From IMG/VR virus record IMGVR_UViG_3300033518_000398, positions 1 through 64,000 of that record: 64,000 nucleotides of DNA, one strand, 5' to 3'. This DNA is from a virus. Taxonomy: Duplodnaviria > Caudoviricetes. The notes below the pieces were generated by a model. That model saw nothing but the letters and a program-made list of their open reading frames with translations. It did no database searches and was not told where the DNA came from. This document shows positions 1 to 64,000 of this stretch, piece by piece (positions within the stretch are counted from its first letter, which is position 1; every line of letters begins with the position of its first letter). A program made the position numbers and the translations under genes.

Positions 1-9
1 AAAGAAATA

Positions 10-1077
10 ATGAAACAATATCTGGACTTATTACAAAACATCGTTGATAACGGTGTCGAAAAAGAAAGTGGAAGAGCAAATATGCCGAACACTATTGGCA
101 TTTCACATGCCGTAATTAAAATGGACTTGCAAGAAGGTTTTCCATTACTAACTACAAAGAAAATGTACTGGAAAGGCATTGTGCATGAACTCCTATGGTT
201 TCTCAATGGAAATACAAATATTAAATATCTCGTTGATAACAACGTAAACATCTGGAACGGTGATGCTTATAGATGGTATTTAACATACCATAAAAAAAGT
301 AGGTGTATAACACCACCGTTAACAATGGAGCAATTCATTAATGAAATAAAAACTAATGAATGTGTTAATCCTCATTGGGATAATATTGGTGATTATTCTA
401 ATTATGAATGGACATACTATAGACTTGGTGACCTCGGCAAAGTTTATGGTTATCAATGGCGTAATCAGAATGGTGTTGACCAAATAAAAGAGGTTATCGA
501 AGGTTTGAAGTCGAATCCTTATAGCAGGTATCACATTATCGATGGTTGGAACAAAGCGGATTTCAGAGAAATGGCGTTACCACCTTGTCACCTACTGTAT
601 CAGTTCATTGTGAGACCATTATCTCATAGTCAGAGATGTGATTTATATTATGTGCAGGGTCAACCCTCACATGTGTATGCAAACACAACTGAAGATGATT
701 TAGATAATGATAATATCCCTAAATTCTATCTCGACCTGAACATGTATCAGAGAAGTTGTGATACATTCTTAGGTGTTCCTTTCAATGTTGCAAGTATGTC
801 AATACTTTTGATGTTATTTGCAAAGGCAAGTAACATGGTTGCTGGTGTTAGTACTTGGATTGGTGGTGATACGCATTTATATGTTAATCACATGGATGCA
901 GTTAATGAGCAGTTGAGTAGAGAACCATTGGCATTACCGACAATGAAAATTAATAAAGAACTCAATAGTCTTGATGATATATTGGCACTAACCATTGAAG
1001 ACTTTGAATTGGTTGGTTATGATAACCCACATCCAGCAATCAAAGCCGAATTATTCACTGGATTGAAAAAATCTTAG
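10..1077 (+). CDS. thyA: Thymidylate synthase
   Basis: Motifs FPLLTTKK, ELLWFLNG, MALPPCH (catalytic Cys), YQRSCD, GVPFN, GDTHLY. Confidence 0.97.
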   Translation: MKQYLDLLQNIVDNGVEKESGRANMPNTIGISHAVIKMDLQEGFPLLTTKKMYWKGIVHELLWFLNGNTNIKYLVDNNVNIWNGDAYRWYLTYHKKSRCITPPLTMEQFINEIKTNECVNPHWDNIGDYSNYEWTYYRLGDLGKVYGYQWRNQNGVDQIKEVIEGLKSNPYSRYHIIDGWNKADFREMALPPCHLLYQFIVRPLSHSQRCDLYYVQGQPSHVYANTTEDDLDNDNIPKFYLDLNMYQRSCDTFLGVPFNVASMSILLMLFAKASNMVAGVSTWIGGDTHLYVNHMDAVNEQLSREPLALPTMKINKELNSLDDILALTIEDFELVGYDNPHPAIKAELFTGLKKS

Positions 1078-1079
1078 TT

Positions 1080-1313
1080 ATGGAAAATGTTACTGAGTTA
1101 AATGATATGGGTGTTTCTGTGAGTATTGCATATATTGTTGAAAAACGTAACGATGCTTTGGAACACCTTAATGAACTGATTAAAACTAATCGAAGTGCTG
1201 AGGTTATTAAACACACATTAGATATTGTTTTAAGACATAATGAACAAATAAAAAAACTGGAGGATGCACTTGTTGTATTTAATACTCTTCTGGAACAAGA
1301 GAAATATAAATAA
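1080..1313 (+). CDS. Hypothetical protein
   Basis: 77-aa ORF tightly packed after thyA. Confidence 0.7.
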   Translation: MENVTELNDMGVSVSIAYIVEKRNDALEHLNELIKTNRSAEVIKHTLDIVLRHNEQIKKLEDALVVFNTLLEQEKYK

Positions 1314-1315
1314 TC

Positions 1316-1600
1316 ATGGACGAAAGATTAAAAAATGTCAACTTAATTGACGAATTGGATTTCACATTTAGTGATGTGGAACAGCAACTTATTAATGACG
1401 AAATACGTTATGGCAATACTTGGAAAGAACGTGGACTTGTATTCAAAGGTCAAAGCCAAGAAACTCGTTGGTTTTATAAGATGCAGGAATATTTCGAAGC
1501 CTATATGAACGATGGTCAGCCAATTCCTTGGACAAAGGTTATTGGTGAAGCACATATTGCATTGGTAAGAGAAAAACTTTTGTCAAAAGAAGTTGAATGA
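1316..1600 (+). CDS. Hypothetical protein
   Basis: 94-aa ORF in the same operon. Confidence 0.7.
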   Translation: MDERLKNVNLIDELDFTFSDVEQQLINDEIRYGNTWKERGLVFKGQSQETRWFYKMQEYFEAYMNDGQPIPWTKVIGEAHIALVREKLLSKEVE

Positions 1601-1851
1601 CAATTTTTTACATATTGATAGGATTATTGGTAACGATAGTTCTTTTACTTTCATTGGCATTATACTGGTTTTCAAAAAAAAGTATATATCTTTCCAATAA
1701 AGAAAAAGAATTTATTACATTTGTTATAGATATATTTAATCAATATGGTGATGATTTAGGCATTCAGTCCAAAGAACAACATAAAAAATTGGTTGAAGAA
1801 CTTGAGAAGATTAAAAAACAATTTAATGTGGAAAAAAATGACAAAATTTGA
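1597..1851 (+). CDS. Small membrane-anchored protein
   Basis: N-terminal hydrophobic run IFYILIGLLVTIVLLLSLALYWF; ATGA overlap with the previous gene. Confidence 0.7.
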   Translation: MTIFYILIGLLVTIVLLLSLALYWFSKKSIYLSNKEKEFITFVIDIFNQYGDDLGIQSKEQHKKLVEELEKIKKQFNVEKNDKI

Positions 1852-2110
1852 AATTATTAATGAAGAGTATTACGATGAAGAATTACTATTTGCAGATGGA
1901 TTCAATGACGCAGTAATTGGTGTTGCTTACGATAAAGCAACAAGTACCAACAGGGTCATATATTCAAGAACTAAATGTATTGATGTCCTTATGGAAAGGG
2001 ATGGTATGGAGTATGAGGTTGCAGTAGAATTCTTTGATTTTAACGTCACTGATGCATATGTCGGCAATAAGACTCCGATATTCATGGATGACGAAATGTT
2101 TGAAGAATAA
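1838..2110 (+). CDS. Hypothetical acidic phage protein (start moved to ATG 1838)
   Basis: MTKFEIINEEYY...FADGFNDAVIGV...AVEFFDFNVTDAYVGNKTPIF; overlaps the previous stop. Confidence 0.7.
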   Translation: MTKFEIINEEYYDEELLFADGFNDAVIGVAYDKATSTNRVIYSRTKCIDVLMERDGMEYEVAVEFFDFNVTDAYVGNKTPIFMDDEMFEE

Positions 2111-2135
2111 AAAAGGGGCAATCGCCCCTTTTTTT
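2111..2135. terminator. Bidirectional intrinsic terminator
   Basis: AAAAGGGGC-AATC-GCCCCTTTT between convergent genes. Confidence 0.9.
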
Positions 2136-2136
2136 G

Positions 2137-3093
2137 TTATTGTTTCCAAAATTTAATGTCAAAAGGATTAACACCACTTCGTTTTAAATAGTTTGTAGTT
2201 ACAACGTGAACACCATGTGGGTCGATTCCCATATCAGAAAGGTCTTTGAAAAAATAATCGTTTTTAAATTTACGCAATTCTGCTGGTTCGATTTCACTAT
2301 AATCCCAACCATTTACAATATCATCAGTATCATTAGTTACGGCAAAATGTGTGTATTTAGGGTTAATAGATTGTGCCGAATTCCCCTCTTTAATTTTTAA
2401 TTGTTCAGGATTTGTTTTTCTAACCGACTTAGCATATTCATCATCTTGTTTTTTTGTGTTTGGGTTATATCCTGCAGTTCCCTTAGAGTTTAATACACCA
2501 CCCATTTGAGCAGTATTGTGTATATTTTCACCCAAGCCACCAGTAAATGCTCTTTCCTGACTTGCGTAACGAGAATCTGCAGCATTTTGTTTATAAATAT
2601 AATTCATTCTATTTTCAGCTTCTTGCCCAGCTAAAATATATTGACGATATGGTTCAAAAAATTGAATTAAATCATCTATTGCGAGTTCTTCAATATTAAT
2701 TGCTGGGAATTCTTTATTTGTACCTTCAGAATTTGCAAATGTTACGTACCCACTAATCATATTGTTTTCAATATAAATCATAATATCAGCATTAATACCT
2801 TTAGTTAGAAAACTATATTCTCTATTATTATACGTTTCCAATAATGTGTTGAAATGTTTTTCAATTTCTTTTACAATAGAATTAGGAGTAAATTCTTCAA
2901 AATCATCTTCATAATCATTTCTATCGTCATATTCTGGTTCAGATGGCTCAGTATAGTCATTATGTTGATTATGAGTCATTAGTGGTTCGCCTGCATCATT
3001 AAATGCATCACCTTCGTTTAATCTAGGTTTAAATGTCTTGTCAACTCTTCCCATTATTTCGAAGAGTCTTTGTTTACTATTGCTTGTTGCCAT
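2137..3093 (-). CDS. Late protein with SKQRLFE...LNE N-terminal leader (putative internal head protein)
   Basis: N-terminus MATSNSKQRLFEIMGRVDKTFKPRLNE; late motif upstream. Confidence 0.75.
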   Translation of the reverse strand: MATSNSKQRLFEIMGRVDKTFKPRLNEGDAFNDAGEPLMTHNQHNDYTEPSEPEYDDRNDYEDDFEEFTPNSIVKEIEKHFNTLLETYNNREYSFLTKGINADIMIYIENNMISGYVTFANSEGTNKEFPAINIEELAIDDLIQFFEPYRQYILAGQEAENRMNYIYKQNAADSRYASQERAFTGGLGENIHNTAQMGGVLNSKGTAGYNPNTKKQDDEYAKSVRKTNPEQLKIKEGNSAQSINPKYTHFAVTNDTDDIVNGWDYSEIEPAELRKFKNDYFFKDLSDMGIDPHGVHVVTTNYLKRSGVNPFDIKFWKQ

Positions 3094-3199
3094 GCTATTA
3101 AATTTTATTATAAATACTAATTAATTTCCCTTTGTTTACTATTGCTTGTTGCCATGCTATTAAATTTTATTATAAATACTAATTAATTTCCCTTTGTTT
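3068..3199. repeat. 62-bp perfect tandem duplication plus 8-bp remnant
   Basis: Copies at 3068-3129 and 3130-3191, then CTTTGTTT again at 3192-3199. Confidence 0.95.
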
Positions 3200-3734
3200 C
3201 GTTTAGAAATGGAACAACATCTTCTTTTACTGGGACTCCAACAATTTTTTTCCAATACGTTTTAAAACCACCGATGGACTTTTTGGTTTCATCTGTGACA
3301 TTATTCGCACTTTCAACTTCATAATATCGACTTTTTTCACCACTCATGTTATATTCGATAATATCACCCCTATCGATTTCCAGATGTTTTTCTTCAAGCT
3401 CTTTAAGATATACCCCAAAACTAATATTACCAGTATCATCTCTGGTAATACCACCAGCATTGCTACCATAGTATTGTTGTTTACCTTCTTCAATATTTAC
3501 CATTACTGAAATACGAACAGGTGTCATGAATTTTTTGTCCTTAGTTTTTGCTTGACCATATAAATTATGCGACTTGGTTTCAATTATGTTGATTTTGTGT
3601 ATAATTACGGATTGAGCATTATCTGTTAGTAAATAATTTCTACCATACATAACATCTAAATCAAAAGAATTATCTGTCATGAATAGTCCCATTCTCTGAC
3701 TCTGAAGGTCAATTATTTGTTTTTTCTTTTTCAT
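3183..3734 (-). CDS. Putative head-closure/neck protein (T4 gp14-like)
   Basis: NLYGQ...KKF..P and EIDRGDII..YYEV patterns; next to gp13-like and capsid genes. Confidence 0.55.
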   Translation of the reverse strand: MKKKKQIIDLQSQRMGLFMTDNSFDLDVMYGRNYLLTDNAQSVIIHKINIIETKSHNLYGQAKTKDKKFMTPVRISVMVNIEEGKQQYYGSNAGGITRDDTGNISFGVYLKELEEKHLEIDRGDIIEYNMSGEKSRYYEVESANNVTDETKKSIGGFKTYWKKIVGVPVKEDVVPFLNETKGN

Positions 3735-3777
3735 ATTTAATTACGTCAACATATCACCAAAATTTAATCCAGTTGTA

Positions 3778-4896
3778 TTAAATTGCAATTATTGGGAACA
3801 TTGGTGGTTGATACCCACGTTCTTTATTAACATATTCAGCTATTTCGGCACGTTCTTTAACCATATTAGCCTGACTTAATTTAGTTAATTGGTCAATTAT
3901 TAATTTTTCTGTTTCTTCTTTTAATTTAGTACCTTCATCAAGTAAATGACGATAATCCATAGTCAATTGTTTTTCTGCAACACCAAGTTCGCCAGTATAA
4001 AACCCCCTGATTCCACCAATTACCATTTTTACTTTAGCAATCAACAGATTTCTTATTTGTTGATGTGCGACATCATTCAATTTACTCCACTCTAATATCG
4101 ATGTTGGTGGGTCTGATGGTAATTTAATAATGTCACTATTTTCTTCTAAACATTTTTCTCTATTAGTTCCAAGGATATCATAATACCAATACCAAACTTT
4201 TCTTCCTTCATAATGTTTTCCCCATGCATTGGCGATTTCATGACGGTCACCCGGGATTGGATACAAATGTAACATTTTTTCTCCAGTTGCCAAACCAGTT
4301 ATTCTATAAGTTAATGTTGATTGTAAAACTCTTTGTTTCATTCTTCGGTCTTGTGCTGCCAAAAGTGTTGAGAATGTTGGTTGCACATACATAGCTGGAC
4401 GACCGAGATATGACCATCCGACCATACCGGGAGACCATGCATTCAATGCAAACGGGTCAACAATACCACCGTCAATAGATGGTGGAGTTTCCCATAATAC
4501 TTCATTCACTTCTCTTCCTGCAGGTATTATATAATGCTGAGTATGTCCTGATGTTATAATAAAATCACGTTTTAATTCCCAACCTGTTGCCGCTGGGGCA
4601 TTTGTTCCTAAACCCACTTGTCTTGAATATGCATACGTGAAAGTTTCCATGTAATGATTTGATTTATTTGTAAATGCTGCAAGAAAATCACCAGTTTCTT
4701 TACTCATGCCTTCCAATGAAATCCATTGTTGTTGTATCAACCACTGATTAATCAATGATGAATAATCTTCAACAACCATTTCTAAATAAGAATCCATCAT
4801 TTCGTCTATTAATTCGAATGGTCTTAATGGGTATCCTAATTCATGTTTGATGTGAAGATATAATTTATTTTTCTCAACTGTTGTTATTAATGCCAT
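3778..4896 (-). CDS. Putative neck/adaptor protein (T4 gp13-like)
   Basis: N-terminal YLHIKHELGYP..FEL.DEMMD; 372 aa; in the head module with late motif. Confidence 0.6.
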   Translation of the reverse strand: MALITTVEKNKLYLHIKHELGYPLRPFELIDEMMDSYLEMVVEDYSSLINQWLIQQQWISLEGMSKETGDFLAAFTNKSNHYMETFTYAYSRQVGLGTNAPAATGWELKRDFIITSGHTQHYIIPAGREVNEVLWETPPSIDGGIVDPFALNAWSPGMVGWSYLGRPAMYVQPTFSTLLAAQDRRMKQRVLQSTLTYRITGLATGEKMLHLYPIPGDRHEIANAWGKHYEGRKVWYWYYDILGTNREKCLEENSDIIKLPSDPPTSILEWSKLNDVAHQQIRNLLIAKVKMVIGGIRGFYTGELGVAEKQLTMDYRHLLDEGTKLKEETEKLIIDQLTKLSQANMVKERAEIAEYVNKERGYQPPMFPIIAI

Positions 4897-4948
4897 AATT
4901 ATATTATATTTGTGGTTGTTTATTATAAATACTTTAATCGAACATATT

Positions 4949-5437
4949 ATGCTTAAAATCGAATACGAAATCGAATTAAATGAGAGTGGAAGACCGTATA
5001 TTAAATTATCTGATGATTATGTAGATAAACCCGAAGATAAATTCTTCACAATTGAGCTTGCACGATATTTTCTACAAAGTACGCATAGTCGCATGACACC
5101 TGAAAAATATGACCAACACACCATCGACACAATGGATATTGGAATTCGTTTACTTGGACAAATTGGTGATGAAATGGCTGAAATTCAATATAATGGAATG
5201 AAGACACAAGGCGAATTAGCAATGATGCTTAACACTAATTACAATATAAGAGTAAATAGTATCGAAGAACGTGATGCATTGCCTGAGAAGGATATTGTTT
5301 TTAATGATAAAATATTTGATAGAGTGGTAGGATTGAAAGTATATTGTCGAACTTTCAATAATGAAACTCTACTATATGAAAACGAAACTTATGAATTACA
5401 GGGTGGAATTACTAACGATAATTGGGTAAAGTTATGA
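4949..5437 (+). CDS. Hypothetical protein (start moved to ATG 4949)
   Basis: ORF upstream of the helicase. Confidence 0.7.
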   Translation: MLKIEYEIELNESGRPYIKLSDDYVDKPEDKFFTIELARYFLQSTHSRMTPEKYDQHTIDTMDIGIRLLGQIGDEMAEIQYNGMKTQGELAMMLNTNYNIRVNSIEERDALPEKDIVFNDKIFDRVVGLKVYCRTFNNETLLYENETYELQGGITNDNWVKL

Positions 5438-6915
5438 TAAATAAACCAACCCCCGAACAAGAGAAAATATTCTTATTCATAAAGAAAAGACCCGAAAATA
5501 TCTTAATTAAAGCGTTTGCTGGTACTGGAAAGACAACAACTGTTGTTGAAGCAGTTAAGCTATTGCCGAAAGATAAGAATATTATGTTTTTGGCATTTAA
5601 TAAACATATTCAAGAAGAACTTAAAACAAAACTTCCAGAATATGTGAGGTGTTATACTACATATGGTCTTGGAATGTCAGCAATTAAACGAAAATATGGT
5701 GACAGTATCCAATTTGATGAGTTCAAGGTGGATAAAATTATTCAGAAAAAAATGAAATCTTGGGATTTAGATGAAGAACTTGATGAGGAAGAAATTGGAT
5801 TGTATCTAAATAATGTAAAAAAACTTGTTAATCTTTGTAGATTAACATTAACAGTAAAACCTGAATACGTACCATATGTTGCAGATAGATATGACATTAA
5901 TTTGAATAAGCCAAAAGATATTAAAAGGGTTTTGAAAGTTTTGGATGAATGTACTACTGATAGAAAAACATTTGATTATACTGATATGATTTATTTACCT
6001 GCTGTTGATAACAGCATTTGGTTTTTTCCACAGGATTATGTTTTTGTTGATGAAGTTCAAGATTTAAATCGTTGTCAGATTAAAATCATTGAGAAGGTTC
6101 TTAAACGTAATCGTACAACAAAAAAACTTGAAGGTAGATTGATTAGTGTTGGTGATTTTTTTCAAGGAATCTATGGGTTTAATGCTGCTGATGAAAAAAG
6201 TTTTCAGTGGTTTGAAAATTTTCCCAATACAAAAGTTTTACCACTTTCTGTATCATTTAGATGTTCACAAAATGTGATTAAAAAAGCACAGGAAATCGTT
6301 CCAGACATCAAAGCACTCCCCAGTGCACCCGAAGGTCTGGTTAGAGATGGAAACGTGCTTAATGAGGCTGAAAGTGGCGATTTTGTGCTCTGTAGAACAA
6401 CTATGCCACTGGTGAAACTTTTTTTCGAATTTTTAACTCAAAATAAAAAGGCAATTATTAAGGGTTCTGATATTGGTATTCACCTCATTGAATTAATTGG
6501 TAAAATTAATAGTATTGAAAAACTCAAGTCTTTTTGGGAAGAAGAATTAAGTAAATTCAGAAAAGATTTAAAATCTGATGGTATATTGAATCCCAGTGAA
6601 CACAGTGGATACTCGGTTCTTGAAGATAAAGTAATGACATTATTGTTTTTAGCACGATTAGCTGATAGTATTCCAGATTTGAAATTGAAAATTAAAACAA
6701 TATTTACTGATGAAATTCAGGGTATTTGTTTAAGTACTGTACATAAAATCAAAGGATTGGAAGCAAATCGAGTATTTATAATTAGACCTGACTTATTACC
6801 ATTACCAAATGTAAGAAGTTGGCAAGCTATACAAGAAAAAAACTTGGAATATGTTGCTATCACAAGAAGTCGTTTGGAACTAATTTATGACCGTAATTGG
6901 TCTGATGAGAAATAA
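5434..6915 (+). CDS. UvrD/Rep-like superfamily 1 helicase
   Basis: Walker A AFAGTGKT, Walker B VFVDEVQD, VGDFFQGIYGF, STVHKIKGLE, YVAITRSR. Confidence 0.92.
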   Translation: MINKPTPEQEKIFLFIKKRPENILIKAFAGTGKTTTVVEAVKLLPKDKNIMFLAFNKHIQEELKTKLPEYVRCYTTYGLGMSAIKRKYGDSIQFDEFKVDKIIQKKMKSWDLDEELDEEEIGLYLNNVKKLVNLCRLTLTVKPEYVPYVADRYDINLNKPKDIKRVLKVLDECTTDRKTFDYTDMIYLPAVDNSIWFFPQDYVFVDEVQDLNRCQIKIIEKVLKRNRTTKKLEGRLISVGDFFQGIYGFNAADEKSFQWFENFPNTKVLPLSVSFRCSQNVIKKAQEIVPDIKALPSAPEGLVRDGNVLNEAESGDFVLCRTTMPLVKLFFEFLTQNKKAIIKGSDIGIHLIELIGKINSIEKLKSFWEEELSKFRKDLKSDGILNPSEHSGYSVLEDKVMTLLFLARLADSIPDLKLKIKTIFTDEIQGICLSTVHKIKGLEANRVFIIRPDLLPLPNVRSWQAIQEKNLEYVAITRSRLELIYDRNWSDEK

Positions 6916-6983
6916 ATTTTATTTTGTATTTACATGTGCAAAAAATTAAATTTTTCAGTATATATATTAAAAATATAATATGA

Positions 6984-7295
6984 ATGGAATGGATAGTTAG
7001 AATAGAAAAGACACCTGATGTTGAAAGTGAAATAGAACAGAGAATAAGAATTGTTTTTAATCCAATGTCAGAAAATATTAGTTTATTTGGTGAAGCTAAA
7101 TTAAAAAACAGATTGAAAAATACTGAGTGGTTTGTTTTTAGTGAAGATAGTCATGAAATGGTTATTACATTAGAACAACTTCAAGAAAAAATGGCGACAG
7201 TTGTTCTTGAAATGAGAAAACGACTTATAGAGTATGAAAATCTTGATAAAGGATTTAGTGTTCTTAAATGGATTGGTATCGAAGAACAAAAATAA
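6984..7295 (+). CDS. Hypothetical protein
   Basis: 103-aa ORF. Confidence 0.7.
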   Translation: MEWIVRIEKTPDVESEIEQRIRIVFNPMSENISLFGEAKLKNRLKNTEWFVFSEDSHEMVITLEQLQEKMATVVLEMRKRLIEYENLDKGFSVLKWIGIEEQK

Positions 7296-7332
7296 AAAAA
7301 GTGGTCAAATTTAATATTTCCATAAAAAACCA

Positions 7333-9063
7333 TTAACAGTTCTTTTCAATAAAATCAAAATAATCGTAATACCAAGGTTTTCCTGTTTTAATTTCGATTT
7401 GTTTTCTTTTGAATTTAGATTCAATTATTAAGTTCGGATATGTTTCAGATAAATGTGTTGTTAAAACACCCGATTTATTTAAATAATCAATAAATTGTTT
7501 GTTTGTTTTTTTACAAATCAATAAATAATTTATTGATTTATTAAATTCTGTTGTTATTGGTGTCTCATATTTTTTTATGTATTGATTAAGCGTTGAAAAA
7601 TGAATCAAATATTTTTTGGATAGTTCTCGTATTGATAACTGATTTTCTAAATATTCTATATATATTTTATTTAATTCATTATCGCTAAATTCTGTAAGTG
7701 GTTTTCTTTTTGTTGAATTAAACTCATTTAAATCATTATTTAAATAATCTTCTTCATAACACCAACAATAATTTTTGTTTTTTGAATATCCTAAACATTT
7801 TCTTAAAATTTGTTGATGTGATAAGTGGTCATTATTTTCATTACCAGCAGTTGCTAATGAATCATATCTTTCTAAAATAGATTTTTTTTCTAAGTCAATT
7901 TTTATGACAGGCTTTTTTAATTTAATAATTCTTTTATCAACCCATTCTTTAGTTTGTTTGACATCTTTTCTTAATTTTGATAGTTTTTGTGTTGTTTCTT
8001 CATTAGCAATTGAATTTTTTCCACCAAATTCGATATTATAACCTAAATTTCTATTTGTGGTATTATATTCAAAAATATATCTAATTTCTTTATAATTTAA
8101 TTCATCAATGTTTTGTGCTGTATCAAGAACCGAAAACTCAAAATTATTAAACCCATACTTATTGAATGCTTTTAATAAGTATGGGTTGCAACTATTCGCA
8201 TTTGTTTTATATTCATAATATCTGTTATTTAGTCCTCTTGTTGTTTGCCCGATATATTTTTTATTGTTTATTTTATTGTGAATCAAATAAATAATCCCAG
8301 CAATCTCATGATTTTTTTTTGGATATGGAAGTATTAAATGACTAATGTTTTTCAAATATTGTTTATTTTCAATTTTATTACCAATAAAATGAAAATATCT
8401 TCTTTTTCGATATTGTGGTAAAAATATCGCATTGGGATATTTTTTTAATATTATGTCCTTTTTAATAGTACCAAATTCTTTTCTAACTGTACGTGAATGT
8501 TTTAATTTACCATCAATAAAAACTGAAAATCTTTTAGTTTCTTTACCGTTTTTTCCATAATTACCTGCCATTAAACCAATATATTTCCAATTTAATGCTT
8601 GATATATTGTTCCGATTTCACCAGCAGCAGGGTCTACAGTTGCTGTAACTATTTTATATTCAGTATTTTTTTTTAACCATTCAGTTGTTTTTGATATGAA
8701 ATATGATGCAGTATTTTTTGGTGTCCACCATAAACAAACACCACGACTTAATAAAATAATTTTATTCGTAAATCCATATTTATCCCATGTGGTTGATTTA
8801 TTTGCAGAGTATTCTTCAGAATAAATAACAACACCACCTAAATGATATTCATTATTTATTTGAAAATATATTCCAAAATAAAATTTATTGAATAATGGCA
8901 TTGTTTTTAACCATTCATATTTTAATATTACTTGTTTTGCAGTATATACATCAATTAATTCGATTTTTGTATTAGTTAGTGAAACATCATCTCTATTAAA
9001 TGTGATATTATTTAATTCAAGTTTTTCTTGTTCCTTCCTAATTTTATATTGATATGCTTCCAT
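7333..9063 (-). CDS. Mom-like GNAT-fold domain fused to a GIY-YIG/NUMOD homing endonuclease
   Basis: N half: LSRGVCLWWTPKNTASYFIS...VTATVDPAAGEIGTIYQALNWKYIG; C half: IYLIHNKINNKKYIGQT plus NUMOD- and HTH-like segments. Confidence 0.6.
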   Translation of the reverse strand: MEAYQYKIRKEQEKLELNNITFNRDDVSLTNTKIELIDVYTAKQVILKYEWLKTMPLFNKFYFGIYFQINNEYHLGGVVIYSEEYSANKSTTWDKYGFTNKIILLSRGVCLWWTPKNTASYFISKTTEWLKKNTEYKIVTATVDPAAGEIGTIYQALNWKYIGLMAGNYGKNGKETKRFSVFIDGKLKHSRTVRKEFGTIKKDIILKKYPNAIFLPQYRKRRYFHFIGNKIENKQYLKNISHLILPYPKKNHEIAGIIYLIHNKINNKKYIGQTTRGLNNRYYEYKTNANSCNPYLLKAFNKYGFNNFEFSVLDTAQNIDELNYKEIRYIFEYNTTNRNLGYNIEFGGKNSIANEETTQKLSKLRKDVKQTKEWVDKRIIKLKKPVIKIDLEKKSILERYDSLATAGNENNDHLSHQQILRKCLGYSKNKNYCWCYEEDYLNNDLNEFNSTKRKPLTEFSDNELNKIYIEYLENQLSIRELSKKYLIHFSTLNQYIKKYETPITTEFNKSINYLLICKKTNKQFIDYLNKSGVLTTHLSETYPNLIIESKFKRKQIEIKTGKPWYYDYFDFIEKNC

Positions 9064-9105
9064 TTTTATAGTTTATTTGATTTTACTCCGAAAATGTAAA
9101 GATAA

Positions 9106-9135
9106 AAAAAGAGTTGGAATGTTCCAACTCTTTTT
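9106..9135 (-). terminator. Intrinsic terminator after the major capsid gene
   Basis: AAAAAGAGTTGGAA / TTCCAACTCTTTTT inverted repeat. Confidence 0.85.
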
Positions 9136-9156
9136 AAAAATATTTCAGTTTATTGA

Positions 9157-10857
9157 TTACTGTAAGTCACCAATTCCAAAAGTCTGAAGACCATCACAAT
9201 AGATTCTACCATAGTAACGATTCAATACCATTTTCTTTGCATAACGTGTCATGATACCACGAATCGGTGTGAAGTCAAATGGGTTGTACATTACCGGCGT
9301 TAATTGCATAGGTACGTAAGGAGCGTAAATGTAGCCGGTCTCAAGGATACTTGTACCTTTATGTCCAATTAACACTGTGTTAGCTGGTGAATAAGGGTCA
9401 CGATATACTTGATAACGTCCACTAAGAGTACCGATTTTTTCAATACCCATGTTATACTTATCCTGTTCAGGACTTGCATTACTTACGTGGAAATATTCAA
9501 GGTCATCAAATACTGCAGATACTTCAGGAGATACAACTACCCATGATGCACCACCACGAAGAGTTGCTTTGTGAATCTGTGCTGAAATCTGGTTGATTTT
9601 TGTAATCAAAGTCTGATTCCAGTCTTTCTGTGTACCGTAGTATGTGTTAGATTGTCTACGAAGACCATTATAGTCCCAACGAGCAGTCCAAGCAGCACCT
9701 CTACGTAAGTCACGAAGAATTTCACGGTCAATTTCAGCAGCCATTTGTTCTGAAAGAAGAGCTGTTAACTCAGCTTCAGCATCAATGTTATGGAACGCTG
9801 ATACGTCCTGTGCTAATTCAGGTGTCCACATAGCACGCATTTTACGTGTTTCAACAGAAACAGTAACTTGGTCTAACTGGAAGGTAACTTCAGCCATTTG
9901 TGAATCTTCTTCCATGTCAGAGTAAACTCTGTAGCTTGCAGTAAAAGTAGCACCACTTGTAACAGCACTCATTGCTTGGTAACCATTAGTTCCAGCATAT
10001 TGTACGTCAACTATAAGAACGATTTCTCCAGCTTTGTTAACAATTGCTTGTCCGTATTTCTGAACCTTTACGTTGAAAGGAAGTGAAGTACCAGCAGGAA
10101 CACTTTGGTCAGTAAAACCAGCAGGAGCACTGAAAGCCTCATTAGCAGTAATTTTTAAACCAGCAAGGAATGTTTCTGTATCGATTGGCATACCTGCAGG
10201 ACCTAATAATTTACCGTCATTGCTTGCAGAAAATCCACCTAAAGTAACAGTAATGAATTTATCAACACCATTAACCCAAGTAGAAGCAGTTGTAGCACCA
10301 GTTTTAGGTGTGATGTTACCCCTTGAACGGTCAAATAATGAATCACCTTCTTCACCATATTTAGTAGCGTAGAATGAATCATATAATGAACGAGTTTCCC
10401 ACTGTGTTCTTGAGTCAAGGTCTTTAGTTGCTGCATTTCCATATGCTCCATCTGGAGATGTGTGCATACCAGTACCACCATCGGTAGGTATATTTGAAGC
10501 TGCCATGTTATCAACTACTCTAACACTTGTTTTAGGGTTGATGTAGTACAATTTACCAATAGGTAAGTTAAGTGCTTGTACAGACACGATGTCGTTTGCG
10601 AGTAATTTTGCGAATACTCTACGGATTACAGGGAATGCAACTGTTTCGAATTGACCACTGTTTGATGAATCTGAAGACTCATTAATCATGTGAGACAACT
10701 GATTTTCGAATAACTGAGCACAGTTTTCTTTTACGTTACCTTCTAATCCTTCTAACAAACCAATTTTTTGCCAACGGTTTGTAGTTATTTCTCTTTGTTC
10801 ACGGAGTTGTTTTAAACCAATGTTACCAACTTCCGCACTTTCCATTAAAAATCCCAT
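9157..10857 (-). CDS. Major capsid protein (T4 gp23-like)
   Basis: RRVFAKLLANDIVSVQ, ETRKMRAMWTPELAQD, IDAEAELTALLSEQMAAEIDREI, GYIYAPYVP, GIMTRYA. Confidence 0.95.
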   Translation of the reverse strand: MGFLMESAEVGNIGLKQLREQREITTNRWQKIGLLEGLEGNVKENCAQLFENQLSHMINESSDSSNSGQFETVAFPVIRRVFAKLLANDIVSVQALNLPIGKLYYINPKTSVRVVDNMAASNIPTDGGTGMHTSPDGAYGNAATKDLDSRTQWETRSLYDSFYATKYGEEGDSLFDRSRGNITPKTGATTASTWVNGVDKFITVTLGGFSASNDGKLLGPAGMPIDTETFLAGLKITANEAFSAPAGFTDQSVPAGTSLPFNVKVQKYGQAIVNKAGEIVLIVDVQYAGTNGYQAMSAVTSGATFTASYRVYSDMEEDSQMAEVTFQLDQVTVSVETRKMRAMWTPELAQDVSAFHNIDAEAELTALLSEQMAAEIDREILRDLRRGAAWTARWDYNGLRRQSNTYYGTQKDWNQTLITKINQISAQIHKATLRGGASWVVVSPEVSAVFDDLEYFHVSNASPEQDKYNMGIEKIGTLSGRYQVYRDPYSPANTVLIGHKGTSILETGYIYAPYVPMQLTPVMYNPFDFTPIRGIMTRYAKKMVLNRYYGRIYCDGLQTFGIGDLQ

Positions 10858-10876
10858 ATTTGTATGTTTTTAATTT

Positions 10877-12445
10877 TTATAAATTATTTTTTTTGCTTCT
10901 ATTTTCTACGTATTCGATTAAGCTTCTCATTTTTTGGATATGCTTATCGTTTGCGTAGGCTGTTTTTTCGACTACTTCGTCAAGTTTTTGCTTTGAAGAT
11001 GGTTGTATTGAAGCACTTACTTTACCTTCAATGCCTTCAGTTAAGGTTTTTTTACTTCCTTTCATTTCTGTTAGGAATGATTTATACCTTTTCTGTGACT
11101 CGGCAATGCTATCAACTTTTTTAAATTCGTTGATAATTTTAATTTTATCATCTTGGGTCAATGCCAAGCTTTCGTTTACCAAAAGGTTATTTACATGCGC
11201 TAAGTTGGTATTGAAAACTGCCATTTCCTTTAATTGATTGCGATACTTTTCGAGTGCAGATTTATAGTTTTCTACTAATGTGCTTACAGATTCTTTGAAT
11301 TTTTTAGTCTCGTTTAATTTCTTTGTCAATTTCTTGTTCTCTTCGATTAAACCACTAATTTTTTTCTTAGATTCATCTACACCTTGACGGAATCTACCAC
11401 GGCTGCCATCGTTGTTACCTAATTTACCGGGGGTGATAGTACCTGATGAGAATGAAACACCGTGTGCTTCATCAACAGGAACTTCTTCTTCTGGTGCTGC
11501 ACCTAATACTGCATCAATGTCTTCATCAGAAATCATTTCTTCTCCTTCAGCCATTGTTTCAGCACTTTGAAATTCGTCTGGACTCATTTCGTCTGGTTGT
11601 AATGCCATTTCTGACATTTCTGGTTGTGCTTCACCACCCATACCTTTTAACATTTCATCAATTTGATTTCTCATGTTAACAAGTTGACTGAATGCATCAC
11701 CACCTTGACCAGTAGCTGCTCCACGAGGTTGACCTGCTGGACGTGGTAAACTACCCATATCTGAGAGTTCTTCACCTAATCCCTGCATTTGTGAGATTTC
11801 TGCTTCGATTTCATCGATAGTAATTATCTCATCATCTTCCTCTGCGCCATCCATTGCTGAACCTACACTACTCATATCAAGTTCTGATATATCAAATTCT
11901 TCTTTTATATTTGGAAGTGGTTTGCCAGAAGTCGGTCCTTTGAGTTTTTCTTTAAAAGCAATACCTTTTGCAAGTTCGCCTTTACCTTGATTTGGAGTTT
12001 CTCCCTCCACATCGCCCATAAACTCTTTTTCACGTTCTTCTTCGATTTTAACCTTACTTTTTTCTTTATAAGGGTCACTCTTACCAACAGTGTCAGTAAT
12101 TTTTACATCTTCTTTCACGCCAGCTACTTTTGGTGCTGGTTTTTCGAAAGGTTTACCTTTTCCAACTGTTTCTACAACCTTCTTGGTCTCTTTTGTTTGA
12201 TTCTTCATATCAGATTCTTTTTTATCTTCAGTTTCGTCTTCTTCAGACTCTTCAACTTTATCCAATTTTTTGTAGGATTCTTTCGCTGATTTATTTTTAT
12301 TTATTTCTTCTTTTAATATATTGTTGAATTCCTTTGGGAATTCTTCAGCTAATTTTTTCTTAGCATTAGCTTCCGCAGCTTCTTTGATTGTATTATAATC
12401 TGTCAAAGCTTCCTTAATTATCGATGATTTATTATCGTTTGCCAT
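10877..12445 (-). CDS. Prohead core/scaffolding protein (gp22-like)
   Basis: Acidic coiled-coil protein between protease and capsid genes; many L/I-x-E sites. Confidence 0.75.
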   Translation of the reverse strand: MANDNKSSIIKEALTDYNTIKEAAEANAKKKLAEEFPKEFNNILKEEINKNKSAKESYKKLDKVEESEEDETEDKKESDMKNQTKETKKVVETVGKGKPFEKPAPKVAGVKEDVKITDTVGKSDPYKEKSKVKIEEEREKEFMGDVEGETPNQGKGELAKGIAFKEKLKGPTSGKPLPNIKEEFDISELDMSSVGSAMDGAEEDDEIITIDEIEAEISQMQGLGEELSDMGSLPRPAGQPRGAATGQGGDAFSQLVNMRNQIDEMLKGMGGEAQPEMSEMALQPDEMSPDEFQSAETMAEGEEMISDEDIDAVLGAAPEEEVPVDEAHGVSFSSGTITPGKLGNNDGSRGRFRQGVDESKKKISGLIEENKKLTKKLNETKKFKESVSTLVENYKSALEKYRNQLKEMAVFNTNLAHVNNLLVNESLALTQDDKIKIINEFKKVDSIAESQKRYKSFLTEMKGSKKTLTEGIEGKVSASIQPSSKQKLDEVVEKTAYANDKHIQKMRSLIEYVENRSKKNNL

Positions 12446-12565
12446 TTTTTAAATTGTCGTATCTAATACTATAATTTTTATATAAATACATAATCTTTGT
12501 GAAAAAGTATATTTTTTAATAAAATTGTTGCTTTCCACGATTATTATATTTATATTATACCATTC

Positions 12566-14494
12566 TTATAAAAGAAACTTATTAGTTGCATTTATTATTT
12601 TAGTTTCATCTTCTTTAAGATAAATACCGTTCTTATTAACATAAGTCTCACCGAACCCAATATTTTTAGTATCACCTTTACCGAGTGGGAATAGGTATGC
12701 TCCCGGGGTGCTTGGCGTTGCAACTAAGTCAAAACCAATAAGTTCGAAGTCATTTTGAACCAGATTCTCACCATTAACTTCTTTAAGTGTTCCAACACCA
12801 CGACTTGAAATTCCAAGCTTGATTTTATTTTGTAGATAAAGTACAATTTTATCGCCCACTACTGAAACAACACCATATTTAATATAACCCGGGCTGACAA
12901 TTAACTTTAATTGTCCATATAAAACATTTTCATGTTCACCTTCTCCCCACCACATTTTTGTTATCATGTGGGAGATATTTTGTAATGAAATTATACTTGA
13001 ATTACCAGTCCAATGTGATTTTCCATTTACCTTGATTAGAAAATTACTGTTTGCCACTCTAACACATGCAATATCACCATCAAAATCAATTTCACTTATA
13101 TTAATGCTTCTTTTATCCAACCAAATATTTTTAGTTTTCGATATATTTAGATTATATTGTAAATGACTATTTTCTTTTTTCACTAATCTTGGTGTTTTAA
13201 TTTCTTCTGAAACATATTCGATTGTTCCGTCAGATAAAACACGTTCATTTTTTATTATTTTATAATCATTTAAATATCTATCTTTGGGTTGATATGTTGT
13301 TATATTTCCACTACCACCAATTTTAATTAATATTTCATGTAGGTCATTAATTAGTTGTTCTGAAATTGTAAATACAGATTCTTTATTTGACCAACCATGT
13401 TTTTTCGACTTAATACTTCTTCCATCACCAAGCATAAACCAATCAAAAAATATTTTTAATAAGTCTGGGGATGCTTGCTTAAAAGTTGTTGGAATATATT
13501 TATTATATGAATATCCTAATAAATATAAATAGTTATAAAGTCTTGCATCATTAATGTGATATTGACATTTTCCCTTTTCATCTTCAATAATCCAATAATC
13601 AAATGGCATTCGATTTAATAATTCAACAATTTTCTTTTTTATTTCAGGTTTTACTTGAGTAATAACAACACTATATCCATTAGATTTATATTGATTACTT
13701 TTTGCACCAGTCGAATGTCCCTCAGATAAATAAATTCCCATAAATGCAAACCAATCTTCAGATTTAATGTTAATTGGTTGTGTGTATTTATCAATTAAAT
13801 CGTGTTTTAGATTAAAACTTAATTCCGTTTTATCTACGCCATTTAATGTAACGTATTCTGTGTATGTACCAATCCAATTTCCAGTTTTTAATATTTTAAA
13901 TTGACCTGAAGATAAAATGTTATTATTATTTTCATAAATATCTTTAGCAAACACATATTGTCTTTTACCATTTTTATGTTCAAGTAAAAATCTATGATTA
14001 CCTGTTACAGTCAAATCAATATTTTGTCCAGAAAATTTATACATTTTACCTTTATATGGTAAATATATTTTTTTCTCAATTTTTTGTATTTCAATTTGAT
14101 TGGTGTTTGTGTTTATTGTTAATATTTCTTCTTCATCTGAAATATCTTTAAACCACTTCCACCCATCTTTTGTACATATCATTGATTCTGAGGCATTTAC
14201 ACAATCTGGATGGTCTGCTTCAGATACTGCACTATTTGTATCAACTAATTGTCTGTAAATATCGACCTGTGGAATAAGTACGTCTTTTGGATATATTCTA
14301 CCGTTTTTATTTTTTACACCCCATTTTTGTAAAATACAATTAATTAAAACAGGTTCATTGGGTTTTAGTTCAAATCCTTCATTAATGATTGACGGATTTA
14401 ATTCGCTATTGATATATCCAGCATCATTCTCGATTAAAATCATTTTCTCGTTGAATCGATTTTCTGTAAATTTATTTATTCTATATATTTCCAT
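12566..14494 (-). CDS. Prohead protease (T4 gp21-like) with intein; start uncertain (14494 or 14443)
   Basis: KNKNGRIYP, SEADHP, LGISSRGVG (catalytic Ser), FDLVATPSTPGAY. Confidence 0.9.
   Translation of the reverse strand: MEIYRINKFTENRFNEKMILIENDAGYINSELNPSIINEGFELKPNEPVLINCILQKWGVKNKNGRIYPKDVLIPQVDIYRQLVDTNSAVSEADHPDCVNASESMICTKDGWKWFKDISDEEEILTINTNTNQIEIQKIEKKIYLPYKGKMYKFSGQNIDLTVTGNHRFLLEHKNGKRQYVFAKDIYENNNNILSSGQFKILKTGNWIGTYTEYVTLNGVDKTELSFNLKHDLIDKYTQPINIKSEDWFAFMGIYLSEGHSTGAKSNQYKSNGYSVVITQVKPEIKKKIVELLNRMPFDYWIIEDEKGKCQYHINDARLYNYLYLLGYSYNKYIPTTFKQASPDLLKIFFDWFMLGDGRSIKSKKHGWSNKESVFTISEQLINDLHEILIKIGGSGNITTYQPKDRYLNDYKIIKNERVLSDGTIEYVSEEIKTPRLVKKENSHLQYNLNISKTKNIWLDKRSINISEIDFDGDIACVRVANSNFLIKVNGKSHWTGNSSIISLQNISHMITKMWWGEGEHENVLYGQLKLIVSPGYIKYGVVSVVGDKIVLYLQNKIKLGISSRGVGTLKEVNGENLVQNDFELIGFDLVATPSTPGAYLFPLGKGDTKNIGFGETYVNKNGIYLKEDETKIINATNKFLL
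13001..14203 (-). mobile_element. Intein of about 401 aa with LAGLIDADG-type endonuclease in the prohead protease
   Basis: Starts CVNASESMIC after EADHPD; ends SHWTGN followed by Ser+1; GIYLSEG and MLGDG motifs. Confidence 0.88.
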
Positions 14495-14693
14495 GTATAT
14501 AAATAGTTTCAATTCCTATTTTATTTGTATGTAAGTTTCGGGTTGTTTAGATGCCACAACATTATCTCGACCATCACCAATATTTTCGAGAAATATATAG
14601 GTTTCAATTCTTTTTAAAATCTCATCGAGTTGTAAATTAACTTCATTGAGTTTATCTAATTTTTTTGACATATCATAAACATTTGAATATTAA

Positions 14694-15119
14694 TTATTTT
14701 TCTGATTTAGCTTCAACCTTTTGTTGAATCTCTTCGAGTTTTTCTAATATTTTCTCAGATTCAAGTCTTCCGATTTTATCACTTAAATCCAATAGTGTTG
14801 AAACACCAGTTAAAACACGTAGAGTTTCTTTTTCGCTCTCCATCCATTGACGACCACGTTCTTCTTCTCTGCTTAACATTTCAATTCTAATTTTTTCCAG
14901 TGTATCAGCATGTTCTTTTCTTATTGTGTCGATTCTTGCCACATTTTGTTGTTGTTGTAATATTGCTTCAGCACCTCTTCTTTTCATTGCATTCATTGTA
15001 ATACCAATAACAAATGAAAATATGAGAAACACTATAATAAACAGATAAAAGAAAACATTATCCCATATGGGGTGCACATGTGAAGGTATTTGTAAAAATA
15101 TTGACAATAGTTGCATCAT
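14694..15119 (-). CDS. Single-pass membrane protein with coiled coil (holin-like candidate)
   Basis: TM segment VFFYLFIIVFLIFSFVIGI; divergent from the lysozyme-bearing gene. Confidence 0.5.
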   Translation of the reverse strand: MMQLLSIFLQIPSHVHPIWDNVFFYLFIIVFLIFSFVIGITMNAMKRRGAEAILQQQQNVARIDTIRKEHADTLEKIRIEMLSREEERGRQWMESEKETLRVLTGVSTLLDLSDKIGRLESEKILEKLEEIQQKVEAKSEK

Positions 15120-15213
15120 AATTTGCTTTTAAATAAATAGTCAAAAAAACATCAATTGATTGCATATTAATTAAGTTTTTTATAACTTTGTATTTATAAT
15201 AAAATTTATTCAC

Positions 15214-18200
15214 ATGCATCCTAAAATTAAATATATTGAAGACCCCAATGCGGTTAACCTTAGAAATCAGCATGGAGAAAATACTATTACAAATGCCGTT
15301 GCTAATTATCAGGATATGAATATATTTGCAGAATTGACTGCAAGTAGAAGAGGAAGAAGTGTGATTGTGACTGGAGAAGGAATGCAAAAAACTGGCACTG
15401 AAAAAACACTGAAAGTTAATTTTATTGGAAATAATCAGAATAAAAACAATTATGGTGACGATAATGACATTAATAATCCCAATTATTTAAATTTTACAAC
15501 TAACTATTATGATGGTAGTACCCCTGATAATCAAATACAATATGAATCTTTTGGTATAACAAGTATTAAAGTGGTAATAAATTCATCATATGTACCACAA
15601 GTTAATATTCAATTCGTTGATATTAGAGGCTTGTCGTTTTTTAATCAAGAAAATTCACCATATAGAATATTGTTTGACTTTCCACCACCAATTTTTAATT
15701 TAAAAATTAAAGGATATTATGGAAAACCTTTGGAATATAACTTACATTTGGTTAAATATACTACGGAATTTAAAGCAGAAAATGGTAATTTTGTGATTGA
15801 TGCGCAATTTGTTGCACTCACCTTTGCACCGTTAAGTGATGTGTTGTTCAGATACGTCATTAATTTTCCATTGATGATTGATGGTATTTCAAATCCAGAA
15901 CCGAATCAACCACCAAAAAATACTAATGAATTAATATTGAAAATAAAATCACTATATTCATCTGGTAATACGCCAATTGATACAGATATTGAAAATCAGG
16001 AATTTAAAAATGTTTCAGCAACATTAACTACGATTCAAGATGCAATAATAACGCTTTCTGGATTTAAAAATATTTTGGATGGTAATTCCTATGCTTTTGT
16101 TAATGACATAACCGAAAATGATTTACCTAAAATCACTCAATTAGCAAACAACAATATATATGGATATAATGAATATATAAAATCAATGACAAATCTGGAT
16201 AAACCTGAGACGATTAATCAGAGATTATGTATTGGATATATTGGTAATGGGAGTGATAAAAACACCATATATGAAAAATTATCTGATTATAGAACAACAA
16301 AATTGCTAATAACAACAATTAAAATCAATGGAGGAATTATTGATACTGATGTATCTGAGCCACAAACGATTTATAATTATTATAATCTAAGTACGAAAAA
16401 AACAAATATTAGTGGTACAAATCCATTGGCTGAATTTAAAACCACTTATTATATTATAGACATAACAAATTATTATGTTAAATTATATAAGAATAAAAAA
16501 ATTGCCGAAGATACTAAACAAAGATTGGGTGAAAGCATGGCACTTAAAATCAACAATAATGTTGAAAGTATACTTGGCATGAAACCAACAATATATAATA
16601 TTTTTAAATTAATTTTAGATGATGTTGATACATTTTTTAAAATATTAAGAGATACATCTAAAGCAGCATATGACCATCATAATAAACAGGGTATTAAGGA
16701 GGTTATTTTAAATAATAACTTAAAGGATTCTGGTGATGAAAATGTTGAAATATTCGAATTTCCACTACTCATTAAAAATGTAACTGAGGGGTGTTCGGTT
16801 ACAGAAGTAAAAGCATCACCAATGGAATTAAATAGTTTATTGCCATCAGACCCATTCCCTGAACTAAAATTAATTGAAAATTTCATTACGACATTTTCTA
16901 ACCAAAAAATACAAACAGAACAATATCTCGCAAAAGCTAATGAAAATGAGGATGGTGAGAAAAGATGGATTCCAATATCACCAATAGATTCTACATTGGC
17001 TGGAATTGATGGTATTGCAACACCATATTTAGGTCGCAGTAATTTAAGTGAAATGTTTAATGTTTTTTTAAAAAGATTTTATATACTAACACAAAGTTCA
17101 CTTCCCATAAATTTTTATAAGAGTTATGATGACATTAAAGATACATATGTTGAATTATATTCTAAATCAGAAGCATTGAATTTAACAATGTCATTATTGG
17201 GCAACGAAAAATTAATTATGAGCGTTCAAGAAGCTGCTAAAAAATATAGTCAAAATATTGACGATTTTTACACATTTCTTGATACTAATGTTACTGAACA
17301 ATATGCATTCACATCTGGAAATCCAATTGTAATTGATAATTCATATATCGATAAGGAAAACCCAAACTATATTGGTTTAAATATATATCGTGAAGAAATT
17401 AGTACACAATCAACAGATGTTGAATCTGGTGATGGTCTTATTGATAAATTCACCAATGAAATTCAAAAAAACATATTTCAAACATTATTTGCTAAAGATA
17501 TTCCAAATGAATCATATTTATTTACTGATGATAATATTTTATATATCAAAGATACTTTTGTTAGAAAAAATGAGGAAAAATCAAATAAATTGGCTGACTA
17601 TCAAGGCATTCCACTTGAAACAAGATTTTTGTGTGATTTAAATCAAATTTATTCTGATAATACATTTCTGTTTAATAAGAGTAGAATTATATTTTATAGT
17701 CAAGCAGAATTATTTGGGGGGGTGGTTACTAATAAATTTCATCTACTTTCGGATGACACAATCAAAGACAAAGAATCGTTCTTAAAGGAAGAAATACCAC
17801 TAAATGGAAATCATGCGATAAAAATTGATGTTGGTGGTGCAGTTAAATTAAGGAATTTTCAAAATATTATTGATGTATGGGTTGATGTATTATCCAAAAA
17901 TGATGTTGCTATTTATAATGATGTAATTTCACCTAATGCAAGTGACGTACTATTTATTTCAACAATAATTTTATCCAATTTCGGATATACGTTAGGACCT
18001 TACAATAATTATCCAAATTATTTGCAAATGGGAGTTTTTTTAAATCCAGCTGCAATTCAAGTGCCATTATATCTTCCAGCGTATATTGGTGCACTTGTTG
18101 ATGCAGATACTAATGGATTAAAAGAAAAATTGGAAAATTTTTATCTCACTGGTGGTGGTAAAGATATAAATAGTTGTGGTGTTTTCACTCTTGCCGATAT

Positions 18201-20436
18201 TAAAGATATTAATACTCATATGTCAGATAAAGATAAAGAAAAATTTTATGTGGATTATGACTCATTTATGACAGATGGAACTTTTGCGAAAATTAAAAAG
18301 GGTATTCAAGATTTATATAATCGTGTTCAAAGTGAAAATCCAAAAGATGAAGATGAACGAAAAAAATTATATAAGAAATATCTTGAACCGGATGGTGATA
18401 CATATTTCACATCAATATTAGCTGGATTAATGCGTAAATTAACTATTGTTTGTTTCAGTCAAAGCACATTCAGTAATGAAATAACTCCCACTCAATATAG
18501 TAGTTTAAAAAGTATTCGTGATAGTGATGAAGAATCAAACAAAAGAAAACAAGAAATAAATGATACGTTTTTTAAGTCATTTTTTATTTCAGTAGATTTA
18601 AATATTGAAACAAAAAACGAAAAACAAAAAGAAATTGAAGAAGAAAATAAAAAATTATTGGGTGATGATGATATTATTACCCAATTATATTATTCTTTCA
18701 AAAATACTAATGATAAATGGTTGTGTAATCCAATAAGTGAACCATTAGAAGGTGGATATCCATTTAATGGCGAAAAGGACTTAATTGATTCATTTGTGTT
18801 CGTGGATAGAGTAATGAGACCAATTGGTAATACCAATATAAATCCAGAAATATTGTTGGATTTGTTTGAAGATACAAACATTTCTGTTTTTAGTGTATTG
18901 TCACAATTATTGTCATTAAATGGATTTCTATTTTTTCCGCTTCAAAATTTTATTGTACATAGTGATGAGAGTTGGGAAGATTCATTTAAAATGAACCCTA
19001 ATATGGACACCACCCAACAAGAAGCATTTGTGTGTTTATATGCAGGTGGTTCATCGAGCTATCCAAATAACCTAAAAAATGGTTTTCAGGATGATGGAAT
19101 TGTTGATATTGCAACAACAGATGCAATTGATTTTAATACTGGTTGCGATGATTATGATAACTATGATGATGAAAACGATAAACAAATTAAACGTAATTCG
19201 GAATATAATAAGAGTATTTTTAATAAGGTAAGAGCATTTAGAGTAATGTTTGGTCAACAAAATCAATCAATGTTTACTGATATAAAAATTGATAGTAAGG
19301 AATATCCAGAAACAAGCGAATCACTTAAGATTCTTTCGAGATTGGCTGGTGATGGAGCACAATCACCACCAACACCAAAAGGTCAAAACCTATATAATTT
19401 ATATGAAAATCGTGCGTATGGTGCAACAATTACTGGACTTGGTAACGCTATGATTCAACCTACGCAATATTTTCAATTAGATAATGTTCCGCTTTTTAAT
19501 GGTGCATATCTTATAACAGGTGTTGAACATAACATGACTGCAAATAAAATGGAAACTAATTTCACTGGTACTAAAATTTTAAAATATCCGATACCAAGAG
19601 TAACAACCCCTGCTGCATCAATGAAATTACTTGGTGATTTTGGTCAATATGTAAAACCAGATTCTAATCTAACAACACCTGCAACTGAAGCAACAATGAT
19701 AACCGATGATAGATTGAATGAATTAAATACTGTTCTTGGTGTAGACGTATCTAATTATCAAAGAAATGTTGATTGGAACAAGGCAGTAAAATCTGGAGTT
19801 AAATTTGCATTCATTAAGGTTACTGAGGGTACTTGGTTCTATGATGAAAATTCTGCCAATTATGAACTTCTTGGAAACATTAATAGAGCAATTGGTAATG
19901 GTGTTAAGATTGGTTATTACCACTTTGCAAGACCCGGGTCTTCAACCGACCCAGCAGCAGATGCAACTGAGGAAGCAAATTGGTTCTTATCTAAAGTAGA
20001 ATTACTACCCAAACCAAGCTTTCCGCTTGTATTAGATGTTGAATCATTTATTGATAAAGCATATGAAACTAAAAGAAAACCTGTTGCTTGGACAAATCGA
20101 AAAGCAAGTATGCCAATATATATAAGAACATTTATTGATGTTTTAAAAGATGGTGGGTATGATACGATAATATATTCGTATTCAGACTTTTTAAATAGTA
20201 ATGGTGTTACTGATTTCAGTAAATATCCATTGTGGTTAGCTAACTACATGAATATTCGAAAAGGAATTAATCCAGAAACACATTTACCAAGTGTGCCAAA
20301 GGGATGGCAATCAAAATCAGATGAACATATTCCTTGGTCAACGTGGCAATTTACATCACAGGGACAAGTGGCTGGTATTAGTGGTCGTGTTGATATGAAT
20401 GTTATGAAAAAGGATTTTTTTGATAATTATGTTTAG
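15214..20436 (+). CDS. Large baseplate-hub-like virion protein with C-terminal GH25 muramidase
   Basis: C-terminus GVDVSNYQ..VDW..KFAFIKVTEG..GYYHF..LDVE..WQFTSQG; N-terminus has hub-like VNIQFVDIRG/FFDFPPP; late motif at 15190. Confidence 0.75.
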   Translation: MHPKIKYIEDPNAVNLRNQHGENTITNAVANYQDMNIFAELTASRRGRSVIVTGEGMQKTGTEKTLKVNFIGNNQNKNNYGDDNDINNPNYLNFTTNYYDGSTPDNQIQYESFGITSIKVVINSSYVPQVNIQFVDIRGLSFFNQENSPYRILFDFPPPIFNLKIKGYYGKPLEYNLHLVKYTTEFKAENGNFVIDAQFVALTFAPLSDVLFRYVINFPLMIDGISNPEPNQPPKNTNELILKIKSLYSSGNTPIDTDIENQEFKNVSATLTTIQDAIITLSGFKNILDGNSYAFVNDITENDLPKITQLANNNIYGYNEYIKSMTNLDKPETINQRLCIGYIGNGSDKNTIYEKLSDYRTTKLLITTIKINGGIIDTDVSEPQTIYNYYNLSTKKTNISGTNPLAEFKTTYYIIDITNYYVKLYKNKKIAEDTKQRLGESMALKINNNVESILGMKPTIYNIFKLILDDVDTFFKILRDTSKAAYDHHNKQGIKEVILNNNLKDSGDENVEIFEFPLLIKNVTEGCSVTEVKASPMELNSLLPSDPFPELKLIENFITTFSNQKIQTEQYLAKANENEDGEKRWIPISPIDSTLAGIDGIATPYLGRSNLSEMFNVFLKRFYILTQSSLPINFYKSYDDIKDTYVELYSKSEALNLTMSLLGNEKLIMSVQEAAKKYSQNIDDFYTFLDTNVTEQYAFTSGNPIVIDNSYIDKENPNYIGLNIYREEISTQSTDVESGDGLIDKFTNEIQKNIFQTLFAKDIPNESYLFTDDNILYIKDTFVRKNEEKSNKLADYQGIPLETRFLCDLNQIYSDNTFLFNKSRIIFYSQAELFGGVVTNKFHLLSDDTIKDKESFLKEEIPLNGNHAIKIDVGGAVKLRNFQNIIDVWVDVLSKNDVAIYNDVISPNASDVLFISTIILSNFGYTLGPYNNYPNYLQMGVFLNPAAIQVPLYLPAYIGALVDADTNGLKEKLENFYLTGGGKDINSCGVFTLADIKDINTHMSDKDKEKFYVDYDSFMTDGTFAKIKKGIQDLYNRVQSENPKDEDERKKLYKKYLEPDGDTYFTSILAGLMRKLTIVCFSQSTFSNEITPTQYSSLKSIRDSDEESNKRKQEINDTFFKSFFISVDLNIETKNEKQKEIEEENKKLLGDDDIITQLYYSFKNTNDKWLCNPISEPLEGGYPFNGEKDLIDSFVFVDRVMRPIGNTNINPEILLDLFEDTNISVFSVLSQLLSLNGFLFFPLQNFIVHSDESWEDSFKMNPNMDTTQQEAFVCLYAGGSSSYPNNLKNGFQDDGIVDIATTDAIDFNTGCDDYDNYDDENDKQIKRNSEYNKSIFNKVRAFRVMFGQQNQSMFTDIKIDSKEYPETSESLKILSRLAGDGAQSPPTPKGQNLYNLYENRAYGATITGLGNAMIQPTQYFQLDNVPLFNGAYLITGVEHNMTANKMETNFTGTKILKYPIPRVTTPAASMKLLGDFGQYVKPDSNLTTPATEATMITDDRLNELNTVLGVDVSNYQRNVDWNKAVKSGVKFAFIKVTEGTWFYDENSANYELLGNINRAIGNGVKIGYYHFARPGSSTDPAADATEEANWFLSKVELLPKPSFPLVLDVESFIDKAYETKRKPVAWTNRKASMPIYIRTFIDVLKDGGYDTIIYSYSDFLNSNGVTDFSKYPLWLANYMNIRKGINPETHLPSVPKGWQSKSDEHIPWSTWQFTSQGQVAGISGRVDMNVMKKDFFDNYV

Positions 20437-20438
20437 AC

Positions 20439-20470
20439 AAAAAAGGACATCGAATTCGATGTCCTTTTTT
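20439..20470. terminator. Bidirectional terminator; perfect 32-bp palindrome
   Basis: AAAAAAGGACATCGAATTCGATGTCCTTTTTT between convergent genes. Confidence 0.9.
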
Positions 20471-21264
20471 TATAATAAATCTCTTTTTAATTCGTGTAGT
20501 CTAATAATGTCATCAACGACACTGGTTTTACTATACTTCATTTCCTTTATTTTCTGAATAGCTTTTAAGATATTTTCTTTAACACTATCTTTATTAATTG
20601 CTTCTAACAATGTAAGACTTTCAGTTCTATAACTTTCTAAAAGTTCTTTTTTCTCTTTATCGTTGGTTTTTATTAATAATTGAAGTAAATTTTTCTCGTC
20701 TTCGTTTAAACCTGCATATTTTTCGTTAAATTTATCAACAGCGATTTCGAGTATTTCTTCACCAACGTCTTCACTTTCGACATTTTCAATAAGATTTTGT
20801 TTATATTCTTTCACATGATTTAACACAACAGTAAATGATTCGTAAATATTATCGACATCAACTTTATCATAATCATTAAGTGATTCAGTAATCAATGTAT
20901 CAATTGCATTATAGAGTTTAATTCGTTCCAAATCATAATTAGCTTCTGTTATATTACCAATGTTTTCCTTGAGGAAGATATTCAATTTTTCACGTTCGGC
21001 ATCAATTTCAGCAATGGTGTATACTTCAAATAACTTAATGTTATTATCAATATAACGAGTAGCAGCCAAATCATTGACAATATGTTTATTTTCGAGATTA
21101 TTAACAACCTTGAATTCTAATTGTAATATTGGTGAATTCTTAATAATATTTAAAAAATCGAAAGTAACTTTCTTCGACTCATCGAGAGAATTGCCATTGA
21201 AATATGATTCTCTCAATTTATTCAAAATTACTAAATTAGCTACTCCAATGTTAGTGTTTTTCAT
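20470..21264 (-). CDS. Hypothetical head-module protein
   Basis: 264-aa helical ORF downstream of portal; late motif at 21286. Confidence 0.7.
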   Translation of the reverse strand: MKNTNIGVANLVILNKLRESYFNGNSLDESKKVTFDFLNIIKNSPILQLEFKVVNNLENKHIVNDLAATRYIDNNIKLFEVYTIAEIDAEREKLNIFLKENIGNITEANYDLERIKLYNAIDTLITESLNDYDKVDVDNIYESFTVVLNHVKEYKQNLIENVESEDVGEEILEIAVDKFNEKYAGLNEDEKNLLQLLIKTNDKEKKELLESYRTESLTLLEAINKDSVKENILKAIQKIKEMKYSKTSVVDDIIRLHELKRDLL

Positions 21265-21333
21265 AATGATATTATTCGATTTAATATAAATACTATAATT
21301 AACTGTAAATGTTTCTAATCAACCTCATTTAAA

Positions 21334-23343
21334 TTATTCGGTTAACTCAATGCCTTCAATGTCCTCAAGATTAACATCTTCTGCTTCCATAATTTTTTGC
21401 GTTGTATTAAAACTTTGTGTTCCATTGAGTAATGAATCGATTTCATTAATCATGTCTTGGGCATTTTTATTCAATTTATCATTAATCTCATTATTTTCAC
21501 TAATGATTTTTTTATTCTTCTTTTCTTTCTTGTGCTCTGGTTCTGGACTATTTCCAAAGACCATTTTCTCAACATGTTGACTAAATTCTTCTTCACTTAA
21601 TTTAGAATGTCTTTCAGATAATGGTGGCATTCCACCCATGTCACCTCCTGCTGGTGCTCCACCTCCTGCTGGCGGTGCTCCACCCATATCACCACCTAAT
21701 GGTGGCATTCCACCCATATCACCACCTAATGGTGGCATTCCACCCATGTCACCTCCTGCTGGTGCTCCACCAGCTTCAGTTCCACCACTTCCAACAACAT
21801 CTTCTGGTGCACCAAATCGTTTATCGATATCTGCAAAAAGTCCAGTCTTTTTAATGCTAACTGGTGCATCTGCAAGTTCTTGCATAACTACTTTCTCCAT
21901 TTTCTGTTGTTTCAAATCATCAACAATTTCTCTATCACTCATATTAAAGATTTGACGTTTTGCTCTTGTATGTGACATTGCAGCAATACCGCCTTCACCA
22001 CGAGTTAATTCTGAATATGTTTGTGCTTTGTCACGCATTAATTCAGATTTTAATAGTTCTTGTTGTGTAGAGGGATTCGTTAGCGTTAATTCAAAGCTAC
22101 TTAGGTCATCTCCAGTATAACCCAATAAATATAAATGAATCATTGCCATTTTATTGAGTTCTTGAACCATCGCTTGTTGAATACGGCTAATTTTTTTTGC
22201 AAATCTGATGTCGTATTGTGCCATGTTCTTACCTGCACCTGCTGCATCCTGAAAGCTTAAGAATGGTTTTGGAACACCTAAACCAATAAATAAATTATCT
22301 CTGAGATATTCAATATCCTGAATTGCATCGAGATTCGATGCCCCGGGAAGCGTTTCTACTCCAGTTTGAGTATTTGCGTTTCTTACGGGTAAAAAATAAT
22401 CTTCATCATTTCCCATTATATTAAAACGATAATCTATTTGACCGTCATTTGGTTGAACCTGTGCAACTTTTTTAAACTTAGTAGCTACTTTATAGATGTA
22501 GTCCTCGATATCATCTTCATCAATGTTACCTACATCAATTTTAAATACCTTTTTTTCACCTGCTCTGATAATACGATAGGTAAGCATAGCATCTTCAGCC
22601 ATAACTAATTGACGAAATACTCTACGAACTTTATTTAAAATTGATGAACCGTATGGTAAATATTTATCATCACCCAATAACCTGAAGTGTGCGATTTCAA
22701 AGACATTAAATTCATCACCAGTCATTCTTTCTTTGAATTTCACAATTGGTTTACTGTTTTGAATCCTTTCGAAACGTTCAATTTCATAATTTACCAATTG
22801 TTTAACATGTGTGATACCCTTTTTAGGTTCTCCATAAAGTAATACGAAATTATCGCCATACTTTACAGTATTCCTCACCCAGAAAGGTAGGTTAACATTT
22901 ACATTAACAATATCGAAGAAAAATTCTTCTAATAATGTTTTTATTCTTTCCTTATTTGAATATATATTTAACATTTTTCCATTAATTCCAATGGTTGTGG
23001 CTTCTTCCATGAAAAGGTCTAATGCCGAAGAAATAATTGGGTAATATTCCATACCTTCATAATCCATATATGCTGGAAGTCTGGCTGCTTCATATTGTAA
23101 TGCCTTTTGAAACCCTCTATCGGTTGTTCTAAAAAATTTATTCTGGAGTTCACGTTTTTGTTCTAACTCTAATCCTTTTCTATGAATTTCTTCTGGAGTA
23201 TTACCCTTAATAACCACTTTAGCTTCTTTCGATGGTGTGCTTTGTGATATAGATGGTTGTGCATCTTGAAATCCCATTCCATCAAGATTCATCAACTTAT
23301 TAAGTTGTTGATATATAGTACCCTTTTTTTCTTGTTCAGCCAT
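21334..23343 (-). CDS. Portal protein (T4 gp20-like)
   Basis: YEGMEYYPIISSALD, IAHFR, QLVMAEDAMLTYRIIRAGEKKVFKIDVGN, EDYFLPVR, TLPG. Confidence 0.93.
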   Translation of the reverse strand: MAEQEKKGTIYQQLNKLMNLDGMGFQDAQPSISQSTPSKEAKVVIKGNTPEEIHRKGLELEQKRELQNKFFRTTDRGFQKALQYEAARLPAYMDYEGMEYYPIISSALDLFMEEATTIGINGKMLNIYSNKERIKTLLEEFFFDIVNVNVNLPFWVRNTVKYGDNFVLLYGEPKKGITHVKQLVNYEIERFERIQNSKPIVKFKERMTGDEFNVFEIAHFRLLGDDKYLPYGSSILNKVRRVFRQLVMAEDAMLTYRIIRAGEKKVFKIDVGNIDEDDIEDYIYKVATKFKKVAQVQPNDGQIDYRFNIMGNDEDYFLPVRNANTQTGVETLPGASNLDAIQDIEYLRDNLFIGLGVPKPFLSFQDAAGAGKNMAQYDIRFAKKISRIQQAMVQELNKMAMIHLYLLGYTGDDLSSFELTLTNPSTQQELLKSELMRDKAQTYSELTRGEGGIAAMSHTRAKRQIFNMSDREIVDDLKQQKMEKVVMQELADAPVSIKKTGLFADIDKRFGAPEDVVGSGGTEAGGAPAGGDMGGMPPLGGDMGGMPPLGGDMGGAPPAGGGAPAGGDMGGMPPLSERHSKLSEEEFSQHVEKMVFGNSPEPEHKKEKKNKKIISENNEINDKLNKNAQDMINEIDSLLNGTQSFNTTQKIMEAEDVNLEDIEGIELTE
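21623..21772 (-). repeat. Coding GGDMGG(M/A)PP repeats in the portal C-terminal tail
   Basis: 30-nt units such as GGTGGCATTCCACCCATATCACCACCTAAT on the + strand. Confidence 0.85.
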
Positions 23344-23414
23344 TTTATAATTTTTTATATTTTTTTATAAATACTTTAATTTTTCGCAAAAGTTGATTTA
23401 ACTATAAATACATT

Positions 23415-24716
23415 CTATCTTTTGTTTTTATCTTTCAAGCCATTAAATAGCCAAGAGTTTGCAATATAGGAATTCAGATGTGATGCACTGTTTGGTGAAA
23501 TCATTGGTTTGTTTTTTATACCTCTTGTTTTTTCTATATTATCGATATCGTTAAGAGTAATTATAGAATTTAATAATTTTTCGGTAACACCTTTACTTTG
23601 CTTATATCTTGCCATGTCGAAATTAACAACATATAAACCAATTGAAAGTCCCATAATACTATCATCATGGAAGCTACGTTTATGGTCTGCAACTCGATTT
23701 CCTGCAACAGTAACAAATGTCTTTAACTCATTCAATAATCTAATTGACCTAATAATAACGTCTTCCATATGAATAGCTCTTTGCATTTCAAGTACCACTG
23801 ATGCACGATTATTACCAATGAAGAATCCGGGGATTAAATCCACATTAATTGTCACCCCATCTGGCATTACTTTTTGCCCTCTTTTCACATAACCACTTAA
23901 TCTATCTCTGGTTGGCTTATGTGTCACCTCTGCATAATGCACATTTTGGTATCCAAACTCTAAAAGTTTTTCGATACTTTGAACACCATAACCACCAGTG
24001 ACATCTACAATAGTATATGCATTATTATATCGTCTACCGTATTGATATGCGATTTCGGCAAGTACTTGTGGAACAACTTTTCCATAATATTCTGCAACTT
24101 GTAATAGTTTATGTTTTTTTATTTTAACTTTTTTTACTTTATCACCTTTGGTAATAACCTTTTCTTCAATAATTTCGGTGTTTTTCAGGATATTAATTGT
24201 TGAATTATCCTCACCATGACCCGGTGACGCATCTATTGCCATAATATAATCTTCACCAACAATTGGGTCTTCCCATATCCACATATTTAAGTCCATGTAT
24301 TCCTGACGAATAGGTGTGGTTACTTCATGTTCTTGTATACGTAAAAGATATTCTTCAGCAATGAAGTTATCACCTGAACCCAAAAACGAACAATTGTGAT
24401 TTACAAAGCCATCTGCGTAATAGTCACAATCTTTAGAATCCACAATATCATAAAACTCAGATTCATCTACAATTTCTACGGATTTCACATAAAAATCGCC
24501 ATCGCTAGTTGTTAAATATGAGACGTTAGGTATTAATGTTTTTGCATACATATCACAACCATTGGCTAAAAATATATGGTCTCCACTAACCACAATCGAA
24601 AAATCGTTTTCTAACGTTATTTTATAACCAATTTCTTTAAATGATTTTTCAATTCCAAGGAAGTCAACAAATTCATTTGAGCTATTTAAAATCTCATACT
24701 CGGTATTAATTAACAT
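23415..24716 (-). CDS. Terminase large subunit C-terminal (nuclease) part preceded by a split-intein C fragment
   Basis: 108-aa IntC ending GFVNHN, then CSFLGSG; RNase H-like IDASPG and HDDSIMG. Confidence 0.9.
   Translation of the reverse strand: MLINTEYEILNSSNEFVDFLGIEKSFKEIGYKITLENDFSIVVSGDHIFLANGCDMYAKTLIPNVSYLTTSDGDFYVKSVEIVDESEFYDIVDSKDCDYYADGFVNHNCSFLGSGDNFIAEEYLLRIQEHEVTTPIRQEYMDLNMWIWEDPIVGEDYIMAIDASPGHGEDNSTINILKNTEIIEEKVITKGDKVKKVKIKKHKLLQVAEYYGKVVPQVLAEIAYQYGRRYNNAYTIVDVTGGYGVQSIEKLLEFGYQNVHYAEVTHKPTRDRLSGYVKRGQKVMPDGVTINVDLIPGFFIGNNRASVVLEMQRAIHMEDVIIRSIRLLNELKTFVTVAGNRVADHKRSFHDDSIMGLSIGLYVVNFDMARYKQSKGVTEKLLNSIITLNDIDNIEKTRGIKNKPMISPNSASHLNSYIANSWLFNGLKDKNKR
24393..24716 (-). 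mobile_element. Split intein C fragment (108 aa)
   Basis: Block B VSGDH, block F FYDIVD, block G HN/C. Confidence 0.85.
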
Positions 24717-25873
24717 GTTAAAAATTTAATACAATCATTAATTATTTTTAAATCCTTTTTATTTCTATTATATTCTGTAGATGTTACGATTTTTAAGTTA
24801 TAACCCATTTCCCTCAATATTTTATATCTTTTTTCATCATTTTCAAATGAATGCCAATAATTACCGTTATATTCAATAATGTTATTCCCCTGTTTAAAAT
24901 CAAACATCATTACCGTATTATCATAATTATATTCAGGTGGAATTCTTAAAACAAATTCTTGATTTAAATCGTGAAAATATATATCTTCTTTTCTCTCCAA
25001 TAATTCATATATACTCCAAAACAAATCTTGAGATATGACACTGAATTTATTTGCCTTTAATTTCGATAATATATTCATTTTCCTTTCAACACTATTTTCA
25101 TAATTTTTAACGCCTACTGAAATACCATATTTTTCAATATACCATTTTCTACTATTCGTTTTTATTTCACTCAATTTTTCTTTTCTTTTATCTACATGCG
25201 TTTCCCACTCACTTCCATATTCTTTTTGAAACCATTCTTTTGAAGGGTATCTTGGATTACATTTTGAACATAATACAATAATTTCATTATTTCTCATCTT
25301 CCAAAATTTCAAATTTTTATGTGTTTCACAATAAATGTTAATTTTATTAACGAAGAAAAATAATCTATAAGAAAATTTATTTAAATTTTTATTAAGACTA
25401 TTAAATTCTTGAGTATGTGAATATAAACTCAAATATAATTTTTTATCATCCTTTAATAATCTCCTATTTCCAGATTTACCGTAGTATTTTTTATAATCGT
25501 TTTTAAGTATCTCTCTAGTTAATTCTTCATCATAAAGATTTTTAATTTCATTTAATTCTTTATTACATGCATTCCACTGCTTTTGTGCTGAATTTATATT
25601 AGCAATCTTGAAAATTTTACTTTTTTTATCAAATATTAATATTTGATTATTCTCCGTTATTAAATTTATATCCCCATTATATTTTATTAAAAATTTAATC
25701 TTCGCCTCTAAAATTTTATTTGAGCTATATTTTTGTATATCATACGTATATGCATTAATTAAATTCAATAAATTGGGATAGTCTTTATTAAATTTCGATG
25801 TCCCACCTTTTATAAAATATTGATTTAGATTTTCAATCGATTTTAAAAGTTTTATTAGTATGGTCTTATCCAT
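24710..25873 (-). CDS. Embedded endonuclease-like ORF (Vsr/DUF559-like C-terminus) with its own late motif
   Basis: GAGTATTTAT on the coding strand at 25891-25900, then ATG at 25873; FDFKQGNNIIEYNGNYWH. Confidence 0.6.
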   Translation of the reverse strand: MDKTILIKLLKSIENLNQYFIKGGTSKFNKDYPNLLNLINAYTYDIQKYSSNKILEAKIKFLIKYNGDINLITENNQILIFDKKSKIFKIANINSAQKQWNACNKELNEIKNLYDEELTREILKNDYKKYYGKSGNRRLLKDDKKLYLSLYSHTQEFNSLNKNLNKFSYRLFFFVNKINIYCETHKNLKFWKMRNNEIIVLCSKCNPRYPSKEWFQKEYGSEWETHVDKRKEKLSEIKTNSRKWYIEKYGISVGVKNYENSVERKMNILSKLKANKFSVISQDLFWSIYELLERKEDIYFHDLNQEFVLRIPPEYNYDNTVMMFDFKQGNNIIEYNGNYWHSFENDEKRYKILREMGYNLKIVTSTEYNRNKKDLKIINDCIKFLTC

Positions 25874-27088
25874 AAGTATTATATTTTTAGATAAATACTC
25901 GCAAGAATTATTTTGTTCTTCGAACCTCGCATATAAATCAGAAATTTTAATGGTTTCGATAATTCCACTATTTTTATTTCTAACGGTAATCATCGAATTT
26001 TTTCCAACACAAAGTAATTCCTGTGCAATTTTACGCATGTCACCGTTTGCATCCTTAACTTGGTCTTCAAACCAAGGACTACTGGCTTCCCAACCATCAT
26101 CCATCATTTGAATTCTGGTTTCATTGCTCCAATTTTGGTCAACTAACCTTTTTTCATTTTCCTTACCCTTATTTTTTAACCAAGATAATTCTTTGTTATA
26201 TCTTGGGTCGTTATACCACCAAAGCTCAACCGCTTTGAAATTATTTTCTTCTCTACGTGCACCATCAAATGTTTTATAGAATACTGCATCGAGACCAGAA
26301 GGTGTTGATACCATGATTGCTGCACCACCTGTTTGAAGTGTTGGTTTAGCTGATGTCCAAAATTTATCACCCTTTTCTGTCCATGCGGTTTCATCCCAGA
26401 AAAGTAATGTGGGTGTATAACCACGAAGACCTCTTGAAGAAAACGCACCTAATGATGAACCATTATCATAGCGTTTTAGTTTTTGAGTGTCCTTGAATTT
26501 ATCATCAGATTCTTTACCAGTTTTTGGTCTAAGCCATTCAGGACAACCTTCAATGAACATAACCACATCATTCATTAATTCATCACGTGCGGTTTCGAGT
26601 TTATCTGCAACAATAGCAACGCTTCTGTTTTGATTAAACATTACATACCACGCAATATATGCACAAGTTGTTGTCGAAACACCCGCCTGACGATATTTAT
26701 TAGCTACAACAAATCTGTTGTTTACATAAGTATCAACTAATGTTTTTTGAAAATCAAATAATTTAAAATTAACAATTTGACCAGCTTTACCCCGTGTCTG
26801 GTCAAATATTGTTAAATAAGTTTCTATAAAATAAATTGGATTTGTGGCACAACGAACAAATTCGTATTCTTGTTCTAAAATCGTTAATTCACTGGCTTTC
26901 TTTGCGATTCCGTCTCTTGTAACGATAACTAGTTCAATTTTTCCAGATTTTTTTCGAAGTTCTTCAGCTAATTTTTTAACTGCTTTTTTTTCCTTTTCTC
27001 TTTGAATATCGTATGGTAGTACGGGTATGTGGTCGGGAAATTGCGATTCGTCATCTGGAATAATATCTTGATTTTTCTTCACACTCAT
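24710..27088 (-). CDS. Terminase large subunit N-terminal (ATPase) part + IntN + in-frame endonuclease
   Basis: FKLFDFQK, KYRQAGVST (Walker A), LFWDETA (Walker B), STPSG, AQELL then CVGKNSMITVR. Confidence 0.9.
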   Translation of the reverse strand: MSVKKNQDIIPDDESQFPDHIPVLPYDIQREKEKKAVKKLAEELRKKSGKIELVIVTRDGIAKKASELTILEQEYEFVRCATNPIYFIETYLTIFDQTRGKAGQIVNFKLFDFQKTLVDTYVNNRFVVANKYRQAGVSTTTCAYIAWYVMFNQNRSVAIVADKLETARDELMNDVVMFIEGCPEWLRPKTGKESDDKFKDTQKLKRYDNGSSLGAFSSRGLRGYTPTLLFWDETAWTEKGDKFWTSAKPTLQTGGAAIMVSTPSGLDAVFYKTFDGARREENNFKAVELWWYNDPRYNKELSWLKNKGKENEKRLVDQNWSNETRIQMMDDGWEASSPWFEDQVKDANGDMRKIAQELLCVGKNSMITVRNKNSGIIETIKISDLYARFEEQNNSCEYLSKNIILMDKTILIKLLKSIENLNQYFIKGGTSKFNKDYPNLLNLINAYTYDIQKYSSNKILEAKIKFLIKYNGDINLITENNQILIFDKKSKIFKIANINSAQKQWNACNKELNEIKNLYDEELTREILKNDYKKYYGKSGNRRLLKDDKKLYLSLYSHTQEFNSLNKNLNKFSYRLFFFVNKINIYCETHKNLKFWKMRNNEIIVLCSKCNPRYPSKEWFQKEYGSEWETHVDKRKEKLSEIKTNSRKWYIEKYGISVGVKNYENSVERKMNILSKLKANKFSVISQDLFWSIYELLERKEDIYFHDLNQEFVLRIPPEYNYDNTVMMFDFKQGNNIIEYNGNYWHSFENDEKRYKILREMGYNLKIVTSTEYNRNKKDLKIINDCIKFLTC
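25907..26011 (-). mobile_element. Split intein N fragment (about 35 aa)
   Basis: Block A CVGKNSMITVRNKNSGIIETIKISDLY. Confidence 0.75.
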
Positions 27089-27194
27089 TTATAAATATTT
27101 ATAATAAATACTTATGTGATATAAAACAGCAAAGTACACTACATATCTAGACGTAGTGTACTTCGATTTCCTTCTCCCAAGTGGTGAGATGAAC

Positions 27195-27677
27195 TTAAAA
27201 TTTTATTGAAGATGTTTCAACAAACTCATTGTTTTTTAATATGATTTTTCTACCATCAAATAAATTTTTTATTTGTGCGAGTGTCATGCCGTAATGAAAA
27301 ACCAATAATGGAACATCTTCATTATTTTTTTCAAACATCTTTTCATAATCACCGAAACCCTCACCATTAACTTCTCTTTCTATTTCATATGCCAATGCGT
27401 GAATAGTATGATAGCCATGCATATATTCTCTATCAACTGCTTCGTGTAGACAAAACAAATCGAAAGAACTTGTTTTAAGACTAACTATCTTATTGATATA
27501 TTCTTCTGTTGGTGGTACTGCATTATCACAAGCAGGTGAAATATCCCAAAGCCAACTCTCAATATCAATATTTTCAGGGTCTAATGAAAATATGAACTCA
27601 TATAATCCCTCATCTTTGGAATTGTATCCAATTTTTAAAACAAAAATCAGCTTTAGTTTGTTATCATCGTATTCCAT
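27195..27677 (-). CDS. Hypothetical late protein
   Basis: 160-aa ORF; late motif at 27692. Confidence 0.7.
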   Translation of the reverse strand: MEYDDNKLKLIFVLKIGYNSKDEGLYEFIFSLDPENIDIESWLWDISPACDNAVPPTEEYINKIVSLKTSSFDLFCLHEAVDREYMHGYHTIHALAYEIEREVNGEGFGDYEKMFEKNNEDVPLLVFHYGMTLAQIKNLFDGRKIILKNNEFVETSSIKF

Positions 27678-27729
27678 AATGTAATTTTCTTATAAATACT
27701 GATGCATATGAAAAGCCATGTGACTTGAT

Positions 27730-28146
27730 TTAGTTTTTACTTAATTGAAATCCAGTTTGTTTTTGAATTTCACTTAACGTAATACTCAAACCAATATCAT
27801 AATTTATTGAATGACGATTTATTATGAAACTCAAAATACGACCCATGATTTGTAGTATAATGCCAATACCAATTAATATGAAAAATAGAAACATATTTTT
27901 ATGTGACAATATGCTGAGAATCAAAAAGAAATAACTTAATTCCAACATCAATGTTTTCCATGAAAGTAGTACATGAAGTTTATCGTTAAAATATTCTGTA
28001 AATATTCTTCTATATTCTAACCAGTCGCATTCTGAATTATCTTCTTTTGTGCCTTGCACATTTAAAAAGATTTCAAATTCCTTTTCTTTCGTACCACCAA
28101 TATAGGTTCTACGATATTTCTTTCCTTCAAAATTTCTAATTATCAT
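27730..28146 (-). CDS. Hypothetical membrane protein
   Basis: Two hydrophobic segments. Confidence 0.6.
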   Translation of the reverse strand: MIIRNFEGKKYRRTYIGGTKEKEFEIFLNVQGTKEDNSECDWLEYRRIFTEYFNDKLHVLLSWKTLMLELSYFFLILSILSHKNMFLFFILIGIGIILQIMGRILSFIINRHSINYDIGLSITLSEIQKQTGFQLSKN

Positions 28147-28194
28147 AACATATATTTTTGCAATTATACGAAAAATTTAGAATATATGTTACAA

Positions 28195-28222
28195 AAAAAC
28201 CCGAATTTCTTCGGGTTTTAAT
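28195..28222 (-). terminator. Intrinsic terminator
   Basis: AAAACCCGAA / TTCGGGTTTT inverted repeat after 28226. Confidence 0.8.
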
Positions 28223-28225
28223 TTT

Positions 28226-30622
28226 TTATTTACCAACAGTTCCACCAAATTGTGTTTTACCTTGAGTTCCACCACCAGCAAAAGGACTTTTTATTGCATT
28301 ATTTTTTATTGATTTAGGTGCGAATTGAATTCCATTTTTACCCACTCTCAATGTACCACCACCTTCTTCAACAAATTGTTTCAGCATTTCATATCTTTGT
28401 TGAATATTTGTTTCTTTTGCTGCATTAGCGATTGCACCCATTTGTGGGTTAATTAATATGTCTCGAAATGCTTTATAAAATAAACGATTTACTTCTTTTG
28501 GATTATTTGGGTCAAGTTTTGCAAACTTTTCCTTCATACTCCAGCCAAAAATTTCGTTTACTTTTTCTTCATTAATTATTTTTTTTACTGCAACTGACTC
28601 ATATAATTTTAATTGTTTGTCAATTGCTGAGTCAAGTTTTTTAATCGCTTCTGATTTTTTACCTTCAGCTAATATTGGTTTTCCTATACCAACCTTTTCT
28701 TCAAGACGTGCACGAATATATTTTCTAAGTTTCTGTTCGCTTTCACTCATTGTGACATTAACACTACCTTTAGTTACTTCAACAGTTGTGGTTGCAGCAC
28801 CATCAGGTTTAGTTACTCCACCACCCAATGATTGAGCAGCAGGTGCAAAACTAATTTCTTCTGCGCCACTTTCTGTATCGTCACCAACTTCAACTTCTTC
28901 ATCTTCTTCGGTTAATGGTGCTTCTACTTCAGTTTCATCACTTTCTGGTTCAATTGGAGGTTGTGTTTCAAGACTTGCTGGGTCGATTGGTGCATTTGTT
29001 GCATTTACTCCACCGAAAAGTTCATTAAGTTTAGCAATATTGTCTTCATCACTACTTTCATTCATACCAGTAACAATCGGACTAAGCTTTTCAGCATATT
29101 CTTCATGTCCATAATCACCTTTTAATTGATTTAGAATTTCTGGATTAACTACTTTAATAACTAAAGCAACGTTTTCCATATCACCATCGTTCATACCATC
29201 ATTATGTGCATTTGCATATCCACTAACTAAACTACTAACTTCTTCTTCACCACATTCCATAAGTGCTTCTGCACTATTATAACCACGTGATTCAGCAAAT
29301 TGTGCAAAACCGCCACATTCAGCACACTGACTTTCACCAATTGCCGTTTCTTCACCACCTTTTGGTTTACCTGTGAAAAAATATACATCATCAATAGAGA
29401 AATGGTCTGGAAATGCTTTAGCAAGTTTCATTTTATTACTAGCATCTGCTTTCAAAAACAATTGAACTAAGCCAGTAGTAAACGAACCTTCACCTTGACG
29501 TTCACCATCATACCACTGCATAAACAATGACTTTCTACCACCTTCAACACCTTCGGCAGCCATCTGCATATCAGATTTATTGGTATCCATTTTAATTGTT
29601 TTGGGTTCAATACCTGCAGCAGTTTCACTATCTTCAACGCTTTGTCCCAAATCTGCAATATCTTCGGGTGAAACAATTTTCGTGATTTTTTCTGCAATTT
29701 CTTTTCTATCTTCAATATCAAGTTCAGGAAGTTTATCCTTAAACGCTTGAATGAATGATTTAAGATATGATTCAGTTTGTGATGGTTCTAATTCAGTTTT
29801 TCTAATAGTATTTGTTATTTTACCAATTTGTTTTTCAAGTTCTCTTGTTGTTTCTGTTGCAGGGTCTTCAACCGCAACTTCTTCACCATCTTCTTCGGGC
29901 ATTTCTTCTTCACCCTCTGGTGCTTCTTCACCATCTTCTTCATCACCTAATGATGCTTCTAAATCAGCAGCAGCGTCATCTCCACCTTCTGGTGATTCTT
30001 CACCATCTTCTTCACCGCCTAATGATGCTTCTAAATCAGCAGCAGCGTCATCTCCACCTTCTGGTGCTGGTTCTTCTGCTGGCATTTCTTCACCACCTTC
30101 TGGTGCAGCATCTACTGGTTCTGATTCAAGACCAGCTTTCATTTCTTCACCACTTGGTTCTTGTGATGGCATTTCTTTAGCTGCAGTAGCAGCATCTAAA
30201 TCACCTAACATGCTTTCAGCACTACCAATTTCTTGAGCAGCCTTATCTTCATTTAAGTTTATTTTTTTCTTACTACCATTTGGATTTACTTTTGTTACAA
30301 CCGCTTCATTAATGGTTTTTAACAACATATTTCTGTTTTTATCTGCTTCAGCCAATTTACTGAATTGATAATCAGTTATATTACCCAATCCACCAATATA
30401 TGCGAAATCAGATGAATCTGGGTCAGATTTAAGACCACCTTTTTTAATGTAATAGTGGTGGTTTTCTTTAATGATACCATAAGCAACACCATCTGCTGCT
30501 CTCTTATAGTCAATTAAAGTACCCAATGTACGATTTTTTGATTCCTTAATAGAAACTTTATCAACTTGTGCTAAGTTTTTTAGTCTTTGGAAATAAGCTT
30601 CTTGTGATGTATGTTTTGCCAT
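28226..30622 (-). CDS. Large acidic core/scaffold-like late protein
   Basis: E/D-rich low complexity, multiple LNE/LTE sites, late motif at 30665. Confidence 0.65.
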   Translation of the reverse strand: MAKHTSQEAYFQRLKNLAQVDKVSIKESKNRTLGTLIDYKRAADGVAYGIIKENHHYYIKKGGLKSDPDSSDFAYIGGLGNITDYQFSKLAEADKNRNMLLKTINEAVVTKVNPNGSKKKINLNEDKAAQEIGSAESMLGDLDAATAAKEMPSQEPSGEEMKAGLESEPVDAAPEGGEEMPAEEPAPEGGDDAAADLEASLGGEEDGEESPEGGDDAAADLEASLGDEEDGEEAPEGEEEMPEEDGEEVAVEDPATETTRELEKQIGKITNTIRKTELEPSQTESYLKSFIQAFKDKLPELDIEDRKEIAEKITKIVSPEDIADLGQSVEDSETAAGIEPKTIKMDTNKSDMQMAAEGVEGGRKSLFMQWYDGERQGEGSFTTGLVQLFLKADASNKMKLAKAFPDHFSIDDVYFFTGKPKGGEETAIGESQCAECGGFAQFAESRGYNSAEALMECGEEEVSSLVSGYANAHNDGMNDGDMENVALVIKVVNPEILNQLKGDYGHEEYAEKLSPIVTGMNESSDEDNIAKLNELFGGVNATNAPIDPASLETQPPIEPESDETEVEAPLTEEDEEVEVGDDTESGAEEISFAPAAQSLGGGVTKPDGAATTTVEVTKGSVNVTMSESEQKLRKYIRARLEEKVGIGKPILAEGKKSEAIKKLDSAIDKQLKLYESVAVKKIINEEKVNEIFGWSMKEKFAKLDPNNPKEVNRLFYKAFRDILINPQMGAIANAAKETNIQQRYEMLKQFVEEGGGTLRVGKNGIQFAPKSIKNNAIKSPFAGGGTQGKTQFGGTVGK
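29946..30066. repeat. 49-bp direct repeat (period 72) encoding EGGDDAAADLEASLG twice
   Basis: Copies at 29946-29994 and 30018-30066. Confidence 0.9.
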
Positions 30623-30698
30623 TTGAATGTATTTTAGTTCTTTATTATTTTATTATGCTTGTTTATAAATACTTTATTATGAACAAAAAGTAATGTCA

Positions 30699-30947
30699 CT
30701 ACAATATTTCATAATTTTCATTAATTATTTTATTGCTGACAAGCATTTCATAAACCCTTGGTGTTATTAAATTTTTTCTTTTTAGGTCATCGATAACCGA
30801 TTGATTTGCTTTTTTATTTGAAACATTTTCAGTTAAAAACTTTGTATTAGCGTGCAAACGTTCAACAATGTCATAGAAAGCCTTATCGGATTTTTTTCTC
30901 TCGACATATTCATTTAATTGTTCTTTTTTAACTATAAATGTTTTCAT
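30699..30947 (-). CDS. Hypothetical protein
   Basis: 82-aa ORF. Confidence 0.65.
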   Translation of the reverse strand: MKTFIVKKEQLNEYVERKKSDKAFYDIVERLHANTKFLTENVSNKKANQSVIDDLKRKNLITPRVYEMLVSNKIINENYEIL

Positions 30948-30948
30948 A

Positions 30949-31761
30949 TTACATTAAAAATTCGTTTAGACTTAATTCTTGAGTAAGATAATCGTTTTTC
31001 ATACTAACCATTTTTTCGAGATACCCAGTGTTTCTTAAAACTTTAAATACAAGATTTTCCACAGAATATTCACCACTTTTATCAAGACCACTTTGTCTAT
31101 ATTTTTTTATTTTATTTTTCAATACATCGTGTTTCTTTAAAAAATCTTCCTTACTTCTATTTGTTTCTAAGTCATCAATTGCATTCATGATGTCAGAAGA
31201 TTTTAATTGTACATCTGCTGTATCAATATTTATAATTTTTTTTGTTGGTTTTCTTATCCAATCATTTTTAATTAAAGAATATGTTCCAGAGGAATGATGT
31301 GGTTCGGCACTATCTTGAAAATACATTTCAACATCATGACCTTTAATCTGAATTGGAAGTTTTTCTGCCCATAATTGTTTTTTCATTTTAAAGAAATCGC
31401 CAACAAATTCCTTATTTTCTGAAATCTGATTGAAATCAAGAACAACATGAATATCTAAGTCAGAATTTTCGTTGTAATTATAGTTTGCCATGCTACCAGT
31501 AAGTATTATATCATTAAACTTAAGGTTTTCTGCATCACAAAATTCAATGAACCTCTTAGCATTCATTAATAAAGATTTTCTGACTTCGTTTTTTAATTTT
31601 TCGTCAGATTCCCAAATAAGTGGACTTAACGTATCGTGAGTTTGAATACTTGATACATCAACATTATCAGGTTCAACAACTTCTTTCAGTGTATCTGAAA
31701 TATTATGTCTTCTCCAATATCTGTTCGACCATGAACGTGGGTTTTTCTTATTTTCTTCCAT
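30949..31761 (-). CDS. Pol-beta-superfamily nucleotidyltransferase
   Basis: DIILTGSMANYNYNENSDLDIHVVLD (GS + DxD motif); EMYFQD third acidic residue. Confidence 0.8.
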   Translation of the reverse strand: MEENKKNPRSWSNRYWRRHNISDTLKEVVEPDNVDVSSIQTHDTLSPLIWESDEKLKNEVRKSLLMNAKRFIEFCDAENLKFNDIILTGSMANYNYNENSDLDIHVVLDFNQISENKEFVGDFFKMKKQLWAEKLPIQIKGHDVEMYFQDSAEPHHSSGTYSLIKNDWIRKPTKKIINIDTADVQLKSSDIMNAIDDLETNRSKEDFLKKHDVLKNKIKKYRQSGLDKSGEYSVENLVFKVLRNTGYLEKMVSMKNDYLTQELSLNEFLM

Positions 31762-31763
31762 GT

Positions 31764-32306
31764 TTATCTTCTAAAATTCTGATATATGTTGTCATTTTCC
31801 ATGTCAACGGGTTGTCCTTTTGGTGTGGAAACTGGAACAACTCGACCCATATCATATCCAAACCAACGATTAGCTAAACCGTTCAACCAGTCTTTAGCTT
31901 CTTGTTCTGTATTATATTCCATTGCATTAGTTGACCACACATTTTCACCCTTACCAGTTACTTCTGCACGATATTTTTCACCCAATTCTTCTTCAATCCC
32001 TTGCTTTAGTCTTGGCGCAAATGTTTTATGTGCTGGTGGAAGACTCATTGGTTCAGTATCAATCATGCTTTCATTAATTACTTTGCCACCATGTTCAATC
32101 CATGCAGTAAAACCTTCACCATATGATAGTTGTGCTTCGTTTTTTAAGACCTTTGCTTGATATGGGTCTTGGGCAGTTTCTATAAGACGTGCAGACATTC
32201 CTTCATAAGAACCCATGATTTTATATTCTTCATTTAAGACTGGTTTTACATGATTGATTTTTTCAACCATTTCAAATAGTCTGGCTTTTGATGATTTAAA
32301 TTTCAT
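31764..32306 (-). CDS. Late protein with the LFE...LNE leader
   Basis: MKFKSSKARLFEMVEKINHVKPVLNE. Confidence 0.75.
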   Translation of the reverse strand: MKFKSSKARLFEMVEKINHVKPVLNEEYKIMGSYEGMSARLIETAQDPYQAKVLKNEAQLSYGEGFTAWIEHGGKVINESMIDTEPMSLPPAHKTFAPRLKQGIEEELGEKYRAEVTGKGENVWSTNAMEYNTEQEAKDWLNGLANRWFGYDMGRVVPVSTPKGQPVDMENDNIYQNFRR

Positions 32307-32329
32307 TTTTGGTACAGTATTATATGTAA

Positions 32330-32818
32330 TTATTTACCAACCTTCGCAATTGCAGCTACAGGGATTTTTTTACCAGCATTACCAGCTTCGTCAAGTTCAT
32401 CTTTATCTTCTTTAGATGTTTCAGAGTCTTCGTCTTTCTTGTCATCTTTTTTATCAAAATTGAACTGAGTTTTGCTTTTAGGTTTTTCATCCTTTTTCTC
32501 ACCTTTTTTCTTATCGAAATTCCATTCAGTAAGTTCTGCTGGTTCTTGTGCAGGTTCTCCTTCCAATTCTTCTTCTTCTGCTTCAGCACTTTCTTCTCCT
32601 TCTTCATCACCGTGAACCATAGCATATAGACTATCGATTTTTGCTGTTAATGCAGCAAGTTTTTCTTCTGGTGATTTTTCTTCTGGAATTTCTTCCATAC
32701 CGCCCATAGCAGGTTCTTCTGTTGCTTCTACGTCAAAATCTTCATTTAATTTGGGTTTGAATGTTTTATCGAGTCTACCCATAACTTCGAACAACCTTTG
32801 TTTACTATTTTTTTTCAT
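32330..32818 (-). CDS. Acidic late protein with the LFE...LNE leader
   Basis: MKKNSKQRLFEVMGRLDKTFKPKLNE; late motif at 32835. Confidence 0.75.
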   Translation of the reverse strand: MKKNSKQRLFEVMGRLDKTFKPKLNEDFDVEATEEPAMGGMEEIPEEKSPEEKLAALTAKIDSLYAMVHGDEEGEESAEAEEEELEGEPAQEPAELTEWNFDKKKGEKKDEKPKSKTQFNFDKKDDKKDEDSETSKEDKDELDEAGNAGKKIPVAAIAKVGK

Positions 32819-32845
32819 TTTCTTGATTTTTTATATAAATACTTA

Positions 32846-34183
32846 TTAATGTTGAGATAGGAATATTTTTCTAACATCAGGTCTGCGTGCTTCAATATCA
32901 CCATCGCCTGTTGGCATAACAACAACGTTCCAAAATACACCCTCTTTTTGTGGGGTTTTCATCATTTCATCATACGTTAAAATTGATTCATGTTTCATTC
33001 TATATTCTGGATATGCATCTTCTGCAATTCTTCTTTTTAGTTCAGAGACACCCGCCCAACCATCGATAAACATAACCTTTCCTTTCTCATCGAGTGCATA
33101 TTCTTCACCAGTTTTACCACCCTTTTTGGATTTTTTAATTAATAGGTCATGAAAATATTTTTTCTGTAAAAAATTAGATGTTTTTGCAGTTTCCCACAAC
33201 CCATTTTCTTTTAATATATTGACTTGAATAGGATGTGCATTGGATGAAAACACAACTGTGAAATTTGGTGTTTGATTTATATATACATCTGCCATTTTTG
33301 TATACGCATAGGATTTTGCATTATATCCCCTTTCGATTAATCTATTCGTAACACGCATTGCAATATCATAATATACTTTTGTAAAGAAATCACCAGAATC
33401 ATTCCATCTCATATATAAAGTAATATCATTACCATGCATTTTACACAGCGTTTCAAGTTCATTGTATATTTTTTCTTCATATCGTTCTGGTTCATTTAAT
33501 AACCAATTCAATATTTGTGTTGCACGCAAGTATGGATTAGGATATTTGATATAATTTCCATGTCTGGCATAACAAGGTTTGATGCAGCTACCTGCACCGG
33601 GACAGGTCGTAATATAAATAAACTTATTTTTTTCTTTATCGTAAACCAATCCTTTAAACGCAGGTATACCAGTATTGTATGTTACAGAATCTTTAGTTGA
33701 AGACTTTTCCATCTTACTATTTGCATCGACAATATTTTTAGGTTCTTGTGAAATTTCTTTTATAAATCTTTCGACATCAAAATCACCAAGTGCCTGTACG
33801 ATTTCCTCATATTCTTCCCCACTAAGATTTAATGAACCAAGGTCACGAAATTTCAAATCTTTCCATATACCCTCTTCCCCCTTTTTACTTCTTCGTTTTA
33901 CTAATCTTGGGTCACCAGCTTTATGTATTGTAGATGCATGAATCCAAGGTTTAGAAATTGGAACTTCTGGTCTCTTCCCTGCAGACATTTTTTGTCTTTT
34001 TGCAAGAAAATTAAGATATTCAGCGAATTCCGTTGGGTCAATACATGTATGCTTATTTTCTAAATCATTATATAATGTTTGAAAATTTATTTCGTATAAC
34101 ATCTCGGAATCATCTTCAATCAATGATGTACCATTAATTTTGTTCATCATTTCGAATAATCGTTGTCTACTATCTTTAATCAT
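32846..34183 (-). CDS. GP88-like (radical-SAM-like Fe-S) protein with the LFE leader
   Basis: TCPGAGSCIKPCYARHG, MRWNDSGDF, YAYTKM; N-terminus MIKDSRQRLFEMMNKINGTSLIE. Confidence 0.65.
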   Translation of the reverse strand: MIKDSRQRLFEMMNKINGTSLIEDDSEMLYEINFQTLYNDLENKHTCIDPTEFAEYLNFLAKRQKMSAGKRPEVPISKPWIHASTIHKAGDPRLVKRRSKKGEEGIWKDLKFRDLGSLNLSGEEYEEIVQALGDFDVERFIKEISQEPKNIVDANSKMEKSSTKDSVTYNTGIPAFKGLVYDKEKNKFIYITTCPGAGSCIKPCYARHGNYIKYPNPYLRATQILNWLLNEPERYEEKIYNELETLCKMHGNDITLYMRWNDSGDFFTKVYYDIAMRVTNRLIERGYNAKSYAYTKMADVYINQTPNFTVVFSSNAHPIQVNILKENGLWETAKTSNFLQKKYFHDLLIKKSKKGGKTGEEYALDEKGKVMFIDGWAGVSELKRRIAEDAYPEYRMKHESILTYDEMMKTPQKEGVFWNVVVMPTGDGDIEARRPDVRKIFLSQH

Positions 34184-34271
34184 GATACTTATTCTTAAAT
34201 TTTGTTATTTTACATAAATACAGAACTATTAATTAAAGTCTTTGAGTATTTATTATAAATTCCACTATAAA

Positions 34272-36326
34272 ATGAATTTAGAATGTTTAAATGATATAAT
34301 TACCGATAATTTAGCAATACACATCGATTTAACAGATATTAAATCGTGGGTAAACTGGAATACTGGTCTCACTGCGTTTAGTTTAACTAAATGGAATGGA
34401 GCAATTTCTGATAATATTAACTTAATTGATTTTGGACTAACTGGTTTCGATAACGGTAGAACCAATATTATGTGGAGTGGTATCACAGTCACACCGAAAG
34501 ATACGTTCTTCACGATGTATAGAGTGGGGTTTAATGAAGTGCATAACCCAACAACAGATGAAACGAGTGGTGTTACTGCTACAACATTTTATTATCCAAT
34601 AAGTGCAATTACATCGGGTGATACCGAAAATTATTATTTTGACCTTACTGGTGGTTATTTACAAGGATTTTTTAAACTTCAAAATTATAACTACGAATTA
34701 TTTCCATCAAGATATAATAAAGGTATAACAATTGAAACTATTGTATATTTACATCCTGATTCGCATGGAATATTTTTCATGATGGGCGCACGTGCTGAAG
34801 ATAAATACAATCCGTATTTTAGTGGTGAGACAATTACTGGTACGACAACTATTGGTGTAGTAACAAGTGAAGATAATTATTTGGATGCTATTACTGAATC
34901 CGAGGAATTGAAAACCGCTTTTATTCAACCCGAAGAAATGATGAAAACAGTTTATTCTGAAATTCCACAGGTTAATAATGTGCGAAACAACGTAATTGCC
35001 TTTGAACTAACTCAAGATAAGAGAATTGCATATAAATATATTAATAATGAGGGACTTATCATAACAAATAGCTCGCCAGCAATTGTTACTGCAACAGGTT
35101 TTACGATGATTGATATCGCATTTACCCCAGACATTATATTTAATAGTCCAACACAATTAGAATGTGCACCACAAAGAACAGGTAAGTTAATTTTTTATAT
35201 TAACGGGCGTGCCATGTGGATTGTTAAAGACTTTCCTGAGTTTTATTTTCATGCATTTAATAATGATAGAGAAAAAGAAATTGGTGTACCGTATTCAATT
35301 AGCTGGGGTGGTGGTAGTTTTGGATTAAAACATTCATGGCATTACGATTATCAAACATATGTAATGTATGATGGTCAAGATACTGATTATATTACTTCGA
35401 AATTCTTCGTAGAACCAGACCCAATTCCTACTGAATGTTATATTGCACCAACTGGTGACACATATTTGGCTGGGTTGTCATTAAGTGCAGATAGTGTGAC
35501 GTTTAAATATGTTGATGAATGTGACCCAGATGTTGAATATCCACTTACAGTAATGAGAATTCAATATACTGGTGGAACTGGTAATACATATTTTATAAAA
35601 TTCAATCAACCGATTTCAGTACTTTCAAACCGTGATTATAATGTTAACCTATTATTATATAATGATGATTTCTTTTCTGGTGATAGTATAAATAAGGTAT
35701 CTATATTAATGTATAGTGACGTTGTTGATATCAATGTCATCAAAGATATTGAATACATGCATCCAATAACCAGCGAATATATTGCAAGTCTACAAGATGA
35801 TACATTACATCCTTGGGGTGATGGTCAAGAATATCAATATAGTCTTGATGGTAAATTATATTATGGTGATAGTGGTTTGCCTGTTACATTGATAAATTCA
35901 ATGATTGTTGGATATGGTATGACTAATTATGGTTACTATGATGGTGGAGAAAATCATAGTGATTTAATGACTGGTGATAAAAATTGGTTACCTATGTATA
36001 GTACATTTAGAATACCTGATAATACTGGACAAAAGGAAATATTTATGGGACTTTTAATTCAAACTGATGGTGAATTTAATATAAACGGTAACCTATATAT
36101 TAATGGATTCACTTATACTGCAGCAGATATTTTGGTACAAGATGAAAGAAAAGATGATTTAACTATTCAACAAAACTTTGATTCTGGTTTTATTGGTGGT
36201 ATTCAGAAACTTAGAATATATGATAGAGCATTCACTTCTCCAGAAATATTACATAATGCATTAATTGAAAGAGAAAAGAATCCAAATATTATTGTAAGTA
36301 AAGGTGGTAGAATAATTTATAGGTAA
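34272..36326 (+). CDS. Virion protein with LamG/concanavalin-like features
   Basis: Beta-rich; KLIFYING, ISWGGG, FIGGIQKLRIYDRAF; late motif at 34246. Confidence 0.6.
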   Translation: MNLECLNDIITDNLAIHIDLTDIKSWVNWNTGLTAFSLTKWNGAISDNINLIDFGLTGFDNGRTNIMWSGITVTPKDTFFTMYRVGFNEVHNPTTDETSGVTATTFYYPISAITSGDTENYYFDLTGGYLQGFFKLQNYNYELFPSRYNKGITIETIVYLHPDSHGIFFMMGARAEDKYNPYFSGETITGTTTIGVVTSEDNYLDAITESEELKTAFIQPEEMMKTVYSEIPQVNNVRNNVIAFELTQDKRIAYKYINNEGLIITNSSPAIVTATGFTMIDIAFTPDIIFNSPTQLECAPQRTGKLIFYINGRAMWIVKDFPEFYFHAFNNDREKEIGVPYSISWGGGSFGLKHSWHYDYQTYVMYDGQDTDYITSKFFVEPDPIPTECYIAPTGDTYLAGLSLSADSVTFKYVDECDPDVEYPLTVMRIQYTGGTGNTYFIKFNQPISVLSNRDYNVNLLLYNDDFFSGDSINKVSILMYSDVVDINVIKDIEYMHPITSEYIASLQDDTLHPWGDGQEYQYSLDGKLYYGDSGLPVTLINSMIVGYGMTNYGYYDGGENHSDLMTGDKNWLPMYSTFRIPDNTGQKEIFMGLLIQTDGEFNINGNLYINGFTYTAADILVQDERKDDLTIQQNFDSGFIGGIQKLRIYDRAFTSPEILHNALIEREKNPNIIVSKGGRIIYR

Positions 36327-36526
36327 TGAGTCAATTGTCAGAAATTTTTGAGGGTTGGAAAAACTATGCATTTCCAAATAAGGAGGTGGAAAATGAAGCA
36401 AAACGTAGAATGACAATATGTGTGGGGTGCGATAAACTAAAAAAGAATAAATGTGTGTTGTGCGGATGTTATATGCCAGCAAAAGTCAGAAGTCCTAAAT
36501 CAAGATGTAGAATAAAGAAATGGTAG
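36326..36526 (+). CDS. Small Cys-rich (Zn-binding) protein
   Basis: RRMTICVGC..CVLCGCYMPAKVRSPKSRC..KW. Confidence 0.75.
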   Translation: MSQLSEIFEGWKNYAFPNKEVENEAKRRMTICVGCDKLKKNKCVLCGCYMPAKVRSPKSRCRIKKW

Positions 36527-36529
36527 GAA

Positions 36530-36988
36530 TTAACCAACCATTTGATGTTCTTTTGTTTTTTCCAACCAATTTAATTTATTGCTTGTAACAAGAAGATAAG
36601 TATTTTCAAATGCTCTACCTTGGACATTATCGGAATCAACACATATTTTTGAATAGCCTTCAAGTAACCTATTTTTATTTTCAGTAACAATTTCTATAAT
36701 TCCATTTAAACAAGTTACCCATCCAATATAGAAACGTTGTTTTAAGTCAAAATATGCATTTTTGGGAATGTAAAAAAACACAACACTTTCATTTGGATTA
36801 TCAAGATTAGGTATTTTCTTATATTTAATAGTGCTATCGTCTTCGCAATTATCCCATTCAGTAAAAAAACGAATAATGATACCGTCATCAACATTATGAA
36901 TCGATGGCAATTCTTTGAGTAATTCTGCTTTTCTTTTATTTAGCAGTACATCAATTTTGTCCAATATCATTTTCTTTTCCTCTGTCAT
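36530..36988 (-). CDS. Hypothetical protein
   Basis: 152-aa ORF. Confidence 0.65.
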   Translation of the reverse strand: MTEEKKMILDKIDVLLNKRKAELLKELPSIHNVDDGIIIRFFTEWDNCEDDSTIKYKKIPNLDNPNESVVFFYIPKNAYFDLKQRFYIGWVTCLNGIIEIVTENKNRLLEGYSKICVDSDNVQGRAFENTYLLVTSNKLNWLEKTKEHQMVG

Positions 36989-36989
36989 T

Positions 36990-37607
36990 CTAACAATATG
37001 GTATGTTTTGAATCTTGTCTCGCATTTCTGGTGTACGAATTTCTAATCTTGTTGCGCTTTCGATATATGTTTCACAAAAATGTCTGGTAAATAATGTCTG
37101 AATTTTTGGTGGTGCGTGTTTAAATGCAAGAAATTCGATTTCATCACCATCTTCGGTATTCAATGTAACATCAATATCACCCCACTCAAAACCATCAAAC
37201 CATGCATCTCCAGATGGTTCAATTGCATCTCCCATAGTACCACCCCAGTTCCCTTGGTCATACCATCCACCTTCGGATATTGAAATATCGTCACCATTAA
37301 AATTTAAATTGAAGCTAATCGGTTGTTTTTGTTGGTCATATTTATATTCAACAACTAAATAATATTCAAGACTGAGACTTGATGCGTTTTCATAATCACC
37401 TTCCCAATCTCCACCAATTCTCGAATCATAAATCTTGGTTTTTACATTACTTTTACTCAATAATGCATCACAAATAAATTGTTTTTGGAAATCTTCGTTT
37501 TTTAGTAAATTAATGGTTTCCATTTCCTTACTGTGCTCATCATTACCAAGAAAATCAAATTCTTGAATTTCTTCATTAATGATTTTTATAAATTCTTTTT
37601 TATTCAC
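36990..37607 (-). CDS. Late protein with IINEE N-terminal motif
   Basis: MNKKEFIKIINEEIQEF; late motif at 37623. Confidence 0.7.
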   Translation of the reverse strand: MNKKEFIKIINEEIQEFDFLGNDEHSKEMETINLLKNEDFQKQFICDALLSKSNVKTKIYDSRIGGDWEGDYENASSLSLEYYLVVEYKYDQQKQPISFNLNFNGDDISISEGGWYDQGNWGGTMGDAIEPSGDAWFDGFEWGDIDVTLNTEDGDEIEFLAFKHAPPKIQTLFTRHFCETYIESATRLEIRTPEMRDKIQNIPYC

Positions 37608-37791
37608 AGATAAAACTTTTTAATAAATACTAATAAATTTATATAAAATTGTTAGTTGTGAGTATTTATATTTGAAAATCATTGCTTAATTCGTATTAAG
37701 TTATGTCTGAAAAAAATCAGAGTGATTTTTGAAATTTTATCGCCTGATAGGGGTTATGTAAAATTTTAAGACTAACAAAGTGATTTATAAC

Positions 37792-37821
37792 TGCACCGTT
37801 TTTATAGCGGTGCATTTTTTT
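37792..37821 (+). terminator. Intrinsic terminator
   Basis: TGCACCGTT / AGCGGTGCA followed by a T-run. Confidence 0.8.
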
Positions 37822-37856
37822 ATATGGGTTTTAAGTATTTATTGAAAATTGTTGAA

Positions 37857-38141
37857 ATGAAGAAAAAAACTAAAGAAATGCTTTTTGAAATGATGGAAAA
37901 ATTAAATCCAGATTTCAATGTTCAAGAAGCTGGGGTTGCACCAGATGTTGTTAGTGCACAAAAAGCTACGACAACTAATGTGCAACGTGCTAATCAACGT
38001 ATTGGTACACCACAAGAATTTCAAGATGGTTTTATGGCATGGCTTGGAACAACAGGCTTTGACCCAGTAAAGAAACCATTAGGTATTTCTGATGCACAAT
38101 CTCGTGTGAAAAACGCAATGATTGCACTGGGTTATAAATAA
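37857..38141 (+). CDS. Late protein with the LFE leader
   Basis: MKKKTKEMLFEMMEKLNPDFNVQE; late motif at 37835. Confidence 0.7.
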   Translation: MKKKTKEMLFEMMEKLNPDFNVQEAGVAPDVVSAQKATTTNVQRANQRIGTPQEFQDGFMAWLGTTGFDPVKKPLGISDAQSRVKNAMIALGYK

Positions 38142-38175
38142 AAAATAATTATTTTTGAAAATAATTTGAAATTTG

Positions 38176-38206
38176 TTTGTATTTATGATTTTAATGCATA
38201 TATTTG
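38176..38206 (+). promoter_or_regulatory. Bacteroidota-type promoter for leader 1
   Basis: TTTG 38176-79, 19-nt spacer, TATATTTG 38199-206. Confidence 0.8.
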
Positions 38207-38243
38207 CACTCAGAAGTTTTAATAAATGTTATTTGTAGTTGAA

Positions 38244-38318
38244 ATGAAAAATTTAGTGAACATAGTGCCCCAACCGCAACAACATCCACAGGATGGTGAA
38301 TGGGGAAAGTACGCTTAA
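38244..38318 (+). CDS. Attenuator leader peptide 1 (Pro/Gln/His sensor)
   Basis: MKNLVNIVPQPQQHPQDGEWGKYA*. Confidence 0.8.
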   Translation: MKNLVNIVPQPQQHPQDGEWGKYA

Positions 38319-38348
38319 TTTTTCAATTGAAGTTTTAAGTTAAACATG

Positions 38349-38377
38349 ACCCCATTCTGAAAAGAGTGGGGTTTTTT
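38349..38377 (+). terminator. Attenuator 1 terminator
   Basis: ACCCCATTCT-GAAA-AGAGTGGGGT + T-run; 5' arm complementary to GAATGGGG at 38298-305. Confidence 0.85.
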
Positions 38378-38387
38378 ATTTTCATAT

Positions 38388-38465
38388 CTGGGTGTACTGC
38401 AGATGGCTATACTACGATGCCTTGGAAGCATCGGTCCGCAGGTTCGAATCCTGCCACTCAGACCA
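38388..38465 (+). tRNA. tRNA-Pro(TGG)
   Basis: GATGC-CT TGG AA-GCATC; T-loop GTTCGAATC; encoded CCA. Confidence 0.85.
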
Positions 38466-38469
38466 ATAT

Positions 38470-38545
38470 GGTGATTGTAGAGGAATTGGTAGACTCACCT
38501 GACTGTGAATCAGGAATCTTGCGGGTTCGAGTCCCGTCTTTCACC
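38470..38545 (+). tRNA. tRNA-His(GTG)
   Basis: CCTGA-CT GTG AA-TCAGG; G-1:C73. Confidence 0.85.
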
Positions 38546-38571
38546 CAAATATCGTTCTTTTATATGGTTAT

Positions 38572-38645
38572 AGAGTAGTAGCGCAGTTGGTTAGCGTACC
38601 GCATTTGGGATGCGGGGGTCGAGAGTTCGAGTCTCTCCTACTCTA
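38572..38645 (+). tRNA. tRNA-Pro(TGG), second copy
   Basis: CCGCA-TT TGG GA-TGCGG; canonical cloverleaf. Confidence 0.9.
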
Positions 38646-38649
38646 CTGT

Positions 38650-38720
38650 GTTAGTTGTAGATGCTGGCATTCTACACGTGACTGTGAATCACGGATACGG
38701 GGGTTCGATTCCCCTCTAAA
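38650..38720 (+). pseudogene. Degenerate tRNA-His(GTG)
   Basis: Intact anticodon arm CGTGA-CT GTG AA-TCACG and T-arm, but the 3' acceptor strand is largely lost. Confidence 0.65.
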
Positions 38721-38760
38721 AAATTTTTGTACTTAAAGTATTTATCTGAAAATTGTGTAT

Positions 38761-39123
38761 ATGAAAAAAGGTAATAAACAAATGTTATTTGAGATGATGC
38801 ATAAGGTTGCAGGAATGCCTTTAAATGAAATGGCAAAACCAATAAAAGAATTTCGTAATACAATTGGTGATAAAAAAATGGTTTATTATTTAATGCCAAA
38901 TACTCCCAAAGCAGAAGAAAAGGGTTATGATACTTCAATATTTAAGGTTGATAATTATCATGGTAACGTGACATTATCATATTATTGGTTAAATAGAGAA
39001 TCAGATGAAAATTGGTATAAACCCAAATATGGTACTCATGTAGATGAATATAAATCACAATATATTTCACAAAGTAGAGAACCAGAAAAAGCAAATATGT
39101 TAATTCAAAAGCATAATTTATAA
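38761..39123 (+). CDS. Late protein with the LFE...LNE leader
   Basis: MKKGNKQMLFEMMHKVAGMPLNE; late motif at 38738. Confidence 0.7.
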   Translation: MKKGNKQMLFEMMHKVAGMPLNEMAKPIKEFRNTIGDKKMVYYLMPNTPKAEEKGYDTSIFKVDNYHGNVTLSYYWLNRESDENWYKPKYGTHVDEYKSQYISQSREPEKANMLIQKHNL

Positions 39124-39169
39124 TATTATTGCATTAAATTATATTTATTTATATATATTTGCATAATAT

Positions 39170-39242
39170 TGACCTGTGGTGTAATTGGCAACACGTCTCA
39201 CTTTGACTGAGAAGAGTCCAAGTTCGAGCCTTGGCAGGTCAA
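39170..39242 (+). tRNA. tRNA-Gln(TTG)
   Basis: TCTCA-CT TTG AC-TGAGA; TATATTTG element at 39154-61 immediately upstream. Confidence 0.9.
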
Positions 39243-39258
39243 CTAATTTTCTTGGAAT

Positions 39259-39486
39259 ATGGATGAATTGGAAAAATTACGAAAAGAAAATGAAGATTTG
39301 AAAGACAAATTAACTGATTTGACTTTTGAATTGAATTATAATAAACAAACCGAGTTAATTGAATTCGTTCGTGAATTATATCAATCATTAGGTAATGTTG
39401 GTAAAAATCTTACAAAGAAAGAAATGATTGAAAATCTGAGAAACCATATTCGAGAGTTTACAAAAAATAATAAAATACAATTATGA
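39259..39486 (+). CDS. Hypothetical coiled-coil protein
   Basis: 75-aa ORF. Confidence 0.65.
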   Translation: MDELEKLRKENEDLKDKLTDLTFELNYNKQTELIEFVRELYQSLGNVGKNLTKKEMIENLRNHIREFTKNNKIQL

Positions 39487-39887
39487 GTAATTATAATCTT
39501 TACCTCGATGACTTTCGTCAACCAATTGATAGTAGTTACTATCTTAATAATCCCATATATGGAAACTTAAAATGGGAAGTTGTTCGAAGTTATGATGAAT
39601 TTGTGAAAATAATAACTGAAAAAGGTATTCCTGATATCGTGAGTTTCGACCATGATTTGGCTGATGAACATTACGACCCAGAATTACATGGTAGTGAAAC
39701 CTATAACGAAAAATACGATAATTTTGTATTTAAAACTGGATATGATTGCGCCAAATGGTTTATTAATTATTGTATTGATAACCAAAAAGATGTACCAGAA
39801 AAAATTTTCATTCATTCTATGAATCCAGCAGGAAGTGCTAATATTAAATCGTTATTTGATACATATAATAAGTATCGTAGAATTTAA
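39483..39887 (+). CDS. Cyclic-phosphate-processing receiver-domain-like protein
   Basis: LYLDDFR, VRSYDEF, VSFDHDL, TGYDCAKW, IHSMNPAG. Confidence 0.7.
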   Translation: MSNYNLYLDDFRQPIDSSYYLNNPIYGNLKWEVVRSYDEFVKIITEKGIPDIVSFDHDLADEHYDPELHGSETYNEKYDNFVFKTGYDCAKWFINYCIDNQKDVPEKIFIHSMNPAGSANIKSLFDTYNKYRRI

Positions 39888-40616
39888 TTACCTTCCTCCA
39901 GCACTCCTTGAACCAGAAGTACCTGTTGAACTTCCAGCACTTCTTGTTGGTTGTGAATAACTACGTGACGTTGTATTTGACGGTGCTCTTGTCGGTGCAG
40001 TACGAGAATATGAGGGAGCAGTTGAGGGTGCGGTTCTTGTTGGTGTATTATATGTACGTGATTGAGTATTTGATGTAGGTCTGGTTGTAGTATTTCTACT
40101 TCGAGTCACATCATTATTATATGTCGGACGTGTAGATGTTCGAGGTACAGTATAGGTTGGTTTATATTCTCTTGTATATGTTGGTTTTGATTTGATGTTA
40201 ACATGGTTTGAAACCACGTATCTATGTCCATAATAATGGTTAATATAATAGCTGTTACGACCCCAATATCCATAATAGTAGCTATTATAATATCTATTAT
40301 AGTAATATGGTGTATACCAATAATTATAATAAAAGGGGTCATAATGGAGACAATAGGGACGATATACATATCCAAATGTTAATAAAACCCGATAATTTGG
40401 TTGGTCATTGTCTTCATAATAGTTGTTAATTATAACGGGTTCAGATTTTTCTTTAACAATTATATAAACAGTATCTGTTTTTGTCGTGTCAGGAGTTCCA
40501 TATAATTCTTTATCTTTCTCAATACGATATTTTTCGTAATTTGAAAGTTCAGCTTCTTGTCCAATTAAAACAAATGCAAAGAGAATTGCGAGTAGTGTTA
40601 ATAGTATCTTTTTCAT
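39888..40616 (-). CDS. Secreted protein with Tyr-rich and Arg/Thr/Ser-rich low-complexity tail
   Basis: Signal peptide MKKILLTLLAILFAFVLIG. Confidence 0.7.
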   Translation of the reverse strand: MKKILLTLLAILFAFVLIGQEAELSNYEKYRIEKDKELYGTPDTTKTDTVYIIVKEKSEPVIINNYYEDNDQPNYRVLLTFGYVYRPYCLHYDPFYYNYWYTPYYYNRYYNSYYYGYWGRNSYYINHYYGHRYVVSNHVNIKSKPTYTREYKPTYTVPRTSTRPTYNNDVTRSRNTTTRPTSNTQSRTYNTPTRTAPSTAPSYSRTAPTRAPSNTTSRSYSQPTRSAGSSTGTSGSRSAGGR

Positions 40617-40698
40617 GACTTGTGTGTTTTTAATTAAAAGACAATTAACGTGCCAAAATTTTACATGAAAATCAACTATTTATAGTAAATTTCATTAC

Positions 40699-41184
40699 AT
40701 GAAAAAACAAGATAGCAAACAAAGACTTTTTGAAGTTATGGGAAGACTTGACAAAACATTCAAGTCTAAATTAAATGAAAATATGGGTGTAGCACTTAAT
40801 GAAGAAAGTAGACCATTATATGATATAGCTCAAGAAATATATCAAGACTGGAAACCAGTACATCCTTATGCAAAAGAATATCTTGATGCAATGTCAAGTC
40901 TATCGTCAATAAATGATAAATATATGTTTGATTCTGGAAGTGAGATTGTAGCACGTTTTCTTTCAAATGCAAGTCAATGGAAAGGCGAAACAGCTAAAAG
41001 AATAAAGACCGAACTAAAACAAATGTTGGGATTGAAAGAGGGTTATTATGATGATGAGGGTGATGACTCTGATGCTGGACATACAGTAAATGGTAAATTA
41101 TTATCTCCAGATGAATATAGGAAATGGAAAGAAGAAGAAGGAGAATATGATGACATGGATAAACTTAACAGACCAAGATATTGA
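40699..41184 (+). CDS. Late protein with the SKQRLFE...LNE leader
   Basis: MKKQDSKQRLFEVMGRLDKTFKSKLNE. Confidence 0.75.
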   Translation: MKKQDSKQRLFEVMGRLDKTFKSKLNENMGVALNEESRPLYDIAQEIYQDWKPVHPYAKEYLDAMSSLSSINDKYMFDSGSEIVARFLSNASQWKGETAKRIKTELKQMLGLKEGYYDDEGDDSDAGHTVNGKLLSPDEYRKWKEEEGEYDDMDKLNRPRY

Positions 41185-41240
41185 AATATCATTAAGAATT
41201 AATTTTAATAAGCATATTTATTGATTTTTTTTGGAAAATG

Positions 41241-41270
41241 TTTGTATTTATGAAAAATTGATTATCTTTG
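41241..41270 (+). promoter_or_regulatory. Bacteroidota-type promoter for leader 2
   Basis: TTTG 41241-44, 18-nt spacer, TATCTTTG 41263-70. Confidence 0.8.
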
Positions 41271-41295
41271 CAGAAGAAATTTAAAATTTAAAACA

Positions 41296-41385
41296 ATGAG
41301 AAATTTACTCGACATATTAATGGTAGCTTTGGAAGCAGTCCTATTATGGGCAGCAGATGAGGATAAAATACGTTCAGTCGGGTAA
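41296..41385 (+). CDS. Attenuator leader peptide 2 (Leu/Asp/Glu/Trp/Met-rich)
   Basis: MRNLLDILMVALEAVLLWAADEDKIRSVG*. Confidence 0.75.
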   Translation: MRNLLDILMVALEAVLLWAADEDKIRSVG

Positions 41386-41416
41386 TACAATATTACACAC
41401 TCCTTTCTTTAATAAG

Positions 41417-41451
41417 AAAAACCCGACTCTCCACAATAAGTCGGGTTTTTT
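41417..41451 (+). terminator. Attenuator 2 terminator
   Basis: AAAAACCCGACT / AGTCGGGTTTTT; 5' arm complementary to AGTCGGGT at 41376-83. Confidence 0.85.
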
Positions 41452-41465
41452 GTTTTAGTGTGTAG

Positions 41466-41477
41466 GTTCTTTGACAT
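41466..41477 (+). promoter_or_regulatory. boxA-like antitermination element
   Basis: GTTCTTTGACAT between the terminator and tRNA-Asp. Confidence 0.65.
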
Positions 41478-41488
41478 GTTGGAAATTT

Positions 41489-41559
41489 GGTCTATTGGGG
41501 TATGGGTATCCTTGGTGGTTGTCGCCCACCAGAAGCGAGTTCGAGTCTCGCATAGACCG
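41489..41559 (+). tRNA. tRNA-Asp(GTC)
   Basis: GGTGG-TT GTC GC-CCACC; G73. Confidence 0.85.
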
Positions 41560-41594
41560 CCTGACTTATTTTCTTTTTCTGTGTATTTATGTAT

Positions 41595-42308
41595 ATGGAA
41601 AAAGAAAATAAGTATTATTTGGTTTATAAAACAACCAATTTGAAAAATGGTAAGTTTTATATTGGTGTTCACGAAACATATAATCTCAATGACGGTTATT
41701 TGGGTTCTGGGAAAGTTCTTAGGAACAGCGTTTATTATCATGGGAAAGAAAATTTTAAAAGGGAAATTCTTGAATTCTGTGAAGATAAAAAAAGCATGTA
41801 TCAAAAAGAAAAGGAATTTGTTACTGAAGAACTGATAATGAATTCTAAATGTATGAATTTAGTTGTTGGTGGAATGGGATTCATTAATGATGAAAAACAT
41901 CGTGAGGTTTCACAATTAGGTGGTAATGCGACTTCATTGAAACTAAAAAATGACCCAGAATTTAGAAAGAGACATCAAAAAATTGTCTCGGAGAATATGA
42001 AAAAAGCGCATCAATTAGGAAAAATTATACCACCTGATTGGACTGGTAAAAAACATAAAGAAGAAACAAAAAGAAAAATCGGAATAAAAAATTCAATCAA
42101 ACAAAGTGGCATTAATAATTCACAATTTGGTACTTGTTGGATAACAAAAAACGGTAATGATAAAAAAATAAAAAAAGAATACCTTCAAGAATATCTTTCT
42201 GAAGGTTGGATTAAAGGTAGATATGCTCGGTTCGAATCCGATATGGGGTACAAAGTATATTCAATTTCACAGTGCTTTGGTGTGGTCATTACCTATTTTT
42301 TCAAGTAA
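41595..42308 (+). CDS. GIY-YIG homing endonuclease with NUMOD3-like motif
   Basis: YLVYKTTNLKNGKFYIGVH, YLGSG, WTGKKHKEETKRKIG; late motif at 41583. Confidence 0.85.
   Translation: MEKENKYYLVYKTTNLKNGKFYIGVHETYNLNDGYLGSGKVLRNSVYYHGKENFKREILEFCEDKKSMYQKEKEFVTEELIMNSKCMNLVVGGMGFINDEKHREVSQLGGNATSLKLKNDPEFRKRHQKIVSENMKKAHQLGKIIPPDWTGKKHKEETKRKIGIKNSIKQSGINNSQFGTCWITKNGNDKKIKKEYLQEYLSEGWIKGRYARFESDMGYKVYSISQCFGVVITYFFK
42225..42251 (+). pseudogene. 3' tRNA fragment (T-arm plus acceptor strand; Glu-like, identity unproven)
   Basis: TCGG-TTCGAAT-CCGA then TATGGGGTAC. Confidence 0.45.
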
Positions 42309-42371
42309 TAATTCATGTCTTTTAAATGATTATTTGAATATTTTTTGTATTTATGATAAACATAACAACCA

Positions 42372-42722
42372 ATGAAAATATTAATTGTTGATGATAATAC
42401 ATTAGTACACTATTTGATAAAAGCCATGATTGAAGCAATGATTGAAGAAAATGGTTTTGAATTGTTTGATGTATATAACGGTGAAGAAGCGGTTGATTTT
42501 GCATTAAATAATGAATTGGACTTGATTTTCATGGACATAATGATGCCAATATTAGATGGTATTGAAGCAACTAAAATAATAAAAAAATTCTCACCCAACA
42601 TACCAATAATATGTATTAGTGCATATCAACAGAATCAAGAGATATCTCGTTTATTTGATGACATAGTTCAAAAACCATTTGTAACTAAGCAAATAATAGG
42701 TAAAATTAAAAAATACGAATAA
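42372..42722 (+). CDS. Stand-alone CheY-like response-regulator receiver domain
   Basis: KILIVDD, DLIFMDIMMP.LDG, PIICISA, KPF. Confidence 0.9.
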   Translation: MKILIVDDNTLVHYLIKAMIEAMIEENGFELFDVYNGEEAVDFALNNELDLIFMDIMMPILDGIEATKIIKKFSPNIPIICISAYQQNQEISRLFDDIVQKPFVTKQIIGKIKKYE

Positions 42723-42751
42723 CATCCAGTATTTATGATAAACCTAAAGTT

Positions 42752-43270
42752 ATGGATTATCATATAATGTTATTTCTGACAATGATTGCAGTATTTGTTT
42801 CATATATTGCTGCAGTATGGATTAAATTTGGCGTACAGCCATCAATAAGTGCAAGTTATGATTGTTGGAAAGGTAATTGGCAATCATTATTCACTCTTTT
42901 CTGTTGGGGATTTGCATTTCCTGCAATGATTATTGGTGTAGAGGTAACACCATTGATGTTTTTCGCAACTGCTGGAATAATGTTCGTTGGTGCTGCATAT
43001 CAAATAAAAAATCCTTGGGTATATAAATATCACATGATATTTGCAGTATCAGGAATAATTTTCAGTCAATTAGCAATATATTTTGGTTATGATTTATTAT
43101 GGTTAAACATTGTGTCTGTTGCGTTAACCGCATTAATATTATTAGCTAAACAATTTCTGGGTTTAAAGAATCACTTCTGGTGGATGGAGTTAGTGTACTT
43201 TGCTGCAATAGTTTATGCTATGGGAACTAAGATTATTCCTCTACTGTATCTAACAACATTTTTATTTTAA
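42752..43270 (+). CDS. Multi-pass membrane protein
   Basis: About five hydrophobic segments; late motif at 42729. Confidence 0.75.
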   Translation: MDYHIMLFLTMIAVFVSYIAAVWIKFGVQPSISASYDCWKGNWQSLFTLFCWGFAFPAMIIGVEVTPLMFFATAGIMFVGAAYQIKNPWVYKYHMIFAVSGIIFSQLAIYFGYDLLWLNIVSVALTALILLAKQFLGLKNHFWWMELVYFAAIVYAMGTKIIPLLYLTTFLF

Positions 43271-43273
43271 TAT

Positions 43274-43344
43274 ACGTCTTTGGTGTAACGGTAGCACGAT
43301 TCTCTCCAAAAGAATTAGTACTTGTTCGAATCGAGTAAGACGTG
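43274..43344 (+). tRNA. tRNA-Trp(CCA)
   Basis: ATTCT-CT CCA AA-AGAAT; G73. Confidence 0.88.
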
Positions 43345-43388
43345 CAATATTAAAAACATGCATTTAAAATTAATCATTTATTTATTAA

Positions 43389-43697
43389 TTATAAAGTAAA
43401 ACCCTTGGTAGATTGCCTTTTACCATTCAATACATGATATGTTGTTGTTTCATCTAATTTATGTTTTTTACAAAAATTTTTAACTGACTTAAATTGATAT
43501 TTAATACCATTTCTATATAGAATATGTTCTTTATTGTTATATTTTATTCTATTTCTTAATTCGGTTAGTGTAAAATCATGTTTTTTAAAAACAGTCCAAT
43601 TTTTAAAAAATGTCATTTTAAGTTTTCTTAACATTAATGACATTAACATCTTATCATTTAAATTATTGTCTTTACAAAATTTGGAAAAATTATCCAC
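43389..43697 (-). CDS. Small NUMOD1/HTH-like protein (endonuclease-associated remnant)
   Basis: FKSVKNFCKKHKL...HVLNGKR; late motif at 43720. Confidence 0.5.
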   Translation of the reverse strand: MDNFSKFCKDNNLNDKMLMSLMLRKLKMTFFKNWTVFKKHDFTLTELRNRIKYNNKEHILYRNGIKYQFKSVKNFCKKHKLDETTTYHVLNGKRQSTKGFTL

Positions 43698-43820
43698 CCC
43701 ATAAAATTTATTCTTAGTTATAAATACGTAAATATTAACAAAAATTAAATAATATATAAAAACTTTGTTTGTTTTTATATATTATTTACATATCTTTGTA
43801 ATTATTAATAAATTCTTTAT

Positions 43821-44558
43821 ATGCTTATAATAAATCATAAGAAAAAGGATTATTATGATGGTGTTGCTGGTACTACTGGCATTGATAAGACCATTGTATA
43901 TCATCGTGAAGTAATTGAACTTGAAGAAGATAAACTACCCAAACAATTTAGAAGAAAAAGTAATTGGAGAAAAGAAGATATTAATCCATTACGTGAGTTG
44001 AGTACATTTAAGTTAAAAAAAGAATTTCATGATGTTTGTGAAGACTATTCATATTTTATAATTGGCTTTTGTGGTAAACTATATATAGGTTGGAAACTTT
44101 ATCGTGAGGAAATATTCCCATACATGGTCGATACTGAAATCACATTTGATTCCGAGTACATGAAATCTATTTTAGAACCAAAATCTTGGTATAATAATCT
44201 CGAAGATAATATTAATTATATTCAGAAGTTTGATGCGATTCAGATTTTCAGAGATTTAAAAACACCAGTTTTTGTATTTGATAATGATTATAGTAGAACA
44301 CAACTTGATACCAAACATTATTCGATTAGAAATTATAATCCGAAATTTTTCGTAAACCCAGTTCTAAAAGAGTATCAATTTTATAAAGTGTTTGAATCAT
44401 TTCAAGCTTTTCAAGAAATTCAGATGTTTCTTGGTGGTGTACTTGGTAGTGGTGAAAAAAACATTGTAGAAGTGGCTGATAAATATAAAATTACCCAGCA
44501 TGGGTTTGATAAATGGAGTTTTAGAAAAATGTCTGAAAATGGAAAAAGAACTACATAA
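43821..44558 (+). CDS. Hypothetical protein
   Basis: 245-aa ORF; promoter TTTG 43768 / TATCTTTG 43791. Confidence 0.75.
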   Translation: MLIINHKKKDYYDGVAGTTGIDKTIVYHREVIELEEDKLPKQFRRKSNWRKEDINPLRELSTFKLKKEFHDVCEDYSYFIIGFCGKLYIGWKLYREEIFPYMVDTEITFDSEYMKSILEPKSWYNNLEDNINYIQKFDAIQIFRDLKTPVFVFDNDYSRTQLDTKHYSIRNYNPKFFVNPVLKEYQFYKVFESFQAFQEIQMFLGGVLGSGEKNIVEVADKYKITQHGFDKWSFRKMSENGKRTT

Positions 44559-44823
44559 TATTTATATAATACCAGCAGTATTTGTTAGATACAGAGAAGA
44601 TGGCAACGTGATTTTAAGATGTTTACAGGGTAAAGAAACTGTTGACAGGGCATTTGAACCCAATTTAATAAAAGGTATTGAAAACCCAAAGTATTTATTG
44701 CTGGGAATCATGGCTGGTGTTGGATACATGCAGTTAAATGTTTGCGATGGTGAAGAGTTTGTGAATTTATTCATAAAAAAATGGAATGTGTTGTATCAGG
44801 ATGTTAATTATAAATTAAAATAG
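44500..44823 (+). CDS. Hypothetical protein (start uncertain)
   Basis: ORF following 43821-44558. Confidence 0.6.
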   Translation: MGLINGVLEKCLKMEKELHNIYIIPAVFVRYREDGNVILRCLQGKETVDRAFEPNLIKGIENPKYLLLGIMAGVGYMQLNVCDGEEFVNLFIKKWNVLYQDVNYKLK

Positions 44824-44918
44824 TGTTGCTAACCACTCTATAGGAGAACGTGACTTACGGACATTGAGTGATTAATGGTTTCAGTATGTAAGAAGCGCAC
44901 ACGATTTCCGCAACATTA
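44821..44918 (+). ncRNA. Candidate structured ncRNA
   Basis: 9-bp closing stem TAGTGTTGC/GCAACATTA; lies before boxA and tmRNA. Confidence 0.4.
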
Positions 44919-44938
44919 TTTTTGTTCATTGATATTAT

Positions 44939-45303
44939 GGGGGCGACTTGGATTTGATTAGATGTCAGATTGGTAAAGTAAGCAAGTCTTAGTTGAATCA
45001 GACTAAGTAAAAAAGGTTCAAAGCAGAAATGCAAACAATTTTTCAGAGGACATGATGTCCTTCTCAACTTCTGTAACAAGAGGTATCACCGTTTTCGAGA
45101 GTGCTGAACTCGAAATGGCTGCTTGAGAACAATAAACGGCAAAAACTTCTGGTGAAGTAAGTTATGAATAAGTTAGTAACGAATCCCGAAGCGAAACTAA
45201 TATTAAACTGTTATATTTTGCTGATTTAGAAAAATCGGATAAACTTGTAGAAAACCTATTAATCACATTTAAGACGAGGGTTCGAATCCCTCCGCTTCCA
45301 CCA
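44939..45303 (+). ncRNA. ssrA: tmRNA
   Basis: 5' GGGGGCGACTTGGATTTGA, G3.U70, 3' GGTTCGAATCCCTCCGCTTCCACCA; tag ORF 45031-45126 ending in MAA*. Confidence 0.92.
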
Positions 45304-45325
45304 ATTTATTTAAAATCAATTAGTT

Positions 45326-45754
45326 ATGAATTCGAAGTTTGAAGAAATGAGTAAGAAATTGCAAGAATTTCTTGACTCAGCAGAAGGTGATGAATATTTT
45401 GAAAAACTGGATAGAAAGAATAAAATTCAGGAAGGTCGTTATAGACGTTTCGAAAAATATCTTGAAACCCATGACTTTGATAAACTAATTTATCGTTTAA
45501 TTCTGGAACACGGTGAACAATGGCGTGAAAAATGTTATCATAATGGCTGTGAGGTTTATCCAAACAATAAACTACAATTTATCATTGACTACGTTTTTGA
45601 AACCTTTGAACCAATTAGTGTATCTCAAATCGAAACTATGTTTAATACCGACATCAGGTTCTTTAGAGGATATTTTTTCAGAATAATGCATGGACAGGGT
45701 TCTGTTTTTGATTTGTATAATGGTGACGATTTTAGGCATTTATTAAGTGCTTGA
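45326..45754 (+). CDS. Hypothetical protein
   Basis: 142-aa ORF. Confidence 0.7.
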   Translation: MNSKFEEMSKKLQEFLDSAEGDEYFEKLDRKNKIQEGRYRRFEKYLETHDFDKLIYRLILEHGEQWREKCYHNGCEVYPNNKLQFIIDYVFETFEPISVSQIETMFNTDIRFFRGYFFRIMHGQGSVFDLYNGDDFRHLLSA

Positions 45755-45757
45755 TTT

Positions 45758-45785
45758 GGCGGGATGGTGAAACTGGTAGACACGC
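45758..45785 (+). pseudogene. 5' fragment of a Leu-type tRNA
   Basis: GGCGGGATGGTGAAACTGGTAGACACGC (acceptor strand plus D-arm) with no further arms. Confidence 0.55.
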
Positions 45786-45831
45786 TGTAATCTTTTTCCT
45801 GAGTGTGTAGTATTTATGAAAAATAAATATT

Positions 45832-46298
45832 ATGCCGAAACAGATTAAAAGTAGAATTAATGATGAATATTTTATCTCAGTATGTAAATCATCAAAGACT
45901 ATGGCGCAAGCAGCAGCCACATTAAAGATACATTTCAATAGTTTTAGAAGACGTGCAATTATTTTAGAATGTTATAAAACAAATCAAAGTGGAAAGGGAA
46001 CGAGGAAAAGACCTTCGAAACTAATACCAATAGAAGATATAATATTTGAAAATAAACACCCTGAATATCAGACATTTAAATTAAAAAAAAATTAATTAAG
46101 GAAGGATATAAAAAAAATGAATGTGAAGAATGTGGACAAAAAGAAGTGTGGAACAATAATAAACTTGAAATGGAATTAGACCATATTGATGGCAATAGAA
46201 CAAATCATTTGTTGACGAATTTAAAAATGTTATGTCCTAATTGTCATAGTCAAACAAAAACATTTTGTGGTAAAAATAAAAATGGGGATGTGTTGTAA
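45832..46298 (+). pseudogene. HNH endonuclease split by a -1 frameshift in an A9 run (46083-46091)
   Basis: Second frame encodes CEECG...LDHIDGNRTNH..NLKMLCPNCHSQT; late motif at 45810. Confidence 0.8.
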
Positions 46299-46369
46299 CT
46301 GGTAGCCAAGACGGACTTAAAATTCGTTGTTCAGAAATGAACGTGTGGGTTCGACTCCCACCATCCCTA
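46284..46369 (+). tRNA. tRNA-Leu(TAA)
   Basis: ACGGA-CT TAA AA-TTCGT; long variable arm; A73. Confidence 0.88.
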
Positions 46370-46408
46370 CAAACACTATCGCTCTTTGACATATAGGAGA
46401 ATTTTATA

Positions 46409-46720
46409 ATGGATATACAATCATTTATTTTAGGAATGTGTGCTGTATTGGTAATTGCGTTAGTGATTGGCAGTGTAGTTGCACTTATTAGGGTGATAAA
46501 ATTGAAAAAACTTGTCGAATTATCAACAAGTACTGCCTTAAGACTCATAGAAGATGCTGGAAATGAAACCATAACTATGATTAATCAATTACGCACTGAA
46601 ATTGATGGTGTACATAGAGAAATCAATGAAGTGCGTAGAGAAATGGATTCGAGATACGATAAATTAAAATCAACGTTTTCTAAGGAAATTGAAAACGCAG
46701 TGAAACATAAAAATAATTAA
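46409..46720 (+). CDS. Membrane-anchored coiled-coil protein
   Basis: N-terminal TM segment followed by heptad-like region. Confidence 0.7.
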   Translation: MDIQSFILGMCAVLVIALVIGSVVALIRVIKLKKLVELSTSTALRLIEDAGNETITMINQLRTEIDGVHREINEVRREMDSRYDKLKSTFSKEIENAVKHKNN

Positions 46721-46764
46721 TATTAAAAGTTGTCAAGGTCGGTAGTGTTTTTTAAATAAAATGT

Positions 46765-47031
46765 ATGAAAGAAATTAAAGCAGCAATACGCAAAGAACTT
46801 CGTAAAGAATGTCGAGAAGAAGCACTAAAAATTCTTATACTCGGTGATGATAAAGACCGTGAGGATTTTCTTAAATATCATAATGAGGATAAGGGTAATA
46901 TTTGTTGTTTGGTTCTGGATTATGCTAAGAAAAAATTAATTGAAGCCAATAAGTGGGAATTTAATGCTGAAGACTGTTTTAATGACCCATTCAAACATTT
47001 TGAAGACGATGATACCATACGGGAAGAATAA
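46765..47031 (+). CDS. Hypothetical protein
   Basis: 88-aa ORF. Confidence 0.6.
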   Translation: MKEIKAAIRKELRKECREEALKILILGDDKDREDFLKYHNEDKGNICCLVLDYAKKKLIEANKWEFNAEDCFNDPFKHFEDDDTIREE

Positions 47032-47188
47032 AAAATTACATAAAAATTACACCGATTGTCATCCTAAAAAATTAGGAAAAGGTTGGGTGAATTGGTGGGA
47101 AGCAGAACTTGGTGGAATTGATAAGGGTAGTGAACGTCAAGAAGCTAAGAAAGAAATTAGAAAAGAACTCGATGAAAAAGTTAACTAA
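47009..47188 (+). CDS. Small basic protein
   Basis: MIPYGKNKKLHKNYTDCHPKKLGKGWVNWWE...SERQEAKKEI. Confidence 0.6.
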   Translation: MIPYGKNKKLHKNYTDCHPKKLGKGWVNWWEAELGGIDKGSERQEAKKEIRKELDEKVN

Positions 47189-47291
47189 AAACGATGATTG
47201 TGGGTGCGGTAGACCACTTAAAATAACTGACCCAAGAAGAAAAAAGGCTGGTATAAAAAAAACCACACCTAAAAGAAATACCCCCAGATGA
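47172..47291 (+). CDS. Small basic peptide
   Basis: MKKLTKNDDCGCGRPLKITDPRRKK; stop lies inside tRNA-Leu(CAA). Confidence 0.45.
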   Translation: MKKLTKNDDCGCGRPLKITDPRRKKAGIKKTTPKRNTPR

Positions 47292-47355
47292 TGTAACTGG
47301 CAAACGTGTTCGGCTCAAACCCGAAATTTTGTGGGTTCGAATCCCACTCTGGGGA
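47282..47355 (+). tRNA. tRNA-Leu(CAA) with short variable loop
   Basis: TTCGG-CT CAA AC-CCGAA; 5-nt variable loop ATTTT. Confidence 0.8.
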
Positions 47356-47433
47356 CATATGGCTCAACTAATATAGGTTTATGGCTCAATTTTGAGCTAT
47401 TTTGAGCTACAAAGAGTATTTATATTTGTGAAC

Positions 47434-47601
47434 ATGAAAGAAAAACTATTAAAAAAAAGAAACGAATTATTACAACGACTTGCAGATTTTATATACGAAA
47501 GACTGAATGCATCTAAAACTGAACAAGAGTTTAGTTTTTGGATGTGGCAGGGTTTAAGTCTGAATTATTGGTGTGTTGAACGTAAAATTTGGCTTAACTA
47601 A
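47434..47601 (+). CDS. Small hypothetical protein
   Basis: MKEKLLKKRNELLQRLADF...; late motif at 47416. Confidence 0.6.
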   Translation: MKEKLLKKRNELLQRLADFIYERLNASKTEQEFSFWMWQGLSLNYWCVERKIWLN

Positions 47602-47603
47602 TT

Positions 47604-47783
47604 ATGGTTAATAGAGAACGTGTAAAACAAATGTTAAGTCACTATAAAAAAAGACTAAAGAAATATGGTCTTAAAGAAAGTGACGGAAAAATGTATGCTT
47701 TCAGAACAACTGGAAGTCCTTGTAGTTGTCCAGCATGTAGTGGTAATAAATATAGTAGAAAACAAAAACATAAAAAGCTATGA
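47604..47783 (+). CDS. Small basic Zn-ribbon-like protein (absent from the ORF track)
   Basis: 59 aa, ...FRTTGSPCSCPACSGNKYSRKQKHKKL*. Confidence 0.6.
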   Translation: MVNRERVKQMLSHYKKRLKKYGLKESDGKMYAFRTTGSPCSCPACSGNKYSRKQKHKKL

Positions 47784-47832
47784 AAGAAAAATTTAAAGTC
47801 TTGTAAATTGCTCTAATGCAATTTCAAGACAG

Positions 47833-48126
47833 ATGACAAATAAAAAAATTGTAGACAAAACCACCAATCGTGGGGAATTCAATCGTGCGTATAAAAGGCA
47901 TCTTGAAAGCAAAGGTAAAATCCGTTGTACTTATTGTCGTTATCATCGTAATGAAAATGGTAAAGGCAGAGGATATTATGGTGGATATGATGATGACAAC
48001 ATCAAATACCCAAACTGGAAATTGGTTTCAAAACAACCAAAACAATGGATGAAAAAACCAATGAAAATCGTTGAACAACCTACACGTTGGTATGGTAGTC
48101 AAATTTATATCGACATCAAATGGTGA
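47833..48126 (+). CDS. Small basic protein
   Basis: RCTYCRYHRNEN...PNWKLVSKQPKQW. Confidence 0.65.
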   Translation: MTNKKIVDKTTNRGEFNRAYKRHLESKGKIRCTYCRYHRNENGKGRGYYGGYDDDNIKYPNWKLVSKQPKQWMKKPMKIVEQPTRWYGSQIYIDIKW

Positions 48127-48137
48127 TGTCGATAAAT

Positions 48138-48210
48138 GGCGGGGTAGCTTAGTTGGTAAAGCACTTGAGTCATAACCAAGAGACCGAGGGTTCGAGTCCC
48201 TCTCCCGCTA
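48138..48210 (+). tRNA. tRNA with CAT anticodon (probably elongator Met)
   Basis: GGCGGGGTAGCTTAG; loop GT CAT AA; Met versus Ile2 not resolvable by eye. Confidence 0.8.
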
Positions 48211-48217
48211 CAAACAA

Positions 48218-48243
48218 AAAACCTATCGAATTCGATAGGTTTT
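48218..48243. terminator. Bidirectional terminator; perfect palindrome
   Basis: AAAACCTATCGAATTCGATAGGTTTT. Confidence 0.85.
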
Positions 48244-48257
48244 GATTTCCAATATGT

Positions 48258-48476
48258 TTATTTTTTCATGAATAATTTCCATCCAGCATATCCAATGGAT
48301 GTAAATATCCACAGTCCAAGTAATACTTCAGCTAATACAACACCGTCTTTTTCATAGACGTTATTATATGCTAATATTATTACAAGATAATTTACAATAA
48401 TCATCCAATTTTTCTTTAACCAAGGCAATGCTTTTTGCATAAACCATGTTTTAATCTTTTCCCAAAGTTTTTTCAT
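48258..48476 (-). CDS. Small membrane protein
   Basis: Two hydrophobic segments. Confidence 0.7.
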   Translation of the reverse strand: MKKLWEKIKTWFMQKALPWLKKNWMIIVNYLVIILAYNNVYEKDGVVLAEVLLGLWIFTSIGYAGWKLFMKK

Positions 48477-48488
48477 TTTATTTCTATT

Positions 48489-49328
48489 TTAAATTATAAT
48501 TATTTCTTCCCAATTTCCAGCATCATTTTCTGTTTCTGAAATTCCCTTTTCACCACCCAATTGAAATTCTCTTTTATCGATTACCGTGTCTTGAAGAAGT
48601 TGATTAAGTAGTTCATCAGAAAGCGGTGCATATGCTATACCATTGGCATATGACTTGCCCATTCTATATTTAAGTAATTCTCCATTTTTAGATTCGACAG
48701 CAGTTATTTTAACACTACGATATTTTCCACGACTCACAAGATTGTTAAATATTCTATATATATTATGACTATCTCTTTGAAATACAGTTGGTGTAGTCAC
48801 AGATAAAAATTTTTTGTTGTCAATTTCTAAAATAATTGCAATCAATATTTTATTATTTCTTACTGTGTCTGATACACCGAGTTGTTCTTCACTACTCTTC
48901 GTAATTTTATAACCTAAACCCATACCGTTAATTCTATTGGCTTCCCTAAAAAAATTAGAATCATGTGGGTCATAGACGTTATGTTCTCCAGTACTTAATA
49001 ATTTTATATGAATCATTTCGTGTGCCAAAGTGTTTTTAAAAACCATATATGGCATAGCGTAAAAACCTGAAATTGCAAGATATTGTATTTTACTCTCATG
49101 GGTTAATCTATTAATATGTGCACTAACATGACCTAAATTACTTTTTCGATTGCTCCAACGCATTGAAACTCTGGGTAATTGGTTGTTAAATAGTTCACTA
49201 TTTAATTTAGAATATTCATTATATAAATCGATTTTTGACTTATTGATAACATCATTGTCCTGATATTCAATTTCATTTAGAAACCTATCAAGTTCTTCTT
49301 TGACTATGGATTTTAAACTTTGACTCAT
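48489..49328 (-). CDS. SprT-like zinc metallopeptidase-domain protein
   Basis: LNSELFNNQLP, TLAHEMIH, HDSNF; N-terminus IVKEELDRFLNE. Confidence 0.75.
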   Translation of the reverse strand: MSQSLKSIVKEELDRFLNEIEYQDNDVINKSKIDLYNEYSKLNSELFNNQLPRVSMRWSNRKSNLGHVSAHINRLTHESKIQYLAISGFYAMPYMVFKNTLAHEMIHIKLLSTGEHNVYDPHDSNFFREANRINGMGLGYKITKSSEEQLGVSDTVRNNKILIAIILEIDNKKFLSVTTPTVFQRDSHNIYRIFNNLVSRGKYRSVKITAVESKNGELLKYRMGKSYANGIAYAPLSDELLNQLLQDTVIDKREFQLGGEKGISETENDAGNWEEIIII

Positions 49329-49819
49329 TGTTCTACACTATTAAATTTGACAGTACAAAGGTTAGCACTAAAATCGAATAATATTTCTTCTACAAATAAA
49401 CTTCCACCAACTTTCATCATAGTGTCCTCATCTACTTCAAATTTCCATTGATTGTCACCAATGTTTTTATCTGTAGTCTGAACTACTTCATCTGATTGTT
49501 TATCATGCATTTCAATTCTATATTGTCCCTCAACCTTTTCAATATTAATGAAAAAGTTTTTAATACCATAGCTATTTGCTTCAAAACCAATTTTCCATGT
49601 TACATATAGATAAGCGTCAATTATATCAACATCATAATCACTGGAAAATGTACTATAGTTTTGAAATATGATTTGCATTTCAGTTGTACCGTTAACATTA
49701 TTATACATTTTGAGTTCATTGGTAAACCTGAAATTGTCTTCATTCCCAACAACATCTTCGTTTAAAAATTTTTGATATTCTTCGTTAATGATTTTTGAAA
49801 TAATATTCTGAGTATTCAT
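49325..49819 (-). CDS. Late protein with IINEE...FLNE N-terminus
   Basis: MNTQNIISKIINEEYQKFLNE; late motif at 49835. Confidence 0.7.
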   Translation of the reverse strand: MNTQNIISKIINEEYQKFLNEDVVGNEDNFRFTNELKMYNNVNGTTEMQIIFQNYSTFSSDYDVDIIDAYLYVTWKIGFEANSYGIKNFFINIEKVEGQYRIEMHDKQSDEVVQTTDKNIGDNQWKFEVDEDTMMKVGGSLFVEEILFDFSANLCTVKFNSVEQ

Positions 49820-49893
49820 TAATTAATATTTTTTATAAATACTATTAAAAATTTTAAAATTGTACATGTAAATCGTGTGCATCTAAAATTAGA

Positions 49894-50604
49894 ATGAGTA
49901 ATCCCGAAGCAAGAAAAAACATTTCAAATAAATTGTTAGGTGAGAAGAATCATTTTTATAATAAAAAACATTCCGAAAATTCTAAAAATAAGATTAGAAA
50001 CAAATGTGTTATTTTGTTTTCAGGCAATAAAAACCCCATGTATGGGAAAACTGTCTACAGCATATGGGTTAAAAAATATGGAATTGATGTTGCCAACGAA
50101 AAATTACTTTCATATAAGAATAAATTATCAAAAAGATTTAGTGGAACAAACAATCCAATGTATGGTAAATTATCTCCACAAGGTTCTGGCAATGGATGGT
50201 CGGGTTGGTATAATGGATGGTTTTTTAGAAGTCTAATGGAATTAACTTATATGATAAAATTTATTGAAAAAAATAATTGGATTTGGGAATCTGGTGAGAC
50301 AGAGAGATATAATATAAAATATTTGGATTATCGAGGTAATGAAAGAACATATCACCCAGATTTTATCATTAATAATAAAATTATGGTTGAAATAAAACCA
50401 ATAAAATTATGGAATTCAGATGGTGTTCAAAGAAAAAAAAATGCTGCAGAGTTATATTGTGTAAAGCACGGAATGATATATGAATTAATTAATATTGATG
50501 AAATTATTGATATTAATGAATTAATTAATAAAAAATTACTTACATTTACAAAAAAATATTCAGAAAAATTTAAATTACTGATTGAAAAACAAAATCAATA
50601 TTAA
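49894..50604 (+). CDS. NUMOD3 + TnsA-like PD-(D/E)xK endonuclease
   Basis: FYNKKHSENSK, NPMYGK repeats, FRSLMEL, YHPDFII, VEIKP. Confidence 0.75.
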   Translation: MSNPEARKNISNKLLGEKNHFYNKKHSENSKNKIRNKCVILFSGNKNPMYGKTVYSIWVKKYGIDVANEKLLSYKNKLSKRFSGTNNPMYGKLSPQGSGNGWSGWYNGWFFRSLMELTYMIKFIEKNNWIWESGETERYNIKYLDYRGNERTYHPDFIINNKIMVEIKPIKLWNSDGVQRKKNAAELYCVKHGMIYELINIDEIIDINELINKKLLTFTKKYSEKFKLLIEKQNQY

Positions 50605-50614
50605 CTGTAACATT

Positions 50615-50914
50615 ATGCCTGATTATTCTTACAAATTATTCAGACAATTAAAGTCTGGTGAAATTACATCCTTATTTATTAATAAAAAGGAACGATTACA
50701 AAAAGGTGTTTGGATGGAAGCACAAGAATTTCCAACAAAAGGATTTAAATTTAGACCATTTTGGCATTGCACTGAAAAACCCGAAGCACCACACTTAAGC
50801 GAGAAAAACCGAGTGTGGTTAAAGGTAGAGATGGAAGATTTTGAAATCTTTGAAAGACCAGAGCATCAGGGTGGTAAATGGTTTTTGGCAAAACGAATTA
50901 AAATCGTAGAATGA
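50615..50914 (+). CDS. Hypothetical protein
   Basis: MPDYSYKLFR...RPFWHC...PHL...QGGKWFLA. Confidence 0.65.
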   Translation: MPDYSYKLFRQLKSGEITSLFINKKERLQKGVWMEAQEFPTKGFKFRPFWHCTEKPEAPHLSEKNRVWLKVEMEDFEIFERPEHQGGKWFLAKRIKIVE

Positions 50915-51094
50915 TAAAATATTGTAAATTTATTGATTTTAAAAAAATAAATACTCAAATAGAAAGCATCAAATATACACTAAATTAAATGCTGAAATTA
51001 TTAAAATGGTTGATGATGGATTTTCTCCAAAAGAAATTAGTGAATCATTAAAGATTAAGAGAATGACTATATATAATTTAAAACGCAATAAAAA

Positions 51095-52183
51095 ATGGAA
51101 GAAATACTTATTAAAGTTGACTGGAAAGTATTACAAAATTATATTGATAATAATTTAATTATTGCTAATAAACATCCAGAATATAATCTTTGGATACTTA
51201 ATTATAGCTCTAAAACACAATCAAAAAATTTTTGGGATTTATATACAATATCATGTAGAGGATTGATTGTTGATGAAAATGGCGTTGTTGTTGGTAGATG
51301 TATGAGAAAATTTAAGAACTATGAACAGCATGACCCATCAGAAATTGATATGTCGAAGAAATTCGAAATTTTTGAAAAGATGGACGGCTCATTAATTATC
51401 TTATTTTATTATGAACCACGTATGAGGTGGATTGTAGCTTCAAGAGGTTCATTTATCTCAGAACAGTCACTCCATGCTGAGAAGATGATTGATGCAAACG
51501 TGTATAAGTATTTAAACACAAAGTCAACATATTTGTTTGAAGTAATTTATCCTGAAAATCGTATAGTTGTTGATTATGGTGATAGAAATGAACTTGTATT
51601 GCTTGGAAATATAATCACAGCAACTGGTGAAGAATTACCATACGATAAGTTGGTTAGTATATATTCTAAGTTTTTTACTGTTGTCGAAAGGTTTGAAATT
51701 GAAAACATAAACTTTTTAAAGAAATTGAAGGAACTTGAAGAAGATAATAAAGAGGGTTTTGTTGTACGTTTCGAAAATGGTTTCAGAGTAAAAGTTAAGT
51801 TCGAAGAATATATCAGATTACACGGTATTTTAACAAATGTATCAAACTTAACTGTTTGGGAACACTTGAAGAATAACTATAATTTTGATGAACTTCTCGA
51901 CAGAGTTCCAGACGAATTTTATGACTGGTTAATGAGAACAGTAAAAACATTACAGTCAGAATATAATGAAATCGAAAGAGTGGCATTATTAGAATTCGTG
52001 AAAATATATCACATTAATGGAATTACTGACCGTAAAGATTTTGCAACAGAAGTAATAAAAACTGAACATAGTTCAATATTGTTTAAATTGTATGATAAAA
52101 GGTCATATGGTGAAATTATCTGGAAGCAAATCAGACCTGTATACAGCAAGCCATTTAAGGATGGCTTCGAGTATATTGCATAA
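51095..52183 (+). CDS. T4 Rnl1-like RNA ligase
   Basis: ILNYS, CRGLIVD, EKMDGSL (motif I), ASRGSF, FEVIYPENRIVVDY, EGFVV, RVKVK. Confidence 0.88.
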   Translation: MEEILIKVDWKVLQNYIDNNLIIANKHPEYNLWILNYSSKTQSKNFWDLYTISCRGLIVDENGVVVGRCMRKFKNYEQHDPSEIDMSKKFEIFEKMDGSLIILFYYEPRMRWIVASRGSFISEQSLHAEKMIDANVYKYLNTKSTYLFEVIYPENRIVVDYGDRNELVLLGNIITATGEELPYDKLVSIYSKFFTVVERFEIENINFLKKLKELEEDNKEGFVVRFENGFRVKVKFEEYIRLHGILTNVSNLTVWEHLKNNYNFDELLDRVPDEFYDWLMRTVKTLQSEYNEIERVALLEFVKIYHINGITDRKDFATEVIKTEHSSILFKLYDKRSYGEIIWKQIRPVYSKPFKDGFEYIA

Positions 52184-52185
52184 TA

Positions 52186-52217
52186 AAAAATGGCTATGAA
52201 TTTCATAGCCATTTTTA
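52186..52217. terminator. Bidirectional terminator
   Basis: AAAAAATGGCTATGAA / TTCATAGCCATTTTT. Confidence 0.85.
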
Positions 52218-52224
52218 TTTTAAA

Positions 52225-52806
52225 TTATCTGCTAAATCGACTCGCTTGTTCGCCTTCTCCCAAATATTGAAATTTAAAGTTTGGGTTAACTAAGAACGCT
52301 CCACCTGCTGCAATACCTGCAATACGTTCTTCTAACATAGGAATAACTGGTGGTGCAAATCCAGATGCTGGGGAAAGATGCTGTGCAACTTCTTCATAAG
52401 GTACTATTTTCCAATCCAATGTATATATGGTATGAAATGTTTTATCTTCAACAGGAACTATGGGAAAATAAAGTCCGTTCGGTCCTTCCTGCATGATTTT
52501 CACACCTTCAACTGGTTTATATTCAGTAGTACCACCAACAAATTGATAATCTGGGTCTTTACGCCTCATTGATTCTGCATATGTTTCTGCCCATCTAAAT
52601 TTATATGGTTTGTGTTTAAAAACTCTACCAAAATATGGATTTGGATTTTTTCTGTCGCCAGCAACTGTTTTTGGTGCTTTAGCTGGATATGTGTAATACA
52701 CCCATCCCCAAGTATATTTTTGTGGGTCTCTACCCATAAATTCAAGAAAGTCTTCAATTGTTGTAATATCACGACCTTCACTAAGTTCAAACATAAAATT
52801 TCCCAT
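52225..52806 (-). CDS. Hypothetical late protein
   Basis: 193-aa ORF; late motif at 52840. Confidence 0.7.
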   Translation of the reverse strand: MGNFMFELSEGRDITTIEDFLEFMGRDPQKYTWGWVYYTYPAKAPKTVAGDRKNPNPYFGRVFKHKPYKFRWAETYAESMRRKDPDYQFVGGTTEYKPVEGVKIMQEGPNGLYFPIVPVEDKTFHTIYTLDWKIVPYEEVAQHLSPASGFAPPVIPMLEERIAGIAAGGAFLVNPNFKFQYLGEGEQASRFSR

Positions 52807-52904
52807 GTTCTATATTTTCTAATTAATCGCTATTTTTTCATAAATACTTGAAACATTTCAAAAATAATCCTGCTGTTTTTTGTATTTATAATAAACAGAA
52901 AATT

Positions 52905-53717
52905 ATGAAAAAATGGAAATTATTTAATTGGTTCATAAAACCAAAAAAAGGAGAGGCACGAATCAAGTTTGGTTGGAAAAGAGATTTACCTGACCATAGA
53001 GATTTTAAATTTAAAATAACAATACCAGTTGAATTACCAACTAAAGTAGATATGAGGGATTTATGTCCACAAGTTTATAATCAGGGTCAACTTGGAAGCT
53101 GTACCGCAAATGCATTAGGTGCTGCGTTTCAGTTTGAACAAATGAAACAAAATAAACCAAATTGGATTCCTTCAAGACTTTTCATTTATTATAATGAAAG
53201 AGCAATGGAGGGTAACATTAATGAAGACTCTGGTGCAATGATTCGTACTGGTATTAAGACAATGGTAAAAGATGGTGTTTGTCCTGAAACCATGTGGAAA
53301 TATATTGAACATAAGTTTAAAGTGAAACCAAATTCATTATGTTATGATGAGGCATTAAATAGTCAGATATTGGAATATCAGAGAATCACACCACATACAT
53401 TATACGAAGTGAAATATGCGTTGACTCAAGGTCATCCAGTTGTATTTGGTTTCATGATTTATGAATCCATGATGACTGATGATGTTACCAGAACAGGACA
53501 TGTACCAGTTCCAAGGTCAAATGAAAAACCAATTGGTGGACATGCAGTAATGGCAGTTGGTTATGATGACAGCAAAGAATGTCTTATCGTTCGTAATAGT
53601 TGGGGTACTAATTGGGGTATTAATGGTTATTTTTATTTACCATATTGGTATGTTTCAACACCCAATGCATCAGCCGATTACTGGACAATTAAATTGGTTG
53701 AATCAGAGAATAAATAA
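52905..53717 (+). CDS. Papain-like C1 cysteine peptidase
   Basis: QGQLGSCTAN (catalytic Cys), GGHAVMAVGY (His), VRNSWG (Asn); late motif at 52882. Confidence 0.92.
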   Translation: MKKWKLFNWFIKPKKGEARIKFGWKRDLPDHRDFKFKITIPVELPTKVDMRDLCPQVYNQGQLGSCTANALGAAFQFEQMKQNKPNWIPSRLFIYYNERAMEGNINEDSGAMIRTGIKTMVKDGVCPETMWKYIEHKFKVKPNSLCYDEALNSQILEYQRITPHTLYEVKYALTQGHPVVFGFMIYESMMTDDVTRTGHVPVPRSNEKPIGGHAVMAVGYDDSKECLIVRNSWGTNWGINGYFYLPYWYVSTPNASADYWTIKLVESENK

Positions 53718-53744
53718 AATAGTTTAAAAATAATTACACTTTTA

Positions 53745-53776
53745 TTTGGAAATCTCGTATTTATATCTTTACTTTG
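53745..53776 (+). promoter_or_regulatory. Bacteroidota-type promoter variant for leader 3
   Basis: TTTG 53745-48; imperfect -7 element (TATCTTTA 53764 or TTACTTTG 53769). Confidence 0.55.
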
Positions 53777-53803
53777 TATTCAGAATTTAAATATAAAAAC
53801 GCA

Positions 53804-53893
53804 ATGAGAACATTTGGAACATATTATCTTTATAAATCTTATAAGAAAACTCTTATGAGAATCGGGATTTTTATGTCCAAAACGCAAAGATAA
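53804..53893 (+). CDS. Attenuator leader peptide 3 (Tyr/Lys sensor)
   Basis: MRTFGTYYLYKSYKKTLMRIGIFMSKTQR*. Confidence 0.8.
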   Translation: MRTFGTYYLYKSYKKTLMRIGIFMSKTQR

Positions 53894-53919
53894 GCAATGA
53901 TATTTGTGTATTGAAACAG

Positions 53920-53948
53920 AAACCCGATTCGTAAGATTCGGGTTTTTT
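53920..53948 (+). terminator. Attenuator 3 terminator
   Basis: AAACCCGA / TCGGGTTTTTT; CCCGATTC complementary to GAATCGGG at 53859-66. Confidence 0.85.
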
Positions 53949-53988
53949 GTTATATTATTCTTTGAAGATTTGAAAGCGAAATGAAATT

Positions 53989-54077
53989 GGGAGTACGGCA
54001 ACGATGGTGGTGTTGCGCTAAACTGTAAATTTAGTCCCTTCGGGTAAACATTGGAGGTTCGAATCCTTCTGCTCTCA
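53989..54077 (+). tRNA. tRNA-Tyr(GTA)
   Basis: CTAAA-CT GTA AA-TTTAG; long variable arm. Confidence 0.88.
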
Positions 54078-54082
54078 CAAAT

Positions 54083-54156
54083 TCCCTCGTAGTTTAATTG
54101 GTAAAACCCCATACTTTTAATATGCGAAAGTCCCAGTTCGAGTCTGGGCGAGGGAA
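54083..54156 (+). tRNA. tRNA-Lys(TTT)
   Basis: CATA-CT TTT AA-TATG with a C:C mismatch at the top of the anticodon stem. Confidence 0.85.
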
Positions 54157-54280
54157 CTCTGTGATTTTCGAGTCTTAATCATGTGTTAAATTTATTTAGT
54201 TTATAAAAAAATCCTTGCATTTTTAAATAAAATGTATTATATTTGTTGAAAATAACTTTAAGCTAAAGTAATTTGAAAAA

Positions 54281-55045
54281 ATGGCTAATAAAAAGAAAAA
54301 GGTAACAACTACTATTACAACAACAGTTACGGAGGAAATTGTAAATATTCCTTCAAACGAAAAAACTCACATCATCTGTATTTTAGACCAAAGTGGTTCG
54401 ATGGCAAGTATTATGTCGGACAGTATTGGTGGTTTTAATGCATTCTTAAAAAAACAAAAAGAATTACCTGATGACGCAACAATTACTGTTGCATTATTTG
54501 ATGATAAATATAAACTGCTTTATGATAATGTTGATATTAAAAAAGCGGAAGAACTTACAAGTACTGTTTGGTATCCACAGGGAATGACAGCACTTTATGA
54601 TGCAATTGGTAAAACAATTAATGTCGAAAAACGAAATTTTGAAAAACTTGGCAATGAAGCACCTGCAAAGGTATTGTGTGTTATTGTAACAGATGGAGAA
54701 GAAAATAGTAGTAAAGAATATAAACTTGAAGATATCAAGAAACTTATTAAGAAATGTGAAAAGGATGACTGGAACTTCATGTATTTAGCTGCTAATCAAG
54801 ATGCTTTTGCTGTTGGAACAAGTTTTGGTGTAAGTGCTGGAAATACATATTCATATACAGCAACTGCTGATGGTGTATTTAATATGTCCAACACACTAAA
54901 TAATGCGAGTGTAAGCTATAGGTCAATGAACACTACATCTGCAGATTTCAAGGAAAAGTCGAAATCATTGGTTGATGATGTTGATGATAAACTTGATGAA
55001 AATGGTATTATAACCACAAGTAATTCATTTACTGTTTCTAACTAA
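54281..55045 (+). CDS. von Willebrand factor A domain protein
   Basis: MIDAS ILDQSGSM, TALYDAIG, IVTDGEEN; promoter TATATTTG at 54238. Confidence 0.9.
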   Translation: MANKKKKVTTTITTTVTEEIVNIPSNEKTHIICILDQSGSMASIMSDSIGGFNAFLKKQKELPDDATITVALFDDKYKLLYDNVDIKKAEELTSTVWYPQGMTALYDAIGKTINVEKRNFEKLGNEAPAKVLCVIVTDGEENSSKEYKLEDIKKLIKKCEKDDWNFMYLAANQDAFAVGTSFGVSAGNTYSYTATADGVFNMSNTLNNASVSYRSMNTTSADFKEKSKSLVDDVDDKLDENGIITTSNSFTVSN

Positions 55046-55106
55046 AAATTTTCTGTTTTGTATTAATTTCCGTTTTTTTGGAGGGGTGTTTTACGACACC
55101 CCTTTT

Positions 55107-57437
55107 TTATAATCTGAATTTAGCTAATTGCCTCATTCTCTCAAGTTGTTCGTTTAATACTTTCATTCTTTCAACATCTTCTTTAATTGGTTTTTTTCCA
55201 GTCTCTGGTGCGCTTGTATTTTTCTTTTTATCTAAATATTGGAATATGTTTACGAGTTCAGAAATAAATGAAATTATTTGTTTTTTAAATAATAAAATAT
55301 TTCCAGCATCTTTTTTAAATGATTTATTTGGTTCATCCATATTATATCCTTTAGCTTCTTCAAGCTTATTAATATTTCCTTTACTACCAAGTGTACCAAT
55401 TTTATCAATAATATTCATAAATTTATATTGACCAGAATATAATGTTTGTAATATATCATGCATCGAAAGACCAAGTTGTTTAACCTTTTCTGCATCTTTT
55501 GATGAAACATCAAACATTGTTTTAAAATCAACATTCATAATTGGGTTACTTCTTAATTTAGCAATTTGACCGTCAAGTACCCTATCACCAGTATTTTTCA
55601 TTTTCTTTACAATATTTCTAATTATTTCTAATCTGGTTAGAAATTCTTCGAATTTCTGAACATTGTCATAACCCAATCCTCTTTGTTTCTTCAAGTATTC
55701 AATAGTACGTGGGTCTGTAAAATATTTACCTTCTTCCAGTTGTACTTCTTCTTTAATTGGGTTTGGAATTGGCATGGTATTTCCTTTTCTACGAACATTA
55801 CCATCTTTGTCTTTAACTTCATAAGGACTACTATATTCTGGCTTCGTATAATTTCCTCTTGCAGGTCCTTTACGTGCATCAACAGTACTTAATTGTTTTT
55901 CATTATTTTTAACAAACTGAAAGAATTTCTTCAATTGATTATATAAATCATCTGTTGACATTGGTTTTGTTCCACCAGAAGTTGCTCCAGAGGTAGAAGC
56001 AGTATCACCATTGGTTGTAGTGGTTAAATCAACAACTGGTTGATTTTCTGCACTTGCTTCGACAGGTTGTATTGATTGAAATAAATCGTTAAGCGTTTTT
56101 GCTCTCGATTGTTTTTGACCTTTCATTCTCATTAATTTAACTAATGCACCAGTACCAATTAAACCAATTCCAAGTGGTAATAATACTGACCCAATACCAG
56201 CAACACTTGCAGCAATACCTGCTCCAGCACCAACGCCAGCTTTAACTGCCTGTTTCACCACAACGGTTGCCACAAAACTACCTGCTTTAGAAATTCCAAA
56301 TAAGTTTCTACCACCTTTCATATCACCAAAAGTATCTGCTCTGAATAGTTCTCCAACAGATTTATTTGCACCATCACCACTAACTAATTGCTGTAATAAT
56401 TGACCTTGCTGTTCAACAGTTCCACCGCCATTATTCATGAACATTTGTTGAACATTTTCGATTCCGAATTTATCGATAAATCCTTGAACATCCGCACCAG
56501 TTTGAATTGGACTACCTTGTATCTGACTTGCCCAATGTACAAACCCTTGTGCATCTGGTGCACCACCATTGATGGTTTGTGTGATGGCATCAACACCCGG
56601 GGTGTTTCCTCCAAATATGCTTTGAATCAAATTAGCCAACCATTCTGTTTTTGCTAACCAACCAAGTGCACCAAGTGCAGTACCAACACCAAGTAAAACT
56701 GCTGGTAATTTGTTTGATTTAAGTGTTTGCATTCTTTGTGAATCTCTTGCAGTTGCACCTGCACCAGTTTTTGCTTGAAGTTGTTGTCTAACAGCACCTG
56801 CAGCATCTGGTTTTTTACCGCCAGCAGGAGGTGTTGCTCCAGCAGGGGGTGTTGCTCCAGCAGGGGGTGTTGCTCCAGCAGGGGGTGTAGCTGAATTTCT
56901 TGATGGGTCGGCATATACAACAGCTTCATCCATTGTAGAATAAACTGCAGCAAGGTCAACATCGAGATATTTTTTAACATAGGTTGCGAGGTCTTCAATA
57001 ATACCATTTGCAACATCAATAGGTAAAAATCCTTTATCTTCTGATTTTAATTTGGTTGATGCAGCAATAGAATCATAAACGGCACTAATTTCTAATATAG
57101 TTGCTAAAAATTGTTCTTGTTTTTCGTTGTTTGGAAACTTTGGGTTAGTTTCTTTAATTTTTGCATCTAATGCTTTAATTAATTCATTACCCTTTTTATC
57201 TACAATTGCTTTGATTTGTTCTGCAGCAGCTTTATCAACACCACCCTTACCTTTTATTTTACCACCAGCTTTATATCTACCAAGCTTAGATAATCCATAT
57301 TTAATTTTTTCCCATAAATCTTCGTTGAGTTGTTGCATACCTTCTTCGTTAAGACGGTTTTGGTTTTCTGAATAAGTATTACAGTCTTTAATGAAACCTT
57401 CTACGAATTCTTGTATTTTTTGTTCTTCATTAATCAT
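55107..57437 (-). CDS. Large late protein with Gly/Ala-rich hydrophobic segments (candidate ejected/pilot protein)
   Basis: Two hydrophobic stretches; LNE sites at both termini; late motif at 57471. Confidence 0.65.
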   Translation of the reverse strand: MINEEQKIQEFVEGFIKDCNTYSENQNRLNEEGMQQLNEDLWEKIKYGLSKLGRYKAGGKIKGKGGVDKAAAEQIKAIVDKKGNELIKALDAKIKETNPKFPNNEKQEQFLATILEISAVYDSIAASTKLKSEDKGFLPIDVANGIIEDLATYVKKYLDVDLAAVYSTMDEAVVYADPSRNSATPPAGATPPAGATPPAGATPPAGGKKPDAAGAVRQQLQAKTGAGATARDSQRMQTLKSNKLPAVLLGVGTALGALGWLAKTEWLANLIQSIFGGNTPGVDAITQTINGGAPDAQGFVHWASQIQGSPIQTGADVQGFIDKFGIENVQQMFMNNGGGTVEQQGQLLQQLVSGDGANKSVGELFRADTFGDMKGGRNLFGISKAGSFVATVVVKQAVKAGVGAGAGIAASVAGIGSVLLPLGIGLIGTGALVKLMRMKGQKQSRAKTLNDLFQSIQPVEASAENQPVVDLTTTTNGDTASTSGATSGGTKPMSTDDLYNQLKKFFQFVKNNEKQLSTVDARKGPARGNYTKPEYSSPYEVKDKDGNVRRKGNTMPIPNPIKEEVQLEEGKYFTDPRTIEYLKKQRGLGYDNVQKFEEFLTRLEIIRNIVKKMKNTGDRVLDGQIAKLRSNPIMNVDFKTMFDVSSKDAEKVKQLGLSMHDILQTLYSGQYKFMNIIDKIGTLGSKGNINKLEEAKGYNMDEPNKSFKKDAGNILLFKKQIISFISELVNIFQYLDKKKNTSAPETGKKPIKEDVERMKVLNEQLERMRQLAKFRL
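56821..56892. repeat. Four 18-bp tandem repeats encoding (S/G)ATPPA(G)
   Basis: CCAGCAGG(A/G)GGTGT(T/A)GCT x4. Confidence 0.95.
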
Positions 57438-57666
57438 GTGGAAATATTTTATAGTTATAATGATTTACCTATAAATACAAGAAAATTTCGAATTAGAATT
57501 AAAATTAAATAACAAATTATTTTCAATCAATTTTTCGTAAAATTCTATGACACATCAACTTAAAAAATATTAAATAATTCTTCCTAAAATAATTTAAATC
57601 ACTTGTATTTATTCGGACGATTCAATATATTTGCAAACATAAATTTATAAAAAATTACTATTCACT

Positions 57667-60600
57667 ATGGCACAAAAAACCCTAAAAACCTACACAAAAC
57701 AAGAAGTTGAAAAAGCAACATTAAACTATTTTAAAGGAGATGGATTAGCTACCGATGTATGGATGAAAAAATATTGTTTAAAGGATGAAAACAATTATTA
57801 CGAACTCACTCCTGATGATATGCATAAAAGAATTGCAAGTGAACTTGCAAGAATAGAAGCTAAATATCCAAACCCACTTACCGAAGAACAAATTTTTGAA
57901 ACATTGAAAAATTTTAAGAGAATTGTACCACAAGGAAGTCCGATGTCAGGAATTGGAAATAATTTTCAGGTAGTATCTATTGGTAATTGTTTTGTTATTG
58001 GAAATTATGGTGATGGTGATTCTTATGGTGGAATATTGAATATCGACCAAGAACAGGTTCAATTAATGAAACGCAGGGGTGGCGTTGGACATGATTTATC
58101 ACATATTCGTCCAGCAGGTAGTCCAGTAAAAAATAGTGCAATTAGTAGTACAGGTATCGTACCCTTTATGGAAAGATATTCAAACAGTACCAGAGAGGTT
58201 GCACAAGACGGTAGACGTGGAGCACTTATGCTCAGTGTGTCGATTAAACATCCAGATTCTGAAGCATTTATTGATGCCAAACTTGAATCTGGTAAGGTAA
58301 CAGGTGCTAATGTTTCAGTTAAAATCACCGATGAATTCATGAAAGCAGTAATGAATAATAATATGTTTCAACAGCAATATCCAATAGATAGTGATAACCC
58401 TAAATATGTTAAAAGCATTGACGCTCAAAAACTTTGGAAGAAAATTGTATATAATGCATGGAAATCAGCCGAACCCGGTATCTTGTTTTGGGATAAAATA
58501 ATTGGTGAATCAATACCTTCTTGTTATGGTAAGGAATGGATTGAAAGAAGTACTAATCCATGTGTTAGTGAAGATACATTAGTATTAACACATCATGGTT
58601 ATTATGAAATTAGTGAGTTAGTAGATAAGCCAACATTTGTTTGGAATGGTATGAATTTCTCCGAAGTTACGCCAACAATTACTGGTTATAATCAGAAAAT
58701 GTTAAAAGTTATCTTTAGTGATGGTTCTGAATTGAAATGTACACCATATCATGGATTTTATACTTGGGAAGGTTTTGAACGTGATGGAAAATCAATAAAA
58801 AAGGAAGCTAAAGATTTAATCGTTGGAGATAAACTCGAAAAACATGAATTTCCAACACTTTTTGACCATCAAGTTTTTCATGTCGATAAAACTTTTTATA
58901 CGTTAGGATTTTTTGCTGGTGATGGTTTTGTGAAAAGAGATAGCACAGCACATGTATCGTTATATGGTGCAAAGAAAAATCTTCTTGATAAATTAGATGT
59001 AATTGGTAATGTTTCTGAAGATATTGAAAATGATAAATTAACAATACGTGTTGACTTACCTGTAGATTATTTTGGAATTGATTTACATGAACTAAAAAAA
59101 TATGTTCCTAAACGTCATGATAATAATTCATCGGCAATGATGTCATGGTTGGCAGGTATTATAGATTCTGATGGATGTCGTAATTCAGAAGAAGGTTCAA
59201 TTTCAATATCATCAATAGATAAACAATTCTTAATGGATATTAAGTTACATCTTTTGAACGTAATGGGTGTCAGTGGTAGTGTAATTGATGAAAAAGAAGG
59301 TGGGTTACATGAAATTAAAGGCGTTAAATATGATTGTAATAAATCATATCGTTTAATAATTAGTGCATATAATGTTAAAAAACTTTATGATTTAGGTTTA
59401 CGTACCTATCGTGTTAAAATCGATGATGTTAATCCGAACCGTGATGCAAGTAGATTCATTACTGTGAAATCGATTGAGGAAATAGAAGATGCTGAAAAGG
59501 TTTATTGTTTTACTGAACCAGAAAGAGGTCGTGGATGTTTCAACGGTATTGTTACTGCGAATTGTGGCGAGTTACCACTCCCGCCATATGATAGCTGTAG
59601 ATTACTTGCAATTAATTTATTTGGTTATGTGAGAAATCCGTTTACCAAAGAAGCATATTTTGATATGGAAAGTTTTAAGGGCGATGTGATTATATCTATG
59701 CGATATATGGATGATATTATCGATTTAGAACTCGAAAAAATCGATAAAATATTAGAAAAAATCGAATCTGACCCAGAACCTGAAAATTTAAAAAGTGTAG
59801 AAAAAGAATTGTGGAATAATATTAGAAGAAAAGCTGAGTTAGGTCGTAGAACTGGACTTGGTGTTACAGGTGAAGGTGATATGATTGCTGCAATGGGACT
59901 ACGTTACGGTACTGATGATGCCACCGAATTTAGTGAAGAAGTTCATAAAACATTGAAATTAGAAGCATATCGCTCAAGTGTTATTATGGCTAAAGAACGT
60001 GGTGCATTTCCGATATACGATTGGGATAGAGAAAAATTCAATCCATTTATTCGTAGAATAATGGATGAGGATACTGAATTATATAATGAAATGGTAACTT
60101 TTGGTCGTAGAAACATTGCATTACTTACAATCGCACCGACTGGAACAGTTAGTATTATGACACAAACTACATCTGGAATTGAACCAGCATTCTTACCAGT
60201 ATATATGCGTAGGCGTAAGATTAATCCGCAGGAAAAGGACGTTCGAATTGATTTTATTGATGAAGAAGGTGTTGCTTGGATGGAATATCCAGTATTTCAC
60301 CATAAATTTGAAATGTGGTTAGGAATCAATGGCTACGATGTTGAAGTGGTGAAAACCATGAATAAGGAACAACTGGATGAAATTGTTAAAAAATCCCCAT
60401 TTTATAAAGCAACTTCCAATGACGTTGATTGGGTAAAAAAGGTTGAAATGCAAGGCAGGGTTCAAAGGCATGTTGACCATTCCATAAGCACAACTGTGAA
60501 CGTCCCTAATGATACAACAGAGGAACTTGTTGGTAAAGTATATGAAACGGGTTGGCGTAGTGGTTGTAAGGGTATTACTATTTATCGTGATGGTAGTCGT

Positions 60601-61236
60601 AGTGGTGTGTTGGTTAGTCAAAAAGAAGAAAAGAAAGTAGAAGAACTCCAAGACGTGCATGCACCAAAACGTCCCAAAAGATTAAAAGGTGAAATACATA
60701 GGTTTCAGAACAATCTGGAAAAATGGATAGCTGTTGTTGGTATGAAAGATGGTAGACCATATGAAATCTTTACTGGTGTTAATGCTAATGGTCTTAGTAA
60801 TTTACCAACAAACGTTAAAGACTGTGAAGTCGTTAAAAATATTATCGAAGTCGAAGTTCTTGATGATAACGATAAACCAATTAAAATAAAGAAAAAAAGA
60901 TATGATATTGAATATGTTGATGTTGATGGCATTAAACAAGTACACACTGGTTTAAATCATGCATTCAATCCAGAGTTCTGGAACTATGCCAAGTTAATCT
61001 CTGGTATAATGAGACATGGTATGCCAGTTCTTAAACAATACGAATTAATTGAGTCATTGAATTTTAAAGAAGACTATATTAATACGTGGAAAAATGGTGT
61101 GGCACGTGTAATTAAAAAATATATTAAGGATGGTGTTAAAAGCAAAGGAACGTGTCCTGAATGCGGTGGTACTGATTTTATTTTTCAAGAAGGATGTGTT
61201 AAATGTAGTAGTTGTTCTTGGACGAAATGTGGATAA
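57667..61236 (+). CDS. nrdJ: Class II (B12-dependent) ribonucleotide reductase with intein
   Basis: RRGGVG, RRGALM, AEPGILF, TNP/CGE, TIAPTGT, GITIYRDGSR, C-terminal CPECG..GC..C..C; promoter TATATTTG at 57626. Confidence 0.92.
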   Translation: MAQKTLKTYTKQEVEKATLNYFKGDGLATDVWMKKYCLKDENNYYELTPDDMHKRIASELARIEAKYPNPLTEEQIFETLKNFKRIVPQGSPMSGIGNNFQVVSIGNCFVIGNYGDGDSYGGILNIDQEQVQLMKRRGGVGHDLSHIRPAGSPVKNSAISSTGIVPFMERYSNSTREVAQDGRRGALMLSVSIKHPDSEAFIDAKLESGKVTGANVSVKITDEFMKAVMNNNMFQQQYPIDSDNPKYVKSIDAQKLWKKIVYNAWKSAEPGILFWDKIIGESIPSCYGKEWIERSTNPCVSEDTLVLTHHGYYEISELVDKPTFVWNGMNFSEVTPTITGYNQKMLKVIFSDGSELKCTPYHGFYTWEGFERDGKSIKKEAKDLIVGDKLEKHEFPTLFDHQVFHVDKTFYTLGFFAGDGFVKRDSTAHVSLYGAKKNLLDKLDVIGNVSEDIENDKLTIRVDLPVDYFGIDLHELKKYVPKRHDNNSSAMMSWLAGIIDSDGCRNSEEGSISISSIDKQFLMDIKLHLLNVMGVSGSVIDEKEGGLHEIKGVKYDCNKSYRLIISAYNVKKLYDLGLRTYRVKIDDVNPNRDASRFITVKSIEEIEDAEKVYCFTEPERGRGCFNGIVTANCGELPLPPYDSCRLLAINLFGYVRNPFTKEAYFDMESFKGDVIISMRYMDDIIDLELEKIDKILEKIESDPEPENLKSVEKELWNNIRRKAELGRRTGLGVTGEGDMIAAMGLRYGTDDATEFSEEVHKTLKLEAYRSSVIMAKERGAFPIYDWDREKFNPFIRRIMDEDTELYNEMVTFGRRNIALLTIAPTGTVSIMTQTTSGIEPAFLPVYMRRRKINPQEKDVRIDFIDEEGVAWMEYPVFHHKFEMWLGINGYDVEVVKTMNKEQLDEIVKKSPFYKATSNDVDWVKKVEMQGRVQRHVDHSISTTVNVPNDTTEELVGKVYETGWRSGCKGITIYRDGSRSGVLVSQKEEKKVEELQDVHAPKRPKRLKGEIHRFQNNLEKWIAVVGMKDGRPYEIFTGVNANGLSNLPTNVKDCEVVKNIIEVEVLDDNDKPIKIKKKRYDIEYVDVDGIKQVHTGLNHAFNPEFWNYAKLISGIMRHGMPVLKQYELIESLNFKEDYINTWKNGVARVIKKYIKDGVKSKGTCPECGGTDFIFQEGCVKCSSCSWTKCG
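58561..59562 (+). mobile_element. Intein (334 aa) with LAGLIDADG endonuclease in NrdJ
   Basis: CVSEDTL... to ...IVTAN then Cys+1; LGFFAGDG and LAGIIDSDG motifs. Confidence 0.92.
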
Positions 61237-61556
61237 TTGGGAAATTTTTAAAGTTTTGATGAAAATCAACTCACTGTGAATTTCGATGGTCAGGATTTGA
61301 ATATCACCTTCGCATTAGAAGAAAAAGAAGAAAAAATCTAAACTTCCGATAAAGGTTAGTAGTCAAATGATTTTTCATTTGGAAACCCATCATTTAATAT
61401 TTGATGGGTTTTTTTATAACAATAAATTAACGTTTGTTTATTTCCATTTACTTTTTTTCAAGTAATTATATTTGTCAGGTCGGAAAGTGCCTTAAATGTT
61501 CCAATAGAGGAAGAGCCTGATTCCTATTTTTTTCGTATTTATAATAAAAGATTATC

Positions 61557-61772
61557 ATGAAAAAGAAATTATTTATATTTTTACTATTATTAACATCTGT
61601 AATATTTACTAGTTGTGCTACTCAAGAATATGCTACAACATATAAAAAACAAAAAAGTCTTATGTTATTGGATAATACTAATTTAAGTGGAAATAATAAG
61701 TATTATCAACAAAAACATACTCGTTATAATAAGAGTAGTTATAACAAACATATAAAAAAATTTAAAAAATAA
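61557..61772 (+). CDS. Small lipoprotein
   Basis: Signal MKKKLFIFLLLLTSVIFTSC; late motif at 61535. Confidence 0.7.
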   Translation: MKKKLFIFLLLLTSVIFTSCATQEYATTYKKQKSLMLLDNTNLSGNNKYYQQKHTRYNKSSYNKHIKKFKK

Positions 61773-61782
61773 TTGAAAATAA

Positions 61783-61813
61783 TTTGGAATTATCAAAACT
61801 TTATTTACCTTTG
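61783..61813 (+). promoter_or_regulatory. Bacteroidota-type promoter for leader 4
   Basis: TTTG 61783-86, 19-nt spacer, TACCTTTG 61806-13. Confidence 0.8.
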
Positions 61814-61865
61814 CAAAGTATTTAGATGAAAGAGATTTCAAATTTAATCAAAACATATTAAAATA

Positions 61866-61994
61866 ATGAAAGCACAGGTATCCAATATTAATATTTCGTC
61901 AACGATTAATAGTCGTAATGGAAATGGTATATTCTGTTCAAGTTTTACAGGCAGAAATATAGCAGATACGGGTTCTGGTTTTCATGAGTCATAA
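61866..61994 (+). CDS. Attenuator leader peptide 4 (Ser/Asn/Ile/Gly/Cys sensor)
   Basis: MKAQVSNINISSTINSRNGNGIFCSSFTGRNIADTGSGFHES*. Confidence 0.8.
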   Translation: MKAQVSNINISSTINSRNGNGIFCSSFTGRNIADTGSGFHES

Positions 61995-62018
61995 ATAACT
62001 CATAAAAATATTAAAAAG

Positions 62019-62048
62019 AACCCGAATTCACAAGATTCGGGTTTTTTT
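62019..62048 (+). terminator. Attenuator 4 terminator
   Basis: AACCCGAA / TTCGGGTT + T-run; AGAACCCG complementary to CGGGTTCT at 61969-76. Confidence 0.85.
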
Positions 62049-62062
62049 GTTCTTTGAAATAT

Positions 62063-62746
62063 TTATAATAAAATTTTGGTGCGGATGATTTCATCGATAA
62101 TTGTGAAATATGTGTATGCCCTATCTATTTTAAAATTAATGAATTTTGATGTGTCTATAATACATAACTCAATTCCCTGTTCTAAACAGGCTTGAAATTT
62201 ACGGTTATCGTTATTTTGAATCTGGTTTAGTTTATCTTCACCATAAATTGGTTCATAATGAAAAACACCATTAAGTTCGAATGCAAGTTTAAGTTCTGGA
62301 ATATAAATATCAAGTTCAGAATTTATAGTAGTTTTATCATTGAAGAAAAAGTCAATGTTTGGATATTTTTTTATTAATTCAATGGCAATCCATTTTTCAA
62401 GTTTTGAAATTCGAGTACCTTTAGTCTTGTGTGTGTTATTATATGTAATAGAACAAGACCTTGAGCAGAAATTTTTTGTGGATTTAGAATTTTTTATTTC
62501 ATAATTCGTTTTAATAATTTCTTTTCCGCAATTACCACACATCACTATGTGTCTTTTAGTTAAAATTTGATATTGATGTGAACAATTTTGTGAACAAAAT
62601 TTTGCCGAATTTCTTTTACAATTAATTGCATACATAATTTGTCTTTTTGTTGTATGAAAAGGGTTACCACAAAATTCGCATTTACATTCAAATAAATCTG
62701 TTACTTTTCCAGATATTAATTTTTCATTTTCAAATAATGGTATCAT
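62063..62746 (-). CDS. Zn-finger + Vsr/DUF559-like endonuclease
   Basis: CEFC, CSQNC, CGNC, CSRSC; ELDIYIPELKLAFELNGVFHY; late motif at 62761. Confidence 0.7.
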   Translation of the reverse strand: MIPLFENEKLISGKVTDLFECKCEFCGNPFHTTKRQIMYAINCKRNSAKFCSQNCSHQYQILTKRHIVMCGNCGKEIIKTNYEIKNSKSTKNFCSRSCSITYNNTHKTKGTRISKLEKWIAIELIKKYPNIDFFFNDKTTINSELDIYIPELKLAFELNGVFHYEPIYGEDKLNQIQNNDNRKFQACLEQGIELCIIDTSKFINFKIDRAYTYFTIIDEIIRTKILL

Positions 62747-62893
62747 ACGTAAATTTTATTATAAATACTTTAAAAATTGAATTTCTATTCAGTTTTTAAA
62801 CTCAAAATAAAATATAACTCTTACTGGTTATAAACATCAAATATAGCCTCTACAGGTTATACCGTAAGACGTTCATTGACATGCTGGTTTTAT

Positions 62894-62974
62894 GAAGGGT
62901 TGCCTGAGTGGTCGAAAGGGACTGTCTGCAAAACAGTTAGGAAACTCACGTGGGTTCAAATCCCACACCCTTCT
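62894..62974 (+). tRNA. tRNA-Cys(GCA) with enlarged variable region
   Basis: ACTGT-CT GCA AA-ACAGT; U73; 12-nt variable region. Confidence 0.85.
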
Positions 62975-62982
62975 CAAACATT

Positions 62983-63100
62983 ATTTAGTAGTCGTATGCT
63001 ATAGGACACTCTGGGCGATTGGACACCAGAGTCAACAGAGATAGACAGACAAAAACGTAATGGGCATGCGTATCGTACAATCCGCAATGGCATGCTAAAT
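62983..63100 (+). ncRNA. Candidate structured ncRNA within the tRNA array
   Basis: Closing stem ATTTAGTA/TGCTAAAT; inner hairpin ACTCTGG/CCAGAGT. Confidence 0.45.
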
Positions 63101-63102
63101 AT

Positions 63103-63183
63103 TGTGACGTGGATGAATGGTTTAGTCACCACGCTGATACCGTGGGTCGCAAGACAACGTGGGTTCGAGTCCCACCGTCACAA
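63103..63183 (+). tRNA. tRNA-Ile(GAT) with long variable arm
   Basis: CCACG-CT GAT AC-CGTGG; variable arm GTC-GCAA-GAC. Confidence 0.85.
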
Positions 63184-63200
63184 CAAAGTGTTGCAACACT

Positions 63201-63289
63201 GAATGATTAGAATTTCGTAGCATAGTGGTAATGCTGCCCGCAAGAAAGGGTGAAGATTGGTTCGAGTCCAATCAAAATTTTAATCATTC
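63201..63289 (+). ncRNA. tRNA-like RNA with a 15-bp acceptor helix and non-canonical anticodon loop
   Basis: GAATGATTAGAATTT/AAATTTTAATCATTC; D-arm GCAT/ATGC; T-arm GATTGG-TTCGAGT-CCAATC. Confidence 0.55.
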
Positions 63290-63295
63290 GTTAAT

Positions 63296-63376
63296 GGATA
63301 GGTACTCAAACTGGTTAAGAGGATAGTCTTGAAAACTATTAGGTCGGTTAATCCCCGATGTGTGAGTTCGAACCTC
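63296..63376 (+). tRNA. tRNA-Ser(TGA)
   Basis: ATAGT-CT TGA AA-ACTAT; long variable arm; G73. Confidence 0.88.
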
Positions 63377-63442
63377 ACTCTATCCGCATTATATTATTCG
63401 ATTATTTAAAATATTTAGAACTATATTTAAATATTTTTTACT

Positions 63443-63514
63443 GCGAGTGTAGCACAACGGCTAGTGCGTCTGGCTTCCACCCAGAGGATGAGGTTTCGAC
63501 TACCTCTACTCGCT
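63443..63514 (+). tRNA. tRNA-Gly(TCC)
   Basis: TCTGG-CT TCC AC-CCAGA; U73. Confidence 0.88.
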
Positions 63515-63600
63515 CAACAATGTCTTCCACGCCTCTAAATTATGCGCATCTGGAAGGCTACTTGTAGAATCCAATCATAGTACTGTGATTGGATTCATAT

Positions 63601-63673
63601 AGTGATGTGGCGCAACGGTCAGCGCAGGACGCTTATATCGTCAAGGTTGTGGGTTCGAATCCCACCTTCGCTA
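63601..63673 (+). tRNA. tRNA-Ile(TAT)
   Basis: GACG-CT TAT AT-CGTC; canonical D and T arms. Confidence 0.85.
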
Positions 63674-63680
63674 CAAATAT

Positions 63681-63767
63681 GACTTCGTTGCTTTAGTTGG
63701 TCGAAAAGTCCAGACTGTTAATCTGGTGAACAATGTTCCATCGCAGGTTCGAATCCTGCCGAAGTCG
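63681..63767 (+). tRNA. tRNA-Asn(GTT) with long variable arm
   Basis: CCAGA-CT GTT AA-TCTGG; variable arm GAAC-AAT-GTTC; G73. Confidence 0.85.
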
Positions 63768-63771
63768 CAAT

Positions 63772-63846
63772 GCACCAGTAGCTCAGGGGTAGAGCGTTTG
63801 TCCGTTAAACAAAGGGTCGGGATTTCGAAATTCTCTTGGTGCGCCA
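63772..63846 (+). tRNA. tRNA-Asn(GTT), second copy, with C33
   Basis: TTTGT-CC GTT AA-ACAAA; encoded CCA. Confidence 0.78.
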
Positions 63847-63904
63847 AAAACGTTTGCAATTATAAAATAAATAATTATCTTTGTTTAAAATTAATTTTAT
63901 TATT

Positions 63905-64000
63905 ATGAGTGAAAATTGGAAATACGTTTTATTGGAATATACCTACACAACATATTGTCAAGGAAGTGCTGATAGGAATTTAGGACAGGCTTTAATTCAT
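63905..64000 (+). CDS. Partial ORF running off the window
   Basis: MSENWKYVLLEYT...; promoter TTTG 63853 / TATCTTTG 63876. Confidence 0.5.
   Translation, partial: MSENWKYVLLEYTYTTYCQGSADRNLGQALIH

Follow-up and report, generated by a model that had tools for sequence, protein, structure and literature searches.

A fragment of a giant uncultured phage raises the question of what decides when phage tRNA genes are transcribed. The carriage of such genes is usually explained by codon-usage compensation or by escape from tRNA-targeting defences. In the window, the 64,000-nucleotide stretch of this phage that was analysed (IMG/VR record IMGVR_UViG_3300033518_000398), four cassettes (C1 to C4) share one layout: a promoter, an ORF of 24–42 codons, a terminator and then tRNA genes (Table 1). 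An ORF spelled in the amino acids of the array behind it and followed by a switchable stop resembles a test, the tRNA set probably being made only when the ORF is read slowly. Our reading, to which we give a probability of about 80%, is that each cassette is a ribosome-mediated (leader-peptide) attenuator that would gate read-through into a block of phage tRNAs.

Layout of the four cassettes

All four cassettes lie where the initial annotation had placed them, and their leader ORFs have the lengths it had given. It had also assigned a Bacteroidota-type promoter to each; scored as TTTG, 17–21 nt, TAnnTTTG, this is exact in C1, C2 and C4, whereas the C3 promoter only approximates it, its -7 box departing from the pattern at a single base. 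The motif GTATTTAT does occur in three of the four promoters. It is found phage-wide (41 sites against 7.7 expected) and precedes many phage genes. As to transcription from internal promoters, the outcome that had been set against an attenuator, no promoter motif was found between terminator and first tRNA in C1–C3, where the gaps are 14, 40 and 40 nt.

Table 1. Coordinates of cassette features in the window.
Feature	Position	Strand	Remarks
C1 promoter	38176..38206	+	TTTG, spacer, TAnnTTTG; GTATTTAT at 38179
C1 leader ORF	38244..38318	+	24 codons; codons 9-16 (38268-38291) 8/8 Pro, Gln or His
C1 region 2 (antiterminator strand)	38298..38305	+	pairs with 38350-38357
C1 intrinsic terminator	38348..38380	+	11-bp stem and U tract
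C1 tRNA-Pro, His, Pro, His	38388..38724	+	first begins 14 nt past terminator stem
C2 promoter	41241..41270	+	GTATTTAT at 41244
C2 leader ORF	41296..41385	+	29 codons; codons 4-23 19/20 Asp, Glu, Val, Leu, Ala, Trp, Met
C2 region 2	41376..41383	+	pairs with terminator 5' arm 41421-41428
C2 intrinsic terminator	41419..41453	+	
boxA-like conserved element	41466..41488	+	between C2 terminator and first tRNA
C2 tRNA-Asp	41489..41561	+	ARAGORN call; not listed by Rfam tRNA model; same form kept in relative L028
C3 promoter	53745..53776	+	near match to -33/-7 pattern; GTATTTAT at 53757
C3 leader ORF	53804..53893	+	29 codons; codons 7-15 7/9 Tyr or Lys
C3 region 1; region 2	53838-53846; 53852-53866	+	within leader ORF
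C3 8-nt complement	53859..53866	+	pairs with 53923-53930
C3 intrinsic terminator	53920..53951	+	U.U mismatch
C3 tRNA-Tyr, tRNA-Lys	53989..54157	+	
C4 promoter	61783..61813	+	exact pattern
C4 leader ORF	61866..61994	+	42 codons; codons 6-32 27/27 Ser, Asn, Ile, Thr, Arg, Gly, Phe, Cys
C4 region 2	61969..61976	+	pairs with 62017-62024
C4 intrinsic terminator	62017..62052	+	TTCTTTGA next, at 62050
HNH homing-endonuclease gene	62063..62746	-	splits C4 terminator from its array
boxA-like variant	62871..62887	+	directly ahead of tRNA-Cys; same place in relative L022
C4 tRNA-Cys, Ile, odd tRNA, Ser, Gly, Ile(UAU), Asn, Asn	62894..63846	+	

The arrays differ in how intact they are. The Rfam tRNA model misses the second tRNA-His of C1. 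In this phage homing-endonuclease genes interrupt both C2 and C4, which are degraded; C2 retains only tRNAs for Asp, Trp, Leu, Leu and Met, those for Glu, Val and Ala being absent from the contig. The C4 array continues past the window with a tRNA-Thr and four tRNA-Arg genes (contig positions 66011-67206). Other promoters lie close to the distal tRNAs for Gln and Trp and probably also to those for Leu and Met: a -7 box at 39154 serves tRNA-Gln (39170) alone, and GTATTTAT-headed genes precede tRNA-Trp. With separate promoters for these two, gating in this phage is plausible just for the proximal tRNAs. The phage also encodes an RNA ligase (51095-52183), a tmRNA and host-independent functions such as ribonucleotide reductase.

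Pairing of leader and terminator

The terminator stems comprise 11–12 pairs and are followed by U tracts, with energies between -14.2 and -17.9 kcal/mol. The perfect 8-nt segment late in the ORF, complementary to the terminator 5' arm, is present in all four cassettes as first proposed, and the 2:3 duplexes have energies of -14.4 to -14.6 kcal/mol throughout. The complement is specific to the cassette's own arm: a cross-matrix of leaders and arms gives 8 on the diagonal and 4–6 off it, and of 2000 shuffled leaders for each cassette between 4 and 20 attain an 8-nt complement.

Without translation, the leaders of C1 and C2 are predicted to fold as 1:2 plus terminator. The 1:2 helix appears in the MFE folds of C1–C3, the inner helix of C1 not being conserved. 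Covariation, suggested as a check on the stems, is seen in the Lys/Tyr family, where this helix is 99% paired and three sequences show a compensatory double change from GC to AU; at the pair flanking the core of the Asp/Glu family it is moderate only (13 of 21 paired). For untranslated C3 and C4, 6–7 of the 2:3 pairs are predicted to have formed already at decision time, and basal read-through could thus be high. A modelled ribosome footprint permits 2:3 as long as the A-site codon lies no later than P15, D23, K15 or N31, the ends of the respective control-codon blocks. The geometry under this model agrees with trp-type logic, in which region 2 is exposed by a stalled ribosome and covered by a finishing one.

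A boxA-like element had been reported near every cassette. TTCTTTGA stands after a terminator at 41467, 53958 and 62050 (C2–C4), and there is none at C1. We take this core element to resemble the rrn-type boxA.

Leader composition and conservation

Cassettes of this kind recur in dozens of IMG/VR contigs, mostly jumbo-phage fragments. Their leaders form four families (Pro/Gln/His; Asp/Glu/Val/Leu/Ala/Trp/Met; Lys/Tyr; Ser/Asn/Ile/Thr/Phe/Cys/Gly/Arg) that jointly comprise all 20 amino acids, each preceding tRNAs of its own group. Relatives G001-G005 have all four families in the same order, and cultured Agrobacterium phage Atu_ph07 has a candidate cassette. The U.U mismatch of the C3 terminator is invariant in 11 sequences and the same U pairs in the antiterminator, terminator and arm sequences being fixed by ascertainment because relatives were retrieved by terminator sequence pattern. 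A search of IMG/VR with the C3/C4 pattern gave 19 stretches, with tRNAs in every one that has downstream sequence and one of two conserved leader families in every one that has upstream sequence.

That the leader residues are the cargo of the downstream tRNAs, as the initial annotation had it, holds within and between lineages. Matched leader–array pairs have a mean z of 3.0 against -0.5 for mismatched pairs, and the comparison with shuffled pairings that it had called for gave as good a match in 12 of 20000 family-level permutations. Across five multi-member families the counts of enriched residue against tRNA present are 28/5/4/63 (odds ratio 88). Many rows in these comparisons are related by descent, which inflates the Fisher p-values. 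The C2 leader had been matched to its tRNAs through Asp and Trp; both are present, but the enriched set comprises seven residues, and relatives carry tRNAs for exactly Asp, Glu, Val, Leu, Ala, Trp and Met. Isotype grouping varies among lineages and leader content changes accordingly. In one re-sorted lineage a Pro/Gln/His-type leader with an added Arg codon (CGC) heads an array starting with tRNA-Arg(ACG), and other re-sorted leaders rich in Ile, Asn, His, Met, Ser, Trp and Arg precede exactly those tRNAs.

The leaders vary as coding sequence. The C1 leader is conserved in 27 relatives and the C2 leader in 17. In the seven-codon core of the Pro/Gln/His family third positions vary at five of seven sites, first and second positions at none of 14; variation in the block is synonymous only. 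Region 2 of this family contains a Glu codon whose third base is invariant, whereas the family's control codons vary synonymously, and seven of the eight bases of C1 region 2 are invariant in the 27 sequences. Indels in the coding part are multiples of three in 12 of 13 cases (the exception is +1 in L049).

Terminators of identical sequence pattern that are not linked to tRNAs provide a comparison. A complement of at least 7 nt lies upstream of 66 of 75 tRNA-linked terminators and 5 of 143 others, a short ORF upstream of 72 of 75 and 49 of 143, and the boxA-like element accompanies 28 of 75 and 1 of 143; most tRNA-linked cassettes are without this element. In many cassettes the first tRNA begins 6–20 nt past the U tract, which leaves no room there for a promoter.

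Proposed mechanism

The computational tests that we ran support the leader-peptide attenuator, with mixed results for the 1:2 helix; conservation, composition match, synonymous variation, the compensatory change in the Lys/Tyr 1:2 helix and footprint geometry speak for it, and all of this support is computational. The sequences show how the cassettes are built and conserved, that leader composition matches the arrays, that the strands can pair and that the geometry fits; the model adds translation of the leader, its coupling to transcription and the response, which we infer. Transcription would begin at the cassette promoter and a ribosome would translate the leader ORF. With charged tRNAs ample, it would reach toward the stop codon and cover region 2, so that the terminator hairpin forms and RNA polymerase halts ahead of the tRNA genes. 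Slow decoding of the control codons would stall the ribosome so that its front stops immediately before region 2, which would then be free to pair with the terminator 5' arm, and polymerase would enter the tRNA genes. As the products are the very tRNAs tested, the circuit would exert negative feedback on decoding capacity, in four channels that jointly cover all 20 amino acids.

A wider reading is tentative, and we doubt that it holds in full: the cassettes may form an isotype-resolved decoding homeostat with boxA-like antitermination, a general and undescribed rule for tRNA control in large phages. The phage would gauge, channel by channel, the speed of host ribosomes on every codon class and replace exactly those tRNAs made short by host shut-off, codon-usage mismatch or tRNA-cleaving defences, while the boxA-like element would render read-through polymerases termination-resistant along the structured array. 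Occurrence of the design in unrelated phage lineages, including the candidate in the cultured Agrobacterium phage, would make the rule general.

If the attenuator model is true, the phage takes a direct measure of decoding and makes tRNAs as they are needed, and classic attenuation extends to stable-RNA genes. A shortage confined to a single amino acid or tRNA is predicted to derepress only a single cassette, and loss of the start codon should lock C1 and C2 off. The model would also account for the fixed grouping of tRNA isotypes in these genomes and would offer compact isotype-specific translation sensors for synthetic biology.

Alternative explanations

The same switch might, as the initial annotation had inferred, have been selected for on-demand counter-defence against anticodon nucleases or other tRNA-depleting defences; it would respond to tRNA cleavage since it reads decoding rate, whatever the cause of slowing. 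This purpose would suit the RNA ligase and tmRNA of the phage and the small channel that Lys and Tyr, isotypes which the initial annotation had given as nuclease targets, have to themselves. The channels span all 20 amino acids, however, many of them with isotypes that are not known nuclease targets, a coverage that fits general supply control better, and lineages differ in isotype grouping without obvious link to defence; we consider such a purpose unlikely.

Use of the switch as an infection timer seems quite improbable. Arrays would be off early, while host tRNAs suffice, and on once decoding slows, when the host has been shut off and late protein synthesis is at its height; in another form, GTATTTAT would drive the cassettes at one stage only. 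Four isotype-matched leaders conserved at codon-family level would be unneeded for a timer, although the overlap of a phage-wide motif with three promoters and the presence of host-independent functions such as ribonucleotide reductase accord with timing.

We give very little credence to a lack of any coupling, in which the ORFs would be small-protein genes or chance frames, the terminators ordinary and the tRNAs transcribed from unrecognised promoters. The Asp/Glu-family peptide does resemble a small hydrophobic helix, ordinary terminators with that sequence occur frequently at other sites (the 143 above), and the conserved post-terminator element of 28 cassettes could itself be an unrecognised internal promoter. 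Against this stand the arm complement, near-universal in tRNA-linked cassettes and rare otherwise, a composition that follows array content in five families and in the re-sorted lineages, the short distance from U tract to first tRNA and the invariant third base of the region-2 Glu codon. A translation-independent, T-box-like switch binding tRNA directly can practically be dismissed, in spite of the position before translation-related genes and the terminator/antiterminator alternatives, since an Rfam scan of the region (E up to 1) gave no T-box or other riboswitch family match, a specifier stem would not fit leaders that measure only 130–190 nt between ATG and U tract, and the conserved ORF shows synonymous variation, nearly all of its indels being in frame.

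Comparison with known systems

Multivalent leader attenuators include thr (Thr/Ile codons) and ilvGMEDA (Ile/Leu/Val); trpL, hisL, pheL and leuL are further leaders of this class. On our model the cassettes would share with these enterobacterial systems a translated leader with multi-amino-acid control codons, an intrinsic terminator, the 1:2, 2:3 and 3:4 alternatives and a stop codon that lets a finishing ribosome block the antiterminator. They differ in preceding tRNA genes, not the biosynthesis or synthetase genes of the classical scope, so that the loop would feed back on the sensor's own ligand, and in being phage-borne, with Bacteroidota-type promoters and four paralogous cassettes splitting the 20 amino acids. 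A sequence relationship to enterobacterial leaders is not apparent: among curated Rfam leader families the sole match is Thr_leader at 61982-62051, below threshold (29.4 bits against 55; E 0.08).

In the pheST leader of E. coli, Phe codons control phenylalanyl-tRNA synthetase. There too, on the attenuation reading, a leader peptide precedes genes of the translation apparatus, but pheST is cellular and controls a synthetase through one amino acid. Like a T-box, the cassettes would sense tRNA status through a terminator/antiterminator choice; a T-box requires no translation, binding uncharged tRNA itself, and regulates synthetase and amino-acid genes. The TTCTTTGA-core element, by analogy with rrn-type boxA antitermination, heads a structured stable-RNA operon past a regulated terminator; the likeness is qualified by its absence from C1 and most other cassettes.

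A literature search found no published account of trp-operon-style leader-peptide control of tRNA genes. The nearest published case is the trn operon of Anabaena sp. PCC 7120, a long accessory tRNA array that is silent until translation is impaired and is induced under translational stress (PMC8421152; PMC10272220). Control there is at the promoter, by the repressor TrcR acting on direct repeats (PMC8421152; PMC10272220), tandem 9-nt repeats that lie over the -10 box and start site (PMC8421152); the terms 'attenuat' and 'leader' are absent from the text of the 2021 paper on this operon. The cassettes differ from trn in being phage-borne and, on our model, isotype-specific. Attenuation itself is known; what would be new here, as the sequences and the modelled folds suggest, is leader-peptide attenuation placed before tRNA genes.

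Anatomy of the cassettes

The initial annotation had described four cassettes (C1 to C4), each with a promoter, a short leader ORF, an intrinsic terminator and tRNA genes, and inspection located all four where it had placed them. The Bacteroidota-type promoter proposed for each matches the full pattern exactly in three cassettes and is one base off in C3. The motif GTATTTAT was found in three of the four promoters, as claimed; phage-wide it has 41 sites against 7.7 expected, usually 5–25 nt upstream of a start codon on the coding strand (e.g. 41583, 42729 and 45810), and it is probably a phage-specific promoter element. A second tiny ORF lies between the promoter and the leader ORF of C4.

Late in each leader ORF is an 8-nt segment that is perfectly complementary to the 5′ arm of the cassette's own terminator. 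This complementarity is specific; in a cross-matrix of leaders and terminator arms each leader scores 8 with its own arm and 4–6 with the others, and shuffled leaders attain an 8-nt complement in 4–20 of 2000 trials. The boxA-like element said to lie near every cassette is represented in C2, C3 and C4, where a conserved TTCTTTGA-core element comes after the terminator, and is absent from C1. Between terminator and first tRNA (a gap of 14–40 nt in C1–C3) a motif check found neither a −7 box nor GTATTTAT; tRNA-Gln and tRNA-Trp have other promoters close by. No fifth cassette was found before the Thr/Arg tRNAs (contig 66011-67206) or before Leu, Met or Trp.

Positions of the features discussed (window coordinates except where an accession is given)
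Feature	Position	Strand	Remarks
C1 leader ORF	38244-38318		24 codons
C2 leader ORF	41296-41385		29 codons
C3 leader ORF	53804-53893		29 codons
C4 leader ORF	61866-61994		42 codons
Second tiny ORF, C4	61827-61862		11 codons
TTCTTTGA-core element	41466-41488 (longer form, C2), 53958-53965, 62050-62057, 62871-62887		between attenuator and first tRNA
Second tRNA-His	38647-38724		ARAGORN call
tRNA-Asp	41489-41561		ARAGORN call
tmRNA gene	44939-45303		Rfam 97 bits
tRNA-like gene	63210-63281		ARAGORN, four-base anticodon
Homing-endonuclease gene	41589-42308	+	after tRNA-Asp, C2 block
HNH homing-endonuclease gene	62063-62746	-	antisense, between attenuator 4 and its array
Agrobacterium phage Atu_ph07 candidate leader ORF	MF403008.1 339118-339246 (L275:7560-7745)	-	AUZ95228.1, 42 codons, annotated hypothetical

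Genomic context and conservation

The window, taken from the start of a virus contig of 78.8 kb, spans 64 kb and contains 26 tRNA/tmRNA genes; its gene content also includes ribonucleotide reductase, RNA ligase and several homing endonucleases. Since related IMG/VR contigs are rated 13–29% complete and have 18–47 tRNAs each, the contig probably represents part of a jumbo phage genome. The phage encodes a tmRNA, amid the tRNAs of the second group. The sequencing runs that contain at least half of the contig's sampled words are DNA, labelled microbial mat metagenomes; the DNA runs matching the phage overall carry microbial mat, soil and wetland metagenome labels, and no RNA run containing the phage is among those matched by the sampled words.

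The search of IMG/VR used only the terminator sequence as its query. Its C3/C4-type pattern occurs in 19 stretches, and wherever the flanks are long enough, one of two conserved leader families precedes the terminator and tRNAs follow it. When terminators were scanned for without bias in five related contigs, all four families were recovered, ordered as they are in the window. Two looser terminator patterns yielded more than 100 stretches each and many more cassettes, along with 143 terminators of the same sequence pattern that have no tRNAs after them and served as controls. A complement to the terminator arm, 7 nt or longer, lies upstream of 66/75 tRNA-linked terminators vs. 5/143 controls, and a short ORF ends within 75 nt of 72/75 vs. 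49/143; common ancestry inflates the p-values of these contrasts, the contrast itself being very large. The TTCTTTGA-core element (28 of the 75 vs. 1 of the 143) may be boxA-like, or an unrecognised promoter.

Leader composition matches the tRNA arrays

The leader families of C1 (Pro/Gln/His), C2 (Asp/Glu/Val/Leu/Ala/Trp/Met), C3 (Lys/Tyr) and C4 (Ser/Asn/Ile/Thr/Phe/Cys/Gly/Arg) together cover all 20 amino acids (3 + 7 + 2 + 8), and among relatives with more complete contigs each family stands before the tRNAs of exactly its own group. The proposal that the residues enriched in the leader are those carried by the downstream tRNAs holds across families and in re-sorted lineages. In the window's sensing zones, cognate residues number 8/8 (C1), 19/20 (C2), 7/9 (C3) and 27/27 (C4). 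With composition z-scores computed against the phage's own proteome, mean z is 3.0 for matched leader/array pairs vs. −0.5 for pairs from different families, and when arrays were shuffled among 13 leader families only 12 of 20000 permutations reached the observed total. Tabulating residue enriched against tRNA present in the five multi-member families gives 28/5/4/63. Chance as an explanation is ruled out by this table, the family permutation, the counts at tRNA-linked and control terminators and the shuffled-leader complements.

One re-sorted lineage has a Pro/Gln/His-type leader with an acquired Arg codon (CGC) and tRNA-Arg(ACG) at the head of the array; the array of a re-sorted family rich in Ile, Asn, His, Met, Ser, Trp and Arg consists of exactly those seven isotypes. 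C2 had been read as a sensor of Asp and Trp only, a reading replaced here by seven sensed residues on the basis of its composition and the relatives' tRNAs; the Glu, Val and Ala tRNAs are present in relatives, and this contig either lost them or has them elsewhere.

Signs of translation and of RNA structure

In the seven-codon core of the Pro/Gln/His leader (18 sequences) third positions vary in 5 of 7 codons and first and second positions in 0 of 14. Coding-part indels keep to multiples of three, the sole exception being one +1 in the sequence L049. The late ORF segment (region 2) is predicted to pair with an upstream segment (1:2, anti-antiterminator) or with the 5′ arm of the terminator (2:3, antiterminator), the latter replacing the terminator pairing (3:4). 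The Glu codon within region 2 has an invariant third base in 27 sequences, which points to selection on the RNA at this codon. One sign of stem covariation, suggested as a check by the initial annotation, comes from the 1:2 helix of the Lys/Tyr family, which is 99% paired. Three of its sequences carry a GC to AU double change (a synonymous Lys change coupled with a Leu/Phe replacement), and two further positions are G.U/A-U. The terminator of this family has an invariant U.U mismatch whose U is paired in the antiterminator, and the mismatch would tip the balance to read-through as soon as region 2 becomes available. For the Asp/Glu family, covariation of the flanking pair is no more than moderate (13/21), and the claim of 2:3 pairing is not based on it.

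A predicted switch

The 2:3 duplex has an energy of about −14.5 kcal/mol and the terminators −14.2 to −17.9 kcal/mol. Folding of the leaders, also suggested earlier, predicts that untranslated C1 and C2 form 1:2 and the terminator, and that 2:3 forms instead under a ribosome footprint model (14 nt masked downstream from the first base of the A-site codon, with the RNA folded as made before the 3′ arm exists). In this model a stall at any codon as far as 15 (C1), 23 (C2), 15 (C3) or 31 (C4) lets 2:3 form and a later stall does not, these being the last codons of the control blocks, and a ribosome at the stop codon covers region 2. C3 and C4 are predicted to leak, possibly, if untranslated. Slow decoding of the control codons would open the gate into the tRNA genes, and the tRNAs produced would then close it. 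The core reading of the cassettes as leader-peptide attenuators of tRNA arrays is supported by all the computational tests available, with conservation, composition, pairing and geometry each computed. A possible purpose of the switch is defence against tRNA nucleases.

Array content and unusual tRNAs

Homing-endonuclease genes occupy two of the four tRNA blocks, at sites where relatives carry more tRNAs or nothing, as would be expected if invading endonuclease genes are disrupting the arrays. The tRNA-like gene, in which ARAGORN reads a four-base anticodon (eight-base loop), is missing from the Rfam tRNA-model list; GAA lies within its loop, and tRNA-Phe(GAA) is among the tRNAs of the C4 family's arrays in relatives. 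The gene may be a decayed tRNA or one that reads a frameshift. Odd tRNAs with two-base ‘anticodons’ are also present in relatives. The second tRNA-His and the tRNA-Asp are unlisted by the Rfam tRNA model at E up to 1, and the unusual form of the latter is kept in the relative L028. tRNAs with a CTA anticodon, labelled ‘Pyl’ by ARAGORN, occur in relatives and cultured jumbo phages [L034 (relative G004; last tRNA), L273 (XacN1)] and in L280, and could be amber suppressors; the window has none.

Candidates in other phages

Distant protein relatives of one window gene include cultured jumbo phages. Agrobacterium phage Atu_ph07, a cultured phage and a tractable test system, has a candidate for the same cassette design. 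In the middle zone of AUZ95228.1, 19/22 residues are Ala, Arg, Phe, Pro, Ile, Tyr, Trp, Met or Glu, the ORF has a 9-nt complement to the arm of the next terminator, and this terminator is followed by tRNAs for exactly the same nine isotypes. In L280, from a huge uncultured phage (LR756500.1), the first 200 nt of the reverse complement (minus strand) contain an ORF of 24 codons with many His, Glu, Val, Trp, Leu and Ile residues, ahead of a terminator and tRNA-His, Glu, Val, Trp and Leu; its complement to the terminator arm is just 6 nt. In the main tRNA region of Xanthomonas phage XacN1 no cassette was found by a strict terminator scan, which could overlook one.

Comparison with known systems

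In an Rfam scan no family explains the cassettes; the sole leader match falls well short of the threshold, and no T-box was detected. Among the GenBank phages of INPHARED nothing matches C1 or C3 except chance terminator matches. A full-text literature search, with most subscription journals outside its coverage, found no description of tRNA genes controlled by leader peptides. Closest is the trn array of Anabaena, which is induced by translational stress (PMC8421152; PMC10272220), but that array is regulated through promoter repeats and the repressor TrcR and not by attenuation (PMC8421152). The proposed switch would act on tRNA genes in the way that the trp, his and thr leaders act on their operons; judged from sequence, this would be a known mechanism, leader attenuation, newly seen before tRNA genes.

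Follow-up and report, generated by a model that had tools for sequence, protein, structure and literature searches.

A probable codon-sensing leader-peptide attenuator upstream of tRNA genes in an uncultured T4-like phage

Main finding

We found a tRNA operon in an uncultured phage that is probably controlled by a working codon-sensing leader-peptide attenuator (cassette A). The cassette consists of a promoter, a 24-codon leader ORF with an uninterrupted run of Pro, Gln and His codons, RNA segments that can pair in alternative ways and an intrinsic terminator, directly followed by genes for tRNA-Pro and tRNA-His and, further downstream, for tRNA-Gln. A sequence-only reading of the same DNA had proposed that stalling on the Pro/Gln/His run frees RNA segment 2 to block the terminator, and at the level of sequence this attenuator reading is strongly supported by the anatomy of the cassette, by 36 homologues, by three paralogues and by an in-silico ribosome footprint. 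Translation of the leader ORF, the control of read-through by a stalled ribosome and the biological trigger are inferred from this evidence.

The phage and its tRNA island

The window (the whole stretch of 64,000 nucleotides that was analysed, with 31% G+C) makes up the first 64 kb of an IMG/VR record of 78.8 kb (IMGVR_UViG_3300033518_000398) with a completeness estimate of 23%. It carries several T4-type genes (encoding a major capsid protein of the gp23 family, a portal protein of the gp20 family, a large terminase and a prohead protease), and, judged by the capsid protein, the nearest cultured relative is a Flavobacterium phage (33% identity). Within the record, 25 tRNA genes and a tmRNA lie in an island of about 30 kb, which also encodes proteins related to tRNA repair (an Rnl1-type RNA ligase and a cyclic-phosphate-processing receiver protein). 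The same island, in identical order, is present in two complete relatives of 349 kb (G001) and 328 kb (G002). In a DNA similarity search against cultured phages only the tRNAs were matched, and protein searches with the small ORFs flanking the cassette gave almost no relatives. A scan of genome contigs brought up nothing beyond a pair of mis-binned phage contigs and two chance matches, with no bacterial chromosomal example and no clue to the host.

Promoter, leader ORF and codon block of cassette A

The features of cassette A and of the genes that follow it are, in order:

38176..38206, plus strand: promoter of the Bacteroidota type (-33 TTTG, a spacer of ~19 nt, -7 TAnnTTTG), upstream of the leader, identified by pattern match
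38244..38318, plus strand: leader ORF of 24 codons and TAA, conserved in 36 distinct homologues
38268..38291, plus strand: putative regulatory block, eight consecutive Pro/Gln/His codons (CCC CAA CCG CAA CAA CAT CCA CAG), codons 9-16 of the leader
38268-72 and 38283-87, plus strand: segment 1 (CCCCA and CATCC, respectively), within the codon block
38291..38305, plus strand: spacer arm GGATG (38291-95) and segment 2, GAATGGGG (38298-38305), predicted to pair with segment 1 or with the 5' arm of the terminator
38350-38357, plus strand: segment 3, CCCCATTC, which is the 5' arm of the terminator and the exact complement of segment 2
38348..38385, plus strand: intrinsic terminator (stem 38348-38373, GAAA loop, then a T-tract), conserved in all homologues
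38388..38724, plus strand: tRNA-Pro(UGG), tRNA-His(GUG), tRNA-Pro(UGG) and a weak fourth, tRNA-His-like gene (ARAGORN), beginning 3 nt past the T-tract
38761-39123: inserted ORF of 120 aa between the tRNA array and tRNA-Gln
39154..39243, plus strand: tRNA-Gln(UUG) (39170-39243) with its own -7-type box (39154-39161)

The generic promoter pattern is not enriched across the window (8 observed vs 5.8 expected), and the support for the promoter therefore comes from its position and its conservation, the promoter block being near-invariant in 20 of the 21 aligned homologues.

The eight consecutive codons that had been noticed earlier as encoding only Pro, Gln and His were located at 38268-38291 and specify Pro, Gln, Pro, Gln, Gln, His, Pro and Gln. 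These three amino acids account for 8.6% of the residues in the long ORFs of the phage, which gives a run of eight a probability of about 3e-9 per position. The first two Pro positions of the block are filled by CCC and CCG, the two rarest Pro codons of the phage (10% and 8%, respectively); these rare codons may make for a sharper sensor, or they may be there for the sake of the CCCCA:UGGGG pairing, and CCCCA is kept in 32 of the 36 homologues. The third positions of the regulatory codons are more variable (0.99 bits) than the first (0.38) and second (0.49) positions, and in all homologues the block is flanked by a conserved ATG and an in-frame stop codon. We also observed that the N-terminal residues 2-7 and the residue pattern past segment 2 are conserved beyond the needs of a pure codon sensor.

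RNA segments and terminator

The three pairings on which the earlier proposal was built were all recovered. The 1:2 pairing (CCCCA with TGGGG and CATCC with GGATG) had been placed at the right positions and is seen in the MFE fold of the leader RNA, which consists of the 1:2 hairpin and the terminator and is clearly stronger than the folds of shuffled sequences (z = -4.75). The 2:3 pairing (38298-38305 with 38350-57) is exact, with all eight base pairs formed (8/8 bp) and an energy of -14.6 kcal/mol for the antiterminator duplex. The 3:4 terminator, i.e. the stem with the T-run behind it, has 11 pairs and an energy of -14.4 kcal/mol and is the strongest among the 13 terminator-like sites in the region 36000-50000. 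The T-tract ends so close to tRNA-Pro (a gap of 3 nt) that no room is left for a promoter, and the array can therefore be reached only via read-through of the terminator.

To put the 2:3 pairing in perspective, we surveyed 155 predicted terminator hairpins in the record, G001 and G002, of which nine lie <=80 nt from a tRNA gene and the other 146 were used as controls. The complementarity of segment 2 to the 5' arm of the terminator falls in the top 5% when compared with the 146 control terminators. For the nine tRNA-adjacent terminators together, the upstream complements to the 5' arm have energies between -8.7 and -16.9 kcal/mol, vs a mean of -6.7 for the 146 others (Mann-Whitney p = 7e-6 over the three genomes).

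The spacer before segment 2 (codons 17-18) varies in sequence and always pairs with the His-Pro codons, and this pairing beats 500 of 500 shuffles. No covariation of the small hairpin thus formed 5' of segment 2 emerged from a chimera test, in which native and chimeric sequences had the same mean (-3.92 kcal/mol) since the 5' arm of the hairpin is near-invariant, and only the shuffle control speaks for this hairpin. Likewise, the consensus calculated by RNAalifold for the 36 class A sequences contains the terminator only; segments 2, 3 and 4 are near-invariant in class A and therefore show no covariation within the class.

The tRNA genes downstream

ARAGORN agrees with the anticodons that had been read from the sequence alone (TGG, GTG, TGG, GTG and TTG) and places the starts of the genes at 38388 for Pro(tgg), 38471 for His(gtg), 38572 for Pro(tgg), 38647 for His(gtg) and 39170 for Gln(ttg). 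The fourth gene, described before as degenerate, is indeed weak: the default Rfam scan misses it, a permissive scan gives it 31.9 bits, and its acceptor stem is damaged relative to that of the orthologue in L002. In relatives, tRNA-Gln is located directly or closely 3' of tRNA-His. The caveat that tRNA-Gln has an element of its own also stands, given the -7-type box at 39154-39161; with such a promoter element in this window, the sensing of Gln codons would be only loosely coupled to the supply of tRNA-Gln.

Homologous leaders in other phages

Homologues of cassette A were collected by two scans, one of IMG/VR anchored solely on the peptide-coding string and a second anchored solely on the RNA segments, in which the codons were left free. 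In the peptide-anchored scan the small ORF turned up on about 25 contigs of low G+C content, and segment 2 and the terminator were present in all these matches although they lie outside the query. Of the 50 loci from the RNA-anchored scan, 38 are distinct, and 36 of these are homologous leaders. All 36 distinct homologues, which stem from uncultured T4-like jumbo phages, have the Pro/Gln/His block. The length of the block and the order of its codons vary while its composition holds (they are shuffled in, for instance, L168, L171 and L164). The first gene downstream is tRNA-Pro in nearly all homologues for which flanking sequence is available, and tRNA-His and/or tRNA-Gln come next in most.

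In three individual leaders the codons and the tRNA genes behind them differ in step. In L182 an Arg codon (CGC) directly precedes the block and the first gene past the terminator is tRNA-Arg(ACG). In L165 the same RNA scaffold carries a Lys-rich leader and is associated with four tRNA-Lys genes. The block of L184 lacks a His codon, and no tRNA-His was found within 2.1 kb. Four others (L060, L097, L112 and L175) go against the correspondence of leader and tRNAs, as the His codon is kept and no tRNA-His was found in the available flank.

Three paralogous cassettes

Three further cassettes with a comparable arrangement were found in the window:

41241..41488, plus strand: cassette B, with promoter, leader (41296-41385), antiterminator (41376-83), terminator (41422-45) and a boxA-like motif (41466), then tRNA-Asp
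53745..53988, plus strand: cassette C, with leader (53804-53893), antiterminator (53859-66) and terminator (53923-42)
61783..62060, plus strand: cassette D, with leader (61866-61994), antiterminator (61969-76) and terminator (62021-41)

Each of these leaders is rich in codons for the amino acids of the tRNAs that follow. The cassette B leader is rich in Leu, Asp, Glu, Val, Ala, Trp and Met and precedes genes for Asp, Trp, Leu, Leu and Met tRNAs, while the cassette C leader has a Tyr/Lys block and is followed solely by tRNA-Tyr and tRNA-Lys. The cassette D leader is rich in Ser, Asn, Ile, Thr, Gly, Arg, Cys and Phe; its tRNA cluster (Cys, Ile, Ser, Gly, Ile, Asn, Asn, Thr and four Arg) is separated from the cassette by an inserted minus-strand gene (62066-62737). 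All 20 amino acids are represented in G002 when its four tRNA sections are taken together ({P,H,Q}, {D,E,V,L,A,W,M}, {K,Y} and {C,I,S,F,G,N,T,R}). Among the 24 permutations of leaders and tRNA sections, the true pairing ranks best in all three genomes (summed -log10 P: 12.6, 18.3 and 17.4), and the match persists at the level of codons under strict wobble. Surveys of IMG/VR gave 18 distinct leaders of class B, 23 of class C and about 17 of class D, each followed by cognate tRNAs. The sequences of antiterminator and terminator differ between the classes, and in class D also between orthologues, with their complementarity retained.

We also found a GTTC(T/A)TTGA(C/A)AT motif 15-29 nt 5' of tRNA-Asp, of the tmRNA and of tRNA-Cys, which is absent from cassette A in the window. 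Presumably this motif resembles the rrn-type boxA, a site downstream of the promoter at which NusB/NusE are recruited for antitermination by Nus factors. A loose boxA-like pattern gave matches mostly at random sites.

Folding with a ribosome footprint

The predicted consequence of ribosome position was calculated by folding a nascent transcript that stops where the 5' arm of the terminator ends, with a ribosome footprint of 27 nt kept unpaired. For cassette A the full antiterminator of 8 bp was formed in silico with the P-site at codons 1-14 and never at codons 15-25, which means that the antiterminator window ends inside the cognate block. The corresponding in-silico boundaries in the other cassettes (between codons 23/24 in B, 15/16 in C and 31/32 in D) coincide with the end of the cognate-rich block. 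In the ribosome-free fold of cassette A, segment 1 occupies segment 2 and leaves the 5' arm of the terminator free; the nascent transcripts of cassettes B, C and D, folded without a ribosome, do form the antiterminator. The stop codon of cassette C lies 25 nt past segment 2, and a terminating ribosome would therefore leave segment 2 unmasked.

Equilibrium folding with the footprint and the full terminator was tried as well and rejected as non-discriminating, as it gave the terminator at all positions in A and D and the antiterminator at few positions in B and C. Because the terminator of cassette A is always favoured at equilibrium, the switch must be kinetic, as it is in the classical systems, and such a kinetic switch would have to rely on pausing and on coupling of translation to transcription in the putative Bacteroidota host.

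Proposed mechanism

On the attenuator reading, the host RNA polymerase would initiate at the Bacteroidota-type promoter and transcribe the 24-codon leader. When Pro-, Gln- and His-tRNAs are plentiful, the ribosome would pass codons 9-16 and cover segment 2 (38298-38305), upon which the terminator (38348-38385) would fold and transcription would end 3 nt before tRNA-Pro. When any of the tRNAs for Pro, Gln or His is scarce or uncharged, the ribosome would stall on the block. The stall would melt the 1:2 hairpin and leave segment 2 free to pair with the 5' arm of the terminator, and the antiterminator formed in this way would allow the polymerase to read through into tRNA-Pro, tRNA-His and tRNA-Pro (ancestrally also tRNA-Gln). 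The tRNAs produced would relieve the stall, and as the products are the very tRNAs that are sensed, the circuit would amount to negative feedback on decoding capacity. The same attenuation logic would be used four times in the phage. Where a stall results from amino-acid starvation, extra tRNA would bring no relief.

A more far-reaching possibility, of which we are doubtful, is that the four cassettes form one codon-resolved surveillance system of the tRNA pool of the cell. The phage might then detect host tRNAs that are lost to an anticodon-nuclease defence or to its own shut-off of the host and replace exactly those, the cassettes acting alongside the Rnl1-type RNA ligase, the cyclic-phosphate-processing receiver protein and the phage tmRNA.

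Alternative explanations

Some of the observations would also be compatible with a sensor of the general translation status, in which any loss of ribosome traffic (through host shut-off or a ribosome-targeting defence) activates the tRNAs and the leader residues are of secondary importance. Since the antiterminators of cassettes B, C and D form without a ribosome, the absence of translation alone could give read-through there, and the nearest published case, a tRNA array of Anabaena, answers general translational stress (PMC8421152). We nevertheless consider such a sensor unlikely, as ribosome-free cassette A sequesters segment 2, which predicts termination and not read-through, and as neither the four leaders with four distinct cognate codon sets nor the shift of leader content with the tRNA set is explained by it. 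It is also improbable that the leader encodes a functional micropeptide with its own terminator, with the tRNAs arising from constitutive leaky read-through or from processing and the likeness to an attenuator being incidental. A shuffled order of Pro, Gln and His with their composition kept would be unusual for a functional peptide. The homologues do share residues 2-7 and the Glu-Trp-Gly...Tyr tail, but the Glu-Trp-Gly codons coincide exactly with segment 2. The strength of the terminator, which wins in every equilibrium fold, speaks for this explanation; yet the combination of a strong antiterminator complement with close downstream tRNAs occurs in 0 of the 146 controls, except for the class A terminator of G002. 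Moreover, this explanation would have to accommodate four unrelated peptides that each mirror their own tRNA set and the co-variation of leader and tRNAs in L182 and L165.

The leader might alternatively be untranslated, with the codon run read directly by tRNA anticodons, in a T-box-like manner, or with antitermination mediated by a protein. Wobble pairing with anticodons would tolerate variation at the third position just as translation does, but every homologue has a conserved ATG before the block and an in-frame stop after it, no element for pairing with the acceptor end of a tRNA was seen, and no T-box or other riboswitch was matched at threshold in the window (for the T-box, neither at gathering window-wide nor at E up to 5 in 38150-38800). 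To our knowledge, eight to thirty specifier-like codons would be unprecedented, and we regard this explanation as very unlikely. Short ORFs are abundant in AT-rich DNA, which would speak for a chance juxtaposition of such an ORF, a terminator and tRNA genes; the comparative data effectively refute it, with the statistics of the codon run and of the complements, the 36 homologues and the three paralogous cassettes all standing against it.

Comparison with known systems and significance

Why phages carry tRNA genes, and how these are controlled, is a long-standing question. Current ideas, compensation for differences in codon usage and escape from tRNA-targeting defences, both assume that the tRNAs are made constitutively. 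If the attenuator reading is true, the tRNA supply of these phages would be regulated by demand for each codon family, and leader-peptide attenuation, known for amino-acid and synthetase genes, would extend to tRNA genes. As the leader would list the tRNAs of its operon, the boundaries of operons and the loss of tRNAs in uncultured phages could be predicted from it, and the cassettes might provide compact, portable sensors that report decoding capacity one codon family at a time. Dozens of uncultured jumbo phages carry this design.

Full-text literature searches gave no account of leader-peptide control over tRNA genes. The trn operon of Anabaena sp. PCC 7120 is a long tRNA array that is supernumerary, horizontally mobile and induced by translational impairment (PMC8421152; PMC10272220). 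Its control is by the repressor TrcR, which acts on direct repeats over the -10 box, and a leader peptide, attenuation or a terminator are not mentioned for it (PMC8421152; PMC10272220). The two systems have in common that RNA-repair genes are associated with the tRNAs (rtcB there, the Rnl1-type ligase and the cyclic-phosphate-processing receiver protein here) and that supernumerary tRNAs are silent by default and activated by impaired translation, which on the phage side is a proposal. Unlike cassette A, which would respond to specific codons, the Anabaena array answers general stress.

Like the T-box riboswitch, cassette A would attenuate transcription according to the state of a specific tRNA. 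The T-box is untranslated, binds uncharged tRNA directly through one specifier codon and controls synthetase or amino-acid genes. Among the families in Rfam nothing matched the leader at the gathering threshold (His_leader, RF00514, 17.9 vs 49 bits; trpB motif 25.4 vs 59; PyrR 21.3 vs 54). The sub-threshold matches (trpB motif, PyrR, PyrG leader and His_leader) were rejected, as their alignments rest on the terminator hairpin, and the Rfam His_leader has no sequence relationship to the leader of cassette A.

Another related system is the attenuator of pheST in E. coli, with its leader pheM, which controls phenylalanyl-tRNA synthetase and senses charged tRNA via cognate codons. Here, too, leader-peptide attenuation acts on the translation apparatus rather than on biosynthesis; unlike cassette A, pheST/pheM concerns the gene of a synthetase protein, a single amino acid and a bacterial chromosome.

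In its architecture the cassette matches the leader-peptide transcription attenuators of amino-acid operons, such as trpL, hisL, pheL and leuL and the multivalent thrL and ilvL. Cassette A resembles these in having a short leader with a regulatory codon run (which is translated in those operons), the 1:2, 2:3 and 3:4 pairings and an intrinsic terminator directly 5' of the regulated genes, and in the predicted effect of a stall at cognate codons, which favours the antiterminator. Cassettes B and D in particular resemble the multivalent thr and ilv leaders, in which several amino acids are sensed together. The structural hallmarks of an attenuator were all found (the leader codon run, a terminator without an intervening promoter, an exclusive antiterminator and, in silico, the footprint geometry), and the genes downstream of cassette A are tRNA genes, not genes for biosynthesis, transport or a synthetase, for which reason we class the cassette as a variant and not as a plain member of this group. 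Unlike the attenuators of amino-acid operons, cassette A would control tRNAs, an output that acts directly on the quantity sensed, and the system is borne by a phage, has Bacteroidota-type promoters and is used four times, its four tRNA sections covering all 20 amino acids in G002. The application of leader-peptide attenuation to tRNA genes is probably a novel variation on the known attenuators.

Further cassettes and unusual tRNAs

Three more cassettes, each consisting of a promoter, a leader, an antiterminator and a terminator, were found in the tRNA island of the window:
41241-41488, cassette B, before tRNA-Asp
53745-53988, cassette C, before tRNA-Tyr/tRNA-Lys
61783-62060, cassette D, before the tRNA-Cys cluster

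The codons of each of these leaders fit the tRNA set downstream of that leader, and all 20 amino acids are covered when the four tRNA sections of the complete relative G002 are taken together. ARAGORN also reported a tRNA with a four-base anticodon (window 63210-63281) and, in both complete relatives, an amber-suppressor-type tRNA with anticodon CTA (G001 268386-268463; G002 33976-34047). The amber-suppressor-type tRNA may be a sign that stop codons are reassigned or read through in the clade.

Other genes and elements of the window

We also observed a conserved segment of approximately 110 nt (window about 37680-37820). It carries a -7-type box of its own together with a strong terminator (37792-37814) and is found just 5' of the class A promoter (that of the Pro/Gln/His leader) in several relatives (L002, about 860-990; also L037, L039, L060, L082 and L097). 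An ORF start is not consistent across the relatives; the segment is a candidate small RNA.

The tRNA island of the window holds two genes of RNA-repair type, and a tmRNA and a receiver-domain gene are located among the tRNAs:
39483-39887, cyclic-phosphate-processing receiver-domain protein (PF20274, E = 1.5e-20), immediately 3' of tRNA-Gln, which it adjoins in L002 too
51095-52183, T4 Rnl1-type RNA ligase (PF09511, E = 1.3e-18), 5' of the Tyr/Lys cassette
44939-45303, phage tmRNA (Rfam model, 97 bits), with a predicted tag of 31 residues
42372-42722, stand-alone response-regulator receiver domain protein (PF00072, E = 1.9e-20), between tRNA-Asp and tRNA-Trp

Several small proteins (window 37857-38141, 38761-39123 and 40699-41184; in tandem in L002, 3001-4175) have an N-terminal motif in common, Lys/Gln-rich and then Leu-Phe-Glu-x-Met, on unrelated bodies, and gave no Pfam matches.

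The tRNA genes are interspersed with endonuclease-like genes that are apparently mobile, and the window also has intein-type insertions and a domain fusion:
62066-62737 (-), zf-FCS protein, between cassette D and its tRNA cluster
41589-42308 (+), GIY-YIG
46146-46298 (+), HNH-like
12566-14512 (-), prohead protease with intein-type insertion
57667-61236 (+), ribonucleotide reductase large subunit, its intein-type insertion with a LAGLIDADG domain
7333-9063 (-), fusion of a Mom-family domain to a GIY-YIG domain

A conserved motif before tRNA and tmRNA genes

In the window, G001 and G002 a conserved motif, GTTC(T/A)TTGA(C/A)AT, stands 15-32 nt 5' of tRNA-Asp, the tmRNA, tRNA-Tyr and tRNA-Cys (window 41466, 44924, 53957, 62049 and 62871; G001 240523 and 258890; G002 58806 and 38837). 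It is located immediately 3' of terminator D and flanks the zf-FCS gene on either side. The motif resembles the boxA of rrn operons; it could alternatively be a processing element or a promoter element.

Follow-up and report, generated by a model that had tools for sequence, protein, structure and literature searches.

A putative leader-peptide attenuator in front of a phage tRNA-Tyr/tRNA-Lys operon

To our knowledge, the control of phage tRNA gene expression is almost unknown. The question of why phages carry tRNA genes at all has been debated for about 50 years, the explanations including codon compensation, decay of host tRNAs and counter-defence (PMC10264068). The locus described here, in which a short open reading frame (ORF) containing a run of tyrosine and lysine codons and a terminator precede the genes for tRNA-Tyr and tRNA-Lys, raises the question of whether a phage can make the supply of particular tRNAs conditional on the demand for them. 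It lies in a 64-kb window (the whole stretch of DNA that was analysed), which is part of a 78.8-kb virus record judged to be 23% complete. We consider it very likely, as the initial annotation of this DNA had proposed, that a ribosome-mediated leader-peptide transcription attenuator controls the operon, in which case tRNA-Tyr and tRNA-Lys would probably be made only while ribosomes decode Tyr and Lys codons slowly. This reading is strongly supported by the conservation of the locus in relatives, by covariation, by constraint at the level of codons and by the existence of four cassettes that are each matched to their own tRNAs; from these sequence features we infer translation of the leader, stalling of the ribosome and conditional read-through of the terminator. 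Full-text literature searches returned no published case in which a leader-peptide attenuator controls tRNA genes.

The window is AT-rich, with a GC content of about 31%, and contains 20 tRNA genes and one tmRNA (ARAGORN). Two of these tRNA genes, both on the plus strand like all the other features considered here, make up the operon in question: tRNA-Tyr (GTA), which has a long variable arm, at 53989..54078 (ARAGORN; Rfam RF00005, 37.2 bits) and tRNA-Lys (TTT) at 54083..54157 (ARAGORN; Rfam, 56.5 bits). As first described, the stretch up to the next protein gene, which begins at 54281, contains no other tRNA. Upstream of them, folding predicts the intrinsic terminator that had also been noticed at the outset (53918..53948), a stem-loop of -14.8 kcal/mol followed by T6. 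The gap between this terminator and tRNA-Tyr is 41 nt and may contain a weak internal promoter. In several relatives, the first tRNA begins 8-11 nt past the U tract, too close for a promoter of its own to fit in between, which implies that these tRNAs are made solely by read-through of the terminator.

The relatives are huge phages with complete genomes of 327-363 kb that encode 42-65 tRNAs. A blastn comparison with deposited phages gave tRNA-level and short gene matches only and no annotated relative, and the sole match in a scan of genome contigs was the phage contig G005, labelled as a Candidatus Paceibacterota MAG, which gives no clue to the host. With the 254-aa protein encoded downstream of the cassette as bait, we retrieved 34 loci; nearly all of those that reach far enough upstream have a cluster of Lys and Tyr tRNAs only, preceded by a homologous leader and terminator. 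Further members were added by two pattern scans of IMG/VR, one for the terminator and the other for the leader codons. The terminator pattern brought up two classes of leader only, namely Tyr/Lys leaders followed by Tyr/Lys tRNAs, and leaders rich in Ser, Thr, Asn, Ile, Gly, Cys and Phe followed by exactly those tRNAs. Every match to the leader-codon pattern that fell in a short ORF was followed by a terminator and Lys/Tyr tRNAs, while matches within long ORFs had neither a terminator nor tRNAs after them. Altogether, more than 40 contigs of related huge phages retain the Lys/Tyr unit. The 34 distinct leader sequences of this family, from contigs as long as 385 kb, form the alignment used below (A2). 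The initial annotation had suggested looking for homologous loci in which the Tyr/Lys run is kept with different tRNAs: no such case was found in the family set, where all Tyr/Lys leaders with downstream sequence are followed by Lys/Tyr tRNAs.

The leader ORF (53804..53893) has 29 codons, from ATG to TAA, and both its start and its stop are present in 34 of 34 relatives. Its codons 7-15 (53822..53848) contain the run Y Y L Y K S Y K K that had first drawn attention to the locus, in which seven of nine codons specify Tyr or Lys (TAT TAT CTT TAT AAA TCT TAT AAG AAA). When the 220 nt before the tRNAs were shuffled with preservation of dinucleotides, a run of at least seven Tyr/Lys in nine codons appeared in 20 of 20,000 shuffles (about 0.1%), and such a run inside an ATG-started ORF in 4 of 20,000. 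The enrichment across the whole leader is modest (8/28, p = 0.03), and the signal sits in the run. In a codon table of the 34 relatives, anchored on the Y-K-K motif, six positions of the run are Tyr or Lys in 91-100% of the sequences. At one position of the run, which is unpaired, 24 sequences have Lys and 8 have Tyr; a swap between the two needs two or three base changes. The position beside it is occupied by 10 different residues. Insertions and deletions in the leader are multiples of three, except in L044 and L051, where 1 nt is deleted past the run; this deletion leaves the run in frame with the ATG and alters the frame downstream of it, with the result that the R-I-G segment, which corresponds to the antiterminator RNA described below, is read in another frame. 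The Lys/Tyr interchange, the free neighbouring position and the frame change in L044 and L051 together indicate that the constraint acts on the codons and not on the peptide. Judged from the alignment, this is the pattern expected for regulatory codons, and one would not expect it if the leader acted as a peptide or as RNA alone. The choice between AAG and AAA in the leader showed no consistent relation to the presence of a tRNA-Lys(CUU).

These data bear on two other explanations of the leader. It is extremely improbable, in our view, that the ORF encodes a functional small protein and that the terminator merely ends its gene: the peptide is indeed conserved in length and partly in sequence, but the conserved residues after the run (R-I-G and M-S-K) coincide with base-paired RNA and fall in a different frame in L044 and L051, and the composition of the leader follows the downstream tRNAs in all four classes of cassette. 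A structured constitutive element, in which the hairpins and terminator serve to end an upstream transcript or to guide tRNA-precursor processing and the untranslated ORF owes its Tyr and Lys codons to AT-rich, structured sequence, would agree with three observations: TAT and AAA are favoured by AT-rich DNA, the six frames of the window hold six runs of at least seven Tyr/Lys in nine codons, and the S-Y-K-K part of the run sits in the inner hairpin, where structure alone constrains it. We nevertheless regard this explanation as very unlikely given how rarely shuffled sequence reaches such a run, the retention of ATG, stop and frame in 34 of 34 sequences with triplet indels inside the run, and the Lys/Tyr swap at an unpaired position. 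A strong terminator placed 8-11 nt before promoterless tRNA genes would, moreover, silence them if it were constitutive, and four paralogous cassettes have leader compositions that each match their own tRNAs (see below).

The leader RNA is predicted to adopt mutually exclusive structures, as expected of an attenuator. The first of these, P1, is an extended 1:2 'protector' hairpin (53813..53881, -19.3 kcal/mol), the 5' strand of which holds the Tyr/Lys codons and the 3' strand of which sequesters the antiterminator strand; its inner stem pairs 53837-46 with 53851-60. The initial annotation had recognized this hairpin, with its first arm displaced by one base: TCTTATAAG lies at 53837-45 and not at 53838-46. 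P1 shows covariation in A2, where 18 sequences have GC and 10 have AU at pair 31:99, and 24 have GC and 7 have AU at pair 63:73; its covariation score was reached by 0 of 500 shuffles. The 5' strand of the antiterminator, GAATCGGG (53859..53866), corresponds to codons Arg19-Ile20-Gly21 and is a perfect 8-bp complement of CCCGATTC (53923-30) in the 5' arm of the terminator, a pairing that had been proposed from the start and that is conserved in relatives. Across the 34 sequences, 98.9% of the cells of this helix are paired, and the unguided RNAalifold consensus is exactly the 53859-66/53923-30 helix. A compensatory change is seen in L025 (GAACCGGG with CCCGGTTC), L004 has a different, still complementary helix, and G-U pairs occur in L065 and L090. 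Most members of the family were found via patterns taken from the element itself, and this reduces how many covariation events in the 2:3 helix can be counted as independent. Between regions 2 and 3 lies an additional hairpin, P2 (53882..53909), in the loop of which the leader ORF ends (stop codon 53891-93) and a conserved AAGYAATGA motif is found. Nearly all relatives have a hairpin at this site, built from differing sequences. P2 is part of a long antiterminator conformer (53859-53934, -21.9 kcal/mol).

The region as a whole folds more stably than shuffled sequence (z-score of -4.7). From the conformer energies given above, which were computed without region 4, the free RNA would favour P1 plus the terminator, and RNA in which region 1 is masked would favour the antiterminator. 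The same holds for most of the family: the median energies for the 34 sequences are -18.2 kcal/mol for P1, -19.1 kcal/mol for the antiterminator and -14.3 kcal/mol for the terminator, and the antiterminator beats the terminator in 28 of the 34, while P1 and terminator together beat the antiterminator in all 34. When the full RNA, including region 4, was folded at equilibrium with a ribosome footprint masked, the antiterminator was obtained at one of seven stall positions; because region 4 was present, this folding was set aside as a test in favour of the conformer energies. These equilibrium folds mostly keep the terminator, so that the switch must be kinetic, like that of classical attenuators. 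By direct reading, and with a footprint that is assumed, a ribosome whose A site is on any of codons 7-15 would cover region 1 and reach no further than about 53859, the first base of the antiterminator strand, which would stay free. The leader stop is located 25 nt beyond the antiterminator strand, and the 'off' state would thus need either refolding of P1 or steric blocking by the ribosome.

The Tyr/Lys cassette is one of four with the same design. We scanned all hairpin-plus-T-run terminators in this genome and in five relatives without using any information on leaders, and each of the six genomes turned out to have the same four cassettes. In 24 of 24 cases, the last terminator before a tRNA block has a 7-12-nt upstream complement inside a short leader ORF, against 3 of 42 for the other terminators; under permissive criteria, 5.9% of shuffled upstream regions contain a stretch complementary to the 5' arm of the terminator. 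The tRNA blocks divide the amino acids identically in the six genomes (Pro/His/Gln; Asp/Glu/Val/Leu/Ala/Trp/Met; Lys/Tyr; Thr/Cys/Asn/Ile/Ser/Phe/Gly/Arg), the four together accounting for all 20, and Lys and Tyr share a private operon in every genome examined. The composition of each leader matches its own class of tRNAs, with a chi-square p of 1e-11 here and of 1e-12 to 1e-17 in the relatives. About a dozen different pairs of antiterminator strand and terminator arm occur among the four classes in the six genomes, and all of them are complementary. A terminator near-identical to that of the Lys/Tyr cassette ends the class-4 leader of the window, at 62021-62048.

The attenuator that we favour would operate as follows. 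Transcription would start at a host-type promoter near 53780 and, assuming that transcription and translation are coupled, the 29-codon leader would be translated at once. With charged tRNA-Tyr and tRNA-Lys in plentiful supply, the ribosome would pass codons 7-15 and proceed to the stop at 53891, and either P1 would re-form behind it or the ribosome would come to sit between regions 2 and 3; a ribosome at the stop, in the loop of P2, should keep the 2:3 helix from closing. The terminator at 53918-48 would then form and the polymerase would halt 41 nt before tRNA-Tyr. Scarcity of tRNA-Tyr or tRNA-Lys, whether through a host pool mismatched to the AT-rich phage, decay of host tRNAs or cleavage by an anticodon nuclease, would lead the ribosome to stall within 53822-48 and to mask the 5' strand of P1, freeing GAATCGGG to pair with CCCGATTC before the 3' arm of the terminator is made. 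The polymerase would then read into both tRNA genes, the products of which would relieve the stall, providing negative feedback.

In this scheme any stall at about 53830-53850 would free region 2, and tRNA arrays that are induced by impaired translation do exist (PMC8421152, PMC10272220). The element could accordingly be imagined as a general sensor of translation status, allowing read-through upon any slowing or absence of ribosomes (caused by antibiotics or a global shutdown, for example) without specificity for Tyr or Lys, comparable to the trn operon of Anabaena. We think this quite unlikely. The codons of the stall zone are selectively Tyr and Lys, and the other three cassettes have the sets cognate to their own tRNAs, neither of which a non-specific sensor would need; furthermore, P1 plus the terminator is favoured in the absence of translation, which predicts termination and not induction.

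The Rnl1 ligase of phage T4 repairs tRNA-Lys cut by PrrC. A gene for a T4 Rnl1-type RNA ligase (51095..52183; Pfam PF09511, E = 1.3e-18) is found 1.6 kb upstream of the cassette. Two of three complete relatives, G003 and G005, have a homologue 1.5-2 kb ahead of their Lys/Tyr cassettes; none was found in the third, G004. No polynucleotide kinase/phosphatase (PF13671, PF08645) was found in this 23%-complete fragment. In published work, tRNA-Tyr of T5/SP15 counters the PtuAB nuclease of retron-Eco7 and tRNA-Lys counters PrrC (PMC11555353, PMC10264068), and the level at which these phage tRNAs are expressed matters for the rescue (PMC11555353). As a precedent for short-ORF attenuators, the poly-Cys sORFs of mycobacteria are reported to respond to stalling at their regulatory codons (10.1101/834739); separately, cleavage of tRNA-Cys by VapC4 is reported to lead to stalling at Cys codons (PMC13096801). 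It is conceivable, if doubtful, that the attenuator functions mainly as a counter-defence module, inducing replacement tRNA-Lys and tRNA-Tyr after attack by a host anticodon nuclease (PrrC-like, PARIS AriB or retron PtuAB) in concert with the neighbouring ligase.

The initial annotation had gone further in calling the locus the cleanest candidate for an inducible anti-defence tRNA module. Circumstantial points in favour of that proposal are that Lys and Tyr alone occupy a small private operon and that the Rnl1-type ligase is nearby, but four tRNA operons covering 20 amino acids share a single design, and Lys and Tyr are not singled out mechanistically; this argues for a general feedback on tRNA supply and against a counter-defence specific to Lys and Tyr. 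Nor do the tRNAs themselves set the locus apart. Direct reading of the anticodon arm of tRNA-Lys shows the canonical loop CUUUUAA, and every phage tRNA-Lys(UUU) that was examined in the six genomes has the same loop without deviation. Direct reading also bears out the C27:C43 mismatch that had been noted in the tRNA-Lys stem, but this is shared with one orthologue only (in G003) and is not a feature of the family. The cassette has in common with published counter-defence tRNAs the same two identities, and the amount of phage tRNA is important in those cases; these rely, however, on a strong constitutive promoter or on anticodon-loop mutations, with no sensing leader described, whereas the anticodon loops here are canonical. 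As a tentative proposal, which we hold to be possible rather than probable, the four attenuators would partition the 20 amino acids among them, each gauging the speed at which its own codons are decoded and topping up the matching tRNA operon, and the Lys/Tyr unit with the Rnl1-type ligase would constitute a sense-and-respond arm against anticodon nucleases that attack tRNA-Lys and tRNA-Tyr.

Leader-peptide attenuators are familiar from trpL, hisL, leuL and pheL, from the multivalent leaders thrL and ilvL, and from the pheST synthetase operon of Proteobacteria. The Lys/Tyr cassette resembles the attenuators of amino-acid operons in having a promoter-proximal mini-ORF with regulatory codons, a 1:2 hairpin that overlaps these codons and an antiterminator (2:3) and terminator (3:4) that exclude each other, and presumably also in the read-through that follows stalling at a hungry codon; its sister cassettes are multivalent, like the thr and ilv leaders. 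It differs from them in its targets, which are the tRNAs by which its own regulatory codons are decoded rather than biosynthetic or synthetase genes, so that the loop would close on decoding capacity, and in that it is phage-encoded, with a Bacteroidota-type promoter and without a Shine-Dalgarno sequence. The partition of all 20 amino acids among four units is a further difference. Its leader stop is located downstream of region 2, in the loop of the extra hairpin P2, whereas in trp the ribosome sits on region 2. None of the Rfam leader families searched (Thr_leader, His_leader, Trp_leader and others) matched above its gathering threshold; the sub-threshold Thr_leader matches, which are due to the terminator, scored 16.9 bits for this locus and 30 bits for L003, compared with a gathering score of 55.

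T-box riboswitches recognize uncharged tRNA by direct contact, using a specifier codon together with the T-box motif, and control genes for synthetases and amino-acid metabolism. The cassette would be like them in that antitermination depends on the state of a particular tRNA, but a T-box covariance model had no match at E <= 10 in 53700-54300, and the leader contains instead a conserved ORF that is predicted to be translated.

The nearest published case to this cassette is the trn operon of Anabaena sp. PCC 7120, a long tRNA array that is induced under translational stress (PMC8421152) and whose promoter is controlled by TrcR, a ribbon-helix-helix repressor that binds direct repeats (PMC10272220). 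Like that array, the accessory tRNAs of the cassette would be kept off until translation is impaired, and both systems are associated with an RNA-repair ligase, rtcB in Anabaena and the Rnl1-type ligase beside the cassette here. Control in Anabaena is nevertheless exerted at the promoter, and is global, not codon-specific and cellular, in contrast to the phage-encoded element described here; the words attenuator, leader and terminator are absent from the Anabaena trn paper. If the attenuator reading is correct, the phage would gauge decoding speed codon by codon and produce tRNAs on demand, and this would be the first classical attenuation to close directly on the decoding apparatus. Read-through of a single terminator would offer a simple readout that separates supply and demand from nuclease-triggered induction, and the element, as a compact natural device that senses how much tRNA is available, could serve as a part in synthetic biology.

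The putative promoter of the cassette was identified by direct reading as a region of Bacteroidota type (53745..53776), consisting of TTTG at 53745-48, a 20-nt spacer that contains a conserved CGTATTTAT box (53756-64), and TTACTTTG at 53769-76. The transcription start is predicted to lie about 20 nt upstream of the leader ATG, and the resulting 5' UTR is A-rich and lacks a Shine-Dalgarno sequence. The same layout precedes the leader in the relatives, most of which have a canonical TAnnTTTG. A scan for sigma-70 promoters and simple terminators was uninformative, the promoter type being wrong for this DNA and the terminator having an internal mismatch. Promoter-like sites of the window follow the Bacteroidota pattern (TTTG, about 20 nt, TAnnTTTG). 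The strict form of this pattern occurs 8 times in the window against 5.8 expected, which is no enrichment; it is present at three of the four cassettes, the Lys/Tyr cassette having a one-base variant, and the protein gene that follows at 54281 has its own TATATTTG box.

Besides the Lys/Tyr attenuator cassette, the window contains three sister cassettes, each made up of a promoter, a leader ORF, an antiterminator and a terminator, and in all three a matching tRNA block lies downstream of the leader. The leader is rich in Pro, Gln and His codons in the first (38176-38377), in Leu, Val, Ala, Asp, Glu, Trp and Met codons in the second (class 2; 41241-41451) and in Ser, Asn, Ile, Gly, Cys, Thr, Phe and Arg codons in the third (class 4; 61783-62048). 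In this genome, the tRNAs for Glu, Val and Ala have been lost from the class-2 block, but codons for these three amino acids are still present in the class-2 leader.

The tRNA arrays of this genome seem to have been fragmented by mobile endonucleases. An ORF of the NUMOD3/endonuclease homing-endonuclease type (49894-50604, + strand) lies among the tRNA blocks, as does a gene for a SprT-like protein (48489-49328, - strand). In the class-4 cassette, the terminator is separated from tRNA-Cys by 846 nt, compared to 14-44 nt in relatives, and a Cys-rich ORF of 227 aa with a zf-FCS zinc finger (62063-62746, - strand) is located between the two on the opposite strand; this ORF is probably a mobile insertion. 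The gene for the large subunit of ribonucleotide reductase (57667-61236, + strand) is interrupted by an intein, which bears a LAGLIDADG homing-endonuclease domain.

The class-2 tRNA region includes a phage-encoded tmRNA (44939-45303, + strand; Rfam 97 bits), and in the class-4 block ARAGORN predicts a tRNA whose anticodon has four bases (AAGA; 63210-63281, + strand). The last tRNA of the class-4 block of G003, a complete huge-phage relative, has a CTA anticodon and would read TAG (merged, reversed coordinates ~27134 onward; loci L108-L110), a hint that some members of this phage group may recode a stop codon. At eight loci from related phage contigs, L003 (4165-4472), L012, L013, L019, L022, L043, L048 and L049, the terminator and the first tRNA called by ARAGORN lie about 300 nt apart, and the spacer between them is conserved. 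The L003 spacer contains a tRNA missed by this program (4368-4452; Rfam 39 bits), possibly an atypical or insert-bearing one.

The Lys/Tyr cassette is preceded, at a distance of 1.6 kb, by a gene for a T4 Rnl1-type RNA ligase (51095-52183, + strand; PF09511, E = 1.3e-18). Among the three complete relatives compared, G003 and G005 have a homologue at the equivalent position relative to this cassette and none was detected in G004; a search of this genome fragment for a kinase/phosphatase partner found none. Within the cassette, the motif AAGYAATGA comes immediately after the stop codon of the leader, within the P2 hairpin loop (53891-53902), and is conserved in the aligned loop of many Lys/Tyr cassettes in relatives; its ATG starts a mini-ORF of 3-5 codons. 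The Lys/Tyr leader is also carried by a GTDB genome contig labelled as a Candidatus Paceibacterota MAG (JBAZIW010000001.1, 362763 bp; L116), which matches the complete huge-phage record G005 in length. Most likely, this contig is a phage genome that was wrongly binned as bacterial.

Follow-up and report, generated by a model that had tools for sequence, protein, structure and literature searches.

A probable leader-peptide transcription attenuator heading a tRNA array in a jumbo phage

The window analysed here is a stretch of 64,000 nucleotides of viral DNA (Caudoviricetes; positions 1 to 64,000 of IMG/VR record IMGVR_UViG_3300033518_000398), which belongs to a 78.8-kb jumbo-phage fragment. 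Towards its downstream end, a promoter box, a short open reading frame (ORF) and an intrinsic terminator are followed by an endonuclease-like gene on the opposite strand and then by a tRNA array. The features of this locus are as follows.

61806-61813, + strand: promoter box TAnnTTTG, Bacteroidota-type -7, found by pattern search
61866-61994, + strand: leader ORF, 42 codons then TAA at 61992-61994, from direct reading and the ORF listing
61881-61961, + strand: sensor run, codons 6-32, 27 unbroken residues all in the set C, F, G, I, N, R, S, T
61928-61961, + strand: hairpin inside the ORF, seen in MFE folds; RNAalifold retains its core (columns 102-122), with little covariation
61968-61977, + strand: region 2, the antiterminator 5′ strand, containing CGGGTTCT at 61969-76
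61984-62003, + strand: small hairpin around the stop codon that extends the antiterminator, ATGAGT (61984-89) pairing with ACTCAT (61998-62003)
62014-62048, bidirectional: intrinsic terminator, its 5′ arm holding AGAACCCG at 62017-24 (region 3), then a U tract
62049-62059, + strand: boxA-like element 1, GTTCTTTGAAA, matching 10/11 consensus positions
62056-62808, − strand: inserted cassette with a 227-codon HNH/homing-endonuclease-like gene, ORF 62063-62746
62842-62861 and 62871-62887, + strand: covarying hairpin and boxA-like element 2, 7 nt before tRNA-Cys
62894-63846, + strand: tRNA array by ARAGORN (Rfam tRNA for 7/8 genes), comprising Cys(GCA) 62894, Ile(GAT) 63103, an odd tRNA-like gene 63210, Ser(TGA) 63296, Gly(TCC) 63443, Ile(TAT) 63601 and Asn(GTT) 63681 and 63772

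The leader at 61866 is one of four sibling units in the fragment. A TAnnTTTG box with identical flanks stands upstream of all four and of the RNR gene, and is conserved in relatives; promoter box and short ORF are both kept in 19 homologs. We take TAnnTTTG to be the promoter type of Bacteroidota, and the leader transcript would start near 61820. Promoter type and boxA sequence together suggest a host of this phylum. A Thr and four Arg tRNA genes lie 2.2 kb beyond the array in the record, outside the window, and have no leader unit of their own. Thr(GGT) and Phe tRNAs are absent from the 78.8-kb record, though relatives carry them in the same array.

A sequence-only reading of this DNA had reported that 25 of the 42 leader residues are Ser, Asn, Ile, Gly or Cys, and that both ATT and ATA codons are used for Ile, matching the two Ile anticodons downstream. 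Direct reading and the ORF listing gave the same counts (S8, N6, I5, G5, C1), with ATT used three times and ATA twice, and ARAGORN found both Ile tRNAs, with GAT and TAT anticodons. Scored over 41 residues, 25 fit the Cys, Ile, Ser, Gly and Asn tRNAs (binomial p=1.4e-5 against a proteome background of 0.28); the score becomes 30/41 when the downstream Thr and Arg tRNAs are included. The unbroken 27-codon sensor run has a probability of about 1e-9 at a background of 0.42. When the leader family was pooled, all 8 amino acids of the set were enriched and all 12 others depleted (79% vs 42%), and comparison of homologs showed that substitutions remain inside the set regardless of chemical similarity. 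These patterns support a family that senses C, F, G, I, N, R, S and T. The earlier proposal that one leader integrates five amino-acid signals therefore stands as to a multivalent leader, and fails as to the limit of five. The Thr, Phe and Arg residues of the leader are explained because the family set includes them, and the same array in relatives carries those tRNAs.

Several observations support translation of the leader ORF, as read from sequence comparison. Its ATG is invariant in 19/19 homologs, and every insertion or deletion within codons 1-32 has a length divisible by three (19/19 homologous sequences). The bias towards set residues is confined to leader frame +1 (0.77, vs 0.33 and 0.47 in the other frames), and the other two frames contain about 6 stops. 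At codons 11, 17 and 19, Ser, Arg and Gly are kept across homologs while the third base varies.

Leaders and arrays were then compared across genomes, with structure alone deciding what counted as a unit: the terminator closest to an array on its upstream side, together with the ORF that ends ahead of that terminator. The pairing test was run on the longest ORFs, which makes it conservative. The true leader-array pairing ranked first of 24 in this record and in relatives G001 and G003, and first of 6 in G002, whose leader scored 37/41 (p=1e-9). In three complete relatives, the division of the 20 amino acids among four leaders mirrors that among their four arrays. In about 20 distinct relatives, an array of these isotypes begins 19-46 nt after a homologous leader and terminator. 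A blastn search against the deposited phage collection matched single tRNAs only. The automatic finder also called units at 22135, 30312, 36366 and 71465; no tRNA genes follow these, and they were treated as false positives. We regard the leader unit at 61866 as very probably a true member of a conserved attenuator family.

The terminator at 62014-62048 was scored by the terminator scan at 15 pairs on the + strand, with a 9-pair site on the − strand, where it also closes the endonuclease gene; its fold is about -14.6 kcal/mol. An extended antiterminator had been predicted from the sequence, and the follow-up agrees with it: CGGGTTCT is exactly complementary to AGAACCCG, the ATGAGT/ACTCAT hairpin is present, and the duplex of region 2 with the terminator arm reaches -14.2 kcal/mol (z=-3.5 vs 200 dinucleotide shuffles). 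Relative L004 has a different sequence at the site of the stop-codon hairpin, and a hairpin is still formed. The location of region 2, 6-28 nt before the stop codon, is kept across 54 units. Antiterminators in these units were assessed by per-sequence duplex energies, shuffles and comparison of own with foreign arms. The duplex was significant in 46 of the 54 (median z -3.3), a unit's own terminator arm outperformed foreign arms by 3.2 kcal/mol (Wilcoxon 5e-8), and the 8-nt antiterminator strand covaries with the unit's own arm. RNAalifold on a MAFFT alignment did not recover the terminator, since the alignment leaves its arms out of register from one sequence to another. The T-box model gave no match at gathering level anywhere in the window, and none in 61750-62900 when E values up to 1 were admitted.

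To follow the ribosome through the leader, folding was carried out with a simulated footprint of -15/+12, a check suggested in the sequence-only reading. With the A site at codons 1-31 the antiterminator was free and formed, with 8-9 pairs; at codons 33-41 region 2 was masked and the antiterminator lost. Loss from codon 33 onwards coincides exactly with the end of the sensor run at codon 32. A ribosome at the stop codon had been expected to cover the antiterminator strand. It covers 61977-62004, which takes in the inner hairpin and no more than the final base of CGGGTTCT, and in a model without sterics (codons 42-43) the antiterminator re-forms at the stop codon. As region 2 is left uncovered by a stop-codon ribosome with this simple footprint, termination would depend on timing or steric hindrance. 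The sibling unit 1 has a clear 1:2 pairing, and without a ribosome only 0.5 antiterminator pairs form there. The present leader, unit 4, has conserved internal hairpins, none of which sequesters region 2 in the nascent transcript; since it has no clear anti-antiterminator, folding predicts read-through as its default in the absence of translation. The hairpin within the ORF, with its scant covariation, is only tentatively a pause hairpin.

From the anatomy of the locus, its conservation and covariation, the signs of translation and the leader-array match, we interpret 61806-62059 as probably a ribosome-mediated (leader-peptide) transcription attenuator heading the phage tRNA array. Host RNA polymerase would start at the putative TAnnTTTG promoter and transcribe the 42-codon ORF, in which codons 6-32 would sample only those amino acids for which the array provides tRNAs. 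Scarcity of a cognate charged tRNA would slow the ribosome in the sensor run and leave 61968-77 free to pair with the 5′ arm of the terminator; the terminator would then be blocked and polymerase would read through. The transcribed boxA should recruit host Nus antitermination factors, a function we infer, and polymerase would enter the untranslated tRNA genes. With fast decoding, the ribosome would be on or just past 61968-77 as the arm emerges, so that the terminator forms and transcription stops. New tRNAs would speed decoding of the leader and close a negative feedback loop. This scheme assumes transcription-translation coupling in the host, and both ribosome-polymerase coupling and the regulation itself are predictions drawn from the arrangement described above. 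We consider it likely that the family works as described.

Whether this particular copy still controls its array is a separate matter, on account of the gene that lies between switch and target. The 227-codon minus-strand gene did not feature in the sequence-only reading. It matches PHROG 559 (E=5e-11), PHROGs 1271, 3339 and 9084, and Pfam zf-FCS; Pfam and PDB searches gave little beyond the zinc finger, and the endonuclease assignment comes from the PHROGs. Synteny with L004, where the spacer is 19 nt, shows that the cassette at 62056-62808 stands exactly in place of tRNA-Thr(GGT). Because the cassette replaced this first tRNA gene, the terminator-to-array distance in the window is 848 nt, and read-through would have to cross this distance, antisense to the endonuclease gene, before it entered the array. 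Over such a spacer, leader and array could be uncoupled by collision, antisense effects or Rho. The leader may accordingly be a relic, a member of a real family that no longer controls the array at 62894 after the insertion, with the array expressed otherwise or weakly. The long spacer with its convergent gene fits this reading, as do a minus-strand TAnnTTTG box at 62845, a possible promoter of the cassette gene, and the loss of tRNA-Thr(GGT). Against it, promoter, ORF, sensor run, antiterminator, terminator and both boxA copies are intact here and 83% identical to L004, relative L020 retains an intact leader beside a decayed remnant of the same cassette, and the + strand of the spacer (62050-62893) contains neither a terminator nor a canonical promoter. 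We consider a relic unlikely, while giving it more weight than any of the alternatives below. Leader-array coupling in this window is plausible from the sequence, and we lean slightly towards the view that this copy still gates its array.

A different possibility is that the leader does sense decoding, but that its output is not read-through of an intrinsic terminator, and is instead Rho access, RNA processing, transcript stability, or only the timing of early expression. The antiterminated default of unit 4 without a ribosome and the ambiguous behaviour at the stop codon in the simulation would accommodate such an output, and the boxA elements hint at a concern with Rho. In 46/54 units, however, the intrinsic terminator, which is strong and conserved, covaries with a complementary strand of 8-10 nt, a specific signature of terminator/antiterminator switching that makes another output improbable.

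The boxA-like elements bear on the source of transcription of the array. Element 1 fits the boxA consensus GYTCTTTAANA (PMC5725501), and recurs after the terminators of units 2 and 3 and of most homologs. Element 2 follows a hairpin (62842-62861) whose sequence is altered, with pairing kept, in six relatives (L004, L012, L019, L027, L028 and L035). Its 17-mer is one base off a sequence that lies 45-100 nt ahead of 23S rRNA in genomes of Bacteroidota, and a related 17-mer precedes 23S rRNA in 5/8 Bacteroidota loci examined; L091, L136 and L170 have no rRNA gene nearby. The 5′ end of 16S rRNA was sought downstream of the genomic 17-mer matches and not found, and Rfam places the motif before 23S, not 16S. 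The GTTCwTTGA motif was also considered as a promoter or processing site; sigma-70, sigma-54 and Bacteroidota -7 boxes were compared with it by eye, and none fit. By its sequence, the motif near 62871 is an rrn-type boxA antitermination signal, not a promoter, with Nus binding predicted.

This assignment weighs against a further alternative, in which the ORF is a stand-alone small-protein gene, the array is transcribed from its own nearby promoter, for example the motif near 62871, and the proximity of the two reflects gene order only. Such a promoter would agree with the fixed distances of the motif from tRNA-Cys (22-28 nt) and tRNA-Thr (10-15 nt), with the 848 nt that separate array and terminator in this window, and with the canonical promoter that tRNA-Gln at 39170 has of its own. 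Transcription of the array solely from a promoter near 62800-62890, independent of the leader, had been named in advance as the finding that would count against attenuation, and no promoter of canonical type was found on the + strand in 62050-62893, although a non-canonical or phage-specific promoter may lie near the boxA elements. The match of the motif to boxA and its identity to a spacer element of Bacteroidota rRNA operons mark it as an RNA signal, and it precedes no protein gene in the window. In many Tyr/Lys sibling units only 2-16 nt separate terminator and tRNA, which leaves no room for a promoter. An independent promoter would also leave unexplained the antiterminator covariation, the frame-specific fit between the four leaders and the four arrays, and the chemistry-blind substitutions within the set. 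We judge it more improbable still than a different output. A boxA would have an effect only in RNA transcribed from upstream, which supports the attenuator reading. Chance composition and complementarity in an AT-rich intergenic ORF can be dismissed: AT-rich genomes do tend to have much Asn, Ile and Ser, and the set in the sequence-only reading was picked after the tRNAs had been seen, but units set by structure alone still give p=1e-5 to 1e-9 per leader; in three genomes they also yield the right pairing among 24, and they show frame specificity and covariation.

Multivalent leader attenuators occur in enterobacteria at ilvGMEDA (Ile/Leu/Val) and thr (Thr/Ile), and related leaders at trp, his, leu and pheA. 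The unit described here shares with the ilvGMEDA and thr leaders a promoter, a short ORF with several types of regulatory codon, and an antiterminator overlapping the 5′ arm of the terminator, such that ribosome position would decide the outcome. It differs in that the targets are tRNAs rather than biosynthetic enzymes, and the loop would sense decoding capacity, not amino-acid supply. It also has up to eight amino acids in a 27-codon run, with four units dividing all 20, a boxA after the terminator, Bacteroidota-type promoters and a phage setting. There is no sequence homology to the enterobacterial leaders: the Rfam amino-acid operon leaders gave 0 matches at gathering level, and the best sub-threshold match, Thr_leader (29.4 bits vs a cut-off of 55), covered the terminator only. 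The pheST attenuator of E. coli, with its pheM leader, responds to the level of charged tRNA, and likewise places a component of the translation apparatus under leader-peptide attenuation; pheST concerns a synthetase for one amino acid on a bacterial chromosome, whereas tRNA arrays for many amino acids are involved here. T-box riboswitches also sense tRNA status through a terminator/antiterminator switch upstream of translation-related genes. They bind uncharged tRNA directly and need no translation, unlike the present leader, which has an in-frame ORF with signs of translation.

The elements at 62049 and 62871 resemble rrn antitermination signals (boxB-boxA-boxC; NusB/NusE binding) in fitting the consensus and Bacteroidota rRNA spacers, but here boxA stands behind an attenuator and ahead of phage tRNA arrays. 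In T4, segB is a free-standing homing endonuclease gene in the phage tRNA region; the inserted gene resembles HNH homing endonucleases, and its cassette has replaced a tRNA gene between switch and target. The trn operon of Anabaena PCC 7120 is a stress-induced tRNA array (PMC8421152, PMC10272220), and is comparable as an accessory array that is silent until translation is impaired. Its control is by the repressor TrcR acting on promoter direct repeats, and the 2021 paper makes no mention of attenuation, a leader peptide or a terminator. We found no published account in the literature of leader-peptide attenuation controlling tRNA genes.

Phage tRNA genes are usually discussed as fixed supplements to codon usage or as decoys against tRNA-cleaving defences, and to our knowledge little is established about the control of their expression. 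If the attenuator reading is true, leader codons that list the tRNAs behind them would amount to a sensor of tRNA supply that is direct and corrects itself, and the reach of the trp/his/ilv mechanism would grow to take in a new class of target, phages and Bacteroidota. The leader would also predict which tRNAs share one transcription unit and which a lineage has lost, as with the Thr, Phe and Arg codons here set against the array of relatives, while promoter type and boxA sequence would predict the host phylum. The design is sufficiently compact and modular for use as a synthetic reporter of how fast particular codons are decoded. We suggest, more tentatively and with slightly less than even confidence, that decoding capacity is metered in full by the four leaders together, which would cover all 20 amino acids in four groups, each leader gating its own array. 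In that case any host tRNA species lost to codon-usage mismatch, to host shut-off or to anticodon-nuclease defences would be noticed by the phage, which would replace only the group concerned, on demand. Each attenuator would work with a borrowed rRNA-type boxA, the phage tRNAs themselves would close the loop, and the present copy would show that the circuit tolerates a mobile endonuclease gene inside it.

Each element that the sequence-only reading had claimed for unit 4, a leader ORF and terminator upstream of the tRNA array at 62894-63846, was found where that reading had placed it. By direct reading and in the ORF listing, the ORF (61866-61994) has 42 codons, including eight for Ser, six for Asn, five for Ile, five for Gly and one for Cys, with Ile encoded by ATT as well as ATA. 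ARAGORN identified tRNAs for Cys, Ile(GAT), Ser, Gly, Ile(TAT), Asn and Asn downstream, plus an odd tRNA-like gene at 63210. Within the ORF, the 8-nt strand 61969-61976 is the exact complement of 62017-62024 in the 5′ arm of the terminator, and a small hairpin formed by 61984-61989 and 61998-62003 surrounds the stop codon. This type of cassette, with a promoter box, short ORF and intrinsic terminator, recurs three more times in the window, with an 8-nt copy of the terminator 3′ arm within the 3′ part of the short ORF.

Terminator of unit 4 and sibling leader ORFs in the window
62014-62048, intrinsic terminator of unit 4 (terminator scan)
38244-38318, sibling leader ORF preceding Pro-His-Pro-His tRNAs, with Gln further on
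41296-41385, sibling leader ORF (leader 2) preceding an Asp tRNA, with Trp, Leu, Leu and Met further on
53804-53893, sibling leader ORF (unit 3) preceding Tyr-Lys tRNAs

The ribonucleotide reductase gene next to the array supplied the query, its C-terminal extein, with which 80 loci of related uncultured phages (L-numbers below) were fetched. The gene order Tyr/Lys array, reductase, Thr/Cys/Ile/Ser/Asn/Phe/Gly array is kept in many of them. Only structure entered the definition of a unit: the intrinsic terminator closest to an array on its upstream side, together with an ORF ending just before that terminator. Such units were found at nearly every array. About 20 distinct homologs of the unit 4 leader sit 19-46 nt ahead of the first tRNA, the nearest relative being L004 (83% leader identity). 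In many Tyr/Lys units the end of the terminator is only 2-16 nt from the tRNA, leaving no room for a separate promoter. An RNA stretch of about 220 nt is conserved between the Tyr/Lys attenuator and array (L006, 943-1268; similar in L031, L033, L034, L036 and L040). In L006 it is followed by an 84-nt tRNA (1166-1249; Rfam, 42 bits) missed by ARAGORN, and the start of the element also lies behind unit 3 of the window (53968-53988).

Agreement between leaders and arrays was measured against the phage's own proteome (40 long ORFs). Cognate residues account for 25 of 41 in the unit 4 leader versus 0.28 expected (p = 1.4e-5), and for 30 of 41 when the count extends to the Thr and Arg tRNAs located 2 kb downstream. 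Relatives with fuller arrays gave 33/38 (L011), 34/41 (L007) and 37/41 (G002, a complete genome), with p values of 1e-8 to 1e-9. In three complete relative genomes (G001-G003), the arrays behind the four units carry the sets {P,H,Q}, {D,E,V,L,A,W,M}, {K,Y} and {C,F,G,I,N,R,S,T}, which in G001 partition all 20 amino acids exactly. The true leader-array pairing ranked top of 24 in G001, G003 and the phage's own record, and top of 6 in G002. When 20 unit 4 homologs were pooled, all eight amino acids of the last set were enriched and the other 12 all depleted (in-set 79% versus 42%). The match to Cys, Ile, Ser, Gly and Asn proposed earlier as a five-amino-acid signal is real, but the pooled homologs and the relatives' arrays indicate that the sensed set is wider, accounting for Thr, Phe and Arg residues that had gone uncounted. 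Codons 6-32 of the window leader are 27 set residues without a break (P about 1e-9). Variable leader positions swap Ile with Thr, or Gly with Ser, Thr or Phe, and seldom change to Val, Leu, Lys or Tyr; substitutions therefore keep to the tRNA set, independent of side-chain chemistry. The observed arrangement of leader and array is real and far beyond chance.

Leader 2 (region 41296-48211) abounds in Leu, Ala, Asp, Val, Glu, Met and Trp, and its arrays in the complete relatives carry tRNAs for precisely these seven amino acids. The array in the window is spread over 7 kb by inserted genes, including a GIY-YIG-like ORF (41589-42308) and, near 45830-46280, an HNH-like ORF, and is without Glu, Val and Ala tRNAs. 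Directly upstream of the HNH-like ORF, 45755-45800 looks like the 5′ half of a tRNA of the long-arm (Leu/Ser) type; it had no Rfam tRNA match, and a mobile element may have disrupted a tRNA gene here. The tRNA-like gene in the unit 4 array (63210-63281) has an 8-nt anticodon loop and an ARAGORN anticodon 'aaga', and scores too low for the Rfam tRNA threshold. Its homolog in L011 is called Cys(ACA) by ARAGORN, and similar odd genes occupy the same place in relatives; the window gene could be a frameshift-type or degenerate tRNA.

The set bias of the leader is frame-specific, being 0.77 in frame +1 versus 0.33 and 0.47 in the two remaining forward frames, each with about six stops. The ATG is invariant among leader homologs, and indels in the first 32 codons are all multiples of three (19 of 19 sequences). 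Codons 11, 17 and 19 retain Ser, Arg and Gly, with the third base free to vary. Frame bias, indels and synonymous variation are indirect evidence, but all agree and are consistent with translation of the leader ORF.

Pairing of the ORF strand with the terminator 5′ arm was stronger than in dinucleotide shuffles in 46 of 54 distinct units (median z -3.3), and the antiterminator strand always lay 6-28 nt ahead of the stop codon. The pairing is preserved despite sequence change, as between GTGTCGGG and CCCGACAC in L007, CGAGTCTTT and AAAGACTCG in L033, and GAATGGGG and CCCCATTC in unit 1. A unit's own arm was stronger than foreign arms by a mean of 3.2 kcal/mol (Wilcoxon 5e-8). The nascent transcript was folded as it stands before the terminator 3′ arm is made, with a ribosome mask of -15/+12 at each codon. 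The unit 4 antiterminator (8-9 pairs) formed on ribosome-free RNA and for A-site positions in codons 1-31, and A-site positions in codons 33-41 abolished it; codon 32 is the last of the sensor run. When a ribosome occupies the stop codon, the antiterminator strand (61968-61977) lies just beyond the footprint and this simple model allows pairing again. Such a ribosome would fill most of the 40-nt loop and would then probably hinder the antiterminator sterically and kinetically. A classical anti-antiterminator is present in unit 1, and unit 4 has no clear one.

Behind the terminators of most homologs, and of units 2, 3 and 4 in the window, lie sequences resembling GTTCTTTGA, a boxA-like motif that stands at a fixed distance from tRNA-Thr or tRNA-Cys.

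BoxA-like elements of rrn type in the window
62049-62059, on one side of the insertion between the unit 4 terminator and array
62871-62887, on the other side of that insertion
41466-41482, after an attenuator terminator and before the first tRNA
53957-53967, after an attenuator terminator and before the first tRNA

The motif agrees with the published boxA consensus GYTCTTTAANA (PMC5725501) at 10 of 11 positions. A 17-mer variant, found in relatives and unit 2, is present verbatim in many Bacteroidota genomes, and in five of eight loci examined it lies inside rRNA operons, where it follows the spacer tRNAs and precedes 23S rRNA by 45-100 nt; this identity is also a clue to the host phylum. A promoter had been suspected near 62800-62890, and we too first considered the motif as one. 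That reading was dropped because of the consensus match and the occurrence in rRNA operons, which indicate that the suspected promoter is a boxA-like element. A scan of the + strand from 62050 to 62893 found neither a canonical promoter nor a terminator. The hairpin at 62842-62861, 9 nt ahead of the second boxA copy, varies in sequence but keeps its pairing in L004, L012, L019, L027, L028 and L035, and together with that copy resembles the boxB-boxA order of rrn leaders. BoxA works solely as RNA, and its location between terminator and tRNAs therefore argues that transcripts from the leader promoter would pass the terminator. The location also argues that polymerase would be made Rho-resistant across the untranslated array, a point that bears on the 848-nt spacer.

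The 848-nt gap between terminator and array is due to a minus-strand gene of 227 codons (62063-62746), unmentioned in the sequence-only reading. Comparison of synteny showed that 62056-62808 takes the place of exactly the tRNA-Thr(GGT) gene of L004, and the matches of the inserted gene are to phage families with an HNH or homing endonuclease annotation (PHROG 559, E=5e-11). A decayed remnant of the cassette lies beside an intact leader in L020 (12081-12339). These comparisons indicate that a mobile endonuclease cassette parts the unit 4 leader from its array, with the first tRNA removed, which makes control of the array by this copy no more than plausible. The endonuclease-like ORF has Cys-rich zinc fingers, and the bidirectional attenuator terminator doubles as its terminator.

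The window covers the first 64 kb of an IMG/VR virus record that is 78,763 bp long and has an estimated completeness of 23%, implying a jumbo phage of about 340 kb; the deposited phage collection contained no close relative. G+C content is 31%, and there are 20 tRNA genes and a tmRNA in the window and five further tRNAs in the remainder of the record. A pattern search of the window found TAnnTTTG boxes upstream of genes, which we take to be promoters of the Bacteroidota type. A tRNA with a CTA anticodon (amber suppressor) closes the tRNA region in each of G001, G002 and G003 (fetched as L084-L090), suggesting reassignment of TAG in some of the phage's genes. The ribonucleotide reductase gene (57667-61236) has an in-frame intein-like insertion in the active-site NPCGE motif (about residues 300-640), and at least seven proteins encoded in 2137-41184 share an N-terminal motif of the type ..SKQRLFE.M..L.., with unrelated bodies behind it.

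An Rfam search placed the unit 4 leader in none of the leader families, nor in the T-box family. The only regulated accessory tRNA array found in the literature was the Anabaena trn operon, which is under repressor control (PMC8421152, PMC10272220), and full-text searches gave no description of tRNA genes controlled by leader-peptide attenuation. The nearest known system in logic is the pheST attenuator. Judged from comparative sequence evidence, the reading of unit 4 as an attenuator is well supported, and it would be of the same mechanism type as the ilvGMEDA and thr leaders, a multivalent leader-peptide attenuator.
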